The translations under genes were made by a program, and so were the position numbers. A model generated the notes under the pieces. The model saw only the letters and a program-made list of their open reading frames with translations, made no database searches and had not been told where the DNA came from. From an uncultured Acidobacteriota bacterium (GTDB lineage Bacteria; Acidobacteriota; Thermoanaerobaculia; Multivoradales; UBA5704): a stretch of 64,000 bases of DNA. Shown piece after piece: positions 1 to 64,000 of the stretch. Numbering within the stretch: the first letter of the stretch is position 1; each line of letters starts with the position of its first letter. The stretch spans positions 1,600,001-1,664,000 of the forward strand of contig CAVYRF010000001.1 in assembly GCA_963770895.1 (NCBI GenBank). Direction: 5' to 3'.

Positions 1-608
1 AGCCGAGCGGCGAATGCACCAGGGCGTCGAGCGGGCCGTAGGTTTCGCGGCAGAAGCACAGGTAGTTGACGACCGCGGCGTGGGTGACGGCGACGCCCTT
101 GGGCAGCCCGGTCGACCCGGAGGTGTAGAGGACGTAGGCGAGCTGGTCGCGGTCCACGGCCGGCGGCTGGTGCGGTGGATGCGTCGGGTCCGGGTCAGGC
201 AGGGGTCGGTCGAGCCGGAGGGTGGGCAGGTCCAGGTCGGCATCGCCGTCGGTGAGCAGGCAGGCGACGCCGGCGTCGCGCGCCATCCACTCGCGTCGCC
301 GGCGCGGCAGGTTGGCGTCCAGGGGCACGTAGGCGCCGCCGGCCTGGAGCACGGCGAGGAGCGCGGCGACCATGTCGGGGGAGCGGCGCAGGGAGACGCC
401 GACGCGCGCTTCCGGGCCGACGCCGTGGCGGGCGAGCTCGCGGGCCAGGCTTCCGGCGCGGTCGGCCAGCTGGCGGTAGCTCCACCGCCGGCCGCCGTGG
501 CGCACGGCGGCCGCCTCGGGGTGGCGCTCCGCCGCGGCGGCGAACAGACCGTGGACGGTGGCGTCCGGCTGCCGCCGGCGGCACGCCCCGCGGGCCCGCT
601 GCAGCAGC
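1..608. repeat. Near-identical copy of A-domain DNA at 24225-24832
   Basis: Direct alignment at offset 24224 shows about 16 mismatches over about 608 nt, counted by eye. Confidence 0.9.
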
Positions 609-1762
609 CATTCACGCTCGTCCGCGCCGACCATGCGGAGCGCACCGATGGCGGCTCCCGGCGCCGCGAGCATCGCGCCGACGGCCCCGGCCAGGCGCTC
701 GGCGAGCAGCAGCACGTAGCTCTCGGCGAACAGGCGCGGGTCGTACGCCAGGGCCGCCCGCAGCTGCCCGCCGCCGCGCACCGCGCTCAACTTGAGCGCG
801 AAGCGGTCGACGCACGCCGTGGCCGCGACCACCGCGACCGGTGCGGTTCCGTCCTCCCGGCCGCGATCGTCGAAAAACTCGAAGGCGTGGCGAAAGAAGG
901 GGAGTCCCTCGCGCACGTAGGAGTCCTGCAGATCGCGCGCCTCGTCCAGCTCGGCGGCGAAGCGCGCCGTCACCTGGCGCACGGTGGCCGCCGGTTCGGC
1001 CGTGGCGGCGAAGGGGACAAAACGCGCCAGCAGGCCGACGACGTTGCCCAGCGACTCGTAGCGGCGGCCGTCGCAGAGCACGCCGAGCGCCAGGTCGGCC
1101 GGCGCGCCGCTTGCCGCCAGCACCACCCGCCAGGCGGCGAGCAGCAGCGCCTCCGCTGCATCGGGGAGCGGCGCCAGCGGCAGGCTGCGCGGCGCAAAGC
1201 TCCCTTGCGGCGCCGGCTCCTCGCCGGGCAGCCACTCCTGGGCGCAGCGCGAGCCCTGGCGCTGCTGCCAGTGCCCGCGATGGGCGCGGGCCTCCGGCGT
1301 GTCGGCGACCTCGTTGGCCCAGGCGGCGTAGTCGGGGTATTGCGTCGGCTCGCCGGCCGGCTCGCCCGCCAGCTCGCGCCGCAGCTCGCCGGCCAAGGCG
1401 AGCAGGCCCTGCCGGTCCGCGTGGAGCGCCGGCAGCCGGAGCCGCAGCAGGTGCCCGGCCGGCTGGACGCTGAGGGAGGCGTGGACCAGGGGGCCCACCT
1501 CCCACCGTGGCGTGGCGTCCTCCGCGTCCCAGGCCACGCCGCCGTCGCCGACCACCTGGAGCGGCAGCCGCAGCCCGGGTGCCGAAGCGAACACGGTGCG
1601 CAGGATCTCCAGGCGCGCGGTGACGGCGGCGACCGCCGCGCGCACCGCCAGCGGGTCCACGGCGGCGTCGATGCGCAACGCCAGCTCGGCGCGGCCGGCC
1701 TCGCTCGTCGCGAGGTTCTGCCAGACCACGGCCTGCTGCGGCGAGAGTTGGTAGCCCTCCAC
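1..1762 (-). CDS. NRPS, partial (runs off left edge): interface-type C-like domain + adenylation domain (probably Asn)
   Basis: GTG at 1762 with AGGAG 7 nt upstream. Translates VEGYQLSPQQAVVW...LRLPALHADRQG...QYPDYAAW, then A-domain motifs LQAGGAYVPLD and YVLYTSGSTGLPKG. The A region is near-identical to the Asn A domain at 24225-24832. Not in the ORF track because there is no stop in the window. Confidence 0.88.
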   Translation of the reverse strand, partial: MEGYQLSPQQAVVWQNLATSEAGRAELALRIDAAVDPLAVRAAVAAVTARLEILRTVFASAPGLRLPLQVVGDGGVAWDAEDATPRWEVGPLVHASLSVQPAGHLLRLRLPALHADRQGLLALAGELRRELAGEPAGEPTQYPDYAAWANEVADTPEARAHRGHWQQRQGSRCAQEWLPGEEPAPQGSFAPRSLPLAPLPDAAEALLLAAWRVVLAASGAPADLALGVLCDGRRYESLGNVVGLLARFVPFAATAEPAATVRQVTARFAAELDEARDLQDSYVREGLPFFRHAFEFFDDRGREDGTAPVAVVAATACVDRFALKLSAVRGGGQLRAALAYDPRLFAESYVLLLAERLAGAVGAMLAAPGAAIGALRMVGADEREWLLQRARGACRRRQPDATVHGLFAAAAERHPEAAAVRHGGRRWSYRQLADRAGSLARELARHGVGPEARVGVSLRRSPDMVAALLAVLQAGGAYVPLDANLPRRRREWMARDAGVACLLTDGDADLDLPTLRLDRPLPDPDPTHPPHQPPAVDRDQLAYVLYTSGSTGLPKGVAVTHAAVVNYLCFCRETYGPLDALVHSPLG

Positions 1763-1766
1763 GCTG

Positions 1767-4700
1767 TCACTCCTCGGGAGCGCCGGCGGGCGCGGTCACC
1801 GGCCGCCGCCTGCTGGTGCCCAGCCTGCCGCGCGCGGCCTCGGCGTAGCGCCGCCGCTCGTGGCCGGCGAGCGCCGTGGCGGCGACTTCGCCGATGGGTG
1901 CGTCCTGCCAGGCGGGCAACCCGTCACAGACCGCCGCCAGCGCATCGAGCAGCAGCGCGGCGTGCTCGGCGTCGAAGCGGTCCTCGTCGTAGCGGATGAA
2001 GCAGTCGAGCTCGCCGCGGGCGCGCACCGTGAGCACCAGCGGGTAGCTCTCGGTGAGCCGCAGCTCCACCTCGCCGATGCGCAGCCCCGCGACCGTGGCA
2101 GCGACGGCCTGGTCCAGCGGGTAGTTCTCGAAAACGAAGAGGGTCTCGAAGAGCGGCTCGCCCGCGGGCACCTCGCTCCACGAGCGCACGCGGGGCAGCG
2201 GCGCGTGCTCGTGCCGCCGCATCTCCACCTGCTCGGCCTGGAGCCGTGCCAGCCAGGCCATCAGCGGTTCGTCGCCCGCCACCGCGACCCTCACCGGCAG
2301 GGTGTTGATGAACAGGCCCACCATCCGGTCGCTGCCCGGCAGCTCGGCCGGGCGCCCCGCGACGACGGTGCCGAAGAGCACCTCGCGGCGCTCCATGAAG
2401 TGGGCGAGAACCAGCGCCCAGGCGCCCTGCACCAGGGTGTTGAGCGTCAGCTGGCGTTCCCGGCCCAGGCGCGCCAGCCGCTCGACGGCGCCGATGTCGA
2501 TGCGGCGCTCCTGCTTGCGGTGGCTGGCGCCCGCCGCGGGTCGTCCGGCGGCGGGAGCGCGGTCGAAGCGCAGCCGGCCGCGGGCGTGCCACCCCGCCAG
2601 CCGGCGGCGCCAGTAGCGTTCGGCCGCGCCCAGGTCGCGCCGACGCAGCCAGTCGACGTAGCCGCGAAACGGCGGCGCCGGCGCCGCCTGCAATCCGCTG
2701 CCCTCCAACGCCGCCGCGTAGCCGGTGAAGACGTCGGCGAGGACCAGACCGTTCGACCAACCGTCGAGGATCAGGTGGTGGCTGGTCCAGACCAGGCGCC
2801 AGGCGTCGCCGGCCGTGCGCACCAGGTGGAGCCGCAACAGCGGCGCCGCCGCCAGGTCGAAGCCCCGCACCCGGTCGTCGGCGAGCAGGCGCTCCCAGCG
2901 GCCGGCCAGTTGCGCGGCGTCCAGGCCGCGCCAATCGTGGCTCGCCAGCGGCACGGTCGCCTGGTGGTGGACCCGCTGCAGCGGCTCGCCCGCGCCGCTC
3001 CAGTCGAACGCGGTGCGCAGCGCCGGGTGGCGCGCCACGGCGCCCTGCCAGGCCCGCGTCAGGGCCTGCACGTCGAGCGCCCCGTCGATGCTGCAGGTGA
3101 GCTGCACGACGTAGAGGCCGGGCTCGCCGCGGTGCAGCACCTCGAACAGGACGCCCTGTTGCAGCGGCGAAAGTGCGTAGGCGTCCTCGCTCTCCGCTCC
3201 CTCCACCCAGCCGCCGCGCGGCGCCGCGTCGGGCCGGCTCGCCTCGGCCAGCCGCCGCAGCTCGCCGACGAAGCCCGCGGCCAGCGCCGCGACCGTCGAG
3301 CGGTCGTACAGGTTGCGGCTGAACGCCCAGGCCGCCCGCAGGCGCCCGCCGGCGACGCGGGCGTTGACCTGGAAGAGGTGGGTGAGCCGGCCGCGCTCGT
3401 CCTGCGGCGAGCCGATCGGCTCGTCCGCGAGGTCGAACAGGGGTGCCTCGCCCAGCGCCCGGTCGAGCTGTCCCAGGTAGTTGAAGCTCACCTGCGCCGG
3501 CGGGCGCTCGCGCAGCGCGGCTGCCACGTCGCTGTGCGGCCGGCCGTAGCGCAGCAGACCGTAGCCCAGGCCCTGGCGCGGCAGCCGGCGCAGCGACTCC
3601 CGGACGGCGCGCACGGCGTCCAGGGCATCTCCGGCCGCTGGCAGGTCGAGCGCCAGCGGCGCCCGCACGGTGAACCAGCCGACCGTGCGCGAGACGTCCA
3701 TCCCGTCGAGGTCGGCGCGGCCGTGCCATTCGCGGTCGACCACCAGCGTGCGCTCGCCCGTCCAGGCGGCGAAGGCGCGGGCGAGCGCGGCCAGCAGCAC
3801 GGCGTCGATCGCGCCGTCCCAGGTCTCGGCGGCGCCGCGCAGCAGGGCGGCGGTCTCGTCGGCGGCAAGCTCGGTTTCGACCGTCTCGCCGCCGGCCACG
3901 CGGTCGTCGCCGCCGGGATGGTCGACCGGCAGCGGGCGCACCGCCCGGCCGCTTTCCCCCAGCCAGTAGGTCATCTCCGCCGTCACCGCGGGCGACCCGG
4001 CGTGGCGGGCGAGCGTTTCGGCCCAGGCGCGGAAGGAGGCGGTCTTCGCCGCGAGACGCGCCGGCGCGCCGCCCAGGAGCTGGCGGCAGGCCGTCTGCAG
4101 GTCGTCGAGCAGGACGCGCCACGACACCCCGTCCACCGCCAGGTGATGCACGGCCACCATCAGGCGCCGGCCGCGCGCGCCGAGGTCGAATGCGGCGGCG
4201 CGCAGGAGCGGCCCGCGGCCGAGGTCGAGGCTCGCCTGGACGGCGCGGGCGCACGCCGTGAGCGCCCGGCCCTGCCGCGCCTCGCCCAGCCCGGCCAGGT
4301 CGATCTCGCACAGCGCGGCGCGTTCGCCCGCCGGCGCATGGGCCTGCCGCCAGCCCGCCGCGCCGGGCGCGAAGCGCAGGCGCAGGGCGTCGTGGTGTGC
4401 CAGCAGGTGGTCGAGCCCCCGGCGCAGCACCGCGGCGCCCACCGGCGCCGCCAGGCGCAGCAGCACAGCCTGGTTCCAGTGGCTGGGGTTGGGCGGCGCG
4501 GTGTCGAAAAACCAGCACTGGACAGGCGTCAGCGGCACCGGCCCCTGGACGGCTCCCTGCTCGGCGGCGGCGGCCGGCGTGGCGGCGCTGCCGGTGACAG
4601 CCGCATTGGCGGCCATGGCGGCGAGCGCCGCGACGGTGGGGCTGTGGAACAGGTCTCCGGGCGTCAGCAGGATCCCCGCCTGGCGGGCACGCGCGACGAT

Positions 4701-7388
4701 CTGCACGCTCACGATCGAGTCTCCCCCCAGGCGGAAGAAGTTGTCTTCGACGCCCACGCGCGGCAGGCGCAGCACGCCGGCCCAGATCTGCGCCAGCGTC
4801 TGTTCGACCGGGGTGCGCGGCGCCACGTAGCCGGCGGCGGCCGGCGCCGGAGCGGGGAGCGCCCGGCGGTCCACCTTGCCATTGGCGGAGAGCGGCAGCC
4901 GCGGCAGGACGACGCAGGTATCCGGCAGCATGTGGGCCGGCAGCTGCAGCGCCAGGTGCTCGCCGAGCTCCGCCGCCGCGAGGGCCGCCCCTGGCGCCGC
5001 CGCCACCCAGGCCACCAGCCGCCCCTCGAGCTTGGCCACCGCCGCGGCCGCCACCCGCGGGTGGCGGCGCAGGGCGCTCTCGATCTCGCCCAGCTCGATG
5101 CGGAAGCCGCGGATCTTGACCTGACCGTCCTGGCGCCCGAGGAACTCAAGGGCGCCGTCGAGCCGCCAGCGGGCCAGATCGCCGGTGCGGTAGAGGCGCG
5201 CGCCGGGAGCGGCGGCAAAAGGATGCGGCAGGAAGCGCTCGGCCGTCAGGTCGCCACGCCCCAGGTAGCCGCGCGCCAGCCCGGCGCCGCCGACGTACAG
5301 CTCCCCCGCGGCGCCCGCCGGCGCGGGCTCCAGCCGGGAGTCCAGCACCCAGACCTCGGCGTTGGCGATGGGGCGGCCGATGGGGACGCTCTCCAGACGC
5401 TCGTCCCCGGGCAACAGCTCGTGGGCGGTGCAGCCGACCACCGTCTCGGTCGGGCCGTATTCGTTGATCAACCGCCGCCCGCGCCGCCAGCCCAGCCAGG
5501 CGACGGCGCCGCGCCCCAGCGCCTCGCCGCCGATCACCACCACGCGCTCGCCCAGCTCGTCGGCCGAGAGCAGCTGGGCGAGCGCCTCCAGGTGCGCCGG
5601 GGTGAGCTTGAGCAGCGCCGGCCCGCCGGGTTGGCGGAGGGCGGCGGCGAGCGCCTCGATCCCATCTGCCAGAAGCGTCACCGCGCGGCCCGCCAGCAGC
5701 GGCCCCCAAAGGCTGGTCACGGTCAGGTCGAAGCCCAGCGGCGAGCTCACCGCGGCGTCCAGGGCGCCGTAGGCGTCGCGGCACCAGAGCAGGTAGTTGA
5801 CGACGCCGCCGTGGGTCACCGCGACGCCCTTGGGGCGGCCGGTCGAGCCCGAGGTGTACAGGACATAGGCCAGGCTGTCGGCGGTCGCCGCCACCGCCGG
5901 CGGCGCCGGCGGGCAATCGCTCGCCGCCGCCGTCTCCTCCAGGTCCAGGCGCAGGGCCGGCAGCCCGAGATCCGCGCCGTCTCCGTCGCCGCTGAGGACC
6001 AGGGCGACGCCCGCGTCGCGCGCCATCCACTCGCGCCGCGCGCGCGGCAGGGTGCCGTCCAGCGGGACGTAGGCGCCACCCGCCTTGAGTACCGCGAGCA
6101 GCGCCACGATCATCTCCGGCGAGCGGCTGGCGGCGACTCCGACGCGCGACTCCGCGCCGGCGCCGCGGCGCACCAGCTCGCGGGCCAGGCCGTTGGCGCG
6201 CCGATCGATGTCGCCAAAGCTCCACTCCTGTCCGCCGCGGCGCACCGCCGCCGCCTCAGGCCGCCGGCGCGCCGCGGCCTCGAACAGGCCGTGCAGGGTG
6301 GCGGCGGGGTCGCGCTCCACCCGCGCTCCCGCCGCCTGCGCCGCCAGCCACCGGCGCTCGCCGGCGCCGGCGTCGCCGCCGGCAAACCGCTCGAGCAGCC
6401 AGCCGGCGCCGCGGGCGTCGAAGGCTTCCGGGTCGTAATAGAGCGTCGCCCAGGAGCGCTCGGGGGTCCGCACCACGGTCAGGCCGAGCTTCCAATCCTC
6501 GGCGAAACAGTAGAGGTCGACCAGCTCCGGCCCCTGCCAATCGATGCCCTCCCAGCCGATGGGGCGCCGCGCCGCGCCGGCCGGCGATCGTGGCGCCGGC
6601 GGCGATGTCGGCGCCGCGCCGGCCGGCGCCCCGTTGCACGGTCCGAGCGTGTGCCGCAGCTCGTCGAACTCGCGCCCCGGCGTCACCGCCGCGATCGCCG
6701 GGGCCGGCTCGCCGGTGAGCCGCGCCAGCAGCTCCTGCCAGCGCCCCAGGCCGGCCGCCGCGGCGGCCGCCGGCAGCTCGGCCGACGCCGTGGCGATGCG
6801 CTCGCTGCGGGTATCGCGTTCGAGCGGCAGGGTGACGGACCCGGCCGGCTCGGCGGCGGCAGCCGGCCGCCCCTCCTGGTGCAGCCATTCGGAGTACTGG
6901 AGGTGCTGCACCACGTCGGCACCAGGAGGGCTCCCGGCGCAGCAGCCGGCGACGTCCGCCAGCAGGATGCGCAGCGAGTCGCTGTCGGCGGCGAGCGCCG
7001 GCAGGGTGACGACCAGGATGGACGCCGCGCCCTGCCCGGCAGCGTGCGCCCAGCAGGCGCGCAGCAGCGGACCGGCGGCAAAGTCGAACGGCGCCGCCCG
7101 TTCCTCGGCGAGCAAGCGCGGCAGTGCGGCGGCGGCGTCCGCCTCCCGCCAGGCGAAGCTGCCGGCGGCGTGGATCACCTGCATCGGCTCGCTGCGCCCG
7201 GTGGGGACCACGAAGGTGGTGCGCAGCATCTCGTGGCGCTCGACGGCGAACGCGAGGGCGCGGCGCAGCGCCGGCGCGTCGACGCCGCCGGGCAGCCGCA
7301 CCGCGGCCTGCGCGCGGTGCGCTTCGCGATGGCGCCAGGCCCACAGCCGTGCCTGGCGCGGCGAGGCGCGGAACGCTTGCCCGGCCAT
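1767..7388 (-). CDS. NRPS: I(interface)-A(Asn)-T-E-C
   Basis: N-terminal FRASPRQARLW and LPALAAD in place of HHxxxDG. A motifs YTSGSTGRPKG and NEYGPTE, specificity code read as DLTKVGEVGK (Asn). T is LGGDSI, E is HHLAVDGVSW, terminal C is HHLILDGWS. Confidence 0.93.
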   Translation of the reverse strand: MAGQAFRASPRQARLWAWRHREAHRAQAAVRLPGGVDAPALRRALAFAVERHEMLRTTFVVPTGRSEPMQVIHAAGSFAWREADAAAALPRLLAEERAAPFDFAAGPLLRACWAHAAGQGAASILVVTLPALAADSDSLRILLADVAGCCAGSPPGADVVQHLQYSEWLHQEGRPAAAAEPAGSVTLPLERDTRSERIATASAELPAAAAAAGLGRWQELLARLTGEPAPAIAAVTPGREFDELRHTLGPCNGAPAGAAPTSPPAPRSPAGAARRPIGWEGIDWQGPELVDLYCFAEDWKLGLTVVRTPERSWATLYYDPEAFDARGAGWLLERFAGGDAGAGERRWLAAQAAGARVERDPAATLHGLFEAAARRRPEAAAVRRGGQEWSFGDIDRRANGLARELVRRGAGAESRVGVAASRSPEMIVALLAVLKAGGAYVPLDGTLPRARREWMARDAGVALVLSGDGDGADLGLPALRLDLEETAAASDCPPAPPAVAATADSLAYVLYTSGSTGRPKGVAVTHGGVVNYLLWCRDAYGALDAAVSSPLGFDLTVTSLWGPLLAGRAVTLLADGIEALAAALRQPGGPALLKLTPAHLEALAQLLSADELGERVVVIGGEALGRGAVAWLGWRRGRRLINEYGPTETVVGCTAHELLPGDERLESVPIGRPIANAEVWVLDSRLEPAPAGAAGELYVGGAGLARGYLGRGDLTAERFLPHPFAAAPGARLYRTGDLARWRLDGALEFLGRQDGQVKIRGFRIELGEIESALRRHPRVAAAAVAKLEGRLVAWVAAAPGAALAAAELGEHLALQLPAHMLPDTCVVLPRLPLSANGKVDRRALPAPAPAAAGYVAPRTPVEQTLAQIWAGVLRLPRVGVEDNFFRLGGDSIVSVQIVARARQAGILLTPGDLFHSPTVAALAAMAANAAVTGSAATPAAAAEQGAVQGPVPLTPVQCWFFDTAPPNPSHWNQAVLLRLAAPVGAAVLRRGLDHLLAHHDALRLRFAPGAAGWRQAHAPAGERAALCEIDLAGLGEARQGRALTACARAVQASLDLGRGPLLRAAAFDLGARGRRLMVAVHHLAVDGVSWRVLLDDLQTACRQLLGGAPARLAAKTASFRAWAETLARHAGSPAVTAEMTYWLGESGRAVRPLPVDHPGGDDRVAGGETVETELAADETAALLRGAAETWDGAIDAVLLAALARAFAAWTGERTLVVDREWHGRADLDGMDVSRTVGWFTVRAPLALDLPAAGDALDAVRAVRESLRRLPRQGLGYGLLRYGRPHSDVAAALRERPPAQVSFNYLGQLDRALGEAPLFDLADEPIGSPQDERGRLTHLFQVNARVAGGRLRAAWAFSRNLYDRSTVAALAAGFVGELRRLAEASRPDAAPRGGWVEGAESEDAYALSPLQQGVLFEVLHRGEPGLYVVQLTCSIDGALDVQALTRAWQGAVARHPALRTAFDWSGAGEPLQRVHHQATVPLASHDWRGLDAAQLAGRWERLLADDRVRGFDLAAAPLLRLHLVRTAGDAWRLVWTSHHLILDGWSNGLVLADVFTGYAAALEGSGLQAAPAPPFRGYVDWLRRRDLGAAERYWRRRLAGWHARGRLRFDRAPAAGRPAAGASHRKQERRIDIGAVERLARLGRERQLTLNTLVQGAWALVLAHFMERREVLFGTVVAGRPAELPGSDRMVGLFINTLPVRVAVAGDEPLMAWLARLQAEQVEMRRHEHAPLPRVRSWSEVPAGEPLFETLFVFENYPLDQAVAATVAGLRIGEVELRLTESYPLVLTVRARGELDCFIRYDEDRFDAEHAALLLDALAAVCDGLPAWQDAPIGEVAATALAGHERRRYAEAARGRLGTSRRRPVTAPAGAPEE

Positions 7389-7392
7389 GGCT

Positions 7393-10300
7393 TCAGAAGC
7401 TCCTCATGTCGCCCATCGCCACCAGCATCCGGCGCGGCCCCTGGTAGGCGTTGCGGCCGTGCGCGGTCAGCATGTTGTCGACCAGCAGCATGTCGCCGCG
7501 CTGCCAGGGGACGACGACCTCGATGCTGCGATAGACCGCCAGGATCTCGCCCATGTCATCGTCGGCGATCGGCGAGCCGTCGCCGTAGCAGCAGTTGCGG
7601 GGAAAATCTTCGGGCGGGAAGAGAGCGGCCATCGACTGGCGGGTTTCGGGGTCCAGGCACGACGGGTGCCAGTGCTGGGCCTGGTTGAACCAGCAGCTCT
7701 CGCCGGTCACCGGATGGCGCAGCACCGCTGGCCTCACCGCCACGGTGCGCAGGCTGTCGCCGGGCCGCCACTCGCAGCCCATGCGGCCTTGCCGGCAGTA
7801 CGCCTCGGCTTCCTCCCGGCGCTCCGTCCCCAGCACCTTCTGCCAGCTCAGACCGAGCTCCGGCCGGTAGGTTCTGATGTACATCACGCCGCGTTCCGTG
7901 AAGCGGTCGCGCAGGCGCGCCGGCAGGCGGCGGTAGACCTCGCGGCTGTCGGCGAGCGGCATCTCGCCGCCCGCGGCCGCTGGCACGGCGCAGCCGAACC
8001 AGATCTGCCCCGGCCACTGGTGATTGAAAGAGTTTTCGTTGTGCCACAGGAGCACCTTGGCGGGCGAAAAGGCGACGGGCGTGTAGACCTTGCCGCTCAC
8101 CGATTCGCGGTGGTGCTCGCCGTTTTCGTCGTAGAGCGGCGAAGTGAGCGTCTCGGCCACGGGCTCGAAGTCGGCTTCGGGATCCACCGGAAAGCCGCGA
8201 AACAGGACGGCGCCGTGGCGCGCCAGCTGAGCGCGGACCAGGTCGCGGTTGGCGGCGGCCCAACCTGCCAGGTCGACGCCCGGACCGAGCGGGCGCACCA
8301 CCAGCGGCAGCGAGGCGCCGGGCACGAGCGGCGCCGTGTCGATCAGGTCCGCGGCGTCCAGACTGACGGGTTTGGGGGTGACCAGCTTGAATGTCATCGG
8401 TTTCGCTCCTTGCCCTGCGCAGGGTGACGCCAGCGCCGTCCGCGCGATCTCCGCCAGGCTCGCCTCGGGATGCGCCAGAGCCTCGTCCAGGACGCGGACG
8501 AAGCCGTCCAGCAAGGCGGCGACGTCGGCGGCGGCGAAGCGCTCCGGGTCGTACATCGCCTCGCATCCGTAGGGGTCGCTGGGGACGACGGTCAGGGTCA
8601 GCGGGAAGTTGTTCTGATCGAAGCCGCGCAGGTCGGTGAAGCGCACCTGCAGGCGCTCGTCCAGCTCCGCCCCGGCGCGGCTGAGGGAGGGAAAGTTCTC
8701 GAACACGAAAAGGGTGTCGAAGAGCGGCTCGCCGGCGGGCAGCTCGCTCCAGGGCTGGATGGCGGCGAGCGGGGTGTGCTCGAACTGCCGCATCTCGACC
8801 TGCTCGGCCTGCAGGCGCCGCAGCCAGGGGACCAGCGGCTCGCCGCCGTCGACCGCGACGCGCGCCGGCAGGGTGTTGATGAACAGGCCCACCATGCGCT
8901 CGACCTCCGGCAGGGCGGCCGGCCGGCCGGCGACGACCGTGCCGTAGACCAGGTCGCGCGCGCCGGCGGCGCCGGCCAGGACCAGCGCCCAGACCCCCTG
9001 GAGAACGCTGTAGACGGTGAGCTGACGCTCGCGGGCGAAGCGCGCCAGGGAAGCGGTGGCCGCCGCCGTCAGCCGCCGGCGCTCCTTGCGATCGCTGGCG
9101 CCGGCGGTGGCGCGGCCGGCGCCGGCGCCGCGGTCGATGCGCAGGCGGTTGCGCGCGGCAAATCCGGCCAGACGCCGGCGCCAGAATCGTTCCGCCTCGC
9201 CCAGGTCCTGGCCGGCGAGCCAGGCGACGTAGTCGCGGTACGGGCGCACCGCCCCCAGCGACGGGCTCAAGCCGCGCGCCAGCGCCTCGTAGGCGGCGAA
9301 CATCTCGTCCAGCACCACCGGTCGCGACCAGCCGTCCAGGATGATGTGATGATTGGTCCACACCGCCTGGTGCAGATCGTCCGCCAGCTGCAGCAGGCTG
9401 AGCCGCATCAAGGGCGCCGCGGCGAGGTCGAAGCCGCGCGCGCGGTCGGCGGCGAGAAAAAGGTCGATGCGGCGCTCGCGCTCGCTCGCCGGCACGCCGC
9501 GCCAGTCGTGGCGTTCGACGCGCAGGTCCACCTGGCGATGGACGACCTGCAGCGGCTCGTGGCCGCCGTGCCAGTCGCAGGCGGTGCGCAGCGCCGGGTG
9601 CCGTTCGACGACCAGGCGCCAGGCGCGCTCGAAGGCCGCGGCGTCGAGCGCGCCGGTGACGCGGCAGGTGACCTGCTCGACGTAGACGCCGGTTTCGCCG
9701 GCGTGCAGGGCGTGAAACAGGATCCCCTGCTGCAGCGGCGTGAGCGGATAGGAGTCCGCCAGGCCGCGCGCCGCGCTGCCGACGCCCGCCAGGCGCCGCA
9801 GCTCGGCGGCGAAGCGGGCGGCATGGCCCGCGATGGTTTGGCGGCGGTGCAGATTGCGGCTGAAGGTCCAGGTCGCGCGCAGCCGGCCGGCGCTGACGCG
9901 GGCGGTGATCTGCAGCAGGTGGGTGCGCAGGCCGCGCTCGTCCTGCGGCGGGCCGGTGGGCTCGTCGGCGAGCGCGAAGAGCGCGCCGTCGCCGGCACTG
10001 GCGCCGGCTTGGCCGTCGATCTGGCCGAGATAGTTGAAGCTCACCTGCGGCCGCACCGCCGGCCGCTGCCCGGCTGCCTGGAGGGCGCGCCGCACGGTTT
10101 CGCGGACGGCGGCCAGGGTGGCCGCGGCGTCGGCGTCGGCGAGCGTCGCCGGCAGCTCGACCGGCACGCGGGCGGTGAACCAGCCGACGGTGCGCGACGT
10201 GTCGAGGTCGGGAAAGGCGCCGCGGCCATGGCCCTCGACGTCCACCCAGAGCGGGCGGTCGCCGCTCCAGGGCGCCAGCGCCAGGACCAGCGCCGCGAGC

Positions 10301-13300
10301 ATCGCGTCGCGCATCTCCTGCAGCAGGGCGCCGGTCTCCGCCGCCGTCAGCTCGACCTCGACCAGGTCGTTCGACCCCACCGTGTTGGCGCCTGCCGGAT
10401 GATCGAGCGGCAGCGGCGCGATCTGCCGCGGGGCGTCGCCGGGCGGTGCGCTTCCCGGCTCGCCGCCCTGCTGCCGGTTGCGCTCGGCCCACAGCTCGGC
10501 CCAGCGCCGGTAGGAGGCGGTCCTGGCGGGCAGCGCGACGGGCTCGCCGCGCTGCAGCTGCGCGCTGGCGGTTTCCAGGTCTTCGATCAGGATGCGCCAC
10601 GAGACCGCGTCCACCACCAGGTGGTGGATGACCAGCAGCAGGCGGCGGCCGCGCGCGCCGAGGTCGAACAGCGCGGCGCGCAGCAGCGGCCCGCTGCCGA
10701 TGTCGAGGCCGGCCTGGGTCTCGCGGCCGAGCGCGGCCAGCGCCCGGTCCTGGGCCGCGGCGTCTTGCGCGGCCAGGTCGTGCTGGGCGATGGGCGGGGT
10801 TTGCGCGGACTCGCCGGCATCGGCGCAGGTCTGCTCCCAGCCGGCGGCGCCAAGGTGAAAGCGCAGGCGCAGGGCGTCGTGGTGCGCCAGCAGCTGATCC
10901 AGGGCGCGCCGCAGGAGCACGGCGGGAAGGGGCCTGGCCAGGCGCAGCAGGATCGCCTGGTTCCAGTGGTTGGGATTGACCGCCTGGAGATCGAAGAACC
11001 ACCGCTGGATGGGGGTGAGCGGCAGCGGCCCGGCGGCGGCCTGCGGTGCCGCCGCGGGCTCCGCCGCCGCGCCGTCGGCGACGGCCGCCAGCCCGGCGAT
11101 CGTGGGATGCAGGAAGATCTGCATCGGCGTCAGCCGCAAACCGGCCTGATGCGCCCGCGCGATGATCTGGATGCTGAGGATCGAATCGCCGCCCAAGGCG
11201 AAGAAGCTGTCCTCGACTCCGACCTCCGGCAGCCGCAGCACGCCAGCCCAGATCTGCGCCAGGATCGTTTCGGTCGGCGTGCGCGGTGCGATGTGGGCGG
11301 CGGCGGCCGCCGCCGCCGCGGTGGGCTCGGGCAGCGCCCGGCGGTCCAACTTGCCATTGGCGGTGCGCGGCAGCTCCGGCAGGAAGACCAGGGCAGCGGG
11401 TAGCATGGGTTCCGGCAACGTCCGCTCCAGGTGCTCGCGCAGTGCGTCGGCGGTGAGCGCGCCGTCGGCTGCCACCCAGGCCACCAGCCGCCCCTGCCGC
11501 GCCGCCGCCGCCGCCGCCCGCACTTGCGGATGGCGCAGCAGCGCCGCCTCGATCTCGCCCGGCTCGACGCGATAGCCGCGGATCTTCACCTGGTCGTCGC
11601 GCCGGCCGAGGAACTCGAGCTGGCCGCCGGCGCCGTGGCGCGCCAGGTCGCCGGTCCGATACAGGCGCTCCCCGGCCGCGCCGCAGGGGTGCGGCACGAA
11701 CCGCTCCGCCGTCAGGTCGCCGCGGCCGACGTAGCCGCGCGCCACGCCCGCGCCGCCGGCATGGAGCTCGCCCGTCACGCCCGCCGGCAGCGGCTCCAGG
11801 TTGTGGTCCAGCACCAGGGCGATCGCGTTGGCCAGCGGGCGGCCGAGCGGCACGACGTCGCCGCCGGGCGGCGGCGGCAGGCGGCCGGCGACCACGCCCA
11901 CCGTCGTCTCGGTGGGACCGTAGTGGTTGAACACCTCGCACCGTGGTGCGAGCGCCGCGATCTGCCGCGCCAGCGCCGGCGGCAGAACCTCGCCGCCCAT
12001 CACCAGGAACCGGCGCGGCAGGCTGCGGCGCGATTGCAGCAGGGCTGCCATGTGCGACGGCACGATCTTGACCGCGTCGACGGCGTGCCGCTCCAGGTAG
12101 GCGGCGTAGCGCTCCGCGTCGGCGGCGTCGGCGCGCGGTACCAGGTGCAGCGTGCCGCCTGTCAGCAGGCTGGGAAACACCATGGTGTTGCACAGGTCTG
12201 CCGCCAGGGTCGACACCACGGCAAAGCACAGCCCCTCCGGCAAGGCCAGCAGCTCGCGCACCGCCTCGCAGTAGCTGGCGAGCGCCGCGTGCGGCACGCC
12301 GACCGCCTTGGGGGCGCCGGTCGATCCCGAGGTGAACAGCACGTAGCAGAGGTTCTCCGGCGCCGCCTCGCCTCCCTGGTGCGGCGGCGCGGCTTGCGGG
12401 CGGGGGAGCCGGGGGGCGCGGCGCTGCGGCCGGACCGCCGGCGCCAGGTCGTCGACCCAGACCAGCGGCAGGCCGGTCGCGGGCAGGCGCTCGGCCAGCG
12501 CCCGCTCGGCGACCACGCAGCGGGCTCCCGCCGCCGCCAGCTGCTCGCCCAGGCGGTCCGGCGGCGCCTGCTCGTCGAGGGGGGCGTAGGCGCCGCCGGT
12601 CTTGAGGATGCCCAGCATGCCCGCCACCCACGCCGGCGAGCGCGAGGCGAGCAGACCGGCCACGGCGTCGGGCCCCAGGGCGTGCTCGGCCGCCAGGCGG
12701 CGGGCGATGGCGGCAGCCCAGGCGTCCAGCTCGCCGTAGGTGAGCGCGCCGGCGTCGCCGGCGACGGCGACGCGATCGGGGGTGCGCAAGGCCTGCTCCT
12801 CGATCCGCCGGTGCAGCGGCCGGCGGTCGGCGCCGGGCCGCTGCGGGCCGGCCGCCGCCGCCAGCGCCGCCCGGCGATCCTCGTCGCCGAGCAGCCGCAT
12901 GCCGGCGCCGGGCGCCGCGGGGGTGCACGCCGCGCTCGCGGCGAGGGTTTGCAGGCAGCGCGCAAAGAGCGCCGCGGCCTCGCCGTCGACGCGGCCGCGG
13001 TCGTGGCGCAGCTCCGCCCGCAGCGCGCCGCCGGAGCGGACGGCGAGGAGCTTGAGCGCGGCGCCCGCGGGGCCGGCCTGCACCCGCTCCACGGCAAAGC
13101 GGGCGCCGGCGCTGGCGATCGCCGCGGGGAGCTCCAGGTACTCGAATTCGTACGCTGCCGCGGCGGCGTTCGGCTCCTCCAGCGGCAGGTGTTCCACCAG
13201 CCCGGCAAGGGCGTCGAGCCGGACCGCGATGGCGGCGGCGAGAGCGCTGAAACTGCCATCGAGATCCAGCTCCAGGCAGAGCGGCAGGCGCCGCGCATAG

Positions 13301-14202
13301 GCCCCGAACGCCGCCCCCAGCTGCTCGTCGCGGCCGCTCGCCACGTAGGCGAGCCGCAACGCGCCGCCGTCGCCGCCGCCGCCGCCGTCGAAACGCTGCA
13401 GGAGCGTCGCCCAGACCGCGAGCAGCGCCGCTTCCCCGGCGGCGCCGGCACCCGCCAGGTCGAATCGCACCGTGCCGAGCAGGCCGCCGCCGGCCGGCGG
13501 CGCCGCGTCGTCCGGCTCTGCCGTGCCGCCGCGCCGCGCGCCGCGCAGCGCCGGCCGGCAGAGGGGGCGCGGCGCGATCCGCGTGTTCTCTTCCCAATAC
13601 CGCTGCGCCGCTTCGCCGGGGCCCGCCTGCCCAGCGCCGCCGGCGTCCAGCTCTTCCTGCCAGGCGGCGTAGTCGGCGTACTGGATGGCGCTCTCCGCGT
13701 CCGCGTCCGCGGCGCCGCCGTAGGCCCGCGCGATCGCACTACCCAGCAGCGACGCGGTCCTGGCGTCGGCGCAGAGTCCCGGCAGGCTGAGCAGCAGGGC
13801 GTGGCGGCCGGCTGGCAGGCGCAGCAGCCCGGCGCGCAGGGGCGGTTCCTCCGGCGGGCCGGGCGGCCGCGCCGCCTCGCTGTCGAACAGATCCGCGACC
13901 GCCGTCGCGGCGTTCGCCGCCGAGGCGGCGGTCAGGTCGCGCTCCCACCAGCTGAAGTCGGGGGCCTCGCGGAACTCCTGCAGCGGAAAGCGCAGCCCGG
14001 GGTGGTCGAGGAAGACGGCGCGCAGGATCTCCTGGCGGCCCACCACCTCCCCCAGGGCGGCGCGCAACGCGGCCGCGTCGAGAGCCCCCGCGATCTCGAG
14101 CAGGCAGACGGTGCGCGGCACGAGGTCGGGCCCGCCGCTCGCGACGCAGAGGGCGCGCTGCTGGGTCGACAGGCGGTAGCCCTGGACCAGGTCGGTGGTC
14201 AC
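7393..14202 (-). CDS. NRPS: I(interface)-A(Asp)-T-E-C-TauD (fused Fe(II)/2-oxoglutarate beta-hydroxylase)
   Basis: GTG at 14202 overlaps the upstream stop (GTGA). GYRLSTQQRAL and LPGLCAD mark the I domain. Code DLTKVGHVGK (Asp), T LGGDSI, E HHLVVDAVSW, C HHIILDGWS. The C-terminal TauD has HNE...DNMLTAHGR. Confidence 0.92.
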   Translation of the reverse strand: MTTDLVQGYRLSTQQRALCVASGGPDLVPRTVCLLEIAGALDAAALRAALGEVVGRQEILRAVFLDHPGLRFPLQEFREAPDFSWWERDLTAASAANAATAVADLFDSEAARPPGPPEEPPLRAGLLRLPAGRHALLLSLPGLCADARTASLLGSAIARAYGGAADADAESAIQYADYAAWQEELDAGGAGQAGPGEAAQRYWEENTRIAPRPLCRPALRGARRGGTAEPDDAAPPAGGGLLGTVRFDLAGAGAAGEAALLAVWATLLQRFDGGGGGDGGALRLAYVASGRDEQLGAAFGAYARRLPLCLELDLDGSFSALAAAIAVRLDALAGLVEHLPLEEPNAAAAAYEFEYLELPAAIASAGARFAVERVQAGPAGAALKLLAVRSGGALRAELRHDRGRVDGEAAALFARCLQTLAASAACTPAAPGAGMRLLGDEDRRAALAAAAGPQRPGADRRPLHRRIEEQALRTPDRVAVAGDAGALTYGELDAWAAAIARRLAAEHALGPDAVAGLLASRSPAWVAGMLGILKTGGAYAPLDEQAPPDRLGEQLAAAGARCVVAERALAERLPATGLPLVWVDDLAPAVRPQRRAPRLPRPQAAPPHQGGEAAPENLCYVLFTSGSTGAPKAVGVPHAALASYCEAVRELLALPEGLCFAVVSTLAADLCNTMVFPSLLTGGTLHLVPRADAADAERYAAYLERHAVDAVKIVPSHMAALLQSRRSLPRRFLVMGGEVLPPALARQIAALAPRCEVFNHYGPTETTVGVVAGRLPPPPGGDVVPLGRPLANAIALVLDHNLEPLPAGVTGELHAGGAGVARGYVGRGDLTAERFVPHPCGAAGERLYRTGDLARHGAGGQLEFLGRRDDQVKIRGYRVEPGEIEAALLRHPQVRAAAAAARQGRLVAWVAADGALTADALREHLERTLPEPMLPAALVFLPELPRTANGKLDRRALPEPTAAAAAAAAHIAPRTPTETILAQIWAGVLRLPEVGVEDSFFALGGDSILSIQIIARAHQAGLRLTPMQIFLHPTIAGLAAVADGAAAEPAAAPQAAAGPLPLTPIQRWFFDLQAVNPNHWNQAILLRLARPLPAVLLRRALDQLLAHHDALRLRFHLGAAGWEQTCADAGESAQTPPIAQHDLAAQDAAAQDRALAALGRETQAGLDIGSGPLLRAALFDLGARGRRLLLVIHHLVVDAVSWRILIEDLETASAQLQRGEPVALPARTASYRRWAELWAERNRQQGGEPGSAPPGDAPRQIAPLPLDHPAGANTVGSNDLVEVELTAAETGALLQEMRDAMLAALVLALAPWSGDRPLWVDVEGHGRGAFPDLDTSRTVGWFTARVPVELPATLADADAAATLAAVRETVRRALQAAGQRPAVRPQVSFNYLGQIDGQAGASAGDGALFALADEPTGPPQDERGLRTHLLQITARVSAGRLRATWTFSRNLHRRQTIAGHAARFAAELRRLAGVGSAARGLADSYPLTPLQQGILFHALHAGETGVYVEQVTCRVTGALDAAAFERAWRLVVERHPALRTACDWHGGHEPLQVVHRQVDLRVERHDWRGVPASERERRIDLFLAADRARGFDLAAAPLMRLSLLQLADDLHQAVWTNHHIILDGWSRPVVLDEMFAAYEALARGLSPSLGAVRPYRDYVAWLAGQDLGEAERFWRRRLAGFAARNRLRIDRGAGAGRATAGASDRKERRRLTAAATASLARFARERQLTVYSVLQGVWALVLAGAAGARDLVYGTVVAGRPAALPEVERMVGLFINTLPARVAVDGGEPLVPWLRRLQAEQVEMRQFEHTPLAAIQPWSELPAGEPLFDTLFVFENFPSLSRAGAELDERLQVRFTDLRGFDQNNFPLTLTVVPSDPYGCEAMYDPERFAAADVAALLDGFVRVLDEALAHPEASLAEIARTALASPCAGQGAKPMTFKLVTPKPVSLDAADLIDTAPLVPGASLPLVVRPLGPGVDLAGWAAANRDLVRAQLARHGAVLFRGFPVDPEADFEPVAETLTSPLYDENGEHHRESVSGKVYTPVAFSPAKVLLWHNENSFNHQWPGQIWFGCAVPAAAGGEMPLADSREVYRRLPARLRDRFTERGVMYIRTYRPELGLSWQKVLGTERREEAEAYCRQGRMGCEWRPGDSLRTVAVRPAVLRHPVTGESCWFNQAQHWHPSCLDPETRQSMAALFPPEDFPRNCCYGDGSPIADDDMGEILAVYRSIEVVVPWQRGDMLLVDNMLTAHGRNAYQGPRRMLVAMGDMRSF

Positions 14203-15263
14203 GGGCGCGGCTCCAGCTCGTGCTCGCCGCTCATCTGGCCCATGGCGACCAGGATCTTGCGCGGGCCGGTGAAGGGGTTGCGCGCGTGGGCGGTCATCAT
14301 GTTGTCGGCCAGCAGCACGTCGTGGCGCTGCCAGGGGGCCGCCACGGAGTTTTCGTCGTAGAGGCGGCGGATCTCGGCCACCACCTCGTCCTCGATCGCC
14401 GCGCCGTCGCCGTAGAGCACGTTGCGCGGCAGGTCGGGCGCCGCGAAGAGGGCGCGCACCGGCGCCTGCACGGCCTCCGGCAGGCAGGCGACGTGATGGA
14501 GCTGGATCTGGTTGAAGAAGAGCTTCTCGCCGGTGGCCGGGTGGCGCGCCACCGCGACCCGGCGCTGGCGGGTGGCAAGGGCGTCGCCCTTCCACTCGCA
14601 GGCGACCCCGGCGGCGCGGCAGGCCGCCTCGACCTCGCGCCGGTCGCCGGTGCGGAAGAACTCCTGCCAGCCGACGTCGATGCCGGGGATGAAGTTGCGC
14701 ACGTAGAGCAGACCCTGGCGCTCGAAGCGATCGGCCAGCTCGGCCGGCAGCCGGCGGTAGATGGCGCGGCAGTCGGCGACGACCGTCTCGCCGCCCGACT
14801 GCGGCGGCTGCACGCAGTAAAACCAGATCATCAGCGGCCAGCGGTCCATGTGCGAGCTTTCGTTGTGGAAGAGGATCGGCTGGTCGGGCGGGTAGGGGGT
14901 CGACTGGTAGATGCGCCCGGAAACCGTGCCGCGCGGCAGGTCGCCGTACTCTTCGAAAAGCGGCCCGAAGGCGGCGGCCAGCTGCTCGAAGGCGGCGGCG
15001 GAGCCGACGGCGAAGCCGCGAAACAGGATCGCTCCGTGCCGCGCCAGGCGCTGTCGCAGCACGTCGAGGTGCTGGCGCACGAAGCCGCCCAGGTCGACGT
15101 CGTCGAGGGCCGGTTGGAGCACCAGCGGCAGGGGATTGCCGGGGTGCAGGGTCGACTCGCGGGCGAGTTGCGCGGTCGAGACCTGGACCGCCTTGCGGCG
15201 TGCCGCCGAGCGCGGCGCGGGAGCGGCGGCGGGCGCCGCGTCAGGCGAATCTTTCGGTTGCAT
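14199..15263 (-). CDS. TauD/SyrP-like Fe(II)/2-oxoglutarate dioxygenase (NRPS-associated beta-hydroxylase)
   Basis: HGAILFRGF, facial triad HNE (FHNESSH) plus DNMMTAHAR, and FFNQ motif. ATG at 15263 lies inside the 3' end of the upstream NRPS. Confidence 0.9.
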   Translation of the reverse strand: MQPKDSPDAAPAAAPAPRSAARRKAVQVSTAQLARESTLHPGNPLPLVLQPALDDVDLGGFVRQHLDVLRQRLARHGAILFRGFAVGSAAAFEQLAAAFGPLFEEYGDLPRGTVSGRIYQSTPYPPDQPILFHNESSHMDRWPLMIWFYCVQPPQSGGETVVADCRAIYRRLPAELADRFERQGLLYVRNFIPGIDVGWQEFFRTGDRREVEAACRAAGVACEWKGDALATRQRRVAVARHPATGEKLFFNQIQLHHVACLPEAVQAPVRALFAAPDLPRNVLYGDGAAIEDEVVAEIRRLYDENSVAAPWQRHDVLLADNMMTAHARNPFTGPRKILVAMGQMSGEHELEPRP

Positions 15264-18200
15264 GGGGGAAGCTCTCCGCGGCGCTGAAAGCGCACGCCAG
15301 ACGGTCAAGACGGATCTCGGGGGATGCCACGGCGCGCTCGATCACCGCCGCGTAGGCGGCGGCGAAGCGCCGCACAGTGGCCGGTACGAAGAGGTCGGGG
15401 TTGAAGACCCAGGTCTGGTGGAGGCGCCGCTGGTCGTCCTCGTGGGGGAAGAGCGCCAGGTCGAAGCGCGAGGTCTCCTGCGCCGCGTCCTCGACCTCGA
15501 CGGCGAGGTCGGCCAGCGCCAAGGCCGGCCGCTCGGCGTTCTGCAGCACGAACAGCAGGTCGAACAGCGGCGTGCGCGCCGGATCGCGCCGCGGCCGCAG
15601 CGCGCTGACCAGCTGGTCGAACGAGACGTCCTGGTGGTCGTAGGCGTCCAGCGTGGTTTCGCGCACCCGCCGCAGCAGCTCGCGGAAGGTGGGGTTTCCC
15701 GACAGGTCGGTGCGCAGCACCAGGACGTTGACAAAGAAGCCGATCAGACCTTCGATCTCCGTCCGGTTGCGGTTGGCGACGTCGGTGCCGATCACCAGGT
15801 CCTGCTGGCCGGTCAGCGCGAAGAGAAAGGCCAGCAAAGCCGCCAGCAGGGTCATGAAGAGCGTCACGCCTGCGCCGCGGCTGAGCGCCGCGAGGGCCGC
15901 GGCCAGCTCCGCCGGCAAGGCTGCCGCGTGGCGCGCGCCGCGGTGGGTCTGCACCGGCGGGCGCGGCCGATCGAGCGGCAGGTCCAGCGCCGCCGGCGCG
16001 CCCGCCAGCCGCCGCTGCCAGTAGGCAGTCTGCCGCCGCAGCTCCTCTCCCTGCAGCCACTGCCGCTGCCACGCCGCGAAGTCCGCGTACTGGATCGGCA
16101 GCTCGGGCAGCCGCGGCGGCGCGCCGCCGCGGGCGCGCTCGTAAAGATGCGTCACCTCGCGCACCAGCACGCCGATCGACCAGCCGTCGGCGACGACGTG
16201 GTGCATGGTGAGCAGACACGTGTGCTCGGCGCCGTCCAGCCGCAGCAGGGTGGCGCGCCACAGCGGCCCGCGCGCCAGGTCGAAGGGGAGTGCCGCCTCC
16301 TGGGCGGCGCGGTGCGCCGTCTCGCGCCGCCGCGCCCGCTCGCCGAGCCCGGCCAGGTCGACGACGGCGACGGGGATCGCCGGCTGCGGCGCGATCTCCT
16401 GGCTGGGCAGGCCGTCGAGGACCGGAAAGCGGGTGCGCAGCACCTCGTGGCGCAGGGCGAGATGGCGCAGGCTCAGGCGCAGCGCCGCGACGTCCAGGGC
16501 GCCGCGCATGCGCAGGGCGATCGGCATGTTGTAGAACGGGCTGCCGGGCTGCAGCTGATCGACGAACCAGAGGCGCTGCTGCGACAGCGACAGCGGCAAC
16601 GGCCGGTCGCGCGGTGCCCGTTCGATCGGCGGCGCGGCGGCGCGCGGCGACTGCCGGGCCAGCTCCACCTGCGCCGCCAGGTCCGCCACCGTCGGGTGCT
16701 CGAAGAGCAGCCGCAGCGGCAGCTCCAGCCCCAGGGCGCCGCGCAGCCGTGCGACCGCCTGCGCCGCCAGCAGCGAGTGCCCGCCAAGGGCGAAGAAGTC
16801 GTCGTCGACACCGACCCGCGGCAGGCGCAGCACCTCGGCCCAGACTCCTGCCAGGATCTCCTCGACGGGCGAGCGCGGCGCCGCCAGCGCCGCCGCCGCG
16901 GGCGACGCCGGCGCCGGCTCCGGCAGCGCCCGGCGATCCACCTTGCCGGCGGCGGTCAGCGGCAGGTGCGGCAGGAACACGAATGCCGCCGGCACCATGG
17001 CGTCGGGCAGCAGCTGGGCGACGTGCCGGCGCAGGCGCTCCGCCATGCCGGGCGCGGCCGGGTCTGCCGGCGGCTCGCCGGCAGCGACCAGCCGCACCCA
17101 GGCCACCAGCCGCTCGCCGTCCCCGTCGCCGGCGGCCGCCACCACCGCCTGGCGGACCGCCGGGTGCTGTTCGATCGCCGCTTCGATCTCGGCGGGCTCG
17201 ATGCGATGCCCGCGCACCTTGACCTGGCCGTCGAGGCGGCCGGCGAGCTCCAGCTCGTGCCGCGCCGTCCAGCGCGCCCGATCGCCCGTGCGGTACATGC
17301 GGCTGCCCGGCTGGTCGCCGAACGGCTCCGGCAGGAAGCGCTCCGCCGTCGCCGCCGGCTGGTCCAGGTAGCCGCGGGCGACGCCGGCTCCGGCGATGAA
17401 CAGCTCGCCGTAGACGCCGACCGGCAGCGGCGCCCAGCGCTCGTCGAGCACGTGGACGCGGACGTTGGCGATCGGCCCGCCGATCGGCGGCGGCTCGCCG
17501 GCGGCGAGCGGCCGCGAGATGGTGGCGCAGACCGTGGTTTCGGTGGGTCCGTAGGCGTTGAGCATCCGCCGCCCGCGCGCCCAGCGGTCGGCGAGCGCCG
17601 GCGGGCAGCGCTCGCCGGCCACCACCAGGGTGGCGAGCCGCGGCAGCGGGATCGCTTCCGGTGCGGGCGGCGCCGGCAGCAGGTGGAGCACCGACGGCAC
17701 CAGCGTGGCGGTCTGCACGGCGGCGCCGGCCAGCAGGTCGTACAGTGCCGCACCCGCGCCCAGCGCTTCAGGCGGCGCCAGGATCAGGCGGGCGCCGCAG
17801 GCGAGCGCCGTCGTCCACTCGGAAACCGCGGCGTCGAAGGCCGGCGAAGCGAACAGCAGCACGGCGCTGTCCGGCGTCACCGTGAAGGCCGCGATCTGGG
17901 CGAGCGCCAGGTTGCAGACGCTGCGGTGGGTGACGGCCACGCCCTTGGGCGTCCCCGTCGAACCCGAGGTGTAGATCACGTAGGCGAGGTTGTCCGGCGC
18001 CGCCGCCGGCGGCAGATCTGCGGAGGGCTGGGCGGCGGCGCGCCTGCCCAGGCCGTCCAGGGCGACGACGGGCACCGGCGGGGCGGGGAACGTGGCGCGC
18101 AGCGACTCCTGGGTCAGCAGCAGGGCCGCGCCGCTGTCGTGCAAGGCGCGGGCGAGCCGCGGGCGCGGATGCGCCGGGTCGAGCGGCACGTAGGCGCCGC

Positions 18201-21200
18201 CCGCCTTGAGCACCGCCAGCATGGCGGTGACCAGCTGCGGCGTGCGCTCCAGGCAGATCGCCACCCGCGTTTCGGCTCCGACGCCCAGCTGCCGCAGGTG
18301 GTGGGCCAGCTGATTGGCGCGCCGGTTCAGCTGGCGGTAGCTCAGCGGCTGATCCCGCCACACCACGGCGGGCGCGTGCGGGCGCAGCGCCGCCTGGCGC
18401 TCGAAGAGTTGATGGACGCAGTGCGGCGCGGCGCGCTCCACCCGCGGGCCGTCACCCAAGGCGAGCACCGCGAACCGTTCGGCGTCCGTCATCAGCGGCA
18501 GGTCCAGGACGCCGCAGCCGGGATCGGCGGTCGCCGCCAGGAGCAGCGTCTGGAAGTGCCCGAGCAGCCGGCCGATCGTGGCGCGATCGTACAGATCGCT
18601 GGCGAAGTCGACCGTGCCCGCCAGGTCGTCGCCGGTTTCGCGCAGCACCAGCGCCAGGTCGAACTTGGCGAAGCGGTTCTCCGCGGTCTGCTCGGTGAGC
18701 CGCAATCCAGGCAGGTCGAGGTCCTGGGCCGGCGCGTTCTGCAGCACCAGCATCACCTGGAAGAGCGGATGGCGCGCCAGGCTGCGCTCGGGGCGCAGCT
18801 CGTGGACCAGCTGCTCGAAGGGCAGGTCCTGGTGGGCATAGGCGGCGAGCGTGGTGTCCCGCACCCTGGCCAGCAGCTCGCGGAAGCTGGGAGCGCCGCC
18901 CAGGTCGGCGGGCAGCGCCAGGGTGTTGACGAAGAAACCGATCAGGTTTTCGACCCCGTCGTAGTGGCGATTGGCGATCGCCGTCCCCACCGCCAGCCGC
19001 GGTTGCGCGGCGAGGCGTGCCAGCAGGTTGGCGACGCCGGCAAAGAGGGCCATGAAGAGCGTGACGCCCTCCTGGCGGCTGGTCCGGCGCAGCGCCGCGG
19101 TGGACGCCCGCGGCAGGAGGAACGGCAGCTGTTGGCCGCGGAAGCTCTGCACCGCCGGGCGCGGCCGGTCGGTGGGCAGGGCGAGCTGGGGCAGGCCGGT
19201 CAGCTGGACGCGCCACCAGGCCAGCTGCCGCGCCAGCGTCTCGGCGGTCAGCCAGCGGCGCTGCCAGACGGCAAAATCGGCATACTGGAACGGCAGCTCG
19301 GGCAGCGGCAGGCCGCGGTACAGGGTCGCCAGCTCGCGCACCAGGAGCCCCGCCGACCAGCCGTCGGCGACGACGTGGTGCACGGTGAGCAGCAGCATCC
19401 AGTCGTCGCCGTCCAGACGCAGCAGCAGCGCTCGCAGCAGCGGCCCGCGCGCCAGGTCGAAGGGGCGCCGCGCCTCCTCCTCCGCCCACGCGCCGGCGAC
19501 CGCCAGCGGCGCCGCCAGGCCGGCGAGATCCACCATCGGCAGGGGGCGCGCGGACGCCGGCGCGATGCGCTGTGCGGGCTCGCCGTCGAGCGCCGGGAAG
19601 GAGGTGCGCAGCACCTCGTGCCGCCGCACGATCGTCGCCAGGGCCCGCGCCAGCGCCGCCGTGTCGAGCGCGCCGCGCAGGCGCAGGCCGAGCGGCAGGT
19701 TGTAAGCCGGGCTGTGCGGCGCCAGCTGCTGGAGGAACCAGAGCCGCCGCTGGGCGAAGGAGAGCGGCAGCGGCCGGTCGCGGCCGGCGGGCTGGATGGG
19801 CGGCAGCGCCGGGCGCTGCTCCGCCGACCGCAGGCGCGCCGCGAAGGCGGCCAGCGTCGGGTGCGCGAACAGGTCGCCCACCGGGACGTCGACGCCGAGG
19901 GCGGCGCGCAGCCGGGAGAGCACCTGCATGGCGAGCAGCGAATGCCCGCCCAGCGCGAAAAAATCGTCGCCGGCATCCACCCGTGGCACACCGAGCGCCG
20001 CGGCCCAGATGGCCGCCACGATCTCCTCGTGCGGGGTGAGCGGTGTCGAGCGCGCGGCGGCGGCTGCCGGCGGCGGGTCGGGCAGCGCGCGGCGGTCCAC
20101 CTTGCCGCGCGCGGTGAGCGGCAGCGCCGGCAGCACCACGAACGCCGCGGGGATCATGTGCTCGGGCAGCAGGCGCGCCAGGTGCCCGAGCAGATCGGTC
20201 GCCAGCGGCCCGCGACCCGGGTGGGCCGCATCGCGCTCGCCGTCCGCCGCGGCCACCCAGGCGATGAGGCGTCCGGCACGCACGGCCGCGGCCGCCGCGC
20301 GGACCTGCGGATGGCGCGCCAGCGCCGCCTCGATCTCCGCCGGTTCGACGCGGAAGCCGCGGACCTTGATCTGCTCGTCGGTGCGCCCCAGGCACTCCAG
20401 CGTGCCGTCGGGGCGGCGGCGGGCGAGGTCGCCGCTGCGGTACAGCCGGGCGCCGGGCCGCGCACCGAAGGGGTGGGGCAGGAAGCGTTCGGCGGTCAGG
20501 TCCGGCCGGCCCAGGTAGCCGCGCGCCAGGCCGATCCCCCCCAGGTACAGCTCGCCGGCGACGCCGGCCGGCACCGGCGCCAGCCGCCGATCCAGCACAT
20601 GAGCTTCGATCGCCGCGATCGGCCGTCCGATGGGCACCGGCCTGCCGGCGTCCGCCGGCGTCAGGCGCGCCTGCACCGAGACCACGGTGACCTCGGTGGG
20701 TCCGTAGAGGTTGACCAGCTCGAACGGCAGCTGCCGCGCGGGGACGTGGCTGAGCCGGTCGCCGCCGACGCCCAGCCGCCGCAGGTGCGGCGCGCCGGCC
20801 GACCAGGGCAGGCCGAAAAGCAGCTCGGCCACCGGCGTGGGCGCGAAGGCGACGTCGATGCGGTGGCGCGCCAGCCAGTCGGCCAGCTCGGCCGGGGCGC
20901 GGCGCGCCTCCTCGGGCACGATCCACAGGGCGGCGCCGGCGCAGAGCGCCGGCCAGATCTCCCAGGCCGAGGCGTCGAAGCCGAAGCTGGCGAACTGCGA
21001 CGTGCGTTCGCCGGGCGCCAGCGGGTACGCGGCGAGGTGCCAGGCGACCAGGTTGTGCAGTCCGGCGTGCGTCACGCCGACCCCCTTGGGCGCGCCGGTC
21101 GAACCGGAGGTGTAGATCACGTAGGCCAGGCTCTCCGGCGCCGGCGGGGCCTCGCCGGCGACGGGGGCGGGGACCGCGGACGGCTCGCGGCGAGCGGCGA

Positions 21201-24200
21201 GCGGCGGCGCGGTGTCGGTGAGCATGACCGCCGCGCCGCTCTCGGCCCGCAGCAGCGCCAGGCGCTCCTCCGGCAGCTGCGAGGCGACAGGCACGTAGGC
21301 GCCTCCCGCCTTCAGCACCCCCAGCATGGCGACGATCCGCCGCGGGCCGCGCGGCAGGTGGATCAGCACCCGCGTCTCCGGCCCGACGCCGCGGCGGCGC
21401 AGGTGGTGAGCCAGCTGGTCGGCCTGCCGGTCCAGCTCGCCATAGGTCAGCTGCTGGTCCTCGAACACCACGGCAGGCGCCGCGGGCCGCCGCGCCGCCT
21501 GCAGCTCGACGAGCTGGTGGACCCAAAGCGGTGGAGCGCCGGCGGCAGTCCTGGCGGCGCCTGGCGATCCGGCGGCGGACGGCCACTCGGCGAGCAGGGC
21601 ATGGCGCTCGGGGTGGGTGAGCAGCGGCAGGTCGTCGACGCCGCGGGCGGGGTCCGCTGCCGCCGCGGCGAGCAGCACCTGCAGGTGGCCGGCCAGGCGG
21701 ACGATCGTCGCGGGGTCGAAGCGGTCGGCGGCGAAATCGAGCGTGCCGGACAGGCCGCCGCCGGCCGTGGCGCTGGCGCTCCACAGCAGGTCGAACTTGG
21801 CGTCGCCCACCCCGCCCGCCCACGCCGCGGGCGCCGCGGCGGCCCCGGCGAGGCGCCCCGCCGCTGCCAGGGGCGAGGCCGCCAACCCGTGCAGGTCGAG
21901 CGCCGGCATGGGGAGGTTTTGCAGCACCAGCATGACCTGGAAGAGAGGGTTGCGTCCGGGGTCGCGTGCGGGCTGGAGATCTTCGACCAGCTGTTCGAAG
22001 GGGAGATCCTGGTGGGCGTAGGCGTCCAGGGTGGAGTCGCGCACGCGGTCGAGCAGCTCGGCGAAGCCGCGGTCGTCCAGGTGGGCCGGCAGGGCAAGGG
22101 TGTTGACGAAGCAGCCGATGAGGTCTTCGACGCCCCCCTGGTGGCGGCCGGCGATGGCGGTGCCGACGGCGAAGCGGCTCTGGCCGCTATGGCGCGCCAG
22201 GAGGACTTCGAAGGCGGCGAGCAGGGTCATGAAGAGGGTGGCTCCGCGCTCGCGTGCGAGGTGCAGGAGCTGCCCGGCCAGAGCGTCTGGGAGGGCGAAG
22301 GGGACCTGTGCGGCGCGGGCGAGGGGTGCGGCCTGGCGGGGCCTGTCGGTCGGGAGGTCCAGGGGTTGGACGCCGGCCAGCTGGGCGCGCCAGAAGGCGC
22401 GCTGGCGGTCGATGCGATCGGCGGTCAGCCAGGAGCGCTGCCAGAGGGCGAAGTCGGCGAACTGGAAGGGCAGCTCGGGCAGGGTGGCACCGCGGTAGAG
22501 GGTGGCGAGCTCGCGCACCAGGATGCCGAGCGACCAGCCGTCGGCGACGGCGTGATGCAGGGTCAGCAACAGGACGGCACGGTCGGCGGCGAGGTGGAGC
22601 AGGGTGGCGCGCAGCAGGCCGGCCGACCGCGAAGGCCGGCCGGCACTCGCCTCCTCTCGCGGTCCGCGGGCCAGGTCGAAGGGGCGGCGGGCTTCGTCGG
22701 CGGCGCGGTCGCGGGCGGCGGCCTCGGGATCGCTCTGATCGCTCAGGTCGACCCGCGCGAGCGGCAGCGGCGCGCCGTCCGGGGGTTCGACGATCTGGAC
22801 GGGTTCGCCGTCGCGTTCGCCAAAGCGGGTGCGCAGGATCTCGTGGCGGCGCACGATGGCGGCCAGGCTGGCGGCCAGCGCGGGGGCGTCGAGCCTGCCG
22901 TCCAGGCGCACGGCCAGCGGGATGTTGTAGGCGGCGCTGCGCGGGTCCAGGCGGTGCAGAAACCAGAGCCGGCGTTGGGCGAACGACAGCGGCAGGGGTC
23001 CGGTGCGCGGCGCTGGCAGGATGGGTGGCGGCGGCGGCTCGGCGCCGTCCTTTCGGGCCGCTTCGGCCAGGGTTGCCATGGCGGCGACGGTGGGCTGGTC
23101 GAAGAAGCGGCGCAGGGGGATCTCGACGCCGAGCGCGGTGCGCAGTCGCGCGGCGACGGTCATGGCCAGCAGGGAGTGGCCTCCCAGTTCGAAGAAGCTG
23201 TCGTCGATGCCGACGCGGCGCCGTCCCAGGACGTCGGCCCAGGTGGCGGCGACGATCTCTTCGATGGGGGTCCTGGGCGGCCGGTGCGCGCCGTCGTCGG
23301 TCGCCGGGCCGGTCGTGGCGCCGGGCTCGGGCAGGGCGCGGCGGTCGACCTTGCCGTGGGCGGTCAGCGGCAGCTCGGGCAGCAGGACGTAGCGCGCCGG
23401 GAGCATGTGGTCGGGCAGCGACAGGGCCAGCTGGCGGCGCAGCGCGGCGGCGTCCGGGGCGGGCTCGCCGCTCTCGCCGCACGCATCGTCTGGCGCGTCG
23501 CCGGCGACCAGGTAGGCGACCAGCCGGCCGTCGCGGCCGGCGACGGCGGCGGCGCGGACGCCGGGACAGAGCAGCAGCGCGGCCTCGATCTCTGCCGGCT
23601 CGATGCGGTAGCCGCGGATCTTCAGCTGGTCGTCGCGGCGTCCCAGGAAGTCGAAGCTGCCGTCGGGTCGCAGGCGCGCCAGGTCGCCGGTGCGGTAGAG
23701 GCGGGCGCCGCCGCCGCGGAAGGGGTGCGGCACAAAGGCTTCGGCGGTGCGTTCGGGGCGGTCCAGATAGCCGCGGGCCAGGCCGCCGCCGCCGATGTAA
23801 AGCTCGCCCGGAGAGCCGAGCGGCACGGGTTCCATCTCGGCGTCCAGGACGTACAGCTCGGCGTTGGCGATGGGCCGGCCGATGGGGATGGGATCGCGGC
23901 GGTCGGCGAGCTCGTGGAAGGCGCAGCCGACGACGGTCTCGGTGGGCCCGTACTCGTTGATGAGGCGTCGTCCGGGCGCGGCCGGCAGCCAGGCGACGGC
24001 GGCGGCGGGCAGCGCTTCGCCGCCGATGACCAGGACGCGGTCGTCCAGCTGGCGGGGTTCGAGCAGGCGGCTCAGGGCGAGCAGGTGGGCGGGCGTGATC
24101 TTGACCAGCGGCGGTCCGCCGGGCTCGCGCAGCGCGGCGGCGAGCGGCTCGACGCCGTCGTCGACCAGGGTGATCGAGCGGCCGCAGACGAGCGGCGTCC

Positions 24201-26232
24201 ACAGGCTGGTGACGGTGAGGTCGAAGCCGAGCGGCGAATGCACCAGAGCGTCGAGCGGGCCGTAGGTTTCGCGGCAGAAGCACAGGTAGTTGACGACCGC
24301 GGCGTGGGTGACGGCGACGCCCTTGGGCAGCCCGGTCGACCCGGACGTGTAGAGGACGTAGGCGAGCTGGTCGCGGTCCACGGCCGGCGGCTGGTGCGGT
24401 GGATGCGTCGGGTCCAGGTCAAGCAGGGGTCGGTCGAGCCGGACGGTCGGCAGGTCCAGGTCGGCATCGCCGTCGGTGAGCAGGCAGGCGACGCCGGCGT
24501 CGCGCGCCATCCACTCGCGTCGCCGGCGCGGCAGGTTGGCGTCGAGGGGCACGTAGGCGCCGCCGGCCTGGAGCACGGCGAGGAGCGCGGCGACCATGTC
24601 GGGGGAGCGGCGCAGGGCGACGCCGACGCGCGTTTCCGGGCCGACGCCGCGGCGGGCGAGCACGCGGGCGAGGCTTCCGGCGCGGTCGGCCAGCTGGCGG
24701 TAGCTCCACCGCCGGCCGCCGTGGCGCACGGCGGCCGCCTCGGGGTGGCGCTCCGCCGCGGCGGCGAACAGACCGTGGACCGTGGCCTCCGGCTGCCGCC
24801 GGCGGCGCTCCCCGCGGGCCCGCTGCAGCAGCTCCTGCCGCTCGGCCGCCGACAGCAGCGGCGCGCCGCCGAGCGGCAGCGCCGGCTGCGCGACGACCGC
24901 TGCCAGAAAGTGGATGAAATGGCCGCACAGGCGGCTCATCGTCGCCGGCTCGAAGAGCGCCCGGGCATACTGCCAGGAGCCCGCCAGCAGCTCGCCGGCC
25001 TGCGCCATGGTGACGGCGATCTCGAACTGCGAGCCGCGCTCGCCGATCCCGAGCACCTCGGCCGGCATGTCGCCCAGCCGTGCGCGCGCGCCGTCGCGGC
25101 CCAGGGCGACGCCCGCCACGTCACCGCCGGCGAGCGGCACGTTCTGGAAGCCGAACGACGCCTGCACCAGCGGGAAGCGAGCGGCATCGCGTTCCGGCGC
25201 CAGGTCGCGCACCAGCAGCGCGAACGGGTAGTCCTGGTGCGCCAGCGCCTCGCGCACCGCGGCGTGGGTCTGCTCCAGCAGCTCGGCGAACGACATGCCG
25301 CCGGCGAGCCGCGCCCGCAGCACCACGGTGTTGGCGAAGCACCCCACCACCCGCCGCCACTGCCGCCGGCCGCGCGCCGCGAAGGGCGAGCCCACCAGCA
25401 GATCGCGGGCGCCGGTCGCGCGCAGCAGCAGGCCCTGGAAGGCGGCGAGCAGCACGACGTAGGGGGTCGTGCCGGCGTTGCCTGCCGCCGCCAGGACCGC
25501 GCCGCTCAACGCCGCGCCGAGGTCGAAGGCGAAGGAGGCGCCGCGGAAATCCTGTGCCGCTCCCTGGCCGCTGTCGTGGGGCAGGCCCAAAACGGTGGGG
25601 GCTCCCGCCAGTCGGCGCTGCCAGTGATCGCGCTCCGCGGCGCCGTCCGGCCCGGCGAAGCGGGCTCGCTCCCAGGCGGCGAAGTCGAGGTACTCCGCGT
25701 CCGCGGGTCGCGGCTCGCGGCCTGCCAGCAGCAGATCCAGGTCGCGGTACAGCAGGGCGAGCGACCAGAGGTCGGCCACGATGTGGTGGACGGCGAACAG
25801 CAGCACGGCTTCGCCGCCCTGGCGCAGGAAAAGGCGCACCCGCAGCGGCGGCGCGGTGCCGAGGCGAAACGGTCGGTAGCCGGCCTCGACCAGCTCGCGG
25901 CGCAGGCGCTCGTCGTCCCATGCGGCCGCGTCGATGGCGGCAAAGTCGAGCCAGGCCCCGTCGGGTGGATCGGTCGGATCGGACGGCGCTGGCGGGGCGA
26001 CGGGTGCGAGCGGGCGCTGGCGGGGCCGGCCGTCGCGGATCTCGAAGACCGTGCGCAGCGCGGCGTGGCGCTCGACCAGGCGGCGGCAGGCCGCTTCCAG
26101 GGCCGCCCGCGCGGCGGCGCCGCGCGGCAGGCGCAGGGCGCGCACGATGTGGAAGGCGGGGTTGCCGCCGGCAAGCTCTTCGAGCAGCCACATCGCCTCC
26201 TGGCCGTAGGACAGGTCTCCGTGGAGGGTCAT
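15241..26232 (-). CDS. NRPS: C-A(Asn)-T-C-A(unassigned, Leu-like)-T-C-A(Tyr)-T-C
   Basis: ATG at 26232 (ATGA overlap with the GT stop). C motifs HHIVADLWS, HHAVADGWS and HHVVADGWS x2. Three LGGHSL T domains. Codes read as DLTKVGEVGK, DAWFGGLVVK and DASTVAAVCK. Confidence 0.93.
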   Translation of the reverse strand: MTLHGDLSYGQEAMWLLEELAGGNPAFHIVRALRLPRGAAARAALEAACRRLVERHAALRTVFEIRDGRPRQRPLAPVAPPAPSDPTDPPDGAWLDFAAIDAAAWDDERLRRELVEAGYRPFRLGTAPPLRVRLFLRQGGEAVLLFAVHHIVADLWSLALLYRDLDLLLAGREPRPADAEYLDFAAWERARFAGPDGAAERDHWQRRLAGAPTVLGLPHDSGQGAAQDFRGASFAFDLGAALSGAVLAAAGNAGTTPYVVLLAAFQGLLLRATGARDLLVGSPFAARGRRQWRRVVGCFANTVVLRARLAGGMSFAELLEQTHAAVREALAHQDYPFALLVRDLAPERDAARFPLVQASFGFQNVPLAGGDVAGVALGRDGARARLGDMPAEVLGIGERGSQFEIAVTMAQAGELLAGSWQYARALFEPATMSRLCGHFIHFLAAVVAQPALPLGGAPLLSAAERQELLQRARGERRRRQPEATVHGLFAAAAERHPEAAAVRHGGRRWSYRQLADRAGSLARVLARRGVGPETRVGVALRRSPDMVAALLAVLQAGGAYVPLDANLPRRRREWMARDAGVACLLTDGDADLDLPTVRLDRPLLDLDPTHPPHQPPAVDRDQLAYVLYTSGSTGLPKGVAVTHAAVVNYLCFCRETYGPLDALVHSPLGFDLTVTSLWTPLVCGRSITLVDDGVEPLAAALREPGGPPLVKITPAHLLALSRLLEPRQLDDRVLVIGGEALPAAAVAWLPAAPGRRLINEYGPTETVVGCAFHELADRRDPIPIGRPIANAELYVLDAEMEPVPLGSPGELYIGGGGLARGYLDRPERTAEAFVPHPFRGGGARLYRTGDLARLRPDGSFDFLGRRDDQLKIRGYRIEPAEIEAALLLCPGVRAAAVAGRDGRLVAYLVAGDAPDDACGESGEPAPDAAALRRQLALSLPDHMLPARYVLLPELPLTAHGKVDRRALPEPGATTGPATDDGAHRPPRTPIEEIVAATWADVLGRRRVGIDDSFFELGGHSLLAMTVAARLRTALGVEIPLRRFFDQPTVAAMATLAEAARKDGAEPPPPPILPAPRTGPLPLSFAQRRLWFLHRLDPRSAAYNIPLAVRLDGRLDAPALAASLAAIVRRHEILRTRFGERDGEPVQIVEPPDGAPLPLARVDLSDQSDPEAAARDRAADEARRPFDLARGPREEASAGRPSRSAGLLRATLLHLAADRAVLLLTLHHAVADGWSLGILVRELATLYRGATLPELPFQFADFALWQRSWLTADRIDRQRAFWRAQLAGVQPLDLPTDRPRQAAPLARAAQVPFALPDALAGQLLHLARERGATLFMTLLAAFEVLLARHSGQSRFAVGTAIAGRHQGGVEDLIGCFVNTLALPAHLDDRGFAELLDRVRDSTLDAYAHQDLPFEQLVEDLQPARDPGRNPLFQVMLVLQNLPMPALDLHGLAASPLAAAGRLAGAAAAPAAWAGGVGDAKFDLLWSASATAGGGLSGTLDFAADRFDPATIVRLAGHLQVLLAAAAADPARGVDDLPLLTHPERHALLAEWPSAAGSPGAARTAAGAPPLWVHQLVELQAARRPAAPAVVFEDQQLTYGELDRQADQLAHHLRRRGVGPETRVLIHLPRGPRRIVAMLGVLKAGGAYVPVASQLPEERLALLRAESGAAVMLTDTAPPLAARREPSAVPAPVAGEAPPAPESLAYVIYTSGSTGAPKGVGVTHAGLHNLVAWHLAAYPLAPGERTSQFASFGFDASAWEIWPALCAGAALWIVPEEARRAPAELADWLARHRIDVAFAPTPVAELLFGLPWSAGAPHLRRLGVGGDRLSHVPARQLPFELVNLYGPTEVTVVSVQARLTPADAGRPVPIGRPIAAIEAHVLDRRLAPVPAGVAGELYLGGIGLARGYLGRPDLTAERFLPHPFGARPGARLYRSGDLARRRPDGTLECLGRTDEQIKVRGFRVEPAEIEAALARHPQVRAAAAAVRAGRLIAWVAAADGERDAAHPGRGPLATDLLGHLARLLPEHMIPAAFVVLPALPLTARGKVDRRALPDPPPAAAAARSTPLTPHEEIVAAIWAAALGVPRVDAGDDFFALGGHSLLAMQVLSRLRAALGVDVPVGDLFAHPTLAAFAARLRSAEQRPALPPIQPAGRDRPLPLSFAQRRLWFLQQLAPHSPAYNLPLGLRLRGALDTAALARALATIVRRHEVLRTSFPALDGEPAQRIAPASARPLPMVDLAGLAAPLAVAGAWAEEEARRPFDLARGPLLRALLLRLDGDDWMLLLTVHHVVADGWSAGLLVRELATLYRGLPLPELPFQYADFAVWQRRWLTAETLARQLAWWRVQLTGLPQLALPTDRPRPAVQSFRGQQLPFLLPRASTAALRRTSRQEGVTLFMALFAGVANLLARLAAQPRLAVGTAIANRHYDGVENLIGFFVNTLALPADLGGAPSFRELLARVRDTTLAAYAHQDLPFEQLVHELRPERSLARHPLFQVMLVLQNAPAQDLDLPGLRLTEQTAENRFAKFDLALVLRETGDDLAGTVDFASDLYDRATIGRLLGHFQTLLLAATADPGCGVLDLPLMTDAERFAVLALGDGPRVERAAPHCVHQLFERQAALRPHAPAVVWRDQPLSYRQLNRRANQLAHHLRQLGVGAETRVAICLERTPQLVTAMLAVLKAGGAYVPLDPAHPRPRLARALHDSGAALLLTQESLRATFPAPPVPVVALDGLGRRAAAQPSADLPPAAAPDNLAYVIYTSGSTGTPKGVAVTHRSVCNLALAQIAAFTVTPDSAVLLFASPAFDAAVSEWTTALACGARLILAPPEALGAGAALYDLLAGAAVQTATLVPSVLHLLPAPPAPEAIPLPRLATLVVAGERCPPALADRWARGRRMLNAYGPTETTVCATISRPLAAGEPPPIGGPIANVRVHVLDERWAPLPVGVYGELFIAGAGVARGYLDQPAATAERFLPEPFGDQPGSRMYRTGDRARWTARHELELAGRLDGQVKVRGHRIEPAEIEAAIEQHPAVRQAVVAAAGDGDGERLVAWVRLVAAGEPPADPAAPGMAERLRRHVAQLLPDAMVPAAFVFLPHLPLTAAGKVDRRALPEPAPASPAAAALAAPRSPVEEILAGVWAEVLRLPRVGVDDDFFALGGHSLLAAQAVARLRGALGLELPLRLLFEHPTVADLAAQVELARQSPRAAAPPIERAPRDRPLPLSLSQQRLWFVDQLQPGSPFYNMPIALRMRGALDVAALRLSLRHLALRHEVLRTRFPVLDGLPSQEIAPQPAIPVAVVDLAGLGERARRRETAHRAAQEAALPFDLARGPLWRATLLRLDGAEHTCLLTMHHVVADGWSIGVLVREVTHLYERARGGAPPRLPELPIQYADFAAWQRQWLQGEELRRQTAYWQRRLAGAPAALDLPLDRPRPPVQTHRGARHAAALPAELAAALAALSRGAGVTLFMTLLAALLAFLFALTGQQDLVIGTDVANRNRTEIEGLIGFFVNVLVLRTDLSGNPTFRELLRRVRETTLDAYDHQDVSFDQLVSALRPRRDPARTPLFDLLFVLQNAERPALALADLAVEVEDAAQETSRFDLALFPHEDDQRRLHQTWVFNPDLFVPATVRRFAAAYAAVIERAVASPEIRLDRLACAFSAAESFPHATERFA
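24225..24832. repeat. Near-identical copy of A-domain DNA at 1-608
   Basis: Same alignment as the 1-608 repeat. The similarity may continue beyond the left window edge. Confidence 0.9.
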
Positions 26233-27845
26233 CCGACCCGCTCCAGATAGCCCTGCTTGAGGGCCCAGGCCGCGGCGTCCAGCGCTCCCGGACGGTTCCG
26301 CTCCGCCACCAGGTCGCCCAGCGACGCCGCGCCGCCGGCGCAGCGGGCGACCAGCCAGAGGACGTCGTCGCGGTCGATGCCTGCCGGCGGGCGCAGATCG
26401 GTCGAGCGGAGCGGGCCGGCGGCGCGGCGGGAGCAGTGCACCCGCACCTCCGGCCCCAGCGCGGCGCTGGCGAAGTGCCCGAACAGAGCGTTGTAATCGA
26501 ACGGCGCGGCGCCGCGGCCGGAGCTGGCGCGGTGGTCCGTGCGCTGCCACTGCTCACGCCACAGCTCGCTCCACTGCGCCATCACCGGCCGCCACCCGAA
26601 GACCTCGACGGCGCGCCGCCGGCCGTTCTCGCCGAAGGCGCGGCGCAGGCTGGCGTCCGCCGCCAGGGCGTCGAGCGCGCGGTAGAGCTCGCAGGGATCG
26701 ACCGGCGTGCGCTGCGCGAGGAAGTGCCGGCTCACGCTGTAATCGCACAGCGGCGCCACCGGCGAGATCGCCGCGGCCGCCGCCGCGTTCCAGGCGGTGG
26801 CGACCTTGAAACCGGTTTCGCCGTGGACGACGGTGTCTTTGTAGCCGCTCCAGTCCGCGGCCACGACCGGCAGGCCGCACGCCATCGCTTCGATCACCGA
26901 CAGCCCGAAGGTCTCCTGGAGGTTGTCCACCGGCGAGACGAAGACGTCGCAGGCCGAGTAGATGAGCGGCTTGACGAAGTGCGGGAAGTTGGTGATCACC
27001 GTCAGCCGCTCGGCGATACCGAGCCGCCCGGCCAGCGCCCGCACCTCGCCGCCGTACTGGTCGGCGACGTCCTGGCCGGCGAGCACCAGCGAACAGTCGG
27101 CGCGCGCCGCGAACAGGTCGTGGCACACCGTCAGCAGCGGCGCCAGGTCCGCCTTCTGCTGGCCGTCGAGGCGGCCGAGGTAGAGGATCAGCGTCCCCGT
27201 CGCGGGCAGCCCCAGGGCCTGGCGCGCGGTGGCCCGGTCGTAGGGCGTCAGAAAGTCGGTGTCCACCCCCAGCGGGATCTGGACGATGCGAGGCGGCGCC
27301 GGCGCGCGGGCGCCCATGCGCTCCGCGAGGAAGCTGGCTGCCGCCGCCAGCAGCGCCTCGACCGCCCGGCGCCCGGCGTCGCTCGTCGCCACGATGGCGT
27401 CCTGCTCCGCCGCGAACAGCAGCGCTCCCACGTAGGCCAGGCTCATCGCAGGGCCATCGATCGAATGCAGCAGCGCGCAGATCGGAAAGCTGGCGCCGGC
27501 CAGGGCGCGCCGCACCTGTCCCAGCGGCTGGAAGTCCACGCCCGGCACCACGAAGGCATAGCGGTGGGTGCGCGCCAGCTCCGGCAGCTCGAGCGCGGTC
27601 TTGACCTGCACCCGGGAGGCGCCGACCTCGCGCCGCAGCTCCGCGAGGGCCGGCTCCTGGCTACGCCGCGCCGCGTCGGGATAGGTATCCAGGAACAGGT
27701 GCGCCGCGTCCACGGCGGCGGTGTCGAGCGCGGCGCGCACCAGGTCCTGGTGCACCACGCCGGCGCCGAACTGGTCGGCGATGCCGAAGGCATAGCGGCG
27801 GCGCCCGTACTGCACGGCCTGGGCGAAGGTGATCGGCAGGCTCAA
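26229..27845 (-). CDS. Glycosyltransferase family 4 (GT-B) protein
   Basis: TTG start overlaps the PKS stop (TTGA). Motifs IPLGVD, ILYLGRL and DVFVSPVDNLQETFGLSVIEAMACGLPVVAADWSG (E-x7-E). The longer track ORF reaching 29888 is a shadow extension. Confidence 0.88.
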   Translation of the reverse strand: MSLPITFAQAVQYGRRRYAFGIADQFGAGVVHQDLVRAALDTAAVDAAHLFLDTYPDAARRSQEPALAELRREVGASRVQVKTALELPELARTHRYAFVVPGVDFQPLGQVRRALAGASFPICALLHSIDGPAMSLAYVGALLFAAEQDAIVATSDAGRRAVEALLAAAASFLAERMGARAPAPPRIVQIPLGVDTDFLTPYDRATARQALGLPATGTLILYLGRLDGQQKADLAPLLTVCHDLFAARADCSLVLAGQDVADQYGGEVRALAGRLGIAERLTVITNFPHFVKPLIYSACDVFVSPVDNLQETFGLSVIEAMACGLPVVAADWSGYKDTVVHGETGFKVATAWNAAAAAAISPVAPLCDYSVSRHFLAQRTPVDPCELYRALDALAADASLRRAFGENGRRRAVEVFGWRPVMAQWSELWREQWQRTDHRASSGRGAAPFDYNALFGHFASAALGPEVRVHCSRRAAGPLRSTDLRPPAGIDRDDVLWLVARCAGGAASLGDLVAERNRPGALDAAAWALKQGYLERVG

Positions 27846-30800
27846 CGCCGCGCTCCTTCCCACGCCAGCTCGTCCGCGGCCGGCGCCGCCACGACACCGT
27901 GGAGCAGGCGGGCGGCGCGCACGGCGTCGCGCAGCCGCGCGGCGAGATCGGCGACGTGCGGCGGCGACATCATGGTCTGGTGGCCGCCGGCAACGATCTG
28001 GGTTTCCAGGCCGCCCGCCGCGCGCTCGATCCAGTAGCGCTCGGGAAAGCTCCCTGCGGGCTGCTCGCGGGCGCGAAAATAGATCGCCCGACCCGGCCAG
28101 GGACGGGGCTCGTAGCGCAGCATCGCGGTGTAGTTGCTGCGCCAGATGTCGATGCGCAGGCGCATGCCCGCCAGGTCCGTCTCCGCCAGCGGCTTGCCGG
28201 CGAGCGCCAGCAGCCGCGTGACGTGCTCGATCTGCTCGTCGGTCGCCAGGGCGGCCAGCGTCGCGCGGTCGAGCGCGATCTGCTGGCCGAACAGCTCGAT
28301 CAGGACGTCGGCCGACGAGGTGACGGGAGCGAGCGGCAGGTCCGCTCCCGGCGTATCGATCAGCGCCAGCAGGGCGACCTGGGCGTTCGCGGCCGCCAGC
28401 TGCGCGGCGATCTCCCAGGCGAGCGTGCCGCCGAACGACGCGCCCGCCAGCAGGTACGGTCCGCGCGGCTGCACGCTGCGGATGGCGCGCACGAACCGTT
28501 CCGCCATCGCTTCGACGGTGGTGAGCAGGGCGGAGCGGCCGTCGAAGCCGGCGGGCTGGAGGCCGAAGATGGCATGGCCGTCGCGCAGCCCCTGGGCGAG
28601 CGGCGCGTAGCGGAAGACGCTGCCGCCGACGGCGTGGGGCAGGAAGAGCGGGGCGTGCCGGTCGCCCGGCTCGATCTCCACCACCAGGCCGTCGCGGCCG
28701 GACGCCGCGCCACCGGCTCCCGCGGCGCGCGGTCCCAGGTGCGCGTCGACCACTGCCGCCAGACCGCTGAGCGTCCGCGCTTCGAGCACGGCGTGCAGCG
28801 AAAGATCCAGGCCGTACGTCTGATTCAGCCGCGCGGTCAGCTGCAAGGCGAGCAGCGAATCGCCGCCCAGCGCCAGAAAAGAGTCGGACGGCCGCACCGC
28901 CCGCACGCCGAGCATCGCCCGCCACAGCGCGGCGACGTCGCTCTGCACGGCCGTCCCGCCATCGCCGCTCTCGGTGCCGTCGGCGCCGCCGCCGGCGGCG
29001 GCCGGGGCGGGTCTGGCGTGGGGACCGGCCGCCGGGGTGTCGGCCTGGGCGGCCCAATAGCGGCAGTGGTCCCAGGCGTAGGTGGGAGCGGGAACCCGCC
29101 GCGGCTCGGTGCCGGCGTGGAGCGCCTGCCAGCGCACGCCGGCGCCGGCCTCCCAGAGCCGACCGACCGCCTGCAGCAGGTGGGCCCGTCGCGGCAGCTC
29201 CTCCCCGGCGGCGGGCAGCGCCGCGACCACGATCGCGCTCGCACGCCCGGCCGCGGCCGCGGCGTGGCGGGCAAACGGGCTCACCACCTGCGCCGGACCG
29301 GCTTCGAGCAGCAGCGGGTCGGGCAGCTCGAGGAGGCGCGCCAGGCCGTCGGCAAAGCGCACCGTCTCGCGCAGGTGGCGCACCCAGTAGCCCGGATCGC
29401 ATGCCTCGTGGGTGGTGATCCAGGTGCCGCTGACGTTCGAGACGTAGGGGATGCGTGGCGGCTGCAGCCGCACCCGTGCCACCACCGTCGCGAACGGCGC
29501 CAGGATCGCATCCATGGCGGGGGAGTGATAGGCGCGCGCCACCTTCACCCGCCGGGCGCCGATGCCGCGCTCGGCCAGCCGGCCCTCGAGCTCCGCCATC
29601 GCATCGGCGTCGCTGCCCGCGACCACGCAGTGGTCGGCGGTGTTGAGGATCGCCACCCAGGTTTGCCGGGGCAGGAGCGGCCGCACCGCCGCCTCGCCGG
29701 CCTGGATGCTGAGCATGCTGCCGGCAGGGGTCTGGTCCATCAGCCGCGCCCGCTCGGCCACCAGCAGCAGCGCGTCCGGCAGCGACAGGACGCCGGCCAG
29801 GCACGCGGCGGTGTACTCGCCGAGGCTGTGGCCGAGCATCGCCTGCGGCGTCAGACCCCAAGCCATGAACGTGCGCGCCAGCGCCCACTCGACCGCGAAC
29901 ACCGCCGGCTGGCCGAGCCAGCCCTCGTAGATCCGCTCCGGCGGCACCTCCTGCCGCGCCAGCAGCAGCCGGCGCAGGTCGAGGCCGAGGAGCGGCTGGA
30001 GGATGGAGCAGCAGTCGTCGAGCGCGGCGCGGAAGGGCGGCTCGGCGTCGTAGAGCTCTGCGGCCATGCCGGGGCGCTGGCAGCCGAGTCCGGGGAACAG
30101 AAAGCAGAGGCTCGGCCGTTCGCCGGCCCTGGGGGGCGCCGCCGTCGCTGTGGCCGCCATCGCCCCTGTCGCCGCCGTTGCCGTGAGCGGCGCCGCCGCG
30201 GCCAGCTCGCCTGCCGCCTCCTCGGCGCTCGCGGCGACCACCGTCAAGCGGCAGGGGAGCTCACGCCGCCCCGTCTGCAGGGTGAAAGCGAGGTCGCCCA
30301 GGTCGCCATCCGGGCGCTCGCCAAGGTGGGCGGCCAGGCGGCGCGCGCCGCGGCCGAGAGCGCTTGGAGTCTTGGCGGAGAGGGTGAGCAGATGGGGCGG
30401 CGAAAGCGGCCGCCGCGCCGGCGGACGCGGCGCCTCTTCGAGCAGCAGGTGGACGTTGGTGCCGCCGAGGCCGAAGGAGCTGACCCCCGCCCGCCGCGGC
30501 GCCGCCGCGGAGCGCCAGCCGCGCAGCTCGGTATTGACGTAAAACGGGCTGGCGGCAAAGTCGATGTGGGGATTGGGCCGCTCGTAATGCAGGCTGGGGA
30601 CGAGCTGGCCTTCGCGCACCATGAGCACGGCCTTGATGAGCCCGGCGATGCCCGCCGCACTGTCCAGGTGGCCGATGTTGGTCTTGACCGAACCCAGCGC
30701 GCAGAAGCCCACCGCGTCGGTCGAGCGGCGATAGGCCTGCGTCAGGGCGCGGACCTCGATCGGATCGCCCAGGGCGGTGCCGGTGCCGTGCGCCTCGACG

Positions 30801-31738
30801 TAGCCGATGCTCGCGACGGGCAGGCCGGACAGCGCCAGCGCCCGCTCGACGACCTCCGCCTGGCCGTCGACGCTGGGCGCCGCATATCCCACCTTGGACG
30901 CGCCGTCGTTGTTGGCCGCCGAACCGCGGATGACGGCATGCAGGAAGTCGCCGTCGGCCAGCGCGTCGGCCAGCCGCTTGAGCACCACCAGGCCGACGCC
31001 GCTGCCTCCCACCGTGCCGTCCGCGCCGGCGTCGAAGGCCCGCGTCCGCCCGTCGGCGGAGCCGGTGCCGCCGGCGTAGGCGAGGTACCCGGTCTGCTGG
31101 TCCACCCGCACCGACACGCCGCCGGCCAGCGCCAGGTCGCACTCGCCGGCGAGCAGGCTCTGGCAGGCAAGGTGGACGGCCAGCAGCGAGGTCGAGCAGG
31201 CGCTCTGCACGTTGACGCACGGTCCGCGCAGGTCGAGCTTGTAAGCGATGCGTGTCGCCAGGTGATCGCGGTCGTTGCCGAGCGACACCGTGGCCTCGCC
31301 CAGCGCCGCCACCGCGGCGGGATCGGACCAGACGTTGAGGATGTACCAGTTGGAGCTGGCGCCGGCGAACACTCCCACCGCGGCGGGGAGCGCGCCGGGG
31401 GCCTGGCCCGCATCTTCCAGGGCTTCCCAGGCGCATTCCAGCAGCAGCCGCTGCTGCGGGTCCATCGCCGCGGCCTCGCGCGCGGTGATGCCGAAAAACG
31501 CCGCGTCGAACGCGTCCGCGTCTTGCAATACGGCGCGCGCCGGAACGTAGCGGGGGTTTTCGATCAGATCGGACGGCACTCCCGCGGCGCGCAGCTCAGC
31601 GGCGGAGAAAAATGTGACGCAATTGACGCCGCGCGTCAGGTTTTGCCAAAACCGCGCCAGGTCCGGCGCCTTTGGAAAGCGGCCCGCCATGCCGGTGATG
31701 GCGATTGCCGCCTCGCGTGAGTAGTCCTCTGCCGACAA
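27842..31738 (-). CDS. Type I PKS module KS-AT-ACP-TE (no KR/DH/ER)
   Basis: TTG start with GGAGG 5 nt upstream. KS: IAITGMAGRFP, DPQQR, VQSACSTS, HGTGT, NIGHL. AT: GHSLGE and RAYHS (malonyl-like). ACP: LGGDSL. TE: GASFGG...GGH. Confidence 0.93.
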   Translation of the reverse strand: MSAEDYSREAAIAITGMAGRFPKAPDLARFWQNLTRGVNCVTFFSAAELRAAGVPSDLIENPRYVPARAVLQDADAFDAAFFGITAREAAAMDPQQRLLLECAWEALEDAGQAPGALPAAVGVFAGASSNWYILNVWSDPAAVAALGEATVSLGNDRDHLATRIAYKLDLRGPCVNVQSACSTSLLAVHLACQSLLAGECDLALAGGVSVRVDQQTGYLAYAGGTGSADGRTRAFDAGADGTVGGSGVGLVVLKRLADALADGDFLHAVIRGSAANNDGASKVGYAAPSVDGQAEVVERALALSGLPVASIGYVEAHGTGTALGDPIEVRALTQAYRRSTDAVGFCALGSVKTNIGHLDSAAGIAGLIKAVLMVREGQLVPSLHYERPNPHIDFAASPFYVNTELRGWRSAAAPRRAGVSSFGLGGTNVHLLLEEAPRPPARRPLSPPHLLTLSAKTPSALGRGARRLAAHLGERPDGDLGDLAFTLQTGRRELPCRLTVVAASAEEAAGELAAAAPLTATAATGAMAATATAAPPRAGERPSLCFLFPGLGCQRPGMAAELYDAEPPFRAALDDCCSILQPLLGLDLRRLLLARQEVPPERIYEGWLGQPAVFAVEWALARTFMAWGLTPQAMLGHSLGEYTAACLAGVLSLPDALLLVAERARLMDQTPAGSMLSIQAGEAAVRPLLPRQTWVAILNTADHCVVAGSDADAMAELEGRLAERGIGARRVKVARAYHSPAMDAILAPFATVVARVRLQPPRIPYVSNVSGTWITTHEACDPGYWVRHLRETVRFADGLARLLELPDPLLLEAGPAQVVSPFARHAAAAAGRASAIVVAALPAAGEELPRRAHLLQAVGRLWEAGAGVRWQALHAGTEPRRVPAPTYAWDHCRYWAAQADTPAAGPHARPAPAAAGGGADGTESGDGGTAVQSDVAALWRAMLGVRAVRPSDSFLALGGDSLLALQLTARLNQTYGLDLSLHAVLEARTLSGLAAVVDAHLGPRAAGAGGAASGRDGLVVEIEPGDRHAPLFLPHAVGGSVFRYAPLAQGLRDGHAIFGLQPAGFDGRSALLTTVEAMAERFVRAIRSVQPRGPYLLAGASFGGTLAWEIAAQLAAANAQVALLALIDTPGADLPLAPVTSSADVLIELFGQQIALDRATLAALATDEQIEHVTRLLALAGKPLAETDLAGMRLRIDIWRSNYTAMLRYEPRPWPGRAIYFRAREQPAGSFPERYWIERAAGGLETQIVAGGHQTMMSPPHVADLAARLRDAVRAARLLHGVVAAPAADELAWEGARR

Positions 31739-31995
31739 GCGAACCTCCGACGACTTGAGCTGCGGCGAGCATGGCTCGAGCTCCGACCTGACTTACGATG
31801 ATTTATTTATCCTTAATAGAAATCTGGCGCCCACTCCCACCTTGCGTTGATACCCATACTCTCTGTCCGCATTGCGGCCGCGGCGGGCGGCTCTGCGGAT
31901 CACAAACACTGGTGTGCACGGAGGTGGGGCGACCGTGACAGCGAGGATCGATACGGATGAAATCGTTATTCTGCCGGCGTTATATCGGTTTCATG

Positions 31996-32024
31996 TTGAC
32001 AGGTGCGCGGACTGTTCCGATAAT
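31996..32024 (+). promoter_or_regulatory. sigma70-type promoter of the ABC transporter
   Basis: TTGACA-N17-GATAAT, about 30 nt upstream of ATG 32054. Confidence 0.7.
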
Positions 32025-32053
32025 CGCCGATCGTGGCCAATAGGTGATCCATC

Positions 32054-33877
32054 ATGAATCTGCTTCCCGCGCGCGAATTCCAGTGGCTGGTGCGTCAGGT
32101 CAGGCCCTTCGTCTGGGCGCACGTCGCCAGCCTGCTGTTCATCTTGCTATCGAGCCTGATGAATCTGCTCGACCCGCTGATCGTCAAGTGGTTGATCGAC
32201 GACGTCGTGCCCGGCAGGCGCTGGCGGCTGCTGCCGGTGGCGGCCGCCAGCTTCTTCGCCGCCTACGTGGCGCGCCTGGTCTGCCAGTGGCTGGGCCGCT
32301 ACGTCACCTTCGGCGCGGTGCAGAAGATGGTGTTCAAGATCCGCATCGAGGTGCTGCGCCACCTGCAGCGGTTGAGCGCCGAGTACCACGAGCGGACGCC
32401 GGTCGGAGAGACGCAGTTTCGCCTGCAGCAGGACGTCGATCAGGTGGGCGACCTGGGCGGCGACATTCTCCCCGGCTCCTTGACGATGATCTTGGTGACG
32501 CTGTCGGTCTTGGGCGCCATGGCCGTCCTCGACTGGCGCCTGGCGTGCATGATCCTGCCGCTCGTTCCCGTCTTTCTGGTGCAGCGCTCCCGCTTCGGCG
32601 CACGGCTGCGGGCGAGCGCCGACGCCGTGCAGCAGCGCTCGGGAAACCTGAACAGTTCCCTGCAGGAATCGCTGTCGGCCGTCGTCGAGATCCAGCTGCT
32701 GGGCCGCGAGAAGCGCCAGACGCGGCAGTTCGCCCGGCTCTCCGGGCAGCTGGTGCGCGCCCAGCTCAAGCGCCGGCTGGCCGAGCTGCGCTTCGCGCTC
32801 GGCTCGATGCTGGTCTTCGCCGCCGGCACCGCTCTGATCCTGGCGTTTGGCGGCTACCAGGTGATGCGGGGCAGCTTGACGGTCGGCGGCCTGGTGGCGT
32901 TCTATGGCTACCTCGGCCGGCTCTTCGAGCCGCTCAGCGGTGCGGTCGAAATGTACTCCCGCTTCCAGCGCGTCGGCGCCAGCATCCGCCGCCTGCTCGG
33001 CGTGCTCGACTACGAATCGCGGGTTCGCTCCGCGCCCGGCGCCGCGCCGCTGCCGGAGGCGGCTCCAGCCTGGATCGAGATGCGCGACGTGGCCTTCGCA
33101 TACGAGGCGGACCGCGACGTGCTGCGCGATCTCCACCTCAAGGTGGAAGCGGGCGAAAAGGTGGCGCTGGTGGGGGCCAGCGGCTCCGGCAAAAGCTCCG
33201 TCGCCAAGCTGGTGGCGCGCCTCTACGACCCCAGCCACGGCACGGTGTCGGTCAACGGCGCGGATCTGCGCGGCGTCGATCTCGGCAGCCTGCGCGCCCA
33301 GATCTCCTTCGTGCCGCAGGATTCGATCGTCTTCGCTGCCAGCCTGCGTGACAACCTGTTGTGGGGCAATCCGCGCGCCAGCCAGGCGGACCTGGATGCC
33401 GCGGCCGCGGTGGCCCAGCTCCGCGCTGTGATCGAAAAGCAGCCCGGCGGTTGGGACCAGCCGCTGGGCCCCTTCGGCGGCGGCCTGTCGCGCGGTGAGC
33501 GCCAGCGCCTGGCCCTGGCGCGGGCGCTGGTCCAGGATCGCCCGATCCTGATCCTCGACGAAGCGACCTCCGCCCTCGACGCCGCCACCGAAGACGCCAT
33601 CCTCCAGGCCCTGCACACCCGCTGCCGGGACAAGACGGTCCTCCTCATCACCCACCGCCCCGCCGGCGCGCGCTGGGCCGACCGCATCTTCGTCCTCGCC
33701 GCCGGCCGCCTGGTCGAAAAAGGCGCCTACGCCCAGCTCCACCAGGCCGGCACCGAGTACTACCGCCTATGCCAGGAAGGCCAGGTCGGTCACAAGAACC
33801 CGCCGACCGCCCCGACCGCAACCGTCAGGCCGACCGCCGCGGTGCGCCTGTCGCCCGCGGCCAGCAGGTCCGCGTAG
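32054..33877 (+). CDS. ABC exporter, fused TMD-NBD (probable exporter of the cluster product)
   Basis: Six-TM-type N-terminus, Walker A GASGSGKS, Q-loop VPQD, signature LSRGERQR, Walker B ILILDEATSALD, H-loop ITHR. Divergent from the PKS/NRPS operon. Confidence 0.92.
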   Translation: MNLLPAREFQWLVRQVRPFVWAHVASLLFILLSSLMNLLDPLIVKWLIDDVVPGRRWRLLPVAAASFFAAYVARLVCQWLGRYVTFGAVQKMVFKIRIEVLRHLQRLSAEYHERTPVGETQFRLQQDVDQVGDLGGDILPGSLTMILVTLSVLGAMAVLDWRLACMILPLVPVFLVQRSRFGARLRASADAVQQRSGNLNSSLQESLSAVVEIQLLGREKRQTRQFARLSGQLVRAQLKRRLAELRFALGSMLVFAAGTALILAFGGYQVMRGSLTVGGLVAFYGYLGRLFEPLSGAVEMYSRFQRVGASIRRLLGVLDYESRVRSAPGAAPLPEAAPAWIEMRDVAFAYEADRDVLRDLHLKVEAGEKVALVGASGSGKSSVAKLVARLYDPSHGTVSVNGADLRGVDLGSLRAQISFVPQDSIVFAASLRDNLLWGNPRASQADLDAAAAVAQLRAVIEKQPGGWDQPLGPFGGGLSRGERQRLALARALVQDRPILILDEATSALDAATEDAILQALHTRCRDKTVLLITHRPAGARWADRIFVLAAGRLVEKGAYAQLHQAGTEYYRLCQEGQVGHKNPPTAPTATVRPTAAVRLSPAASRSA

Positions 33878-33880
33878 CCC

Positions 33881-33908
33881 TTGCTTTTGGCGTCGTCCGG
33901 GTTAAAGT
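33881..33908 (+). promoter_or_regulatory. Putative sigma70 promoter for riboswitch-ahcY
   Basis: TTGCTT-N16-TAAAGT immediately upstream of the riboswitch. Confidence 0.45.
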
Positions 33909-33914
33909 ATCTCC

Positions 33915-33995
33915 AGTCCGAGGAGCGATGCAGGAGGCTGCCGCCTCCCAGGCTCGGACGCCGGCCATGACCGGAGCACAGGAACGGCGCTCACC
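33915..33995 (+). ncRNA. SAH riboswitch
   Basis: GTCCGAG/CTCGGAC P1 stem, GAGGAGCGnTGC, inner hairpin GGAGGC/GCCTCC, CAGGCTCGG and a downstream AACGGCGCTCA pseudoknot strand. Sits in the ahcY leader, the canonical context. Confidence 0.88.
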
Positions 33996-34066
33996 TCAAC
34001 CCTTTCCGGGGCCGATGGTGAGAGAGATCCCTCCCAGTTGCCCCGGGTTCCTCTGAGGAGGTCTTC

Positions 34067-35506
<1,440 letters not shown>

Positions 35507-35529
35507 ACTCCAGGCCCTAAGCTCCAAGC

Positions 35530-35563
35530 CATCCGGGGGACCGCTCCGCCGGTCCCCCGGATG
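35530..35563. terminator. Perfect 14-bp hairpin between convergent genes
   Basis: CATCCGGGGGACCG-ctccgc-CGGTCCCCCGGATG. There is no U-tract. Confidence 0.55.
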
Positions 35564-35609
35564 CGGCCAGGCCAGGCGCAGCTGTGGCTGGTGTGGGGAC
35601 GGCCCGCGC

Positions 35610-37142
35610 TCAGCGGTTGCGGCTTGCGGCCGGCAGCTTGCCGTGGGCCGGCAGCCGGTAGAGCCCGTAGCTCGCGTTGCTGGCCATCAGCAGGTCGGGA
35701 CCCGGCAGCAGAGCGGCGGGCGGCGCGGGCGGGCGGCGCCAGGCGAGCTTGCCGACCAGCAGGCAGTCCTCGCGCGAGGCTGCGCCGGTTGCCGCACCGG
35801 CCGGCCCCGGCTCTTTGACTTCGAAGCCGTCCATCACCTCGAGGATGAAGCGCTCGCTGTAGGCCAGCTGAAAGGTCGAGCGGACCTCCCGGCAGCCGCC
35901 GGCGGCCGCCGGCTCCAGGGCGCTCAGGAAGCGCTGATCGCCCGGCATCCGGTCGCTGGTCAGCACGCGCGCCAGGAAGCGCGCCTCGCAGAGCGCCAGC
36001 GGCACCACCACCAGGCCGACCATCGTCGCGGCGCGCCAGCCGGTCGGAGCGCTGTCCGCCAGGAACAGAGCGCTGCCGGCACCGAGCACGGCGAGCGCCG
36101 GATAGATGGGGTCGAGGTACCAGTGGTGCTGCGTGCGGACGAACGAAACGATGAGCAGCGGCACCGCCACCCAGAGGACGAGCAGCGCCACCACCCGGCC
36201 GCGGCGCAGCCGCGCGCCCAGCTTGCCGCGCAGGCTCAGGACGGCGGCGGCGGCGATGACCAGCGGCCAGGGCGCGGCGCGGTCGAAGAGCGCCTCCACG
36301 TAGCTGAGCGGCGACGAGGTGCTCTTGTCGACGATCGTCGTCGAGCGATCGACCACGTCCTCGCGCACCATCCGCAGGAGAAAGTCCGCCGAGCCGTCGG
36401 CGTGCCAGCGCGCCCACACCCAGCCGCCGACGATCGCCGCGAAGAGCGCCGCGGCGGCCAGGCAGGGGAGCAGCCGCTGGCGCCTCCACGAGCCGCTCCA
36501 CACGATGTCGCCGCACGCGACCAGCGCGATCGGCAGGATCGCGAAGCTCTTGAGCAGGAAGCCGCAGGCCAGCAGCAGCGCGATCGGCACCACGCGCCAG
36601 GACGCCGTGCCCAGCTCCGGCAGCTGCACCGCCACCAGCGTCAGGATCAGCGTCAGACAGGCGTCGAAGTCGCCGCTGCGCGCCCCATGGTGACTGAGCC
36701 AGCCGTAGGACGTCGACACGATCAAGCCCGCCACGATCGCCACGCGCAGGCTGAACCATCGCCGCGCCCAGTACAAGGTCGTCCCCGTCACCGCCAGCGC
36801 GCACAGCGCCGAGGGCAGGCGCAGCGCCAGGGCCGAGCCGCCGAACAGAGCGAAGGACATGGCCATCAGCCAGTAGCCGAGCGGCGGCTTGAGGGCCCAC
36901 AGCTCTTTGTTCCCCGCATAGGTGGTGACGACATACGAGTGGTGCTGCTGCATCTCGTAGGCGGTCACGCCGTAGCGGGCCTCTTCGAAATCGTTGATCT
37001 TGGCGTTGCCCAGCGCCAGGAAGAGATTGCAGGCGGCAAGCGCCAACACCAGCCCGACGCACAGCCGAGGCCGCCGAGCCAGGAATGACGCGGTTGGCTC
37101 GATCGGCACGGCGCCCACGTCGCTGCTTGCCTCGCTGGTCAC
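35610..37142 (-). CDS. ArnT/PMT-like polytopic membrane glycosyltransferase (GT-C)
   Basis: DFEEARY after TM1, KPPLGYWL, ALRLPSAL, ARSGDFD and GFLLKS, with many TM helices. Confidence 0.82.
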   Translation of the reverse strand: MTSEASSDVGAVPIEPTASFLARRPRLCVGLVLALAACNLFLALGNAKINDFEEARYGVTAYEMQQHHSYVVTTYAGNKELWALKPPLGYWLMAMSFALFGGSALALRLPSALCALAVTGTTLYWARRWFSLRVAIVAGLIVSTSYGWLSHHGARSGDFDACLTLILTLVAVQLPELGTASWRVVPIALLLACGFLLKSFAILPIALVACGDIVWSGSWRRQRLLPCLAAAALFAAIVGGWVWARWHADGSADFLLRMVREDVVDRSTTIVDKSTSSPLSYVEALFDRAAPWPLVIAAAAVLSLRGKLGARLRRGRVVALLVLWVAVPLLIVSFVRTQHHWYLDPIYPALAVLGAGSALFLADSAPTGWRAATMVGLVVVPLALCEARFLARVLTSDRMPGDQRFLSALEPAAAGGCREVRSTFQLAYSERFILEVMDGFEVKEPGPAGAATGAASREDCLLVGKLAWRRPPAPPAALLPGPDLLMASNASYGLYRLPAHGKLPAASRNR

Positions 37143-37329
37143 GAGGTCGAGCGTACCGTCGCGCTACGGCAGTCCACCTGCACGTCGTCGACTCGGAGCA
37201 AGAGCTGCGCCAGCCCTGTGCGCGCGAGGCCGGTAGAGCCACCGTATGGCGCCCGGTCGTCGCCTCGCACGGACGACTCCGTCCTCGTTGGAGACCGCCG
37301 GTCGCAAGCGCCTGCCGGGCGAGCCGGGT

Positions 37330-40254
37330 TCAGGTGCGCGTCGAAGGCGGCGTCGCGCGCCGCCACGCGCGGCGATGGTGGGCGGCGGCCAGGAGGCCGA
37401 GAAGCAAGGCCGCGGCCAGCGCCGCGGTGAGCGCGAGCGGCCGGGCTTGCAGCGCGAGCCAGCCGCGCCCGCCGGGAAGCGGCACGAAGTCGCCGTCGCC
37501 GAGCACCACGACCCCGGACCAGGCGCCGGCGGGAGCGCCGGCCGCGATGCGGTCCCGCTGTGCCGCGGCGAGCGCCGCGCTCAGGCTGGCCCCCTCCGCG
37601 AGGTGGTGGTAGAAGCCGTCGAACAGCGCCGCGGCCTGGTCGTCCCACTGCGACCAGAGGGTGCCCAGCACGGCCTTGGCGCCGGCCTGAAAGAAAGCGC
37701 GCGCGAGGCTCAGCACTCCCTCTCCGTGCAGCAGCTTGCCGCGGGCGGTGGCGCAGGCCGACAGCACGACGACGGGGCTGTCGAGGCGCAGACCGACGAT
37801 GTCGTTCAGCCTCAGCAGGCCGTCCTGCTTCGATCTGTCGGCGCCGGGCGAAAGCCAGATGCCCGAGCTCGCCGGCTCCTGCTCGTCGATCCAGGTGTGG
37901 GTGGCGAAGTGCAGCAGGCCGAACGAGGCGAGCCGCGGGTGCGCCTGCAGCACGACGTCTTCCGAGACCGCCGCCCCCACCCGCTTCTCGCCGCCCAACC
38001 AGCGCGCCACGGAGTCGGCTTCCCGCGCCGCATAGGGGAGCGAGGCGAGCAGCGTCGCGGCGGCCTCGCCCAGGCTCTTCTGCGCCGTGTCGTCGGGCGC
38101 CGCTGGAGCGGCCAGGACCAGGGCTGGGCGATCGGCGGGCGCCGGGAGCTGGCCGCGCCAGCGGCGCCACAGGGTGGCGGAGGGAGCCTCGCTGAAGCGA
38201 TATCGCAAAGCGAGCGGCGCCTCGCCGGCCGACCGGCGCAGCGCCGCGAGCGGGACGCGGTACAGCTCGTCGTCGGGGATCACGATCAGGTGCTCGATCC
38301 ACGGCGGCAGATCGGCGAGCGCGCTTGCCAGGGTCCGGCGGTAGATCTCGGCGGCGGCCTCCGCCTCGCCGCGGTCGGTGGGGGCTGCCGCGGCGGCGTC
38401 TTGGCGGTCCGCCCGCCCGCGGTTGGTCGCCGCCGCCCCCTCGACCGGCGCCAGGAGCTCGACGAATCGGCGTACCGCCTGGCGCAGCGCGCCGCGGTCC
38501 GCATCCTTCAGGGCATAGGCGATGGGCGGCGCGTCGCGGGTCGCCACCAGCAGCCAGGAGCCGCCGCCGAAGTCGCCCCGCCAGTCCTTCCAGGGGGCGA
38601 TCTGAAACGCCAGCAGCGCCTCGTTTCTGGCGAGGCTGCTCCGCACCTGGCGCAAGGTCGCGAACTGCCCGGCGCCGCCCGGCGGCGGGGCGGCGGCGGG
38701 TGGGTTCGCGCGCTGGGCGGCGAGCTCGCGCCCGGCGCGCTCGATCGCGGCGGCGTCCTGGAGCGCGTTGGCACGTTCGCCTTCTGGGACGGCGGGGTCG
38801 TGGAGGCGCGCCTGGATCCGCTGCCGGCTCTCGTCGATCTGGTCGGCCCGGTGCTGCCAATGCTCCGCCGAGAGGGGTGTCGCCCCGGCGCGCTGAAGGG
38901 TGTCGAGCAGACTCCGGGCGCGCAGGCGCTCGGTCACCAGAAAGGCTTGCTCGAGCCAGCGGTCATCGTGGGTTTTCGACCATGCCGTGAAGAAGGTTCC
39001 GGCGAGCCAGGTATAGTCGTCGGACCACACCGAGAAAAGGCCGGCCTGGCTCGACCGGTTCTGAGCGCTGCGCAGATCTTCGATGGTGCCGAGCCCCTTG
39101 ACCAGCTCGTCGGCGCCCGCGATGGACGCACCGGCCGCCCAGGCGACGCGCATCGCCGTTCCCTCGACCGGGGCGCGAGCCCACGGGGTGTCGCCTGCCA
39201 GCCTGACGGCTTTCTTCACCGCGTCCTTCGCCTGGTCCGGCGCGCGCTCGGCGAGCTGCCGCGCCTGGGCATCGAGGCAAATCCCCTGGTGCGGCGCGTC
39301 GGCAGCATCGCTCCGGCAGCGGCCGACCTGATCGCGACCCTCGGCGTCGCGCAGCAAGCCCGCCAGGGCATAGTGCGCATCGACGGCATTGCCTGGATCG
39401 CCAGCTTGCTCGGTTGCCAGCGCAGCCCGCAGCATCAAAGCGACCGCGGCGGAGCGCTGGGTGTCGTCATCCGGCTGCTCCACCAATTTCTCGATCGCCA
39501 TCCGCGCCAGCCCGTAGAGGGCGCCGGCCGCGGCTCTGCGGTCGTTGGTGTCGAGCGCGATGTGCTGGCATTCGTCGTACTGCTGCGCAGCGCGGTCGAA
39601 GAGGCCGAGCTCGGCGCTGATGTTGCCCTGCATGTTCAACAGGGTCTCGTGGAGGTCACGCGCTTTCCAACTGGTATCCCCTGGCGCGATCCACGTCGCG
39701 GCCTGCTCCAGGTGGCGGGCCGCGGCGTCGAGGTTCAGGCCGGCAGCGAACAACTCTTTCGCCGTTTCGATCTCGTCGTCAGCGTACAGCAGCCGATCGC
39801 TTGCCGCGGCCGCAACGGCATGTGCACGGCCGCGTTCGAACTGCGCTTCATCGACATGACGCCAGTTCAGGACATAGACCAGGTCGTCGCGTGCCTGGAC
39901 CTCGCCGCTGGCGTCCCGGTCGGCCGCGAACAAGGCGGCGGTCTTGCGAAAGGCGGATTCCCAATGCCGGTTGGACTTCGGATCGGCCCACAGGAGCAGT
40001 CGCCAGAGGTCGAGGTAGGCCCAGTGACAGCCGGGGAAGCGAACGTGCAGGGTGGCTAGCCGCCTGCTGGCCGACCGCCAATCGCCGCTCTTGCCCTGGG
40101 CGTAGAGGTCTTCGGCCGCCTGCTGGCAGCCGGGCCGCGTCACAGCTTGTGGGTCGGAGGCACCATTTACAGGTGCGGAGGCCGCGGCGGGGACCGGAGC
40201 AGCGCGCCACAGGGAACAGGCAATCGCAAGGGCTGTCGCTGCCCGGCGGCGCAC
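37330..40254 (-). CDS. TPR-like + CHAT (caspase-like) protease with signal peptide and C-terminal TM anchor
   Basis: Catalytic motifs LLHFATH and VVLSACAT, plus ERLRARSLLD, LIVIPDDELY and WSGVVVLGD. The N-terminus is hydrophobic and there is a C-terminal hydrophobic helix followed by basic residues. Confidence 0.88.
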   Translation of the reverse strand: MRRRAATALAIACSLWRAAPVPAAASAPVNGASDPQAVTRPGCQQAAEDLYAQGKSGDWRSASRRLATLHVRFPGCHWAYLDLWRLLLWADPKSNRHWESAFRKTAALFAADRDASGEVQARDDLVYVLNWRHVDEAQFERGRAHAVAAAASDRLLYADDEIETAKELFAAGLNLDAAARHLEQAATWIAPGDTSWKARDLHETLLNMQGNISAELGLFDRAAQQYDECQHIALDTNDRRAAAGALYGLARMAIEKLVEQPDDDTQRSAAVALMLRAALATEQAGDPGNAVDAHYALAGLLRDAEGRDQVGRCRSDAADAPHQGICLDAQARQLAERAPDQAKDAVKKAVRLAGDTPWARAPVEGTAMRVAWAAGASIAGADELVKGLGTIEDLRSAQNRSSQAGLFSVWSDDYTWLAGTFFTAWSKTHDDRWLEQAFLVTERLRARSLLDTLQRAGATPLSAEHWQHRADQIDESRQRIQARLHDPAVPEGERANALQDAAAIERAGRELAAQRANPPAAAPPPGGAGQFATLRQVRSSLARNEALLAFQIAPWKDWRGDFGGGSWLLVATRDAPPIAYALKDADRGALRQAVRRFVELLAPVEGAAATNRGRADRQDAAAAAPTDRGEAEAAAEIYRRTLASALADLPPWIEHLIVIPDDELYRVPLAALRRSAGEAPLALRYRFSEAPSATLWRRWRGQLPAPADRPALVLAAPAAPDDTAQKSLGEAAATLLASLPYAAREADSVARWLGGEKRVGAAVSEDVVLQAHPRLASFGLLHFATHTWIDEQEPASSGIWLSPGADRSKQDGLLRLNDIVGLRLDSPVVVLSACATARGKLLHGEGVLSLARAFFQAGAKAVLGTLWSQWDDQAAALFDGFYHHLAEGASLSAALAAAQRDRIAAGAPAGAWSGVVVLGDGDFVPLPGGRGWLALQARPLALTAALAAALLLGLLAAAHHRRAWRRATPPSTRT

Positions 40255-40315
40255 GCTAAGATTCTACATCAAATGGGTTACAACCTTCCATGGAACCGGC
40301 GGTCGGAGCAAGCGA

Positions 40316-40352
40316 CGCCGGCGGAAACCCCCTGGGAGGGGGGCCGCCGGCG
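40316..40352 (-). terminator. GC hairpin downstream of the 42-aa small ORF
   Basis: CGCCGGCGG...CCCCCT GGG AGGGGGG...CCGCCGGCG. Confidence 0.4.
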
Positions 40353-40394
40353 CCGCCGCAGCCGATCCTGTTGCCTGCCGCCGGACTCGCGGTG

Positions 40395-40523
40395 TCACTC
40401 CTCCAGTTGGCCCCCCGGCGGGCCGGTTTCGACCGGCGGCGTCGCACATTGGATGCCGACCTCGCCGCTGACTGTCATCTGGTACGTGTCCTGATCGTTC
40501 GAGGAATCATCTGTATTTGCCAT
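40395..40523 (-). CDS. Small acidic protein, 42 aa (MANTDDSSNDQDTYQMTVSGEVGIQCATPPVETGPPGGQLEE)
   Basis: Strong RBS AAAGGAG 7 nt before the ATG. Co-oriented within the ECF/CHAT locus. Confidence 0.6.
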   Translation of the reverse strand: MANTDDSSNDQDTYQMTVSGEVGIQCATPPVETGPPGGQLEE

Positions 40524-40546
40524 GAAGGATCTCCTTTCTTTCTCGC

Positions 40547-40771
40547 TCAGGATTCCAGGCTCTGCTGGGGCGCAACGGTCTTGCACTCGGCCGCGGCCGG
40601 CGGGATCCGGCGCTTTGGGCGGGTGATCTTCACTCCGAAGTTCCAGAACAGGCTGAGGCTGAAGCCCCTTCTGCGTGCGGGGACTGGCTGCGCCCGGACC
40701 GCTCGCGCGGGAGGCTGGGGGGGATCGAGCTCGGCGATATCGACCCGGCTGAATCGGTCCTCGTGCGGCAT
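40547..40771 (-). CDS. Small basic Pro/Arg-rich protein, 74 aa (MPHEDRFSRVDIAELDPP...)
   Basis: RBS AAAAGGAG 8 nt before ATG 40771. Its stop lies just before the RBS of the next small ORF. Confidence 0.5.
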   Translation of the reverse strand: MPHEDRFSRVDIAELDPPQPPARAVRAQPVPARRRGFSLSLFWNFGVKITRPKRRIPPAAAECKTVAPQQSLES

Positions 40772-40953
40772 GGTCTCTCTCCTTTTCACGGTTCACCTCT
40801 CAGTGATGGTCTCCGCGGTGTCGGCCGGCGGCCGGCCTTGTCTCCGGCGGGCCACGCTCCCTCGATCTGTCCGCTTCCTACTAGACGAAGCGCAAGGCGC
40901 GATCCCCTCAGGCCCGCGCGTGACGGCGAGGCGCCCAGAGGACGGCAAGGGAT

Positions 40954-41682
40954 TCAGTGGACGGAAAACGTTTCGATTTGCGAGGTGGCGCTCAGGCGGC
41001 CGGGACCTGTCGCCGTCACCTGCCAGCTCAGCACCGATCCCGCGGGGAGTTTGGCGAGCGCAGTATCGGGCACCTGGTAGACCTTGACCGCCAGCTCTGT
41101 AGCTTGGGCCACGACGACGCCGGACCGCGTGCGCACGACGACGTCGTAGAGCACGCCGGGCGGGCCCTTCCAGGAAAGCAAGCAGCTGGAGCGGGAGGGG
41201 GCCTGGCAGCCGGTCTCCATCAGCAGCAGCGGACGGGGCGCCAGAGGCAGACGGGGCGCCGCGGCCGGCGCCAGCCCGCCGCGCAGGGCCGGCGCCGGCG
41301 CCGGAGCGCGCAGAACCTGGACGCCGATGAGGAGGGCGGCGGCCATGCCGGACGCCGCCACCCAGGCCGCCAGGGGGCGGCGGCGTCGCCGCTCCGGCTC
41401 GGGCGCCGCGGCCGTGTCGGCGCCCTGGTCCGCCTGTGGGTGCTCGAAGGCGACGGCGAGCCGCCATTCCTCCGTGCAGGCGGGGCAGGCCGCGAGATGA
41501 TCGATCACGTGGCGCAACGCATCGGCCGGCAGCTCGCCGTGCACCGCCAGCCAGATCGATTCTGGCGCCGGGCAGTCGGCGGGCACCGGCGGCTGGGATG
41601 GGCCGCCGGCAAACGCCCGGCGCAGCGACTCCAGATCGCCGCCGTCGCCCCTGCTGCCGCGGACGCCGCCGTCGCCGCTCAT
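40954..41682 (-). CDS. Zinc-finger (ZAS/zf-HC2) anti-sigma factor with TM helix and ectodomain
   Basis: CP...HLAACPAC (HxxxCxxC), a basic stop-transfer stretch, a TM helix, the PALRGG motif and a beta-rich C-terminus. ATGA overlap with the sigma gene. Confidence 0.85.
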   Translation of the reverse strand: MSGDGGVRGSRGDGGDLESLRRAFAGGPSQPPVPADCPAPESIWLAVHGELPADALRHVIDHLAACPACTEEWRLAVAFEHPQADQGADTAAAPEPERRRRRPLAAWVAASGMAAALLIGVQVLRAPAPAPALRGGLAPAAAPRLPLAPRPLLLMETGCQAPSRSSCLLSWKGPPGVLYDVVVRTRSGVVVAQATELAVKVYQVPDTALAKLPAGSVLSWQVTATGPGRLSATSQIETFSVH

Positions 41683-42221
41683 CGCGCCACCCCCGCCGCC
41701 TCGAGGCAGCGGCGCAGATCCGCCAGGCCGCGGTAGACCAGGTTCTCCGCCCGCTTGGGGCTCCAATTCAGGAGCTGGGCGGCCTCCGGCACGCTGTGTC
41801 CCACCAGGTGGAGCGTCACCGCCAGCCGCCGGGGCCGGACCAAACGGGCCAGGCAGGCGCGAATCGCCCGCCCCTGCTGCCGCGCCGACGTCGTCTGCTC
41901 GGGATTCGCGGCAGGTGTCGAGTGCTGCGTGTCGACCCCTTCGTCTTCCAAGGGGACCTCCCGCCTGCGCTTGAGCCGGCGGATCTCGTCGACCAGGGCG
42001 CTATAGGCCGCCTTGCGGAGGTACGCGGTGGAGAGGTCGGTGCTCCCGTCGCCGCGGCGGCAGACTTCGACGACGCGCAGCAACGCGACCTGCACGACGT
42101 CCTCGGCGCTCGCGGCGAGCCACGGCGGGCAGATGCTGGCGACGGCGCGCGTCAAGGCGGCGCGCAGGGCGACGAGATCCCCCTCCGCGATGGGGGAGGG
42201 GCCATGAGGCTGGCGCTCCAC
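41679..42221 (-). CDS. ECF RNA polymerase sigma factor
   Basis: Region 2 AEDVVQVALL...YLRKAAYSALVDEIRR and region 4 GHSVPEAAQLL...VYRGLADLR. The GTG start at 42221 is uncertain. Confidence 0.88.
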   Translation of the reverse strand: MERQPHGPSPIAEGDLVALRAALTRAVASICPPWLAASAEDVVQVALLRVVEVCRRGDGSTDLSTAYLRKAAYSALVDEIRRLKRRREVPLEDEGVDTQHSTPAANPEQTTSARQQGRAIRACLARLVRPRRLAVTLHLVGHSVPEAAQLLNWSPKRAENLVYRGLADLRRCLEAAGVAR

Positions 42222-42659
42222 GTGTGCCGGCTCGATCGTACGGTTCGTATAATTCGAGGATTCGCTGAAGTCTACCACGGCCACGGCGTGGGCGACCCGG
42301 ACGCGCCGCGAATTCGCCGCCAGGACCCTCACCCGGCGCGAACGCAGCCGCAGGTCGAGGCCGGGCCGCGGCCGGGGAGCGGCGGCACATTTCACCGCCT
42401 CGGATGGACCCTGCCGCAGGCTCGCGCCAGCCGCAGCCGGTCCTCCGCCATCTGGTTCCAGTGCGCCGTCGTACGCCATCGCATCGATCCTCCGCGCAGG
42501 AGCGCCCGCCCGGCAACGCGGCGGGCCTCATCCCGCCGCCGCCGGCAATCCGCCGTCGTCCTCACAACGAATGTCGATGGCCTTTCCCCTCAAGGCGCCG
42601 CGACGCAAGGCGCTGGCGACGCACCTGCTGTACGATGGCTCAGTTCCAAAGGAGAATGG

Positions 42660-43571
42660 GTGCGACCTATCGCGGCGATCGATATCGGCAGCAATACCGT
42701 CCATCTGCTCGTCGGCAAGGCGCGCAAGGGCGGCACGGTCAAGCGCATGGTGTCCGAATCCGAGCTGCTGGAGCTGGGCCGCGAGGTCGAGCGCCACGGG
42801 CGGATTCGCGGCAAGAAGGTGGCCCAGCTCGAAAAGGTTCTCCGCCAGCAGATCGACAGCGCGCGCAAGGCGGGTGCCGAAGAGGTGCTGATCGCCGCCA
42901 CCAGGGCGATGCGGGCCGCCAGCAACGGCGCCGACGTGGTGCAGAAGCTGGAGCGAGCGCTCGACGTACCGGTGCGCCTGCTGTCTGCCGAAGCGGAGGC
43001 GCGGATTGCATTCATGGGCGCGGCGCCGGACCTCCACCCTGCCGGCGCGCAGGTGCTCATCGACAGCGGCGGCGCCTCGACCGAGGTCACGCTCACTTCC
43101 GGCCGCAGGCGCCGGGCCGCCGCGTCGATGCCGATCGGCGCCTCGCTGCTGTGCGAACACCTCCAGGGCGACCCGCCCGGTCCCCTGGAATGGGCGCAGC
43201 TTTCCTTGCGCCTGGCGGACGCTCTCAAGCTGCTCCCCGCCGCGCCGCGGCCGGCGCGCGCCCTGGCGGTCGGCGGCACCGCGCATCGGATCGAGGAGCT
43301 GCACGGCGCGGGCCGCGGTGAGGCGGTCGGCCTGCCTGACCTGGAGCGCATCGCGCAACGCCTGCTTCGCCACCCGGCGCGCAAGATCGCCCGCGCCGCG
43401 GGCCTGCAGAGGAAAAAAGTCATCCTGCTCGCGGCGGGAACGCTGGTCCTGCATGCGATTCTCAACCACTACAGCCTGGAAGCCCTCAACATCGGCCATC
43501 ATGGCCTTCGCGACGGCATGATCGCCGCCTTCCAGCGCGCCGGCGGCAATTGGTGGCGCCTCAAGCGCTGA
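42660..43571 (+). CDS. Ppx/GppA-family phosphatase (short form)
   Basis: GTG with AAGGAG RBS. Motifs AAIDIGSNT, ATRAMRAASN, EAEAR, DSGGASTE and GLRDGM. Confidence 0.88.
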   Translation: MRPIAAIDIGSNTVHLLVGKARKGGTVKRMVSESELLELGREVERHGRIRGKKVAQLEKVLRQQIDSARKAGAEEVLIAATRAMRAASNGADVVQKLERALDVPVRLLSAEAEARIAFMGAAPDLHPAGAQVLIDSGGASTEVTLTSGRRRRAAASMPIGASLLCEHLQGDPPGPLEWAQLSLRLADALKLLPAAPRPARALAVGGTAHRIEELHGAGRGEAVGLPDLERIAQRLLRHPARKIARAAGLQRKKVILLAAGTLVLHAILNHYSLEALNIGHHGLRDGMIAAFQRAGGNWWRLKR

Positions 43572-43858
43572 GATGCGCGGGCTCTATCCAGCCCGTCGAG
43601 GGCGCGTCGGGCAGGGGGTGCGTTCCATACCAAGGAGTATTGTTAACCGTACCCATGGGTATGGTAAAGCCGGCCTGGGTAGGGGAGGCGATGGCGGTGC
43701 TTCCCCACGGAAGGTGACAGGTTGTCATCGGAAAGGGACGGTCCGCGGGGCGCCCCGGCGCTGCCAAACCTCGTCTGCAGAGGGGAAACGCAGCAGCGGC
43801 CGGCAAAAGATCGATTGGTATCGGCTTTGCAAAGTTAGAGGGCTGGAGGTACAAGATC

Positions 43859-44272
43859 ATGATTACTCGCGAACGCAGGCTTCTTAAAATCGGGATGACC
43901 CTGGCGCTGGCGTTACTGGTGATGGCTCCGCTGGCCAGCTTCGGCGCAGTGGTCGTCGGTATCGGTGTTGCCGCTCCTGGCCCCGGCTACGTGTGGGTGC
44001 CCGGTTACTACAACTACAACGCCTGGGTGCCGGGCGCCTGGGCGCTGCCGCCTTACGCCGGCGCGGCCTGGTACGGCCCGCATTGGGGCTGGTACGGCGG
44101 CCAGAGGGTCTTCGTGCGCGGCTATTGGGGCGGTGGTCCGGGCTTCCACGGCGGCTACGGCTATCGCGGCGGCCCCGCCTTCCACGGCGCCGTCGGGTTC
44201 CACGGCGGCTTCCATGGCGGCGGCTTCCACGGCGGCGGCTTCCACGGCGGTGGCGTCGCGCATCACCGCTGA
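43859..44272 (+). CDS. Secreted WxxGxW (YXWGXW) repeat protein with Gly/His-rich tail
   Basis: GGAGG RBS, signal peptide, PGPGYVWVPGYY, WVPGAW, WYGPHW and GGFHG repeats. Confidence 0.8.
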   Translation: MITRERRLLKIGMTLALALLVMAPLASFGAVVVGIGVAAPGPGYVWVPGYYNYNAWVPGAWALPPYAGAAWYGPHWGWYGGQRVFVRGYWGGGPGFHGGYGYRGGPAFHGAVGFHGGFHGGGFHGGGFHGGGVAHHR

Positions 44273-44313
44273 TCTTCCCCGCGGCCGCGGCCGCCCACAG
44301 GCCCGTCGCTGAT

Positions 44314-44353
44314 CTCCGGCCCCGAAGGGTGCTCCTTCGGGGCCGGAGCTTTT
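44314..44353 (+). terminator. Rho-independent terminator
   Basis: CTCCGGCCCCGAAGG-gtgct-CCTTCGGGGCCGGAG followed by CTTTT. Confidence 0.75.
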
Positions 44354-44419
44354 GTAGCGGGCACTCCGCCGCCCGCGGACGGCGGCCGATTTGCTGATAC
44401 GCTCCCCGGCATCACGACG

Positions 44420-47400
44420 ATGGACAAGAGCGAGCCCGATCCGGGGTCCTTGCCCACGGCTGAGCGGCCTACCGAGGCCGCCACCGAGGCGATGCCGTTG
44501 GGTGCATGGGCGGCGCGCCCGCCGGGCACCCCCGCGGCGGCGGCGCCTGACGGTGAGACGGCGACCGCGCCGGCGGTCGGCGACGTCCCGGCCGGCGGGC
44601 AAGATGGCGAAGCCGCGGCGGCGCGAGCCATCGCGGCGGGCGGGCGCTACCGGATCGAAGGGCTGCTGGGGCGAGGCGGCATGGGGTTCGTGTTCCGCGC
44701 CCACGACGGCCGGCTGGGCCGCACGGTGGCGATCAAGGCGCTGGCCGCCTCGGGCGCGGCGGCGGCGGCGCGGTTGGAGCGCGAGGCGCAGCTGCAGGCG
44801 CGGGTCGATCACCCCAACGTCGCCAAGGTGTACGAAACCGGCGAAGCGCAGGGGATGCGCTTCATCGTCATGCAGTTCATCCCCGGCAAGCCGCTCAGCG
44901 CGCTCGCCGAATCGCTGTCGCTCGACGAAAAGGTGCGCCTGGTGCAGCGCGTTGCGGAGGGTGTCCACGAGGCGCACCGCCTGGGTCTGGTGCATAGCGA
45001 CCTCAAGCCGAAAAACGTCCTGGTCGTCGCCGTCGAGCAGGGCGGCTGGCACCCCTACGTGCTCGATTTCGGCATCGCGCGCGAGGTGGCGGCGGCCGGG
45101 ACCGCCGGCGAAGGCGCCACGATCACCGGCACGCCGGCCTACATGGCGCCCGAGCAGGCGCGCGGCGAGCCGCTCGACCGCCGCACCGACGTCTACGCCC
45201 TGGGGGTCATGCTGTTCCGCCTGCTGTCGGGGCGCCTTCCCTACAGGGAGCAGAGCACGCGCGAGACGCTGGAGCGGGTGCTGCACGAACCGGCGCCGCC
45301 GCTGCGCCACGTGGCGCCGGACCTGGAGGCGATCGTCCGGAAGTGCCTGGCCAAGGCTCCTGCCGAGCGCTACGCGACGGCGCGCGGCCTGGCCGACGAC
45401 CTGGTGCGCTGGCTGGACGGCGAACCGGTCCTGGCGCGGCCCCAGACCCGCCTCTACCGGCTGGCGACGCGGGTGCGCAAGAACCGCGTGCTGGTCGCGG
45501 TGTCGCTCGCGGCGCTCGCCGGCGTGCTGGCGGCCTCCGGCTGGGCGGTGGCCGAAAGGCTGCAGACGGCGCGCCGCGCCGAGCTGGCGCAGCGCTTCGG
45601 CCGCGAGGAAGAGCGCTACGAATGGACGCTGCGCGCCGCCTACGAGCTGCCGCTGCACGACACCAGCGGCGAGCGCAACGCGGTCGGCGCGGCGATCGCG
45701 CGGCTGGATCGCGAGGTCCGCGGGCTGAGCCCGGCCCTGCGCGCCCCCGGCGACGCGGCGCTCGGCCGCGGCCTGCTGGCGCTGGGCGACGACGCGCAGG
45801 CGCGGCGCCACCTGGAAGCCGCCTGGCGGGCGGGCAATCGCGCGCCGGAGCTGGCCTACGCGCTGGGCCTGACCCTGGTGCACTCCTACCAGGAGGCGCT
45901 GGCGCGCGCCCGCCTGGCGCGCGACGAAAGCGAACGGCAGCTGGCGCTGGCCTCGGCCCGGCGGCGGCTGCGCGACCCGGCGCTCGCCTATCTGCAGGCG
46001 AGCCGCGGCGGCGACCTGGTGGCCAGCCAATACCTCGAAGCGCTGCTGGCCTACCTGGCGGGCGACTCGGCGACGACGCTGGTCAAGAGCCGCGCGGCGA
46101 TCGCGCGTCTTCCCTGGCTCTACGAGGCGCTGGCACTGCAAGCCCAGGCCTGGCGCGCGCGCACCGAGCGGGCTCCCGACGAGGCGGGGCGCGCGGCGGC
46201 GCTGGCGCAAGCCGAGGCGGCCCTGACCCAGGCGGTGCGGCTGGGCGCCAGCGACGCCTCCCTCTACCTGGGGCTGTGCGAAACCGAAATCGAGCAGCTG
46301 CAGGAAGCCGTCTACGGCACGGGGGTCGGCGTCGCGCCGCTCTGCGATCGCGCCGTCGCCGCCTGCGACGCGGCGCTGCGCGCCGAACCGCGCTTCAGCC
46401 CGGCGCTCGCCGCCAAGGCGGAGGCGCTCACCCTGACGGCGGGATTCGCGCTCGAACACGGCGCCGACCCCGAGCCGCGGCTGCGCCAGGCCGCAGCGGC
46501 GGCCGCCACCGCCATCCGCCAGGCCGGCGGCGACGCCCAGCCGCACCGCGCGCTGGCCGCGGTGTGGAACCTGCGCGCCCGCGCGCTGCGGCACCAGGGC
46601 GGCGACGTGCGCCAGGCCCTGCGGCCGGCGATCGCCAGCCTGGAGCAGGCGCTGCGCTGCGAGCCCGACGACTGGCTGAGCCTGGCCGACCTGGGCAACG
46701 CCCTCGGTCAGCGCGCCATTCAGGAGGGGGAGCACGGCGAGGACGCGGCGGCATCGTTCGCGGCGTCGGTCGCGGCGCTGGAGCGCTCGGCGGCGATCGA
46801 GCCCAACCTGTACACGACGCGCTTCAACCTGGGCCGCACCTACGCCGATTGGGGAGAGTTCCGGGCCGGTCACGGCCAGGACCCCACCGCGGTCCAGGAC
46901 CAGGCCGTCGCCGCCTACCGCCGCGCGATCGCCATGAGGCCCAGCTTCGCGCAGGCCTACAACAGCCTGGGCGCGGTGCTCTTCTTCCGCGCCAGCCAGC
47001 CACGCCCGGGCATCCAGCCGATGGCGCTGCTCGAAGATGCCCGCGTCGCGCTCGCCAGGTCGATCGCCATCCAGCCGACCTACGCCAACCCGCACTTCAA
47101 CCTGGGGCTGGTCTTCCGCGAGATGGGCAACCTGGAGGACGCCGCCGGCAGCGACCCCTGGCCGCACCTGCGCCAGGCCATCGAGGCCTTCGGCGACGGC
47201 CTGCGCCTCAACCCGAAGATCTTTTTCGCCTACATCGAGCTGGGACGCATCTACGTCATCGGCGGCCGTCACGACGTCAGGCTGCACCGCTCGCCGCTCG
47301 ATTCGACCGCCGCCGCCGTGCGCCTGGCCGAGCGCAGCCTCGCCATGCAGCCCGACGATTTCATGGCGCTCAAGATGCGCGCCGAGGCCCACATGACGGA

Positions 47401-47836
47401 AGCCGATTGGGCCCTCGAGCAGAAGCGTTCGCCCAACCCGCTGCTGGCCCTGGCGCAGGCCGACATCGAAAGGGCCGCCCAGGTCAACGCCAACGACTTC
47501 GGGGCCTACGAGCTGCTGGGCGACGTGCACCGCGCCGCCGCGCGCGCCCGCCTGGACGCCGGCCAGCCCGCCGCACCCGAGATCGACCAGGGCCTGGCCG
47601 CCATCGCCAAGGGCCGCCTGATCGCCGGCGAGGACCAGCCCGGCCTGCTCGCCGTCGCCGGCGGCCTGTACCTGGCCCGCGCCGAAGCAGCCCGCGCCGC
47701 CGACGCCCGCGCCGCGGCGGCGCGCATGGCCGTCGCCAGCTTCGAGCGCTCCGCCCGCCTGCGCCCGCCGAGCGCCACCCAGCTCGCGCCCGAGCTGGCT
47801 CGCGCCCGCCAGCTGGCGGCGTCCCCCGGCTCCTGA
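44420..47836 (+). CDS. Hanks-type Ser/Thr kinase with TM helix and TPR-rich C-terminus
   Basis: LGRGGMG, VAIK, HSDLKPKN, DFG, GTPAYMAPEQ and DVYALG, then a TM helix and TPR-like repeats (AYNSLG, FNLG). Confidence 0.92.
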   Translation: MDKSEPDPGSLPTAERPTEAATEAMPLGAWAARPPGTPAAAAPDGETATAPAVGDVPAGGQDGEAAAARAIAAGGRYRIEGLLGRGGMGFVFRAHDGRLGRTVAIKALAASGAAAAARLEREAQLQARVDHPNVAKVYETGEAQGMRFIVMQFIPGKPLSALAESLSLDEKVRLVQRVAEGVHEAHRLGLVHSDLKPKNVLVVAVEQGGWHPYVLDFGIAREVAAAGTAGEGATITGTPAYMAPEQARGEPLDRRTDVYALGVMLFRLLSGRLPYREQSTRETLERVLHEPAPPLRHVAPDLEAIVRKCLAKAPAERYATARGLADDLVRWLDGEPVLARPQTRLYRLATRVRKNRVLVAVSLAALAGVLAASGWAVAERLQTARRAELAQRFGREEERYEWTLRAAYELPLHDTSGERNAVGAAIARLDREVRGLSPALRAPGDAALGRGLLALGDDAQARRHLEAAWRAGNRAPELAYALGLTLVHSYQEALARARLARDESERQLALASARRRLRDPALAYLQASRGGDLVASQYLEALLAYLAGDSATTLVKSRAAIARLPWLYEALALQAQAWRARTERAPDEAGRAAALAQAEAALTQAVRLGASDASLYLGLCETEIEQLQEAVYGTGVGVAPLCDRAVAACDAALRAEPRFSPALAAKAEALTLTAGFALEHGADPEPRLRQAAAAAATAIRQAGGDAQPHRALAAVWNLRARALRHQGGDVRQALRPAIASLEQALRCEPDDWLSLADLGNALGQRAIQEGEHGEDAAASFAASVAALERSAAIEPNLYTTRFNLGRTYADWGEFRAGHGQDPTAVQDQAVAAYRRAIAMRPSFAQAYNSLGAVLFFRASQPRPGIQPMALLEDARVALARSIAIQPTYANPHFNLGLVFREMGNLEDAAGSDPWPHLRQAIEAFGDGLRLNPKIFFAYIELGRIYVIGGRHDVRLHRSPLDSTAAAVRLAERSLAMQPDDFMALKMRAEAHMTEADWALEQKRSPNPLLALAQADIERAAQVNANDFGAYELLGDVHRAAARARLDAGQPAAPEIDQGLAAIAKGRLIAGEDQPGLLAVAGGLYLARAEAARAADARAAAARMAVASFERSARLRPPSATQLAPELARARQLAASPGS

Positions 47837-47879
47837 AGCCGCACCGGCGGCTCCCTGCCGGGGCCAACCCGCGATCGGG

Positions 47880-47908
47880 TTGACCGATATTTCGCGATCA
47901 ACTATATT
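47880..47908 (+). promoter_or_regulatory. sigma70-type promoter overlapped by a dyad
   Basis: TTGACC-N17-TATATT in an AT-rich intergenic tract, overlapped by GTTGAnCG-N8-CGnTCAAC. Confidence 0.55.
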
Positions 47909-47970
47909 TATGTTTGTTTAAATGAGCATTGCTTGCTTAGCGGCGATGGATCGTAGAAAAGGAGAATGCC

Positions 47971-50103
47971 ATGAAGCGCTTCCTGGTGGTGGTTTCGATT
48001 GTCGCGATCGGCCTGATTGCCGCGTGGCGGAGCCGGGCGTCGGAAACGAGCGTGCCGGCCACGGTGGCGGTGCACGGCGGGCCGGAGCTGTCGGTCACCG
48101 GGCCGGTGCTCTTCCAGCCGGCGCCGGATACCCAGATCTACGTCGCCGATTTCGCCGTCACCCTCAAGGGGGAATCGACGACGCAGACCACCACCACCGA
48201 CCTGGCAGGGCGGTACCGGTTCCATGACGTCGCGCCGGGCCGCTACTCCGTCTGCTGGGAGCAGCCTGGGTGGGTGAGCGGCTGTACCCCCGAAGTGGCG
48301 GTGACGCCGGGCAATTCCGCCTATCCGCACGCGGTGCGGCTCAAGCCGGAGGCAGCCGACAGCGTCGCCTGGGGCGACGTCAGCCTGGCGGACGGCGGCA
48401 GCGCCGTCGTGGTGGACCGCGGCTTCGCGATCGAGCAGACGCCGGCGGTGCAGGTGCTCGACGCGGCGGGCAGGATCATCGGGACGGGGCGTGCCAACTC
48501 CTCGGGCAGGTATGCCATCGGCCTCCAGGGCGCCGCCGCCGCGGTTCGCGCGGTCGCCGGCGCGGCGGACCAGCAGGTGAAGCTGGAGCACGGTGCGGCG
48601 AGCCTCGCCACCCACATCCAGTTGAACAATCACCGGCCGGTCATCGCCAGCGTCGAAGTGCTCCAGGGCGCCGTCGCCGCGACGGCGGTCCATCCGGGCG
48701 ACACGCTGACGCTGCGCCCGTTCGCCACCGACGCCGATGGCGATCGCCTGACCTATCGCTGGACCGCCAGCGCCGGCACGATCGCCGGCGCCGACGACGG
48801 CACGGCAACCTGGCAGCTGCCGGCGTTCCCGGCGCGGCTGGGCGCCACCCTGCTGGTCACCGACGGCAAGGGCGGCGCCGACCGCCGCACCGTCTCCATG
48901 AGCGTCGGCGGAGCGCGGGCCAACGTCCGGTTGGAGGCGGTGGGCGCACCGCCGACGTGCAACCCGCTGTCGCTGGCCGGGGTGCCGCCGCCGTCCGGCT
49001 ACTCGCCGGGGCCGCCCGTCACGCCACCCGACTTCCTGACCTTTCTGCTGACCAGCGACAACTCCGCCCAGTACTACCAGAACGTCGATCCCAACTCGCT
49101 CCGCGGCACCCTGGGCGACTGGTGGCAGGCGGCCGGGTTCAATCCCACGGATGGCTCCGGCGGCGTCGCCCATGCCGCCTACCTCAACTGGAACGATCTC
49201 GGGTTCGGCCGCGACATGCACTTCAACACCGTCGGCAACAACGTGTACGCCTGGGTGACCAACTACGGCTGCCCCGACGACGATCCCAACAACGCCAATC
49301 TCGCTGCCTCGCCAAATCCCGCGGATGCGGTCGCCACCGTGTGCATGGAGTATTCGCCGGTGGAAGGCACGACGCAGCCGATCGTGAAATTCTTCGTCTA
49401 CGTCGGCGGGGTCGCGGCGGGCGCGCGCACCGGCCAGGCCAATCTCGACGAGTGGGGCGGCAAGCCGGTGCCCAACCTCTGCCAGACCTGCCACGGCGGC
49501 ACCGACGCCTATCGGGGAGGCGCCAACGTCAACCTGGCGGCCAACTTCCTGCCGTTCGACCTGGCCCTGTTGCAGTATCCCGGCCCGTCCAAAACGCCGC
49601 CGGCGGCGGACCTTCCGGCCTACTACCAGATGAATTCCATCATCGCCAAGCTGACCAGCCCGCGGCCGGCGATCGCTGCCCTGATCAACGGCTGGTACAC
49701 GCCGCTGACCAGTCCGCCGACGCAAAACAACAACTACCTGCCGACGGGGTGGCAGCCAGGCTCCGGCGCGCCGCCAAGCGCCGCCGGCCTCTACCAGACG
49801 GTGATCACTCCCGGCTGCCGGACTTGCCACTACTCGTTCTCGGACGACATCAACTGGGATACCTATTCCTCAGTCCTGGCAGACAATTCGACCATCCAAG
49901 CCTACGTCTGTGACACCCAGCCGGTCATGCCGCAGGCCGCCGTCACCTACATCAACTTCTGGACCAACGCCTACGGCTTCCCCACGTCGCCGCCGACGTT
50001 CCTGGGCCAGTACACCGATCCCAACTGGCCCGCCTTCGGCTCCTGCACGGCGACCGTCGCCAGTCCCGCGCCGGGCGGCGGCTCCTCCAGCGGCAGCCGG
50101 TAA
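47971..50103 (+). CDS. Secreted protein with beta-sandwich/Ig-like domains and two c-type heme motifs
   Basis: AAAGGAG RBS and signal peptide. TTTDLAGRYRF (carboxypeptidase-regulatory-like) and DADGDRLTYRW...VTDGKGG (Ig/PKD-like). Heme motifs CQTCH and CRTCH. Confidence 0.8.
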   Translation: MKRFLVVVSIVAIGLIAAWRSRASETSVPATVAVHGGPELSVTGPVLFQPAPDTQIYVADFAVTLKGESTTQTTTTDLAGRYRFHDVAPGRYSVCWEQPGWVSGCTPEVAVTPGNSAYPHAVRLKPEAADSVAWGDVSLADGGSAVVVDRGFAIEQTPAVQVLDAAGRIIGTGRANSSGRYAIGLQGAAAAVRAVAGAADQQVKLEHGAASLATHIQLNNHRPVIASVEVLQGAVAATAVHPGDTLTLRPFATDADGDRLTYRWTASAGTIAGADDGTATWQLPAFPARLGATLLVTDGKGGADRRTVSMSVGGARANVRLEAVGAPPTCNPLSLAGVPPPSGYSPGPPVTPPDFLTFLLTSDNSAQYYQNVDPNSLRGTLGDWWQAAGFNPTDGSGGVAHAAYLNWNDLGFGRDMHFNTVGNNVYAWVTNYGCPDDDPNNANLAASPNPADAVATVCMEYSPVEGTTQPIVKFFVYVGGVAAGARTGQANLDEWGGKPVPNLCQTCHGGTDAYRGGANVNLAANFLPFDLALLQYPGPSKTPPAADLPAYYQMNSIIAKLTSPRPAIAALINGWYTPLTSPPTQNNNYLPTGWQPGSGAPPSAAGLYQTVITPGCRTCHYSFSDDINWDTYSSVLADNSTIQAYVCDTQPVMPQAAVTYINFWTNAYGFPTSPPTFLGQYTDPNWPAFGSCTATVASPAPGGGSSSGSR

Positions 50104-50110
50104 AGCGCCG

Positions 50111-50147
50111 GCGGGGTGGGTAGCCGGCATCCGGTTGCTCACCCCGC
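50111..50147 (+). terminator. 17-bp hairpin after the cytochrome-like gene
   Basis: GCGGGGTGGGTAGCCGG-cat-CCGGTTGCTCACCCCGC (with G-U pairs), 8 nt after the stop. Confidence 0.5.
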
Positions 50148-50299
50148 GAGCCCCCTCCGCCGCTGCGCCTCCTCAAGGGCGCGGCCCGGCCGCCGCCCTC
50201 GATCTTCGGCGCCGACTCCGCGTGATAGCTTTGGCGCGCGATTCGTGCGGTAGTCAAAGACGGCAGTGAACCGGCACCGGTGTGTCAGGGGGGCGATCG

Positions 50300-51811
50300 A
50301 TGCGGATGCTACGGACAGGGCCTTTTGTGGTTCTGGGTGTGGCGGCGGCGCTGGCCGCGTTTGGCGGCGGCGCCCGGCACGCGGCGCGGGCGGTTTCGGC
50401 CAGCGCGGCGGCCGCGGGCGCCACCGCTCCGACTGCGGCATCGGCTGCCCCGGCGACCACGGCAGCGGCGCCGCGCACGATGCGGGTGGACTACTACCAT
50501 TCGGGCAGCGCGCACGCGGAGCGATTCAGCCTGGACCGCGTGGTGCTCGAACCGCTCCCCTGGCCGGGCAATCCGGCGCGGCCGATCGACGACACCAACC
50601 TGGGCCCGTACCTCTTCCAGGTGATCGACCGCGCCAGCAACCGCGTGCTGTATTCGCGCGGCTTCGCTTCCATCTTTGGCGAGTGGCAGGAGACCGACGA
50701 GGCCGGCCGCGGCGAGCGGACGTTCTCCGAATCGGCCCGCTTCCCGGCGCCGTCGCACCCGGTGCGGCTGGTGATCGAAAAGCGCGACGAGCAGAACGAT
50801 TTCCACGAGATCTGGGCGACGACGATCGATCCCGCCGACCCGTTCGTCGATTCGTCGGCGCCGCCTTCGCCGGGACCGCTGCTGGCGCTGCAGAAGAGCG
50901 GCGACCCGGCGGTGAAGGTCGACTTTCTCATTCTGGGCGACGGTTACACCCAGGCGGAGCTGCCCAAGTTCGAGCGCGATGCGCGGCGGCTGATGGAGAT
51001 CCTGTTCGCGGCGCCGCCGTTCAAGCAGCACCGGAGCGACTTCAACGTGTGGGCGCTCTGCCCGCCGGCGGTCCAATCGGGCATCTCGCGGCCTTCGACC
51101 GGTGTCCATCGCCGCTCGCCCGTCGGCGCCAGCTACGACACGTTCGGTTCGGAGCGCTACGTCCTCACCTACGAAAACCGTACGTTCCGCGACATCGCGT
51201 CGTATGCCCCCTACGAATTTGTCGAGATCCTGGTCAACGGCCAGACCTACGGCGGCGGCGGGATCTTCAACCTGTACAGCACCGTCGCCGCGGACAGCCT
51301 GTGGTCGCCGTACATCTTCGTGCACGAGTTCGGCCACCACTTTGCCGGGCTTGCCGACGAGTACTACACCTCCGACGTGCCGACCGACGCCACCAGGCTG
51401 GTCGAGCCCTGGGAGCCCAACGTCACGATCGATCCCCAGGCGGCCAAGTGGGCGGCCCTGCTGTCTCCGGGCGTGCCGCTGCCGACGCCCTGGAAGAAGG
51501 CGGAGTTCGAGTCCTATTCGCACGCCATCCAGGATCGCCGCCACGACATCCGCCGCCGGCAGCGCCCGGAATCGGAGATGGACGCCCTGTTCACCGAAGA
51601 GCGCGCGCACGAAACCGTGCTGCTCGGCACCGACAGCTATTCCGGCAAGGTCGGCGCCTTCGAGGGCGCCGACTATCGCGCCCACGCCTATTACCGGCCG
51701 CAGACCGACTGCATCATGTTCACCCGCGACGAGGGCGGCTTCTGCGCCGTCTGCCGCCGGGCGATCGAACGGGTGATCGCGCTCTACACCGCGGCGCTGG
51801 GCGGCTCATGA
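50300..51811 (+). CDS. Peptidase family M64 (IgA peptidase-like) metalloprotease
   Basis: RTMRVDYYHSG N-domain, ILGDGYT, YGGGG, HEFGHHFAGLADEY and C-terminal CIM...FCAVC. Has a signal peptide. Confidence 0.9.
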   Translation: MRMLRTGPFVVLGVAAALAAFGGGARHAARAVSASAAAAGATAPTAASAAPATTAAAPRTMRVDYYHSGSAHAERFSLDRVVLEPLPWPGNPARPIDDTNLGPYLFQVIDRASNRVLYSRGFASIFGEWQETDEAGRGERTFSESARFPAPSHPVRLVIEKRDEQNDFHEIWATTIDPADPFVDSSAPPSPGPLLALQKSGDPAVKVDFLILGDGYTQAELPKFERDARRLMEILFAAPPFKQHRSDFNVWALCPPAVQSGISRPSTGVHRRSPVGASYDTFGSERYVLTYENRTFRDIASYAPYEFVEILVNGQTYGGGGIFNLYSTVAADSLWSPYIFVHEFGHHFAGLADEYYTSDVPTDATRLVEPWEPNVTIDPQAAKWAALLSPGVPLPTPWKKAEFESYSHAIQDRRHDIRRRQRPESEMDALFTEERAHETVLLGTDSYSGKVGAFEGADYRAHAYYRPQTDCIMFTRDEGGFCAVCRRAIERVIALYTAALGGS

Positions 51812-53545
51812 CTTGAGTTCGCCGGGCGACACCGGCTGTGCAGTGCTGCCGCGGTGGTACTTGCTCATCTTCGGCGGCACAAAGGCCAGCCGGGCCAGCT
51901 GCGGTGCGAGGTCCTTTTGCGGGATGACGACCTCCACCAGCGCGGGCACGTCCCGCAGGTGCTCGACCGCGGCCAGCGCCTCCTGCAGCTCGCCGATGGT
52001 GCGCACGCGGAAGCCCCGCGCGCCGAAGGCGGTTGCCAGGGCCACGTAGTCCCAGCTGGGCAGCAGGTCGAACGGCGCGAACTTGCCGTCGGGCGCGAAG
52101 GCCTGCAGGTTGACGAAGGCCTGCTCGATGGCGTAGGCGTCGTTGCTCAGCACGAAGACGACGGCGTTGCACCGGCTGGCCGCCAGGCTCGACAGCTCCT
52201 GGCAGATCATCCGGAAACCGCCGTCGCCGGCGACCACGAACGGCCGCGTGCCGCTTGCCAGGGCGATGCCCAGGGCACTGCCGGTTTCGTGGCCCAGGGA
52301 GCCCCACGCCGCCTGGGCGACGAAGCTGTCGCGCGGCAGTCCGTAGAGATTGCCGAACACGTAGAGCGAGGTGCTTTCGCCCAGGACCAGGGTCACCTTG
52401 CCAAACAGCCCGGCGTGGCGCAGGAAGCCGCTGAGCTCGCCGTAGAAGTTGTTGTAGGACAGGGGATCGCCCGCGCCGGCGGGGGGCTGGGCAGGCGAGT
52501 CGTCCGGCGCCTGCGGCAGGACATATTCTTTGGCTCCGCCGGCGGCGGCAAAGCGCGCCGTGAGCGCCGGCAGGAAGTCCGCCAGCAGCACCTGCTGGTA
52601 GTGGCGGTAGCCGATCCTGGCCTCCGCTTCGGTGACCTCGATCATCGCGCCGAAGCTTGCGGCCATGATGTCCAGATAGTCGTCGGTGATGATCGTGCCC
52701 AGCGCGATGGGGCAGTCGGTGGCCTTCATCACGGCGCGGGTGATCGCCGGCGACGCGGGGCCGGCATAGGTGCCGATGAACCTGGGCTGGGCTTCGTCCA
52801 GGACCGTCTTGCCCAGGCTGGTGGTGGTGAAGTACAGACCGCTGGCGTCGATCAGCTGCTGCAGCATGCCCTGCAGGCCGAAGCGGTGGATCTCCACCCC
52901 GGCCCACAGCACCGGCAGGCGGGCCGCCTGGATGCGCTCCCAGGCGTCGTCCACCGCCGCCGCCAGGCCCGCGGCGTCGCTGTGCCCGACGATCGCGGCC
53001 AGGGTGCCCTGCGGCGCGGCGCAGGGCAACGTCCAGACGTCCTGCAGCACCTCGATGTAGATGGGGCGTCGGTGGGTGAGCATGGCGACGATCGCGCCGT
53101 CGATCTGCGCCGGCGCGGCGAGCGGGTCGGTGATCACCTCCGACGCCACGGTGACGTTGCGGAAGACGATCTGGTCGGCGAGCAGGTCGCCGGTGCTGTG
53201 ATGGAAGAGGATGCCCTGCGTCCGTTCGAGGTGCCGATCGACGGTGCTCGGGCTGGCCGAGATCACCGCCACCGGCACCCGTTCGACAAAGGAGCCGGCG
53301 GTGGCGTTCAAGATGCTGAAGCCGCCGACGCCGTACTGGACGCAGGCGGCGCCGATCCCCTTGAAGCGCGCATATCCGTCCGCCGCATAGCCGCAGCCCA
53401 GCTCGTTGACGTTGGCGACGCGTTCGATGCCGCCGTTCGCGTCCAGCGCTTCCAGAAAGTGGCTGGCGTAGTCGCCGGGGACGGTGAACATGTGCTGCAG
53501 GCCGGCCTGGCGCAGCCGCGCGATCAGATATTCGGCGACGTTCAT
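51806..53545 (-). CDS. ThDP-dependent alpha-keto-acid decarboxylase (pyruvate/indolepyruvate decarboxylase family)
   Basis: MNVAEYLIARL...VPGDY, NELGCGYAADGYAR, FHHS, WGSLG and GDGGF...N..YAIE. An alternative GTG start lies at 53551. Confidence 0.9.
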   Translation of the reverse strand: MNVAEYLIARLRQAGLQHMFTVPGDYASHFLEALDANGGIERVANVNELGCGYAADGYARFKGIGAACVQYGVGGFSILNATAGSFVERVPVAVISASPSTVDRHLERTQGILFHHSTGDLLADQIVFRNVTVASEVITDPLAAPAQIDGAIVAMLTHRRPIYIEVLQDVWTLPCAAPQGTLAAIVGHSDAAGLAAAVDDAWERIQAARLPVLWAGVEIHRFGLQGMLQQLIDASGLYFTTTSLGKTVLDEAQPRFIGTYAGPASPAITRAVMKATDCPIALGTIITDDYLDIMAASFGAMIEVTEAEARIGYRHYQQVLLADFLPALTARFAAAGGAKEYVLPQAPDDSPAQPPAGAGDPLSYNNFYGELSGFLRHAGLFGKVTLVLGESTSLYVFGNLYGLPRDSFVAQAAWGSLGHETGSALGIALASGTRPFVVAGDGGFRMICQELSSLAASRCNAVVFVLSNDAYAIEQAFVNLQAFAPDGKFAPFDLLPSWDYVALATAFGARGFRVRTIGELQEALAAVEHLRDVPALVEVVIPQKDLAPQLARLAFVPPKMSKYHRGSTAQPVSPGELKS

Positions 53546-53547
53546 CG

Positions 53548-55299
53548 TCACCCCTCCTGCACCTTGGCGAGGCAGCTGGGCGTCACGCTGGCCAGGACCT
53601 TCCCGGCCTTGCGGACCTGGACGCAACCCTCCAGCGCGCCGCAGCCGCCGGGACAGGGCACCGGCATGAGCGCATAGTGCTTGGGCACCCAGCTGGGCCG
53701 GCGCAAGCCGAAGTAGTCTTCGAGCATCGATTCCGCGGTGTCCAGCGCCCCCTCGACCCAGCCCTGGCCGTAGGAGTACGCCTCGCCCACGATGTGGATA
53801 TCGAGCTCGGGGACCGGCTTGCGCATGCGGCACATCACTTCGTCCAGACGGTAGGCGGCTTTCCATTCGTGCCAGCCGCCGCCGTACGGGTCCTCGTTCC
53901 AGGTGTGGTAGACCGCCGAATAGGGCATCGGCAGCTCGGGCAGGGCGTGCAGCGCGGCGACCTGCCGGTTTGCCACCTCCACCATGTCGGCGGTGGCCGG
54001 GAACTCCATCTGCGGCACGATGCGGTCGACGCCGGCTTCCAGGCAGGTAGGGCGGTACCCCTCGTAGGGCACGCCCAGCTCGAGCCCCTTCCAGAACGGC
54101 ACCGTGCTGATGTCGTTGTACGAGGCCATGAGCAGCGAGTTCATGAACGGCAGGCCGTCTTCCTGCTCGGCCTCGGTGCCGAAGTAGTACGTCTGGCGGA
54201 TCGGCAGGTCGGTCACCGAGCGCCCCGCCACCAGGCCGAGGGAGCGCCACCATGGGCTTTCGTAGGCCAGGAACAGCTTGAAGGCGCTCTGGATCAGCAC
54301 CGACGAAAGGTTGGCCTGCAGCCATGGGTCGTCGAAGAAGCGGCTCTTGATCAGCTCGAGCGAGCGCCGGGGCATCGCCAGGATGATCTTCTTGGCGCGC
54401 ACCGTCACCGGCTGGGCGCTGGCCGCCCGCGTCTGGCCGGCGGTGGTGACGGTGGGCTGGAAATGCAGCGTGTAGGGGTACTTCCCCGAACCGATTTCGA
54501 TTTCAGCCAGGCGATGGTTCATCAGCACCCGCTTGCCGTGGGGCAGCCCGCCCGGTCCCTGGTGATTGAAGCGGTCGGCCAGCTGGATCGGCAGCTGGTC
54601 GTAGCCGTCGGCCAGCGTCATGAACTGGGTCTGGTCGCTGTACTCGGTGGCGGGCAGCTGCGTCACGGCGTTGGCATTGGCGACGTTGGCGTCGTAGCCG
54701 CCGGCGTCCTTCATGAACTGGTAGCCTTCGTTGCTCAGCGCCTTGAACATCAGGTCCCAAAAGCCCCACTGCCACAGCGGCTTGCCGAAAGCGCGCACCT
54801 TCATGGTGTCGCACAGGCTGAGGTTGGCCATGCCGGGATAGATGTTGTTCATCACCTGGACCTGCAGGTTGGTCGGTCCCTGGCCGCGCTCGATCCAGGC
54901 CATGTTGTAGGGCACCTTGGCCGGGTCGGCAAGCTGGTGCAGGCGCAGGTGCTTGCCGCGCAGGTAGAAAAGGTTGCAATTGGAGCCGACCGGTTCGGGC
55001 GCCCCCATCGGGAATGGCTTGGTCTTCAGCTTCAAATGATCGACGACGCTGGCGACCATCTTGTGCTCGGTGGGGATGTAGCGCATGCCGCCGACCTCCG
55101 CCTTGACGTGCGGCATGCCGGGCAGGGTCTTGGTGTACAGGCGGCCGCCGATGCGGTCGCTGTATTCGAAAAGGGCGATGCGCGCATCGTCCCCCGATTC
55201 GTGCTGCAGCCGCCAGGCGCAATAGGCGCCCGACACACCGCCTCCCACGACCGCCACATCCAGATCCATGCTGATGCTCTCCTCTTTCTGTTTTGCCAC
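53548..55299 (-). CDS. Flavin-dependent amine/L-amino-acid oxidase family protein
   Basis: VAVVGGGVSG, RIGGR, EVGGMR and GEAYS...QGWVEGALDTA. AGGAG RBS, with an alternative ATG about 30 nt downstream. Confidence 0.88.
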   Translation of the reverse strand: MAKQKEESISMDLDVAVVGGGVSGAYCAWRLQHESGDDARIALFEYSDRIGGRLYTKTLPGMPHVKAEVGGMRYIPTEHKMVASVVDHLKLKTKPFPMGAPEPVGSNCNLFYLRGKHLRLHQLADPAKVPYNMAWIERGQGPTNLQVQVMNNIYPGMANLSLCDTMKVRAFGKPLWQWGFWDLMFKALSNEGYQFMKDAGGYDANVANANAVTQLPATEYSDQTQFMTLADGYDQLPIQLADRFNHQGPGGLPHGKRVLMNHRLAEIEIGSGKYPYTLHFQPTVTTAGQTRAASAQPVTVRAKKIILAMPRRSLELIKSRFFDDPWLQANLSSVLIQSAFKLFLAYESPWWRSLGLVAGRSVTDLPIRQTYYFGTEAEQEDGLPFMNSLLMASYNDISTVPFWKGLELGVPYEGYRPTCLEAGVDRIVPQMEFPATADMVEVANRQVAALHALPELPMPYSAVYHTWNEDPYGGGWHEWKAAYRLDEVMCRMRKPVPELDIHIVGEAYSYGQGWVEGALDTAESMLEDYFGLRRPSWVPKHYALMPVPCPGGCGALEGCVQVRKAGKVLASVTPSCLAKVQEG

Positions 55300-55868
55300 T
55301 GATCGGCTCCTCGTCGGCGCCCGAACCGCCGCATGATGGTCCGCGAAATTATGCCCATCCTAACATGCTGCCATGGTGCCGCCGGGGCGGCGCCGAGCTG
55401 CGGCCGGGAGGGAAGCGCGGTGCCGCGGTGCGGCTCGGGAGGGGAGGCGCGGTGCGTACGAGCTGAGCGCCGCCGGGGGTGGTGCAACGTCGGACTCGCG
55501 ACAGCGCGACGCTTGGCGGTCGAGGAGACAGCGCGTCCTTTATTGAGGTCGAAACGTGGAGCATGGGCGCGGACGATCGCTACTTTTTACTGCCGCCCCG
55601 AAGGTGCGTGGTCGCCCCACGTCAGAACCGGGGGTATTTAGTGCGAAAGCATGCTGGACGCTAGTTTGCGCATGAGCAGGTAGGGTGCCGTGGACGCTGG
55701 AGGTAAGCGTCCTTGAAGCGTCCGATCGCCGTGCCCGCGGCGCCCCGGGGGACGTGGCACGCACTTTGAGATGGCGTCTGGTGACGTCGAGGCAGGATGG
55801 AACGGCTACCGCGAAGACGATGCTTCGCCGGCGGACCTGGATCACCTGCCTGACGAAAGGGGTGGGTC

Positions 55869-57542
55869 ATGGGCGCAAAGGCTGTGGCACTGATCACCTT
55901 TCTCTCCGGCGTCGCATGCTGCGGCGCACTTCTCGCACAATCGTACGCGGTCGCACCGGGCGCTCCCGTCGCCGTGGGCGCGCCGCAATACGCCGCGGCA
56001 GCGGTGTGGACGGCCACGGACGGAAGCCGCGCGACGGTTGCTTCCGGCGCCGCCGCGGTCGATCTGTCGGTTTTCTTCAGCAAGCTGTCGCCCTACGGAC
56101 GCTGGATTTTGCGCTCCTCCTCCGGGTGGCTCTGGGTGCCCAGCGGGGTGCCCGCCGGTTGGCAGCCCTATACGGTGGGCCATTGGGCAACGTCCGACTA
56201 CGGCTGGATGTGGATCTCGGACGAGCCGTTCGGTTGGGCGACCTATCACTATGGCTGGTGGGTCGACGATGCCGAGTACGGCTGGACGTGGCTGCCTGGC
56301 GACACCTGGGGCCCGGCCTGGGTCACCTGGCGGAGCGGCGGCGACTACGTCGGCTGGGCGCCGCTGCCGCCGGACGACGGCGACGACTACGACGACGATG
56401 CCGGCGAGGTGGATCAGCCGCCCATCACGCAATTCTGCTTCGTCAAGGAGAGCTCGCTGCTGGCGCCCGAGATCGTCAACGTGTTGCTCGCGTACGACGT
56501 GACGATCGTCGACGCCACGAAGCGGGTCGTGCATCGCCGCGGAGACGGTTCCCGCGTGATGAACCCGGGCGTGCCGGTGGGGCAGGTGGAGCAGGCCGCG
56601 GGGCAGAGCGCTCCGCCCGCGCCTGCCGCCGCCATCCCGCCAGCCGCGACCAGCCCGCAACCCGGCCCGCAGCCCGGCGGAGTCTCCTATGGCGGCCCGC
56701 CGCCGCCCGCCACGGTGATCAGCTTCCGCCCACCGGCGATCAAGAAGCCCGGCACGCTGCGCGTTCCCACCGGCAGCATCATTTACCTGCCTGCATCGCC
56801 GGTATGGCCCCGTCAGCCGCTGCGGCCGCAGGCGGCCGGGGGGCCGGCGACCGCGGGTCCGCAGAAGCCGGCGACCGGTCCGGTCGGCCGGCAGGGGCCG
56901 CCGTTCTACCCGGTGACCGCAAGCGGCGGGGCAAGGCCGGTGCGGCAACCGCAGGCGCCCACCATGGCCGGCCAGCCCGGGGCCGGCCGCGTCGAGCGAC
57001 CGGCCCAGACCGCAACCGAGCAGCCGCGCCCGACCGGGGCGCAACCCGATCGGCAGGGTGAAGCGAACCCGCGCCAGCCGGAGCTACAGCAGCGGCCTCC
57101 CCAGGCCCAGACCGAGCAGCAACGGCAGGTCGAGCAGCAAAGACAGGCGGAGGCGGAGCAGCAACGGCAGCAGGAGCAACAGCAGAGGCAACAAGCCGAG
57201 CAGCAGCGCCAGGCGCAGTCCCAGACCGAGCAGCAAAGGCAGACTCAGGCCCAGGTCGAACTGCGCCGCCAGCAGGAGGAGCAACAGCGTCTAGGGCAGG
57301 CCGACCAGCAGCGGCAGCAAGAGGAGCAGCAGCGGCAGGCGCAAGCCCAAGCCGAGCAGCAACGGCAGGCGCAGGCCCAGGCCGAGCAGCAGCGTCAGGC
57401 GCAGGCCCAGGCCGAGCAGCAGCGGCAGGCGCAGGCCCAGGCCGAGCAGCAGCGGCAGGCGCAGGCTCAGGCGCAGGCCCAGGCCGAACAGGAGCGGCAG
57501 CAGGAGGAACAGCAGCGCGCCCAGCATCCGCCGCCGCACTGA
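55869..57542 (+). CDS. Secreted DUF6600-like Trp-rich protein with Pro-rich linker and Gln-rich coiled coil
   Basis: Signal peptide, LSPYGRW, WQPYTVGHW, SDEPFGWATYHYGWW, WGPAWVTWR and VGWAPLPP, followed by QAEQQR repeats. Confidence 0.8.
   Translation: MGAKAVALITFLSGVACCGALLAQSYAVAPGAPVAVGAPQYAAAAVWTATDGSRATVASGAAAVDLSVFFSKLSPYGRWILRSSSGWLWVPSGVPAGWQPYTVGHWATSDYGWMWISDEPFGWATYHYGWWVDDAEYGWTWLPGDTWGPAWVTWRSGGDYVGWAPLPPDDGDDYDDDAGEVDQPPITQFCFVKESSLLAPEIVNVLLAYDVTIVDATKRVVHRRGDGSRVMNPGVPVGQVEQAAGQSAPPAPAAAIPPAATSPQPGPQPGGVSYGGPPPPATVISFRPPAIKKPGTLRVPTGSIIYLPASPVWPRQPLRPQAAGGPATAGPQKPATGPVGRQGPPFYPVTASGGARPVRQPQAPTMAGQPGAGRVERPAQTATEQPRPTGAQPDRQGEANPRQPELQQRPPQAQTEQQRQVEQQRQAEAEQQRQQEQQQRQQAEQQRQAQSQTEQQRQTQAQVELRRQQEEQQRLGQADQQRQQEEQQRQAQAQAEQQRQAQAQAEQQRQAQAQAEQQRQAQAQAEQQRQAQAQAQAQAEQERQQEEQQRAQHPPPH
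57341..57460 (+). repeat. Coding tandem repeat, 4 x 30 nt (QAQAEQQRQA)
   Basis: GCAGGCCCAGGCCGAGCAGCAGCGGCAGGC units, with degenerate copies on both sides. Confidence 0.9.
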
Positions 57543-57669
57543 GAGATGGCGATCCGGGCAGCCGTCGCGGGGCACTGAGTTCTACGAGATTTTGCCGGGA
57601 GAACGGTTTCCGTGCGCGGATTGCGTCTATATAGGTTGAGGGGTAGCATCGACGCCAAAGGGACGCCAG

Positions 57670-58230
57670 ATGATCGCCCACGCGCCGCCGATGACCTACC
57701 AGGACCTCCTCCGCCTCCCGGACGACCTCCTGCGTCACGAGCTGATCGACGGCGAACATTCCGTGAGCCCCGCACCGGACTTGAAGCATCAAATGGTCGT
57801 GCTCAATCTTGGGCGAATCCTGTCGACCTTCGTGCGGGAGCGCGGTCTTGGCACCGTCCTGGTCGCTCCGGTCGACGTGCTGTTCTCCCAGCACGACGTC
57901 GTTCAGCCCGACGTGCTGTACGTCGCCGCGGCGCACGCCGACCGGCTGCGTGAGCGCCACGTCGCGGGTGCGCCCGACCTGGTGATAGAGGTCCTTTCGC
58001 CCGCCAGCCGCGGCATGGACCGGATCAAAAAGCGCCGCCTGTACCAATCCCAAGGCGTAGCCGAATATTGGATCGTCGATCCCGCGGCACAGACGCTGGA
58101 GGTCCACCGCGCGGCCCTTCCCGGCGGTCCGCTGGCGCAAGCGGAAGTGCTCGCCCGCGCCTCCGGCACCGTGCTGCAAAGCCCGCTCTTCGCCGGTCTG
58201 CGCGTCCCTCTGGCCGACGTCTTCGACTGA
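57670..58230 (+). CDS. Uma2-family (PD-(D/E)xK) putative endonuclease
   Basis: ELIDG, PAP...HQ, VQPD, APDLVIEVLSP and K...Y...GVAEYWIVDP. Confidence 0.9.
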   Translation: MIAHAPPMTYQDLLRLPDDLLRHELIDGEHSVSPAPDLKHQMVVLNLGRILSTFVRERGLGTVLVAPVDVLFSQHDVVQPDVLYVAAAHADRLRERHVAGAPDLVIEVLSPASRGMDRIKKRRLYQSQGVAEYWIVDPAAQTLEVHRAALPGGPLAQAEVLARASGTVLQSPLFAGLRVPLADVFD

Positions 58231-58417
58231 CCTGCCATCGCCGGCCGTTCCTGCCGGCGAAAGCCGCTCGATTCCTCGCGCTGCGGGTGCGAGCAGAGGC
58301 GACAGGTCGATCGCCTCCAGCCCTCCTGACGGCATTGGACCGACCGGCGGCGGGCCCTGCCGGCGGCCCGCCGCGCGGCGATCGAGAGCCGCGCCGCGCG
58401 ACGGTGCTAGCGACCGG

Positions 58418-58612
58418 TCAGGATGTGAATGGGTCGGAGCAGCACAGGGGACAGGTGGGGCAGTGGGGGCAGCCGCAGATCTTGCAGATCGGCTCGCCTT
58501 GACAGCCGCCGATGAGCGGCGTTGGCGGCGTCGCCGGAGCGGCGGCAAGGAATGCCGAGGACACCAGGGCGAGAGCGACCAGCAGGCCGAGGCAACGACT
58601 CTTTCCACGCAT
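58418..58612 (-). CDS. Small secreted cysteine-rich peptide, 64 aa
   Basis: GGAGG RBS before ATG 58612. Signal peptide followed by ...LIGG-CQGEPICKICGCPHCPTCPLCCSDPFTS. Confidence 0.65.
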   Translation of the reverse strand: MRGKSRCLGLLVALALVSSAFLAAAPATPPTPLIGGCQGEPICKICGCPHCPTCPLCCSDPFTS

Positions 58613-58809
58613 GTCGAATCCTCCCTTGATGCTTTGCACACTACATGAAAGTAGATTGGACCACAATGCATGGAATTATTCACTGAGACATTACGATCGT
58701 TGCTGGTTATCAATATTTAGCTGGGCTCTTGCGCGCTGATTTTGCGCTCGGGTATCCTTCACCGCGTCACAGACCCTGCCAGCCCCTCGTACCAGGGAAA
58801 GGAGCTCGG

Positions 58810-60819
58810 ATGCCCGCGAACAAGACGTTGGCCGGCGGCTGCCTCTTCATCCTCGTCCTGTTCGCCGGCCAGCCCGCGCTGGCGGCTGACGAGGGCTTTG
58901 CCTCCGGACTCAAGTGGGGTCTGGAAAAGACCGTCGGCAGGCTTACGGAAATTGGCTACAAGACCAACTGCAAGGCCAAGAACCTCGACTACAAATCGGA
59001 CGACAGCTGGTATTGCGGTGCCTTTGCGGCGCTCTCCGGGCAGGACAAAAAGGAGTGGGAGGAGCGGCTCGCTCACGACGTGGCGGCCATCCGCGACGGC
59101 ATCGCGCAGATCAAGAGCGGCATCGCGGCGATCCAGGACGGCCAGAAGACCCTCTACAACCAAAACCAGCAGATCCTGGTGCGGCTGGACGAGATCGGTC
59201 CCGAAACGGCGATCGGCAAATCCTTGTCGCGCATTCGCGTGCTGTTCAACGAGCAGTACACGCCGCTGTTCACCGGCCAGCGGCCCTTCGCGGGGCCGGC
59301 GCTGGTCGCCTTGGCGCGCCAGATCATCTTCGTCGACAAGATCGACCAGGAGCTGGGCATCATCGACGACCAGCTCACACACGCCGATTTTGGCAAGGAG
59401 ACGCTGCTGCGCTCCTACGCCCGGCGCATGAGCCTGAAGATGGCGGCCGCCGGAACCCGCAATCTCGATCCGGCGTACGACTACCTGGAATCGGTGACCG
59501 ACGACCTGCTGGCCGAGCAGCGCAAGGGATATGTGCTGTACACCTGGGCTGCGGTGACGCTGGAATCGGTCTGCAAGGTGGACAGCAAGCAGTGCAAGGA
59601 CGCGCAGAAATTGCCACATACCGCGGTGCAGTATCGCGACATCTTTGCCCAGCACGTCCGTGGCCAGGTGGCCGAGCTGAACGCCGCCCTCGAATGGTTG
59701 GTGCTGGCGCACAGCGATCCTCATAGCCGCCAGGCAAATTTCCTCCATCCCGATGCGGCGCGGCTCTTCCGCCGCAACGATCTGTTCAGCGCCGGCAACC
59801 TCGGCATCGGTTATGGCATCGTCGGCCGCGTCATCAGCATGGGGGAGCGGCAGGTTTTCGACGGCAAGCTCCAGGTCGCCGGGGCCCCCCAGGCGCCGGC
59901 CGGTGCGATCAACTCGGTTGCCACTTCGCCCGGTGCGCTCGACTGGTGGCGGGCAACCGGCGCCGCGGGCGTCTATGACGAGGTCCATTTCACCGACCGC
60001 TGGCAGATCTATCACTACCACCTGCCCGGCCAGGGCGCGGGCCGCTACAAGATCGACAGCGCCCTGCCCTACAAACCCTCCGACGTGGCGGTCGAAACCG
60101 TCACGCTCAATGCAACCACCAAGGTGCCCTTTGGCAGCTTCGTGGCGATCGCGCGCGCCGGCGGCGGTTACGCGCTGCTCAGCGGCTCGTGGGTGCGCAA
60201 GGAAACCAACGAGCAGACGGCGATCGGCGACCTGGAGGGCAGGGGCAGCAGCAGGTGGACCGACTTCGCCGCGCCGTACGCCGGCATCCTGTACGGCGGC
60301 CGTCTGTCGTGGGATACCTTCAAAGTTGGCAAGGACCAGCATGTCGAGGCGACCCAGGCGGCGTACGCCGTCAGCCAGAAGCAGATCCGTTTCGCCGACG
60401 GCGGCGGCGAGCTCACCCTGCATGCCGATTTCGGCGATCCGTACTCGATCCTCTGCCCGGGCGGCGCCTGCGCCGATTTCGATCACAACATGGTGCTCGC
60501 CCGCCTGTCCGACTTCAAGAAGGCAGGCTTCGGCGCGCGCGACGCGGAGATGGTGACCAGGACCGCGTTCCTCATCGATACCGACAGCAACGGATCGAAC
60601 GGCATCCAATGGCTTCGCAACAGCACTTTTTCCAGCGCGATCAACGAGCGCCTGCAAGCTGGCAAGGAGTCGGCAAAGATCCGTGTCACCGGCGGCACGC
60701 CCTACAACGTCATCCTGGGCGGCAGCGTCAAGATGAACGTGCAGACCTCCGGACCCGGCAATACCAGCTGGCTGGTCGTGGCGATCGCCAAGATCGATAA
60801 CGCCTACGTGACCCGGTGA
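58810..60819 (+). CDS. Secreted hypothetical protein (coiled-coil N-half, beta-rich C-half)
   Basis: AAGGAG RBS before ATG 58810, signal peptide ending ALA-A and coding-like codon bias. No family recognised. Confidence 0.8.
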   Translation: MPANKTLAGGCLFILVLFAGQPALAADEGFASGLKWGLEKTVGRLTEIGYKTNCKAKNLDYKSDDSWYCGAFAALSGQDKKEWEERLAHDVAAIRDGIAQIKSGIAAIQDGQKTLYNQNQQILVRLDEIGPETAIGKSLSRIRVLFNEQYTPLFTGQRPFAGPALVALARQIIFVDKIDQELGIIDDQLTHADFGKETLLRSYARRMSLKMAAAGTRNLDPAYDYLESVTDDLLAEQRKGYVLYTWAAVTLESVCKVDSKQCKDAQKLPHTAVQYRDIFAQHVRGQVAELNAALEWLVLAHSDPHSRQANFLHPDAARLFRRNDLFSAGNLGIGYGIVGRVISMGERQVFDGKLQVAGAPQAPAGAINSVATSPGALDWWRATGAAGVYDEVHFTDRWQIYHYHLPGQGAGRYKIDSALPYKPSDVAVETVTLNATTKVPFGSFVAIARAGGGYALLSGSWVRKETNEQTAIGDLEGRGSSRWTDFAAPYAGILYGGRLSWDTFKVGKDQHVEATQAAYAVSQKQIRFADGGGELTLHADFGDPYSILCPGGACADFDHNMVLARLSDFKKAGFGARDAEMVTRTAFLIDTDSNGSNGIQWLRNSTFSSAINERLQAGKESAKIRVTGGTPYNVILGGSVKMNVQTSGPGNTSWLVVAIAKIDNAYVTR

Positions 60820-61014
60820 GCCGCGCCCGGTCGTGCGGTGAGCCGGCGGTGCCTTCCCGCTGGTCGACCGGAGGGCGGCGCGGGCGCCGGGCCGGGCGCC
60901 GCCGGGAGTGCCGGGCGCCGGCTCGACCGCCGTAGGTGGGGGCTCCGCCCGCCGCCGCCTGCTCGACTACCGCAGCGCCTTCAGCTAAAGTCTGCCCTGC
61001 TTGGAGGTTGCAGC

Positions 61015-62205
61015 ATGGTGACTACAGTTGAAAGCAGTCTGGCGGAGGACGTTGCCGCCGTCGCCAGGATCGGCGCCGTGCCGATGATCCTCGACGTTGT
61101 CTGCCGCACCACCGGCATGGGTTTTTCCGCGGTGGCGCGCGTCACCGAGCAACACTGGGTGGCTTGCGCGGTGCGCGACGAAATCGCCTTCGGCCTGCAG
61201 CCGGGGGGCGAGCTCAAGGTCGAAACCACCATCTGCAACGAGATCCGCGCCACCGGCGAACTGGTGGCGATCGATCACGTGGCCGAGCACGAAACCTTCT
61301 ACCGCCACCCCACGCCGGCGATGTACGGTTTTCAGAGCTACATTTCAGTGCCCATCCTGCGCCCGGACGGGCGTTTCTTCGGCACTCTGTGCGCCATCGA
61401 CCCCAAGCCGGCGCGCCTGAACAATCCAGCCACGATCGGCATGTTCAAGCTGTTCGCCGACCTGATCGCGTTTCACCTGGACGCGCAGGACCGCCTGGCG
61501 GCGAGCGAATCGGCGCTGCACGACGAACTGCAGACCGCCGAGCTGCGCGAGCAGTTCATCGCCATCCTGGGGCACGATCTGCGCAACCCGCTGGCGGCGA
61601 TCGATGCCAGCGCCGCGGTGCTGATGGTCCTGCCGCTGGATCAGAAAGCCCTGCAGGTTGCGGCGCGGATCAAGCGCAGCGCCGGCCGCATGGCCGGCCT
61701 GATCGCCAACCTGGTCGACTTTGCGCGCGGCCGGCTGGGTGGCGGCCTGCCCCTGACGCGTACCCTCGCCACCGACCTGGCGGGCGTGCTGGAGCAGGTC
61801 GTCGCCGAGCTCCAGAGCACGTCGCCCGACCGCACGATCATCGCCAACTTCAGCCTGGGGCACCCGGTCTATTGCGACAGTGCACGCCTGGCGCAGCTGC
61901 TGTCGAACCTGCTTGCCAACGCCCTCTCCCACGGCGCGCCCGACCAGCCGGTGCGGGTGGAAGCCCACAGCGATCAGGAGGTTTTCCAGCTGTCCGTCGC
62001 CAATTCCGGCCAGCCCCTCCCGGAAAGCACCCTGGCCCACCTGTTCAAGCCGTTCGTGCGTGCCGGCGACCGCTCCAACCAGGGGCTTGGCCTGGGCCTC
62101 TACATCGCCTCGGAGATCGCCCGCGCCCACCAGGGCGAGCTGGACGTCACCTCCTCCGGCGATGAGACGCGTTTCACGTTCCGCATGCAGCAGCGCCGCG
62201 GCTGA
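61015..62205 (+). CDS. GAF-domain sensor histidine kinase
   Basis: GGAGG RBS. GAF (GTLCAIDP), H-box LGHDLRNPL, N-box NLLANAL, F-box LFKPF and G-box GLGLGL. Confidence 0.92.
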   Translation: MVTTVESSLAEDVAAVARIGAVPMILDVVCRTTGMGFSAVARVTEQHWVACAVRDEIAFGLQPGGELKVETTICNEIRATGELVAIDHVAEHETFYRHPTPAMYGFQSYISVPILRPDGRFFGTLCAIDPKPARLNNPATIGMFKLFADLIAFHLDAQDRLAASESALHDELQTAELREQFIAILGHDLRNPLAAIDASAAVLMVLPLDQKALQVAARIKRSAGRMAGLIANLVDFARGRLGGGLPLTRTLATDLAGVLEQVVAELQSTSPDRTIIANFSLGHPVYCDSARLAQLLSNLLANALSHGAPDQPVRVEAHSDQEVFQLSVANSGQPLPESTLAHLFKPFVRAGDRSNQGLGLGLYIASEIARAHQGELDVTSSGDETRFTFRMQQRRG

Positions 62206-62270
62206 GCCGCCGCGCGCCACCCGGCGCGCAGCGGCCCCCGGCATGCCTCGCGCGCGCCGCTTGAGACGAG

Positions 62271-64000
62271 TTAGGTCTGCGGCGACGCCGGGGCGGCGGG
62301 AATCCCTTTGCTGCCGTGATCAACCTGCTTGTGCAGATCGGCTCTGACCTGCCAGTCACCGAGCGCGACGAATGCTGCCCAGTATGCCGGCGAGCTCCAT
62401 TCTGTCTCGTCGCGCAGCTCGCGCTGCGCATGGCGCAATGCGTCGGCAGCACGCCGGCCGTGCAGCAACAGGTGAGTGTAGAAGCGGCTCATCAGCTCGG
62501 CTGTGGCCCGGTCGTCGACCTCCCACAGACTCACCACAAGCTGGCTGGCGCCGGCGACGAAGAAGCCGTCGACAAGGCCGACCACCCCTTCACCGCGGAT
62601 CTGTTGGCCCAAAGCCGTTTGGCAGGCTGAAAGGACCACGAGATCGGCAGACAGCCGAAGGCCATAGAGGTCGCGGGAGCGCAGCAGACCGTCACGCGGC
62701 CGGCCGTCGGCCCGATAGAGGGAGAGGAGGAGGCCGGCAAGAGCCGGATCGTCGGCGTCCACCAGGGCATGAGAGGCGAAGTGCAGCAGGTGAAAACCAT
62801 CCAGGCTGCCGCCGGTCACCAGCTCGCGGGTGGCAGCGAAGCCGCTGACGACGGGCACCCCGGGCCGGCCTGCGATGTGGCTGGCAATCGCGGCAATCCG
62901 TCGAGCTTCATCGGCCGCACCGAGGAGGCGGCCAAAGTGCCCGCCGAGGGCTTGCCGGGTCCGTGCGAGAGCTCGGGCCGGATTGCCCAGGGCCTGACCG
63001 TTGGCCTTCGGCCCAGTGCCGAAGCGCGGGTCATCGGTCTCGAACACCGGGTCGGCCACAATTGCCAGCGGCCGCAGCGCCGGGCGCCGGGAGCGCCGAC
63101 GCTGGCGCAACTCGACCAGTGCCGAGGCGGACGGCAGGTGGACGACCTCGTGATCGTCCCCGAGGGCGCGGACAGCGCCAGCTTTTCCAGGCGACAGATA
63201 CAGCGCCGCGAATGGGATGAGATGCAGAGCGCCGTCAGGAATGATGGCAAGCCGAGCCTTCAGGGGAGAGCGAGCCAGAGGAACGAGCACCAGCTCTGAG
63301 AGGTACCGGCAAGCGGAGCGGGCGGCGCTGCGGAAACCGATTCTGTCGCTGAGCGGAAAGAGCCGATGTGCGCTCTGGGCAGCGGCTTCGATCTGAGGTC
63401 CGGCGACCAAGGGAAGAACGTCCACCCCTTGCGCGTCGATTCGCCACAGCCAGCTGCGCTTGGTGCCGAGGGAATAGGCAAGCAGCGTCGTCTTGCTGTC
63501 AAGCTGGGCGAGGATGGCGGCGAGCGTCGCCGGTTGGGCCAGCACCGGCTGAAGCCCGGCATTGCTCGCGTCAGATTCCTGCAGGAGCTCGAACTCGAAC
63601 CGCAGTCGGCGCAGGGTGGCCAGGCGCTGGAGGGCAGGCTCGGAAACTGGTCCCTGAGGTTCCTGGCGGAGGCTCAGATGGTAAATGGAAGAGTTTGTCC
63701 CCGCGGACCTTCCGGTTGTGGCCAAGGCCGCGGATTCGAGTTGCTCGATTTGCCGGCGCAGGAGCAGGCGGCGGGCCTCATCGGCTTGAGCCGGGAGGCC
63801 TGCTGAAGGTGCAGGCGCTGCCAGTAGATCGAGCAGAGACCGAGCACGGGCGCGCTCCGAGACCGCGAAGGCGCGCGCCGCCCAGAGCTGGTGATCGCCT
63901 CGGTTTGGCGCCTCCAGGGCGGCTTCCGCCATCAGGTCCACCAGCTCCCGGTACACGTCCTGCCATCCGCCGAGATAGGTGCCGCGAAGGGATGCCAGAT
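62271..64000 (-). CDS. CHAT-domain protease, partial (starts beyond right edge)
   Basis: ERARARSLLD, IIPDGALH, LLHFASH, VVLSACQT, SLWEVDD and YWAAFVALGD. The frame stays open to the window end. Confidence 0.9.
   Translation of the reverse strand, partial: LASLRGTYLGGWQDVYRELVDLMAEAALEAPNRGDHQLWAARAFAVSERARARSLLDLLAAPAPSAGLPAQADEARRLLLRRQIEQLESAALATTGRSAGTNSSIYHLSLRQEPQGPVSEPALQRLATLRRLRFEFELLQESDASNAGLQPVLAQPATLAAILAQLDSKTTLLAYSLGTKRSWLWRIDAQGVDVLPLVAGPQIEAAAQSAHRLFPLSDRIGFRSAARSACRYLSELVLVPLARSPLKARLAIIPDGALHLIPFAALYLSPGKAGAVRALGDDHEVVHLPSASALVELRQRRRSRRPALRPLAIVADPVFETDDPRFGTGPKANGQALGNPARALARTRQALGGHFGRLLGAADEARRIAAIASHIAGRPGVPVVSGFAATRELVTGGSLDGFHLLHFASHALVDADDPALAGLLLSLYRADGRPRDGLLRSRDLYGLRLSADLVVLSACQTALGQQIRGEGVVGLVDGFFVAGASQLVVSLWEVDDRATAELMSRFYTHLLLHGRRAADALRHAQRELRDETEWSSPAYWAAFVALGDWQVRADLHKQVDHGSKGIPAAPASPQT

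Follow-up and report, generated by a model that had tools for sequence, protein, structure and literature searches.

Interface-family domains and TauD-type hydroxylases at the protein junctions of a predicted acidobacterial lipopeptide-type NRPS

Gene and domain organization of the locus

The window, i.e., the whole 64,000-nucleotide stretch of Acidobacteriota DNA analyzed here, holds a minus-strand operon that extends between ~31.7 kb and a point 9.4 kb past the window's left edge (PKS, glycosyltransferase, g0, TauD, g1, g2, and g3), which probably encodes an eight-module lipopeptide-type NRPS. The g0, g1, g2, and g3 junctions are translationally coupled: the stand-alone TauD gene, counted from its ATG, shares 23 nt with the end of g0, its stop codon and the g1 start share GTGA, and gaps of 4 nt lie between g1 and g2 and between g2 and g3. 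Modules 4, 5, and 6 are each split across two proteins, with the serving C domain ending the upstream protein and an interface-family (I) domain followed by A and T starting the next. All features described below are on the minus strand.

At junction 1, the last domain of g0 is C4 (15244..16608; Pfam Condensation, 342 bits), an LCL-like C domain with an intact HHVVADGWS motif, which groups in the C-domain tree with the C domain ahead of the fused TauD in CcsFGH of the cyanochelin synthetase. It is followed by a stand-alone gene for a TauD/TfdA-family Fe/2OG dioxygenase (14199..15263; PF02668, E-value 1.2e-49; ATG at 15263, stop at 14201-14199) and then by g1, which begins with I1 (12802..14202; GTG start at 14202). 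Module 4 continues with an A domain (11326..12801), a T domain of the GGDSI type (11071..11283; PF00550), and an E domain (9766..11028; HHLVVDAVS) that clusters with E2 in the tree, distant from the C domains.

Module 5 is served from the upstream protein by C5 (8416..9762; Pfam, 309 bits; HHIILDGWS), a DCL-like C domain grouping in the tree with the one downstream of the E-containing CcsL. At junction 2, a second TauD domain (7393..8370; PF02668, E-value 2.3e-42; stop at 7395-7393) is fused to the C-terminus of g1, of which it forms the last ~300 residues (amino acids 2100-2393 of the maximal ORF). The N-terminus of g2 is I2 (6285..7388), followed by an A domain (4854..6284), a GGDSI-type T domain (4599..4811; PF00550), and an E domain (3204..4556; HHLAVDGVS). 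Junction 3 is formed by C6 (1767..3197; Pfam, 262 bits; HHLILDGWS; stop at 1769-1767), a DCL-like C domain that ends g2 and serves module 6, and by I3 (545..1762; GTG start at 1762), the N-terminal domain of g3. At this junction, the Pfam scan found no TauD, and the g2 stop is separated from the g3 start by 4 nt. The module 6 A domain begins at 1..544 and continues past the window edge, and module 6 lacks an E domain.

An earlier sequence-only reading had described the hydroxylase as split, fused, and absent at junctions 1, 2, and 3, as is indeed the case, with PF02668 found at 14199-15263 and in g1 only. Its statement that each upstream protein ends in an intact C domain holds for g0 and g2, but g1 ends in TauD, with the HHIILDGWS C domain just before it. 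The proposed order Asp, Asn, Asn is likewise reproduced by the A-domain specificity codes, which read DLTKVGHVGK (Asp type) in module 4 and DLTKVGEVGK (Asn type) in modules 5 and 6, with E domains in modules 4 and 5. The module 4 code differs at one position from the Asp code of CcsI and CcsL, and the module 5 code is one position off that of the clovibactin Asn module, all obtained with the same pipeline. In a check of this pipeline, the readings of the eight clovibactin modules matched the published peptide (PMC10245560), and CcsI and CcsL read as Asp type.

Beyond the window, g3 extends for 9.4 kb (I-A-T-C-A-T-C-A-T-propeller/S9 hydrolase), and a protease-like domain terminates the NRPS line. 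Starting near residue 380 of g3, 2,966 nt match the module 1/2 region of g0 at 97.4% identity. A search of 30 relatives yielded no orthologous cluster (best identity, 39%), and conservation of this NRPS line is therefore unusable as evidence.

Interface-family membership of the N-terminal domains

The HHxxxDG position is occupied in I1, I2, and I3 by LPGLCAD (13765-13785), LPALAAD (6984-7004), and LPALHAD (1415-1435), exactly where the sequence-only reading had placed them, in N-terminal C-like domains. Pfam Condensation matches them weakly (55.2, 51.1, and 63.6 bits, respectively), compared with 172-353 bits for the eight other C or E domains scanned in the window. Using two HMMs, interface-family and ordinary-C, built without any window sequence, we obtained score differences in favor of the interface family of +170 (I1), +113 (I2), and +215 bits (I3), while the same difference was negative for each of the 15 ordinary C or E domains tested (-27 to -334 bits). 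Hence, as judged from these sequence scores, the likeness of the three domains is one of whole-domain homology and no chance motif.

A profile of the three window domains, run over 1,128 C-like domain matches in 270 database proteins with a cut-off of 120 bits, retrieved 52 domains at or above this value (two of them from the window's own g1 and g2), and ordinary C domains scored at most 115 bits. Each of the 52 begins within 30 residues of the protein N-terminus and has an LP[AS]LCAD-like motif. A maximum-likelihood tree of 52 rows united all I-type rows, including I1, I2, I3, and the N-terminal domains of CcsI and CcsL, in one clade (SH-aLRT 99). A phylogeny of this kind had been suggested as a way to tell interface domains from decayed or ordinary C domains, and it placed all three with the former. 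Sequence comparison thus assigns I1, I2, and I3 to a single well-populated interface family, membership resting on the cyanochelin proteins and synteny.

Loss of the catalytic motif and low Pfam scores might also be expected if the three domains were functionless C domains that decayed independently after gene fission, and the C-terminal lobe of I2 is partly gone: this shortened domain, which adjoins the fused TauD, aligns to the family HMM only at positions 7-186, 222-295, and 368-415 of 463 and shows the strongest erosion among the three domains. However, the family-specific motifs of I1, I2, and I3 recur in over 100 domains of several phyla, the domains fall in one supported clade, and an AlphaFold2 model of I1 (pLDDT 83.8, pTM 0.86) is predicted with confidence to adopt the C-domain fold. 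We therefore consider independent decay exceedingly unlikely. Against experimental C-domain structures and the X domain that recruits P450s, the I1 model reached query-normalized TM-scores of 0.58-0.72, with the X-domain/OxyB complex (4tx3_B) as the rank 5 structural match (0.66, ~22% identity). As proposed for the I domain, the X domain of glycopeptide synthetases has a condensation fold without condensation activity and recruits trans-acting oxygenases to a carrier-bound substrate, although these are P450s rather than 2OG enzymes. The X domain closes the last module, whereas the I domain is N-terminal. The I domain does not belong to the X-domain family, the two sharing only ~22% sequence identity.

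TauD-family hydroxylases

The fused and stand-alone TauDs share 46% identity. An alignment of seven TauD sequences shows no variation in the H-x-E and distal His columns, and from sequence both window enzymes look competent. In a TauD tree, accompanied by an HMM check, both fall in clade A (fused type). The fused TauD belongs to a 12-row subclade (support 99) with seven Asn-preceding TauDs, and the stand-alone TauD to a 19-row subclade (support 100) whose members precede Asp, are mostly fused, and include the CcsFGH domain. Because the stand-alone copy groups with the fused type, the earlier term "split" is apt for the junction 1 hydroxylase. Elsewhere in this genome, contig C2 has two stand-alone TauDs (~1.82 and 3.96 Mb) that fall with the Gln-preceding TauDs, at distances of 25-40 kb from the two Gln modules with I domains on that contig.

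Prevalence of TauD and interface domains at protein junctions

Across 80 TauD-centered loci, 93 TauD copies had at least 1.5 kb of downstream sequence, and for 69 of them an I-family domain (called at ≥120 bits) came within the next 600 nt (37 fused and 29 stand-alone cases, plus 3 at a contig edge); a TauD lay directly upstream of 69 of the 73 I-family domains in these loci, a sample that, being selected on TauD, skews toward finding the pair. Asn-type A domains followed 9 of the 61 decodable TauD//I junctions, and seven of these nine TauDs share a subclade with the window's fused TauD. Two TauD copies were present in 18 of the 80 loci and three in one, i.e., tandem copies in 19/80. The sequence-only reading had regarded Asn cassettes and tandem cassettes as unusual, which does not agree with these counts. 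I-family domains that lack an adjacent TauD are likewise the majority in relatives (14 of 20). The tandem I-domain device is a known type that is common in related genomes; Asn and tandem cassettes are unusual only against the literature. Within the portions of the literature available to our search, interface domains were found described only for beta-OH-Asp siderophores. Reitz et al. in 2019 reportedly defined the interface domain together with the fused Asp beta-hydroxylase cassettes of lipid siderophores, and these systems are described for Asp and His in siderophores.

An adjoining TauD is also missing from four of the seven I-family domains in this genome, and an I domain alone is therefore an insufficient sign of a hydroxylase at its seam. 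This frequent absence would suit a role of the I-family domain mainly as a docking adaptor that joins a terminal C domain to the A-T of the next protein, with hydroxylases as optional passengers, as would the N-terminal position of all 52 high-scoring domains and the observation that 13 of the 14 TauD-less I domains in relatives begin 60-260 nt past the end of an ordinary C domain. Nonetheless, a generic dock would be expected before any A domain, yet the codes behind I-family domains are almost only of the Asx, Glx, or His type (43 of 50 decodable database proteins; 18 of 19 in relatives). Moreover, TauD homologs occur elsewhere on the same contig in four of five relatives checked, and the contig C2 TauDs, of the Gln-preceding group, lie at the above distance from Gln modules with I domains. 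A docking role of this kind is thus unlikely.

Proposed hydroxylation and comparison with known systems

We consider it probable that the hydroxylases of this operon are held at C//I seams and that its product carries D-beta-OH-Asp4 and D-beta-OH-Asn5. The I domain, a condensation-domain fold that has lost the catalytic HHxxxDG, would provide with its C domain the place that holds an Fe(II)/2-oxoglutarate TauD-type beta-hydroxylase, putatively through physical binding of TauD to the I domain. The held enzyme would be a separate, translationally coupled protein at junction 1 and the C-terminal domain of g1 at junction 2. Most likely, L-Asp on T4 and L-Asn on T5 would be beta-hydroxylated while tethered, after which, in the timing that we infer, the E domains would epimerize the alpha-carbon and the DCL-type C domains would hand the chain onward, giving the predicted D stereochemistry of both residues. 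Module 6 (Asn; intact I domain, without its own hydroxylase) might be served in trans by either TauD or remain unmodified.

The closest parallel is the cyanochelin B synthetase of Leptolyngbya sp. NIES-3755 (AP017310.1), which likewise combines a fused and a stand-alone TauD in one cluster. According to its published description, the fused TauD precedes CcsI, the stand-alone TauD CcsK precedes the E-containing CcsL, CcsI and CcsL both load Asp, and cyanochelin B carries two beta-OH-Asp (PMC12628792). CcsI and CcsL start with the same interface family as the window proteins (176 and 203 bits; LPALCAD and LPSLCAD), followed by A-T, and the E domain of CcsL is matched in window modules 4 and 5. 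In cyanochelin B, however, both modules are of Asp type and the product is a siderophore, whereas the window has three consecutive I modules, two of Asn type and one without a hydroxylase; also, CcsK falls in TauD clade B, and both window TauDs in clade A.

The C-TauD // C-like-A-PCP architecture is also shared with proteobacterial lipid siderophore cassettes (cupriachelin and potashchelin), the potashchelin arrangement being given as C-TauD // C-like-A(Asp)-PCP (PMC7100376). An Eleftheria terrae plasmid carries this arrangement as well, its I-family domain showing an ALAAD motif and its A domain being of Asp type. Unlike these siderophore systems, the Acidobacteriota window has Asn modules, E domains behind clade-A hydroxylases, a PKS, glycosyltransferases, and a last NRPS without a thioesterase. 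For hydroxylation of Asn, the respective papers report that HynE of hypeptin, a 2OG enzyme, hydroxylates carrier-bound Asn at two consecutive Asn modules in vitro (PMC8252469) and assign CloD to the D-3-OH-Asn of clovibactin (PMC10245560). As proposed for the window, a TauD-type/2OG enzyme makes 3-hydroxy-Asn on an NRPS in both, HynE being compared by its published description. Unlike in the window, the Asn module of clovibactin lies inside CloA and lacks an I-family domain; the extra C-like domain of CloA keeps HHIVAD and scores 203 bits with the I-family model vs 358 bits with the ordinary-C model, and CloD belongs to TauD clade B as opposed to clade A.

Alternatively, the TauDs could hydroxylate free Asp and Asn, with the A domains loading the hydroxylated acids and the C-like domains being unrelated to hydroxylation. 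Free-amino-acid hydroxylases of the AsnO type exist in this superfamily, and A-domain codes cannot tell Asn from beta-OH-Asn. Against this, one TauD shares a polypeptide chain with the synthetase, both lie exactly at C//I seams, this placement is kept in the above 69 of 93 cases across several phyla, and the relatives covered by the cited sources act on carrier-bound residues in vitro (hypeptin; PMC8252469) or are proposed to do so (potashchelin; PMC7100376). Hydroxylation of the free acids is, accordingly, very unlikely.

Module 6

Whether the I domain of module 6 is a bystander, with Asn6 unmodified and I3 kept only for the C//I split that lets two proteins cooperate, is in our judgment evenly poised. 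Junction 3 is without a TauD, and the A-T-C behind I3 is a recent copy (the 97.4% identity over 2,966 nt) of a module 1 stretch that functions without an I domain; because no I domain occurs in the copied module 1/2 region, the module 6 carrier is not specialized. Another Asn module with an I domain lies at ~471 kb on contig C1 of this genome, its nearest TauD homolog being no closer than ~590 kb. On the other hand, I3 is the best fit of the three domains to the independent family model, and the hypeptin hydroxylase was proven to serve two adjacent Asn modules (PMC8252469). An excess of I domains over TauDs in single-contig clusters also recurs in four of five relatives checked, and all 14 orphan I domains precede solely Asx- or Glx-type A domains.

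Gene line and identity of the N-terminal domains

The minus-strand gene string of the window (positions 1,600,001-1,664,000 of a 2.24-Mb contig in a genome of 8.16 Mb; G+C 70-77% in the left 30 kb) was delineated from Pfam matches and codon-position G+C. Its successive NRPS genes are g0 (about 26232-15241, minus strand), encoding a starter C domain followed by A-T-C-A-T-C-A-T-C; g1 (14202-7393, minus strand), encoding a C-like domain, A, T, E, C, and TauD; g2 (7388-1767, minus strand), encoding a C-like domain, A, T, E, and C; and g3 (minus strand, starting at 1762 and continuing for 9.4 kb outside the window), encoding a C-like domain, A, T, C, A, T, C, A, T, a beta-propeller, and Peptidase_S9. 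A stand-alone TauD gene (15263-14199, minus strand; PF02668) lies between g0 and g1. Because gene starts and stops along the string overlap or lie 4 nt apart, it is read as one operon. The sequence-only reading had described TauD as separate at the g0/g1 seam (junction 1), fused at the g1/g2 seam (junction 2), and absent at the g2/g3 seam (junction 3), which is confirmed by Pfam and by the gene boundaries, and the upstream C domains are intact at all three junctions as it had claimed (HH..DGWS kept).

The N-terminal C-like domains of g1, g2, and g3 (I1, I2, and I3) carry LPGLCAD, LPALAAD, and LPALHAD in place of HHxxxDG, exactly where that reading had placed them; the interface-family consensus at this position is LPALCAD. 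All three stand at a protein N-terminus, ahead of A-T and behind a protein whose last part is either C or C-TauD. They are members of the condensation-domain superfamily by sequence (Pfam Condensation scores of 51-64 bits, above the 30.6 cut-off, with the other scanned C and E domains at 172-353 bits) and, for I1, also by predicted fold. The AlphaFold2 model of I1 is a condensation fold (pLDDT 83.8, pTM 0.86) with query-normalised TM-scores of 0.58-0.72 to solved C domains, and the teicoplanin-pathway X domain bound to OxyB is among its best structural matches.

A profile of I1-I3 searched against 1.84 billion representative proteins picks up C domains in general (57,075 proteins at E ≤0.001). 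Per-domain scoring of 270 proteins placed 52 domains at 120-617 bits, with ordinary C domains at 115 bits or below; every one of the 52, two of which are the window's own, lies at the extreme N-terminus of its protein, and the 52 bear LP[AS]LCAD-like motifs. With two HMMs built without window sequences (113 interface-family members and 89 ordinary C domains), the family model was favored over the ordinary one by 170 bits for I1, 113 for I2, and 215 for I3, and the ordinary C and E domains from the window favored the ordinary model by 27-334 bits. The C-domain phylogeny that had been proposed as a check was built by maximum likelihood from 52 rows (every third foreign family member plus a subset of ordinary C domains) and places all interface-family rows, including I1-I3, in one clade (SH-aLRT 99). 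Also in this clade are the N-terminal domains of the cyanochelin B proteins CcsI and CcsL, which score 176 and 203 bits against the family and carry LPALCAD and LPSLCAD. Elsewhere in the tree, the C domains of modules 5 and 6 group with a C domain located after an E domain, and that of module 4 with LCL-like domains.

In the cyanochelin B cluster (plasmid AP017310.1), a fused-hydroxylase synthetase is followed by CcsI and the stand-alone hydroxylase CcsK by CcsL; both modules load Asp, CcsL has an E domain, and the product carries two beta-OH-Asp residues (PMC12628792, excerpt). For potashchelin, the same architecture is given as C-TauD followed by C-A(Asp)-PCP (PMC7100376, excerpt). From this architecture and the family shared with CcsI and CcsL, we therefore file I1-I3 as interface domains, an assignment made by comparison with the cyanochelin proteins rather than with the defining reference set or a curated profile. 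antiSMASH 8 is said to include interface-domain profiles. No specific NCBIfam model matched the I domains or the TauDs, and a sequence-profile search of solved structures brought up ordinary C domains alone, with nothing that is evidently an interface domain; structure 8z0q, a "special condensation domain," is titled HtmB2-CT.

Two C-like domains deserve separate mention. I2 (6285-7388, minus strand), beside the fused TauD, shows more erosion than I1 or I3: its 368 residues match only some two thirds of the interface-family profile. In the clovibactin protein CloA (L148:7036-26553, NZ_CP106952.1; residues 3895-4815), two tandem C-like domains precede an Asn A domain, and the second, which keeps HHIVAD and has DRRS in place of DGWS, falls outside the interface family. 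It occupies the position that an interface domain would take, in the module whose Asn is hydroxylated by CloD.

Pairing of interface domains with hydroxylases

A TauD-alignment scan of one genome per species gave 80 loci, mostly from Acidobacteriota and Cyanobacteria, with 100 TauD copies. For 93 copies, 1.5 kb or more of downstream sequence was available. An interface-family domain scoring 120 bits or more comes within 600 nt after 69 of these, a weaker C-like domain comes after 8, and the other 16 have neither; 37 of the 69 pairs are fused, 29 are stand-alone, and 3 are cut by a contig end. A TauD lies just upstream of 69 of the 73 family domains in these loci. Having been selected on TauD, the sample as a whole favors the pair. 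The sequence-only reading had regarded tandem cassettes as unusual, which does not hold in genomes, since two TauDs occur in 18 of the 80 loci (three in 1/80). Hydroxylase-free I domains are also frequent.

A second sample was selected on the I domain itself and comprised 20 sites from same-order relatives with full-length resemblance to I3, each taken with 2.5 kb of upstream sequence. Every one of the 20 domains belongs to the family (+142 to +295 bits). A TauD is found at the seam in five and 1.7 kb away in one; the sequence taken for the other 14 holds none, and 13 of these 14 TauD-less domains begin 60-260 nt after an ordinary C domain. The window's own genome is very NRPS-rich (326 C-like pieces in six-frame ORFs), and exactly seven of these pieces belong to the interface family: three next to a seam TauD (I1, I2, and a domain at 3.72 Mb of contig C2) and four without (I3, one at 0.47 Mb of C1, the window's contig, and those at 1.78 and 3.92 Mb of C2). 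Most I-family domains in this probably acidobacterial lineage thus have no adjacent hydroxylase; going by the names of the closest adenosylhomocysteinase matches (81-85% identity), the source organism probably belongs to the class Thermoanaerobaculia. In four of five relatives checked, the contig bearing such an orphan I domain also bears a TauD next to another I domain, so NRPS lines with more I domains than hydroxylases are common.

The four further family domains of this genome (C2:1777445-1778741, C2:3923065-3924349, C1:470999-472304, and C2:~3724543-3725960; loci L011-L014) include two that precede a Gln-type A domain, one that precedes an Asn-type A domain without a seam TauD, and one behind a fused TauD. 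Two stand-alone TauDs, encoded at C2:1818068 and C2:3960560, cluster in the tree with TauDs from other genomes that precede Gln modules, and the presence of both Gln modules with I domains and Gln-clade TauDs hints at beta-hydroxy-Gln modules. In addition, the protein at L012:2940-5942 (plus strand; C2:1772940-1775942), located between a C-ending NRPS and a gene opening with an interface-family domain, has A and T domains behind about 370 residues without a Pfam match.

Hydroxylase types and predicted stereochemistry

The window TauDs (PF02668, E of 1e-42 to 1e-49) are 46% identical to each other, and the iron-binding H-x-E and distal His columns are invariant in the TauD alignments, including both window copies. 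A TauD tree, likewise suggested beforehand, was computed from 72 rows, among them one third of the Asp-preceding and undecoded ones. It resolves two supported halves, clade A with 31 rows (24 fused, 7 stand-alone) and clade B with 41 rows (37 stand-alone); the two window TauDs share clade A with the cyanochelin CcsFGH domain (support 99), and CcsK belongs to clade B. Within clade A, the fused TauD belongs to a 12-row subclade (support 99) that holds seven of the nine Asn-preceding TauDs, and the stand-alone TauD to a 19-row Asp-preceding subclade (support 100). Scoring with one HMM per clade gives the same picture as the tree and assigns CloD to clade B. The g1 TauD is fused behind a C domain; the TauD of junction 1 is a separate gene and, because it groups in clade A, is on phylogenetic grounds a split-off member of the fused type.

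A stereochemical rule quoted in the cyanochelin B paper links the fused type to 3S and the stand-alone type to 3R products (PMC12628792, excerpt). A clade A TauD is followed by an E domain at 5 of the 29 junctions with enough downstream sequence, and a clade B TauD at 8 of 24. Combining the 3S rule for the fused type with a following E domain, such clade A modules would yield (2R,3S) D-erythro isomers.

Substrate specificity behind interface-family domains

Ten specificity positions, placed by a reference numbering, were taken from an HMM alignment. The read-out was validated on the eight clovibactin modules (NZ_CP106952.1), which fit the published Phe-Leu-Lys-Ser-Asn-Ala-Leu-Leu (PMC10245560, excerpt), and it returns an Asp-type code for CcsI and CcsL. 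Modules 4, 5, and 6, behind I1-I3, read DLTKVGHVGK (Asp type), DLTKVGEVGK, and DLTKVGEVGK (both Asn type), in agreement with the order Asp, Asn, Asn predicted for them earlier. The remaining codes are DLTKVGEVGK for module 1 (Asn type), DAWFGGLVVK for module 2 (near a Leu code), DASTVAAVCK for module 3, DISMVGEVCK for module 7, and DTEDIGTVVK for module 8 (one change from a Lys code).

Interface domains have been described for Asp and His as substrates. Codes behind family domains elsewhere are almost exclusively of the Asp and Asn types and of what we take to be Gln, Glu, and His types. Such codes occur in 43 of the 50 decodable cases among the 52 database proteins and in 18 of 19 cases in the relatives, including all 14 without TauD. 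Enough sequence was available at 61 of the 69 TauD/I junctions, which divide into 39 Asp, 9 Asn, 3 Gln, 5 incomplete, and 5 other codes. With 9 of 61 decodable junctions (80 TauD loci) of the Asn type, Asn cassettes are not the rarity in genomes that had been supposed. Judged by predicted specificity, the survey shows I-family domains ahead of Asn-, Gln-, and Glu-type modules roughly as readily as ahead of Asp ones. The narrow range of codes speaks for a link between the domain and side-chain chemistry, and against a generic dock.

Module 6 and the terminus of g3

The 2,966 nt that follow I3, which cover A6, T6, and the greater part of C7, share 97.4% identity with the A1-T1-C2 stretch of g0, the copies lying at window positions ~21887-24849 (g0 nt 1702-4664) and from window position 625 leftwards to L001:15676-18625 (g3 nt 1138-4087; L001 is the locus covering g3 beyond the window). 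C2 and C7 are near-identical in the C-domain tree. This degree of identity points to a recent internal duplication or gene conversion of the A6-T6-C7 stretch, with its putative edge at the I3/A6 linker. Behind a junction without a hydroxylase, and with an A domain so probably copied from module 1, the Asn of module 6 has about an even chance of being left unmodified. I3 itself is intact, and for those Gln modules of this genome that carry I domains the only TauDs are distant stand-alone ones from the Gln-associated clade; hydroxylation of Asn6 in trans is a serious possibility, if short of an even one. In hypeptin biosynthesis, one 2OG enzyme hydroxylates Asn on two neighboring modules (PMC8252469, excerpt).

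In place of a thioesterase, the last ~640 residues of g3 form a PD40-like beta-propeller and a Peptidase_S9 hydrolase (L001:8552-10465, corresponding to C1:1590552-1592465, minus strand, outside the window), with the GASYGG serine and the Asp and His motifs intact. Among database proteins of 2,055-6,540 residues, only g3 itself carries this domain (within word-index limits). Its homologs in relatives are stand-alone proteins (45-54% identity), and a paralog (51%) is located on contig C2. The domain may represent a new chain-release or editing domain; nothing on a propeller/S9-NRPS fusion was found in the literature searched.

Interface domains as possible tags for hydroxylation

In the literature searched, interface domains are described only for beta-OH-Asp siderophores and without structure, and the hydroxylase tree of a metallophore-mining study may already contain Asn- or Gln-associated clades. 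The window line is a known device in a new host with a new substrate, and not a new mechanism or kind of system; annotation software that has profiles for interface domains and hydroxylases should detect it. Both the range of modules and the missing adjacent hydroxylases matter for genome-based structure prediction.

A tentative reading, which we would sooner doubt than assert, is that the I domain serves as a tag on Asx, Glx, and His modules, with the hydroxylase acting wherever the tag sits and not only at its own seam. If so, two TauDs would serve three tagged modules, giving three consecutive beta-hydroxy-Asx residues (D-Asp, D-Asn, and L-Asn), of which residues 4 and 5 would be rare D-erythro isomers, because both TauDs belong to the fused-type clade yet precede E domains. 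The interface domain alone would then predict beta-hydroxylation, including beta-OH-Gln and beta-OH-Glu modules; candidates for such modules are frequent in acidobacterial genomes and are not described in the literature searched. With split, fused, and hydroxylase-free cassettes side by side for Asp and Asn, this one operon offers a natural test bench for whether the I domain binds the hydroxylase, whether a neighboring tagged module is served, and what role the domain has without an adjacent hydroxylase.

Cluster surroundings

A PKS gene (KS-AT-ACP-TE; 27842-31738, minus strand) and a glycosyltransferase gene (about 26229-27500, minus strand), both located from Pfam matches and codon-position G+C, belong to the same gene string as g0. 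The wider surroundings (26229-31738, minus strand; 32054-33877, plus strand; L001:3726-8446, minus strand; L002:9559-14150, plus strand) hold this KS-AT-ACP-TE PKS, two GT4-type glycosyltransferases, an ABC exporter, and a GMC oxidoreductase with a gluconate-dehydrogenase-subunit-3-like partner. Genes for two TonB-dependent receptors are found 15-19 kb beyond the end of g3, and no transport gene is nearer than the ABC exporter at 32054-33877. The product may be a glycolipopeptide, a siderophore, or both. Empedopeptin and plusbacin represent kinds of eight-residue lipodepsipeptide line, and assignment of the cluster to this known type was dropped since the specificity codes do not fit. No orthologous cluster was found in 30 relatives (best identity 39%). 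The right half of the window encodes CHAT-domain proteins, a Ser/Thr kinase with TPR repeats, and an ECF-type sigma factor.

Follow-up and report, generated by a model that had tools for sequence, protein, structure and literature searches.

Gene organization of the locus

The window (the whole 64-kb stretch of DNA that was analysed) holds an NRPS operon on its minus strand, in which a TauD-type hydroxylase domain is joined to the end of the synthetase N2. We call the junction between the last condensation domain of N2 and this hydroxylase domain the seam. The features referred to below are as follows.

14199-15263, minus strand: stand-alone TauD paralog that shares 46% identity with the fused domain
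7393-14202, minus strand: NRPS N2, 2269 aa, likely start GTG 14202
8446-9756, minus strand: last condensation domain of N2 (Pfam Condensation, residues 1614-2050), HHIILDGWS motif at residue 1749, directly upstream of the seam
8389-8433, minus strand: the 15 codons with the lowest GC3 of the ORF (9 of them end in G or C), A-rich and weakly folded
8406-8411, minus strand: AAGGAG, Shine-Dalgarno-like hexamer that lies in codons CAA GGA G.. of the NRPS frame
8395-8397, minus strand: in-frame internal ATG at which a free 334-aa hydroxylase may start
7396-8397, minus strand: P0002, the 334-aa TauD/TfdA-type Fe(II)/2-oxoglutarate hydroxylase domain that ends N2, followed by the stop codon 7393-7395
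1767-7388, minus strand: NRPS N3, with interface-like domain, A (DLTKVGEVGK), T, E-like and C domains and no TauD domain at its end
1-1762, minus strand: start of NRPS N4, which continues beyond the window, with a third interface-like domain (LPALHAD) and an A domain (DLTKVGEVGK), not preceded by a hydroxylase gene

N2 consists of an interface-like domain, an A domain (DLTKVGHVGK), a T domain, an epimerization-like domain, a C domain and the TauD domain. The last of these matches PF02668 with 146.2 bits against a cut-off of 27 over ORF residues 2100-2393 (Pfam), and its closest solved chain is 1y0z_A (E 2.4e-30). Residues H119, E121, H313 and R322 of P0002 are invariant across 19 aligned homologs. 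We take the first three to be the His-x-Asp/Glu...His iron-binding triad and R322 to be the distal Arg for 2-oxoglutarate. The fusion after the condensation domain is in frame, with no stop codon between Condensation 1614-2050 and TauD 2100-2393.

The genes of the operon are tightly packed. The stand-alone TauD gene begins at ATG 15263, overlapping the end of NRPS N1 by 23 nt, and its Shine-Dalgarno (SD) sequence GGAGAG lies 9 nt upstream within the N1 coding tail. GTG 14202 of N2 and the stop codon of this TauD gene overlap in the sequence GTGA, GGAG stands 9 nt before this GTG, and ATG 7388 of N3 is preceded at 11 nt by GAGGAG within the end of the TauD coding sequence. All four of the other operon gene junctions have GGAG or GAGGAG 7-11 nt before an ATG or GTG, all inside the tail of the preceding gene. 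The seam looks like an operon-type gene junction minus the stop codon.

N2, N3 and N4 each begin with a condensation-like domain without HHxxxDG, and that of N3 has LPALAAD in this position; the full N4 protein was taken from L198 249-11462 (minus strand). In the work of Reitz and co-workers from 2019, the interface domain is reportedly defined as a condensation-like domain that lacks the HHxxxDG motif. Extracted by position and not by a curated predictor, the A code of N3, next to the fused TauD domain, reads Asn-like (DLTKVGEVGK) and that of N2 Asp-like (DLTKVGHVGK). The preliminary description had pointed to a third interface module without a hydroxylase of its own, and the gene content agrees, as three successive NRPSs start interface-like and just two TauD copies are present in the cluster. 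The three interface-like domains are 27-31% identical pairwise and give no clear pairing of the third with a hydroxylase.

A candidate initiation site at the domain seam

The minus strand at the seam reads ...GCAGGGCAAGGAGCGAAACCGATGACATTCAAG... As had been described from the letters alone, AAGGAG (8411-8406) stands 8 nt (CGAAACCG) before an in-frame ATG (8397-8395) at the start of the TauD domain. This ATG shares its frame with the ORF 7393..14595 and is residue 2067 of the translated ORF, which places it in the linker between the Condensation (1614-2050) and TauD (2100-2393) domains. From ATG 8397 to the TGA at 7393-7395 there are 334 codons, corresponding to 37.3 kDa. The hexamer pairs with the genome's own 16S 3' end ...GGATCACCTCCTTTCT (the 16S tail of the organism is CACCTCCTTTCT), and its distance of 8 nt from the start lies within the 5-10 nt expected for a functional internal start. 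The ATG aligns within 3 residues of the start of the stand-alone homolog L017 (MDFQKFKTIKPKM vs MTFKLVTPKPV), and the start of a second one, L192, also falls within 3 residues. In a soil-metagenome run from a different study, a 151-nt contig spans 8321-8471 with zero differences; though it attests presence only, it indicates that the open frame across the seam is not peculiar to one assembly.

The local composition is unusual for this ORF. The four lowest of its 2242 15-codon GC3 windows all overlap the seam (0.60 vs 0.93), and the remaining low-GC3 windows fall within either the last C domain or TauD, none at the other inter-domain linkers. The 60-nt mRNA window centred on the ATG folds at -8.6 kcal/mol (ORF mean -25.3, sd 6.4), and equally weak folding is seen in only 8 of 2214 in-frame 60-nt windows of the ORF. 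Minor codons build the hexamer (CAA, 25 of 301 Gln; GGA, 64 of 813 Gly), and the only two AAA codons among the 46 Lys codons of the four megasynthase ORFs flank the ATG, one 2 codons upstream and the other 8 codons downstream. With the amino-acid sequence fixed and the codon usage of the cluster applied, the probability at the seam is 2.5e-4 for a GC3 of at most 9/15 and 0.0067 for AAGGAG. The stretch 8389-8433 resembles a translation-initiation region.

The window contains six copies of the exact motif AAGGAG-N5-10-ATG, where shuffling predicts 0.75. Of the other five matches, two (47971, and 58810 in the frame of ORF 58729..60819) are at or near the beginning of a long ORF, and those at 32466, 40523 and 40771 have short-ORF contexts. 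The anti-SD duplex energy of the seam site, -7.2 kcal/mol, ranks 7 among the 87 in-frame internal ATGs of the four megasynthase ORFs. By this energy alone the site is good, not unique; its non-randomness lies in the coincidence with the domain seam and the local composition.

Synonymous resampling with the peptide held fixed gave nothing unusual for the SD energy of the window's site (L001; p 0.16), and p <= 0.05 was reached at just 8 of 62 homologous loci. We therefore do not claim that the SD energy exceeds the prediction from the peptide; the codon signal resides in AGR codons, A-ending usage and GC3. The Glu/Lys/Arg-rich linker peptide accounts for much of the SD-likeness. A scan limited to sigma-70-like promoters found none in 7300-9300 and so gave no hint of a separate transcript.

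Fused and split homologs

Among 167 non-redundant loci, the hydroxylase is fused to a C domain in 76, split from but adjoining a C-domain gene in 37, and solo in 27. Parsimony on a tree that, like the others built, includes uncharacterised relatives only requires at least 22 changes between the fused and split states among 140 rows (13 among 99 on the first tree). In L019 the NRPS and hydroxylase genes are in the same frame with a single TAG between them, and the SD sequence lies in the last NRPS codons. The split genes of L019, L041 and L095 and the window's own 14199-15263 resemble the seam in gene order, in an SD sequence within the upstream tail and in the hydroxylase N-terminus, but they have a stop or a frame change before the start and the seam has neither. 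A gene fusion had been one of the two explanations first offered for the site; the coexistence of fused and split homologs, the many changes of state and the position of stand-alone starts near the ATG strongly support it, and the stop before the ATG that was to be looked for in homologous clusters is present in split forms, as the in-frame TAG of L019 illustrates. From these alignments the origin of the SD/ATG seam in a gene fusion is well supported. Five of the 8 other TauD fusions tested have a methyltransferase as partner, often again with Met at the seam.

No relative of the window's gene exceeds 59% identity in 61 related genomes, the best 80 of 596 genome-contig matches and the best 80 of 164 metagenome-contig matches. 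With no closer relative among these, the fusion is not datable as "recent", the word used for it initially, and conservation of the exact window site is beyond comparison. The linker of L001 is about 10 residues shorter than the common fused linker and has its Met elsewhere, which suggests a separate fusion event.

Retention of the candidate start site among fused relatives

GC-rich fused loci keep the site well above chance. An ATG with an SD core is found in the 23-codon seam zone of 23 of 36 such loci, whereas other blocks of these ORFs predict 1.05. The SD core is present in 21 of 24 loci with a start codon vs 3 of 13 without (counts 21, 3, 3 and 10; Fisher p 1.7e-4, a value that overstates the evidence because the homologs are kin). 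The SD-ATG spacing in fused loci is 5-11 nt with a mode of 7, and that of true split genes is alike. Start plus SD is found in 30 of 36 fused loci vs 15 of 23 real stand-alone genes. It is also found in all 8 members of a deep all-fused clade, defined by FastTree topology and parsimony, whose members are up to 1.13 substitutions per site apart. Seven loci (L008, L009, L011, L016, L048, L090 and L137) have the Met at non-homologous places, each with its own SD sequence at 6-9 nt.

Codon choice follows the same pattern. In the 7 codons before the internal start, Arg is encoded by AGR 21 times and by CGN 13 times, compared with 120 and 1864 elsewhere and with 18 and 270 in equally charged control windows; the AGR share in GC-rich fused homologs is thus 62% at the seam vs 6% elsewhere. 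A-ending Glu, Lys and Gln codons are enriched on both sides of the internal start in these loci. At the sequence level, these comparisons demonstrate a fusion origin, the hallmarks of an initiation site and, in GC-rich fused relatives, above-chance retention with a bias in synonymous codons.

Other fused homologs often lack the signal. The seam zone has no ATG in 31 of 76 fused loci. The low-GC, mostly cyanobacterial, fused loci have an SD core in 3 of 39 cases, and low-GC fused clades keep the SD sequence in 0 of 15 rows. Met is often exchanged for Leu, Ile, Val or Ala in these low-GC loci, a pattern that would fit a hydrophobic linker position or a decaying relic. A universally conserved seam Met was considered and dropped after 80 metagenome loci (the best 80 of 164) were added.

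Discussion

NRPS-integrated aspartyl beta-hydroxylase domains of siderophore pathways are reportedly termed IBH_Asp, again in the work of Reitz and co-workers from 2019. Examples, as far as the accounts in PMC7100376, PMC12628792 and bioRxiv 10.64898/2026.07.24.740629 go, are the C-TauD end of PtcB in the potashchelin pathway and CcsFGH and ccsJK in those of the cyanochelins. The N2 seam is like these systems in that a TauD-family domain is fused behind a condensation domain at the NRPS C-terminus and the next protein has a condensation-like domain and an A domain of Asp/Asn type at its start. The same portions of these sources describe a stand-alone paralog in the same cluster for potashchelin, cupriachelin and cyanochelin B. 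The window differs in that the module downstream of the fused domain is Asn-like (DLTKVGEVGK) and N2 Asp-like, by the code positions used here. Stand-alone enzymes nested in the integrated clade have already been reported for the syringomycin family in the part of PMC12971057 concerned with it. The sections on IBH_Asp systems in these four sources are silent on any seam start site and on a free form of the integrated domain, and our literature search found no case of an in-frame internal start in an NRPS tailoring domain.

Release of a C-terminal domain by an in-frame internal start is described for ArcB-C in E. coli, and also for IF2 and ClpB, in the portion of bioRxiv 10.1101/520783 that treats such starts. 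These starts likewise have an SD-like sequence and a start codon within the ORF just before a domain boundary, and they yield a protein shortened at its N-terminus that matches the C-terminal portion of the long form exactly, as is predicted for the seam. RpnE-C, another internal-start product in that source, resembles an independently encoded protein. The cases reported there are backed by ribosome profiling, reporter or western, whereas the start at the N2 seam is a candidate drawn from its sequence.

We propose that the seam is the initiation region of a once separate hydroxylase gene that was fused by stop loss and probably still yields both a free and a tethered enzyme, a proposal that we regard as evenly poised. 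A separate hydroxylase gene with its own SD sequence and ATG would have sat behind the NRPS gene, and loss of the intervening stop codon would have joined it in frame to the upstream gene. The initiation region is intact, as seen in the SD sequence, 8-nt spacer and ATG, in minor codons rich in A and in an mRNA that hardly folds, and ribosomes can probably still load there. The products would then be a free 37-kDa TauD hydroxylase and a 2269-aa synthetase with the same domain tethered. That initiation actually occurs at the seam, and with it the dual translation first offered as the other explanation, we infer from the retention of start and SD, the AGR bias and the all-fused clade (8 of 8), set against the scarcity of the signal at low GC; taken together these make internal initiation plausible, with about equal weight on either side.

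The site could instead be an inert relic of a young fusion, its initiation region not yet decayed, with ribosomes elongating along the 7-kb ORF keeping initiation negligible so that only the tethered domain matters. This is possible, and we lean against it. Youth alone would explain a pristine site with selection not needed, and the frequency of fusion and fission (at least 22 changes among 140 rows), the unlike linker of L001, the disappearance of the ATG from 31 of 76 fused loci and of the SD sequence from low-GC fused clades (0 of 15 rows), and an SD energy within the prediction from the peptide all agree with it. GC-rich fused relatives, however, the deep all-fused clade included, hold start and SD at the rate of real genes with AGR codons up about ten-fold, which is hard to reconcile with neutral decay under strong GC pressure (GC3 0.93). 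Bacterial ribosomes, moreover, recognise an accessible SD sequence and ATG in an unstructured stretch anywhere, according to the portion of bioRxiv 10.1101/520783 that deals with such starts.

We consider it improbable that the seam is only a linker feature, in which a charged flexible linker with a conserved hydrophobic Met carries rare A-ending and AGR codons that slow ribosomes so that the C domain folds first, the SD-likeness being a by-product. The peptide E-[KR]-x-x-x-x-M-[ED]-K-K can be traced across phyla, with Met alternating with Leu, Ile, Val and Ala in cyanobacteria, but the window's own linker is without this motif and still has the SD sequence and ATG. A seam dip in GC3 (12 of 27 loci) and weak folding (15 of 27), both at p <= 0.05, are family-wide and the resampling is mostly flat, yet the SD core tracks the start codon (21 of 24 vs 3 of 13), which a pause signal would not need, and also accompanies Met at the seven non-homologous places at 6-9 nt. 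The other low-GC3 windows of the ORF avoid the remaining inter-domain linkers, and the same Met seam occurs with another upstream partner, the methyltransferase. Chance, by which an SD-like hexamer merely happens to precede a Met codon in a GC-rich gene, is scarcely credible even though the four megasynthase ORFs hold six more in-frame ATGs whose anti-SD energy is equal or better. Seven such sites in about 9,300 codons lead one to expect about 0.02 in a 23-codon seam (inferred from density), the exact motif is rare (6 vs 0.75 expected), and the site falls on the GC3 minimum of the ORF and near its folding minimum, matches the start of stand-alone homologs and recurs in 23 of 36 GC-rich fused relatives.

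Under the proposal of a retained gene start, it is a matter of speculation that the free enzyme might act on the third interface-domain module. The stand-alone TauD 14199-15263 is the obvious alternative trans-acting enzyme, so a free form of the fused domain is not required. A broader reading, which seems to us rather doubtful, is that siderophore-type NRPS beta-hydroxylase domains of GC-rich bacteria would routinely exist in two forms, tethered and free, through a selectively maintained seam start. The free copy would serve non-adjacent interface modules (here N4), and the start would allow fused and split genes to turn into one another through one stop-codon mutation, so that their frequent alternation in evolution would be explained.

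The number and stereochemistry of hydroxy-Asp and hydroxy-Asn residues in siderophores are predicted from fused and stand-alone beta-hydroxylases, and a fused domain is assumed to act at its point of attachment and nowhere else. An inert site would be an ordinary gene-fusion footprint. If the free hydroxylase is released, clusters with more interface modules than hydroxylases, here three modules and two enzymes, could be explained, structures predicted by genome mining would call for revision, and assembly-line engineering would have to reckon with a hidden start site. The seam would then offer a clear example of an old gene start that has stayed functional within a fused gene, in a family that flips often between the two states.

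Sequence and surroundings of the candidate internal start site

The junction between the last condensation domain and the TauD domain inside the nonribosomal peptide synthetase (NRPS) N2, here called the seam, reads ...GGGCAAGGAGCGAAACCGATGACATTC... on the minus strand of the window. It contains two elements.

8411-8406, minus strand: AAGGAG hexamer, read from the window sequence
8397-8395, minus strand: internal ATG, after an 8-nt spacer following AAGGAG

The ATG shares its reading frame with the long ORF 7393..14595, in which Pfam finds three Condensation stretches (the last at residues 1614-2050), AMP-binding, PP-binding and TauD (2100-2393). As residue 2067, it lies within the linker separating the last condensation domain from TauD, and the 334 codons from there to the TGA (7395-7393) encode P0002, the 37.3-kDa TauD product. 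The minus-strand sequence, the ORF frame and the Pfam domains show that the preliminary description gave the position and nature of this site correctly. The Shine-Dalgarno-like sequence (SD) has a canonical anti-SD partner, as the 16S rRNA of the organism ends in ...GGATCACCTCCTTTCT. A soil-metagenome contig of another study matches 8321-8471 without difference, so the uninterrupted reading frame through the seam is no slip of assembly. Soil-metagenome runs from a study distinct from that of the best-matching run also contain short contigs identical or near-identical to parts of 7300-9300, which indicates low-depth presence of this organism, or of a very close strain, in soil samples.

The window has six copies of the exact pattern AAGGAG-N5-10-ATG, where 0.75 would be expected. 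The anti-SD duplex energy at the seam is -7.2 kcal/mol, rank 7 of 87 among the in-frame internal ATGs of the four megasynthase ORFs; by this energy alone, SD-like strings ahead of Met codons are not unique in a sequence of 72.7% GC. The unusual feature of the site is its surroundings. Of the 2242 15-codon windows of GC3 (G/C share at third codon positions) in the ORF, the four lowest each overlap the seam (0.60 vs 0.93). The 60-nt window with the ATG at its centre has a folding energy of -8.6 kcal/mol vs a mean of -25.3 (sd 6.4), with only 8 of 2214 windows folding as weakly. Given the peptide and the codon usage of the cluster, the probability of GC3 <= 9/15 at the seam is 2.5e-4 and that of AAGGAG 0.0067. 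AAA accounts for only 2 of 46 Lys codons in the four megasynthase genes; one precedes the internal ATG by 2 codons, the other follows it by 8.

Two further exact AAGGAG-N-ATG matches, at 40521-40536 and 40769-40784 on the minus strand, lie in a stretch without long ORFs (about 40260-41430). They would open ORFs about 42 and 74 codons long and may be small genes or chance.

Gene cluster and operon junctions

All genes of the cluster listed here lie on the minus strand.

27842..31738, minus strand: PKS
15241..26550, minus strand: NRPS N1, with a condensation domain at its end
ATG 15263 to 14199, minus strand: stand-alone TauD, 46% identity to the fused domain
GTG 14202 to 7393, minus strand: NRPS N2
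7388 to 1767, minus strand: NRPS N3
start GTG 1762, minus strand: NRPS N4, running beyond the window
15241-15243 region, minus strand: N1/stand-alone TauD junction, TauD start overlapping the N1 end by 23 nt
14199-14202, minus strand: stand-alone TauD/N2 junction, stop and start overlapping as GTGA
7388-7395 and 1762-1769, minus strand: N2/N3 and N3/N4 junctions, gap of 4 nt each

The operon is tightly coupled, and its four true junctions carry GGAG or GAGGAG 7-11 nt ahead of the start, within the end of the upstream gene. Apart from lacking a stop codon, the seam in N2 resembles a fifth such junction.

In the first condensation-like domain of N2, N3 and N4, HHxxxDG is replaced by LPGLCAD, LPALAAD and LPALHAD, respectively. 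Such a replacement of HHxxxDG is reportedly the hallmark of the 'interface' domain described by Reitz et al. 2019. The A-domain codes, read at the conventional code positions, are DLTKVGHVGK in N2 and DLTKVGEVGK in the opening module of N3 and of N4. In or near the cluster, just two copies of TauD turned up in a genome search. From the gene order, the interface-like domains, the A codes and these two copies, the layout is therefore [..C][TauD][I-A-T-E-C-TauD][I-A-T-E-C][I-A-T..], which bears out the earlier claim of a third interface module without a preceding hydroxylase.

In full, N4 occupies 249-11462 (minus strand) of locus L198 and encodes 3737 aa with an interface-like domain and three A-T modules. 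It ends in a PD40 beta-propeller repeat and Peptidase_S9 (prolyl oligopeptidase family) at residues about 3161-3737, and no Thioesterase-family (PF00975) match was found in its 3737 aa. A group-1 glycosyltransferase domain lies between the PKS and N1 (window 26229-29888, minus strand; residues 885-1041 of the frame), and a second glycosyltransferase lies just past the cluster end (L197, 2-1342, minus strand).

Fused and split forms among homologous loci

Homologous loci were collected from 61 related genomes, the best 80 of 596 relatives in genome_contigs and the best 80 of 164 relatives in metagenome_contigs. Among the matches listed from these sources, the closest relative has at most 59% identity. 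A full TauD is present in 194 loci, 167 after 90% de-duplication.

States of TauD in the 167 loci
In-frame fusion to a condensation domain: 76
Split, directly downstream of a condensation-domain gene: 37
Solo: 27
Other fusion partner: 12
Unclear, as a contig end removes the upstream DNA: 15

Five of the eight other-partner cases tested are methyltransferase-TauD fusions. In these (L040, L105, L143, L166 and L185, from metagenomes and MAGs) an N-terminal class-I methyltransferase replaces the condensation domain; TauD is 50-54% identical, and the Met at the seam is kept in three.

Changes between fused and non-fused states number 13 among the 99 rows of the first, better-supported tree and at least 22 among 140 rows. 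The window's own locus falls within a well-supported 26-row set mixing all states. At the homologous locus L019 the NRPS and TauD genes share a frame with a single TAG between them, and GGAGG falls within the final NRPS codons. The stand-alone protein of L017 begins with MDFQKFKTIKPKM, three residues ahead of the position of the window Met. The gene-fusion origin proposed for the seam is thus well supported by the fused and split loci, the tree changes, the L019 TAG and the L017 start; the stop before the ATG sought in homologous clusters is present in many.

The genome that contains the window also encodes another NRPS bearing a fused TauD (L003, G000:C2:3723512-3724486; 45% identical; open frame of 3673 aa). 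Its linker takes the common form, with an ATG at the usual seam position and a weak SD only (AGAGAG, -4.7 kcal/mol), and GC3 and folding both have a pronounced minimum at the seam.

Possible retention of the start site in fused relatives

The evidence that fused relatives would have retained the start site is mixed. In 23 of 36 GC-rich (GC >= 0.60) fused loci, the 23-codon seam zone contains an ATG preceded at 4-11 nt by an SD core, vs 1.05 predicted from other blocks of the same ORFs. Start and SD co-occur among GC-rich fused loci (both 21, start only 3, SD only 3, neither 10; Fisher p 1.7e-4), although such p-values overstate the evidence because the relatives are kin. Where a start stands at the common position (24 loci), the seven codons before it encode Arg as AGR 21 : CGN 13, vs 120 : 1864 in the rest of the ORFs and 18 : 270 in equally charged control windows. 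A-ending Glu, Lys and Gln codons are three- to four-fold enriched on both sides of the start. The seam GC3 dip reaches p <= 0.05 in 12 of 27 loci and weak folding in 15 of 27. SD-to-ATG spacing is 5-11 nt (mode 7) in fused loci, and split genes are alike. Start plus SD is as frequent in fused loci (30 of 36) as in true stand-alone genes (15 of 23). It is present in all eight members of an all-fused clade, which differ from one another by as much as 1.13 substitutions per site; this argument depends on FastTree topology and parsimony.

Against retention, an ATG at the seam is absent in 31 of 76 fused loci. Only 3 of 39 low-GC loci, mostly cyanobacterial, have an SD core, and Leu, Ile, Val or Ala frequently takes the place of their seam Met. 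When the peptide is held constant, SD energy reaches p <= 0.05 in only 8 of 62 loci (p = 0.16 in the window's own); it is mostly as predicted by the Glu/Lys/Arg-rich linker.

Probable origin and possible use of the seam

Fused C-TauD ends, stand-alone paralogs within the same cluster, and the use of this distinction to predict stereochemistry are in print in the available parts of PMC7100376, PMC12628792, bioRxiv 10.64898/2026.07.24.740629 and PMC12971057, and those parts make no mention of a seam start site or a free integrated domain. Nothing relevant on internal translation in NRPSs appeared in the full-text literature searched, outside which subscription papers mostly lie. E. coli offers established cases in which an in-frame internal start frees a C-terminal domain, e.g. 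ArcB-C (bioRxiv 10.1101/520783). The N2 seam would combine known kinds, an integrated hydroxylase and an in-frame internal start.

The seam is most simply explained as the initiation region of a once separate hydroxylase gene. In GC-rich lineages, its state is not that predicted by neutral decay under strong GC pressure, which points to continued use. Alternatively, the start region might be renewed constantly through repeated fission and fusion. The window linker is about 10 residues shorter than the common fused linker and has its Met elsewhere, so the N2 fusion may be a separate, perhaps young, event, which alone could explain the pristine signals. An inert relic of the former start is a real possibility, but less likely than internal initiation. 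A pause or linker feature, or chance, seems to us to deserve little weight. Real internal initiation at the seam, yielding a free 37-kDa enzyme, we judge to be an evenly balanced prospect, and dual translation is plausible given the family-level codon evidence.

A free form of the fused TauD would probably not be needed for the third interface module, because the stand-alone TauD of the cluster could act in trans. Reitz et al. 2019 reportedly hold one integrated domain responsible for both hydroxy-Asp residues of alterobactin. The three interface-like domains are 27-31% identical to one another, which reveals no pairing. A domain tethered to N2 would have the whole of N3 to span to the third interface module, and it is reasonable that a free TauD form might reach it.

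Follow-up and report, generated by a model that had tools for sequence, protein, structure and literature searches.

The window analysed here, a stretch of 64,000 nucleotides from an uncultured Acidobacteriota bacterium, carries genes for an ECF sigma factor, an anti-sigma factor, small peptides and a TPR-CHAT protease, a set which is a real module conserved in Acidobacteria and which looks like a split form of the DdvS/DdvA-type module. Tentatively, at a probability of roughly 40%, we would read the module as one in which the separately encoded CHAT protease cuts the anti-sigma factor after a particular arginine, Arg134, and so frees the sigma factor; the cleavage, its site and the part played by the peptides are all inferred.

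ORF analysis of the window, together with Pfam and NCBIfam, bears out the co-oriented set of genes described in an earlier note on this DNA, all six of which lie on the minus strand and are high in third-position GC. The ECF sigma gene (41679-42221) is followed by that for a ZAS anti-sigma factor of 242 aa (40954-41682), then by sORF1 (74 aa, 40547-40771) and sORF2 (42 aa, 40395-40523), each with an AGGAG-type ribosome-binding site, by the gene for a TPR-CHAT protease of 974 aa (37330-40254), and by that for a PMT_2/ArnT-like glycosyltransferase (35610-37142; Pfam PMT_2, E 6e-9). The glycosyltransferase is thus present downstream as the earlier note had it, but as a member of the system it falls away, since tblastn finds no match to it in any of 57 related loci, and it is a mere neighbour outside the conserved module.

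The association of the remaining genes is widespread. A sigma homologue of 44-65% identity adjoins the anti-sigma gene in 56 of the 57 related loci (tblastn), and a CHAT homologue is found in 31 of the 40 loci that have at least 3.5 kb of downstream sequence, with partial CHAT genes in 6 further loci with shorter flanks; on these two counts the gene arrangement exceeds chance. Nine of the 40 well-flanked loci keep the anti-sigma gene and its arginine with no CHAT gene within 8 kb, and these are interleaved with CHAT-bearing sisters on the tree. Only sigma, anti-sigma and CHAT recur across loci, the flanking genes outside them not being conserved, and as the anti-sigma factors are only 30-42% identical to that of the window the linkage has been kept over deep divergence. 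Those genome records that are named belong to the Acidobacteriota, chiefly to the Thermoanaerobaculia, with one contig labelled Burkholderiales. CHAT genes might simply be common in these genomes, the gene order being synteny inherited within a lineage and the neighbours functionally unrelated, and with this would fit both the confinement of the loci to one phylum, bar that single contig, and the loss of CHAT adjacency in several branches. Such a reading is very unlikely, given that the linkage outlasts both its flanking genes and most of the identity between the anti-sigma factors, that a promoter motif is shared between the units, and that DdvA offers a precedent in the form of a fusion. The anti-sigma family itself comprises 924 clusters at 50% identity (E up to 1e-30), and the source names among the matches listed are 'hypothetical protein' with one exception, 'anti-sigma factor RsiW'. 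The closest relatives, P0005 (80% identity) and P0006 (60%), come from metagenome sources only.

The sigma factor is, by its domain content, an ECF (group IV) sigma-70, with matches to Sigma70_r4_2 (30.8 bits against a cutoff of 25.7, E 2.3e-7) and to TIGR02937 sigma70-ECF (53.1 bits against 42.9), the match to Sigma70_r2 being just under its cutoff (20.5 bits against 24, E 4.3e-4). Its length is 180 aa counted from the GTG at 42221, though the true start may lie further upstream, the ORF being open as far as an ATG at 42479, and its sole match to PDB sequences with phmmer is CnrH (E 0.004). In the window the sigma stop codon overlaps the anti-sigma start codon (ATGA), as expected of a cognate anti-sigma factor co-transcribed with its sigma, and the two products are predicted partners. 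The anti-sigma factor matches zf-HC2 (22.7 bits against a cutoff of 22.2) and carries a zinc-type motif, C37/H62/C66/C69, whose ligands are well kept in the family: H62 and C66 each in 147 of 151 relatives, C69 in 148 and C37 in at least 90%. Helices span residues 14-80 in the AlphaFold2 model, and with H-x3-C-x2-C lying in this N-terminal helical domain the protein falls in the ZAS, or class I, anti-sigma factors, for which zinc binding and sequestration of the sigma factor are predicted.

Beyond this domain the AlphaFold2 model has a single TM helix (residues 105-125, 41308-41370), a low-confidence linker (126-156) and a confident beta-sandwich (157-240, 40963-41214). The best fold matches of the ectodomain are FN3 domains (E about 2e-4), and against PDB sequences phmmer returns only chance-level matches for the whole protein (best E 0.19). 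The LRGG sequence that had been noticed just outside the membrane is confirmed at residues 133-136 (41275-41286), within the low-confidence linker, and its arginine, Arg134 (41281-41283), 9 residues past the TM helix, is our candidate cleavage site. The proposed R|GG motif survives in part: the arginine is kept in 21/21, 56/56 and 149/151 members of three sets of relatives, a conservation equal to that of the zinc ligands, but the glycine that follows it is kept in only 42 of the 151, with E in 28, A in 28 and D in 19, so that the motif shrinks to a hydrophobic residue and an arginine, the preceding position being Y in 73, F in 28 and L in 14. In most homologues the arginine lies about 5 residues ahead of the first FN3 strand, and being so close it may have a structural role. 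A search for longer relatives, in which the anti-sigma factor would be fused to a CHAT domain, found none, which is weak evidence, and the best 150 representatives of the family are all 210-274 aa.

The CHAT domain itself is unmistakable (Pfam CHAT, E 6.3e-53, residues 633-920). A structural model of the protein comprises a hydrophobic helix at 3-16, a TPR solenoid at 41-516, a CHAT domain at 545-920 and a C-terminal helix at 929-966 with basic residues after it, this last helix beginning only some 8 residues past the catalytic domain. The intact dyad reported in the earlier note, His786 (37897-37899) and Cys834 (37753-37755), proves to be invariant (32/32), and with the catalytic His preceding the Cys, as in clan CD CHAT proteins, the protein is a candidate peptidase. 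The homologues, too, begin like signal peptides and keep the TM helix with its basic cluster at the C-terminus, and a juxtamembrane segment, GDGDxVPLPGG(R/K), is strongly conserved. The signal-peptide-like N-terminus, together with the layout of the model and its retention in 31 homologues, suggests that CHAT is exported and periplasmic, and the predicted topology would then have it share a compartment with the anti-sigma ectodomain, as was originally suggested. The C-terminal tail matches none of the NCBIfam sorting-signal models, such as PEP-CTERM and GlyGly-CTERM, and phmmer finds no match to CHAT among PDB sequences. Prediction of a complex between CHAT residues 41-924 and anti-sigma residues 127-242, from alignments of our own, gave a score of 0.00 in two runs, a result that counts neither way on binding.

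The top fold match of the CHAT model is DdvA (8rw5, E 7e-13), with Csx29 at about 2e-12 and separase also a structural relative, and among solved structures the CHAT family profile matches DdvA best (8rot_B, E 2e-8), whereas Csx29 reaches only E 0.017. In Myxococcus xanthus DdvA is an anti-sigma factor fused to a periplasmic TPR-CHAT (PMC6061681, PMC11506125), and its authors proposed that CHAT acts as the site-1 protease ahead of RseP (PMC11506125). The two systems have in common an ECF sigma factor, an N-terminal C-H-C-C zinc anti-sigma domain, a single TM helix and a separase/craspase-type TPR-CHAT with a His-Cys dyad, periplasmic in DdvA and probably so here, and the same logic may be proposed for both, with CHAT as the step before RseP. 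They differ in that the anti-sigma factor and the TPR-CHAT are here two proteins, encoded by separate genes 700 nt apart, with CHAT having a C-terminal anchor of its own; in that an FN3-like ectodomain, absent from DdvA, sits on the anti-sigma factor; and in that similarity in sequence is confined to the catalytic core. The promoter motif of DdvS, GTAA-n16-CGT, is also unlike the GAGGGGAW-N12-TTCGT found here, and DdvS/DdvA controls a CBASS/CRISPR defence island whereas the local output here would be small peptides. PADLOC gives no match to the six locus proteins save a weak one to BovA, and Pfam finds no cas or CBASS domains in the Ppx/GppA ORF or in any of the 21 scanned among the window's 22 large ORFs supported by third-position GC, the 22nd being one that overlaps an NRPS gene.

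The type III-E CRISPR pair Csx29/Csx30, on which the earlier note drew, is the more distant analogy, DdvS/DdvA being the nearest precedent. The craspase consists of Cas7-11 and the TPR-CHAT protein Csx29 and cleaves the sigma-factor inhibitor Csx30 (PMC10028731). Fold and proposed logic are alike, in that cleavage of an inhibitor by a TPR-CHAT leads to a transcriptional response, but Csx29 works in the cytoplasm, is activated by RNA and is bound to Cas7-11, whereas the CHAT protein here has a signal-peptide-like N-terminus; with the Csx29 model NF041237 it reaches 14 bits where the cutoff is 300, which places it outside that family, and the ORFs scanned include no cas genes. Regulated intramembrane proteolysis of anti-sigma factors is well known from RseA, with DegS and RseP, and from MucA, with AlgW. 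The likeness lies in a single-pass anti-sigma factor in which a juxtamembrane or periplasmic cut would be expected to license a site-2 protease; the difference is that a DegS-type serine protease makes the cut there and the candidate here is a clan CD cysteine protease encoded at the locus. ECF54 sigma factors also have a CHAT gene nearby, along with subtilase and carboxypeptidase genes, and proteolytic control has been proposed for them, but they are described as being without an anti-sigma factor, which is present here (PMC8999054). In the literature searched we found no paper in which an exported CHAT protein, encoded by a gene of its own, acts on an anti-sigma factor, and the main text of the Casas-Pastor ECF classification does not contain the term 'CHAT'.

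On the reading that we favour, the zinc-type anti-sigma factor would at rest hold the ECF sigma factor at the inner membrane, presenting to the periplasm a short linker and the FN3-like domain, and the separately encoded TPR-CHAT would be exported and tethered to the same membrane. Upon a periplasmic cue CHAT would cut the linker after Arg134, the remaining stub would become a substrate for the site-2 protease, and the sigma factor would be released to transcribe from GAGGGGAW-N12-TTCGT promoters, namely that of its own operon or of the anti-sigma gene and those of small peptide genes, while CHAT would be transcribed from a separate promoter of leaderless type. That DdvA unites both parts in one polypeptide argues for a single pathway on the sensing side, and the cut sites given for other CHAT proteases are after R, M or L, those quoted for craspase being after M or L (PMC11506125). 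Against this reading count the 9 of 40 loci that have the arginine and no CHAT gene within 8 kb, the variability of the residue after it, its nearness to the FN3 domain in most homologues, the absence of the promoter motif upstream of the sigma gene in the related loci scanned, and the failure to find a fused relative. It is also conceivable, if rather improbable, that CHAT is a co-sensor or guard whose TPR domain binds the FN3 domain and shields the linker, as RseB guards RseA, with another protease making the cut once the shield has been removed by the cue or by self-cleavage of CHAT from its own anchor. Both proteins are modelled as tethered to the membrane on the periplasmic side, the strongly conserved juxtamembrane segment of CHAT would suit such an arrangement, and the bulky TPR-CHAT of DdvA is described as blocking RseP until it is removed (PMC11506125); set against this is the invariance of the catalytic dyad, which argues that proteolysis matters.

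The small ORFs, which the earlier note left unexplained, lie behind a conserved promoter-like motif of ECF type. One copy, GAGGGGAA-N12-TTCGT (42567..42591), precedes the sigma gene at a distance of 346 nt from the GTG at 42221, or of 88 nt from the ATG at 42479 that is the alternative start; the other, GAGGGGAT-N12-TTCGT (40885..40909), is upstream of sORF1 and sORF2. With at most one mismatch GAGGGGAW-N12-TTCGT has 2 matches in the 64 kb window, both on the minus strand, against 0.03 expected; from its ECF-like form and position we infer that it is a promoter and that it depends on this sigma factor. Of 37 CHAT-bearing loci, 29 have the motif between the anti-sigma and CHAT genes, as against none of the 9 CHAT-less loci with long flanks. 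A position-weight scan, at the score chosen, found it ahead of the sigma gene in 0 of 54 related loci, a threshold at which the matrix, trained on another clade, also missed the window's own two sites. The conserved non-coding block is better explained as a promoter than as an RNA, since its invariant parts are separated by a spacer that varies and show no conserved pairing. Rfam has no match in the gap at 40150-41050; over the whole window it yields a SAH riboswitch elsewhere and nothing more.

In relatives the motif precedes genes for Cys-Cys/Pro-rich peptides of 38-53 aa, present as 1-3 tandem genes, with a conserved tail, C-C-x-x-P-P-x-x-D-P-G-P, and with neither a signal peptide nor a TM segment. 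The product of sORF2 is acidic, carries IQCATPPVETGPPGG towards its end, and with E 9.5e-4 against a profile of 21 peptides would be a marginal member of this family. That of sORF1 is basic, with a core RRRGFSLSLFWNFGVKITRP and no TM segment; related ORFs occur in the related loci L006 and L007 (E about 1e-5), differences from the former being distributed 7/1/12 by codon position, and in L001-L003 an sORF1-related segment is fused to a C-terminus like that of the CC peptides. Neither has a usable match in the ESM Atlas. A reading of the peptides as RiPP precursors was discarded, as the neighbourhood has no conserved gene for a modifying enzyme, and so was leader-peptide attenuation, as the hairpin in L013 starts about 26 nt after the peptide stop, beyond the reach of the ribosome, and as some loci have 2-3 tandem peptide copies.

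Between sORF2 and CHAT a GC-rich hairpin is predicted at 40315..40354 on the minus strand (-33 kcal/mol); the 14 loci that were folded have equivalents, with a T-rich tail, behind their peptide genes. A role as terminator or attenuator is possible, although, strong as the predicted fold is, a strict terminator scan reported nothing in the gap. A -10-like hexamer, TAGAAT (40261..40266), stands 6 nt before the GTG of CHAT, and 22 of 32 CHAT genes have a TAnnnT hexamer whose end lies 6-8 nt ahead of the start chosen, which suggests a leaderless CHAT transcript from an element of its own. The peptides thus look like an output of the sigma factor and CHAT looks like an independently expressed input, one which, having its own -10-like element and being separated by the hairpin from the peptide genes, fits with being present before induction.

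A different division of labour, which we hold to be somewhat less likely than the favoured reading, would have the FN3-bearing anti-sigma factor sense the cue and a general periplasmic protease cut it, with CHAT belonging to the response, where it might process or bind the peptides, be inhibited by them, or act on other envelope proteins. In at least 22 loci the peptide genes immediately precede CHAT, behind the ECF-type motif, and the arginine persists without an adjacent CHAT gene in the nine loci already mentioned. TPR domains, moreover, commonly bind short peptides. A relative in structure, separase, is governed by securin, a disordered pseudosubstrate (PMC11506125). The peptides are without any export signal and CHAT is apparently periplasmic, so a meeting of the two would require an additional exporter; furthermore the DdvA fusion ties TPR-CHAT to the anti-sigma factor itself, and transcription of CHAT is set apart from that of the peptides by the hairpin and by a -10-like element of its own. 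More doubtful still is a combination of this with cleavage at Arg134, in which the Cys-Cys peptides would be exported and bound or processed by TPR-CHAT, closing an autocrine loop in which CHAT reads the peptide and frees the sigma factor at the arginine.

That a CHAT protein might act on an anti-sigma factor as site-1 protease is not a new idea, having been published for DdvA (PMC11506125). It is unproven there, DdvA being a protein that would have to cut itself in response to a signal not yet identified. Here the putative protease and its substrate are different proteins, and a single, nearly invariant arginine stands as the candidate P1 residue, which makes the idea directly testable in an anti-sigma family that is large and uncharacterised. 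The peptide family and its promoter motif provide a ready reporter as well as an output that is still to be explained, and the autocrine loop, if true, would be something with no described counterpart, a peptide-based, protease-gated transmembrane circuit in diderms.

The window has a G+C content of 65-78%, genes were therefore picked by third-position GC, and six of them span 42221 to 35610 on the minus strand. These encode an ECF sigma factor (41679-42221), an anti-sigma factor (40954-41682) with an ATG that overlaps the stop codon of the sigma gene, two small proteins with AGGAG-type ribosome-binding sites, sORF1 of 74 aa (40547-40771) and sORF2 of 42 aa (40395-40523), a TPR-CHAT protein of 974 aa (37330-40254) and a PMT_2/ArnT-like glycosyltransferase (35610-37142). 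ORF and domain analysis bore out the coordinates and domain calls of the earlier note, and its LRGG corresponds to residues 133-136 of the anti-sigma factor. The sigma ORF stays open for 86 further codons (42222-42479, minus strand) back to an ATG at 42479; a low-GC stretch within this extension (42230-42300) is non-coding in appearance, and the true start and 5' UTR of the sigma gene are therefore ambiguous between GTG 42221 and ATG 42479.

The module of sigma, anti-sigma and CHAT genes recurs. A genome scan with the anti-sigma alignment identified 57 related loci, 55 labelled as Acidobacteriota, Thermoanaerobaculia, Thermoanaerobaculaceae, Thermoanaerobaculum, Holophagales or Holophagae; the other two come from a MAG called 'uncultured bacterium', with no classification, and from a contig labelled Burkholderiales. 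With the window proteins as tblastn queries, a sigma homologue adjoins the anti-sigma gene in 56/57 loci, a CHAT homologue is found in 37/57 and the glycosyltransferase has no match in any of the 57. Downstream sequence reaches 3.5 kb or more in 40 loci, of which 31 carry CHAT (30 downstream and co-oriented, one upstream); in the other nine tblastn found none within 8 kb. Clustering of ORFs with coding-like GC3 leaves three genes that recur widely, encoding the anti-sigma factor in 55 loci, the sigma factor in 51 and CHAT in 31. In an anti-sigma tree of 46 rows, after a motif filter had removed 10 (four CHAT-less loci among them), CHAT-less loci are interleaved with CHAT-bearing sisters. A second TPR-CHAT paralogue lies beside the first in L027 (9087-11921), L040 (9208-12051) and L018 (upstream of 2998).

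Other features of the window include a large NRPS/PKS cluster on the minus strand (1770-31792) and, on the plus strand, an ABC exporter (32054-33877). The cluster has ORFs of 1873, 2400, 3769 and about 1300 aa, in which condensation, AMP-binding, PP-binding, KS-AT-ACP-TE and TauD domains were identified, as well as a separate TauD gene; related loci showed no link between it and the sigma module. An SAH riboswitch (Rfam RF01057, 33914-33999, plus strand; 55.8 bits, gathering threshold 37) stands directly 5' of an S-adenosylhomocysteine hydrolase gene (34067-35506), an ordinary, known arrangement. The downstream neighbours, all on the plus strand, encode a Ser/Thr kinase with TPR repeats (44420-47836), a CarboxypepD_reg/Big-domain protein (47941-50103) and a peptidase M64 (50282-51808), none of which is conserved with the module in related loci.

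In the structure model of CHAT (29-row alignment, pLDDT 82.3, pTM 0.79) a hydrophobic helix at the N-terminus is followed by a TPR solenoid (residues 41-516), a CHAT domain (545-920) and a C-terminal helix (929-966) with basic residues after it; this pattern, with its conservation in homologues, suggests that CHAT has a Sec signal peptide and is anchored N-out, C-in. The catalytic dyad, His786 and Cys834, is kept in 32/32 sequences (the window and 31 loci, L006 being left out as its CHAT gene is interrupted). Nearly every homologue ends in GDGDxVPLPGG, a TM helix and an Arg/Lys cluster, which places the catalytic domain about 8 residues or less from the membrane. The juxtamembrane segment at residues 925-932 (37459-37482, minus strand) reads PLPGGR(G/K) in most homologues, so CHAT also has an arginine a few residues from its own TM helix and, if it cuts after arginine, it could, speculatively, free itself from the membrane too.

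The top fold match of CHAT is DdvA, the anti-sigma factor of Myxococcus xanthus (8rw5, E 7e-13), with Csx29 and separases close behind, and a CHAT family profile run against solved structures again places DdvA first (E 2e-8, catalytic core; Csx29 E 0.017). DdvA is described as a ZAS-TM-periplasmic TPR-CHAT anti-sigma factor whose authors propose that signal-induced CHAT cleavage of the juxtamembrane linker is the site-1 step ahead of RseP, a cleavage that by their own account is not yet validated (PMC11506125). The earlier note had cited as precedent the type III-E CRISPR protease Csx29, which cleaves the sigma inhibitor Csx30 (PMC10028731); its idea therefore has a closer and earlier one in DdvA, where TPR-CHAT is fused to the anti-sigma factor, whereas in the window it is a separate gene. 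CHAT genes have been noted near ECF54 sigma factors, described there as without anti-sigma factors (PMC8999054), and our literature search found no paper on a separate exported CHAT acting with an anti-sigma factor.

The anti-sigma model (21-row alignment, mean pLDDT 76.6) comprises a helical anti-sigma domain (residues 14-80), a TM helix (105-125), a low-confidence linker containing the LRGG (126-156) and a confident beta-sandwich (157-240) whose top fold matches are fibronectin type III domains. A word-indexed protein search gave 20 relatives and the profile matched 6185 cluster representatives at E <=1e-3 (924 at E <=1e-30), the best 150 of the 6185 all being 210-274 aa long. Arg134 is kept in 21/21 sequences of the alignment, in 56/56 of the window and 55 complete locus ORFs, and in 149/151 diverse representatives, on par with the zinc ligands in the same 151 (H62 147, C66 147, C69 148) and the core tryptophans of the ectodomain. 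Before the arginine stands a hydrophobic or aromatic residue (Y 73, F 28, L 14 of 151) and after it a variable one (G 42, E 28, A 28, D 19 of 151); the RG motif put forward previously is thus conserved as an arginine and not as a dipeptide. In most homologues Arg134 lies 8-15 residues past the TM helix and about 5 ahead of the first strand of the ectodomain, and in the window protein some 20 additional residues form a Pro/Ala-rich insertion. Conservation of Arg134 is just as high in the nine loci that have no CHAT beside the anti-sigma gene. The main rival reading, which we consider somewhat less probable than cleavage of the anti-sigma factor by CHAT, is that the arginine is structural or otherwise employed, CHAT serving the small peptides or other substrates. 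The peptides, sORF1 and sORF2 included, have no signal peptide or TM segment, so that their lack of an export signal goes unexplained under this reading and under cleavage of the anti-sigma factor alike.

The gap between the anti-sigma and CHAT genes of related loci holds a conserved non-coding block with the core GAGGGGAW-N12-TTCGT, which occurs exactly twice in the window at <=1 mismatch (0.03 expected), both times on the minus strand, upstream of the sigma gene (42567-42591) and of sORF1 (40885-40909). The former copy is 88 nt from ATG 42479 as against 346 nt from GTG 42221. The motif stands between anti-sigma and CHAT in 29/37 CHAT-bearing loci, is absent from 9/9 CHAT-less long loci and is found in 2/9 short loci; where a gap parts the sigma and anti-sigma genes, a related motif comes before the latter (17/54 above the chosen score threshold), and at that threshold it is upstream of the sigma gene in 0/54. 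In sequence it resembles ECF promoters, with a G-rich -35-like block and CGTT about 17 nt later (it differs from the DdvS promoter, given as GTAA-n16-CGT; PMC6061681), and we infer that it would depend on the module's own sigma factor. A second conserved block, GACTTACATGGGAACC..GAGAAAC-N16-CGTA, precedes the GAGGGGAT motif by about 60 nt in some of the loci (L013, L045, L048, L020, L043, L038, L034, L016, L023, L047, L032); it is similar to another ECF-type promoter (GAAAC-N16-CGTA) and is not evident in the window. Copies of the GAGGGGAW-N12-TTCGT motif on the opposite, minus strand between the sigma and anti-sigma genes (L050, L013, L020, L023, L032, L033, L043, L045, L055) could mark another member of the regulon or antisense transcription, the one near 7748 of L050 (minus strand) preceding a hydrophobic 40-aa small ORF (7590-7712, minus strand). 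In L010, L027 and L040 an extra copy immediately precedes the distal CHAT, followed in L027 by a small ORF.

Immediately behind the motif are small genes with strong ribosome-binding sites, 24 peptide ORFs in 22 loci being 38-53 aa long save for two fused forms in L001 and L002 (105 and 109 aa) and an ORF in L023 with a called length of 64 aa. The N-terminus of the peptides is hydrophilic and their C-terminus carries a C-C-x-x-P-P-x-x-D-P-G-P motif, variants in four loci lacking the Cys pair; in some loci the genes occur as two or three tandem copies. Their profile matches 54 proteins, of which all those with a name are 'hypothetical' and from Thermoanaerobaculia, and sORF2 belongs to the family marginally (E 9.5e-4). 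Relatives of sORF1 are present in L006 and L007, its differences from the L006 one falling mostly at third codon positions (7/1/12 by position), and in L001-L003 a sORF1-like segment is joined to a peptide-like C-terminus. In 15/15 sequences folded the peptide genes are followed by a strong GC hairpin, as a rule with a T-rich tail (40315-40354, minus strand, in the window, after the small ORFs and before CHAT). In 22/32 CHAT genes a TAnnnT hexamer stops 6-8 nt short of the start codon (TAGAAT, 40261-40266, minus strand, in the window), a placement typical of a leaderless transcript with a putative promoter of its own. The peptides look like a local output of the sigma factor, and CHAT, to all appearances expressed on its own, would fit the role of an input.

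The earlier note held that CHAT is the site-1 protease cutting the anti-sigma factor at R|GG; its observation stands and its interpretation is supported in part. We favour, at a probability of about 0.4, a site-1 step in which CHAT would cut the anti-sigma factor after Arg134, given the DdvA fusion, the shared side of the membrane, the invariant dyad, the invariant juxtamembrane arginine, the apparently independent expression of CHAT and the peptides as a likely output of the sigma factor. The module thus adds a new, split form to an already known type of system and brings a conserved peptide component with it.
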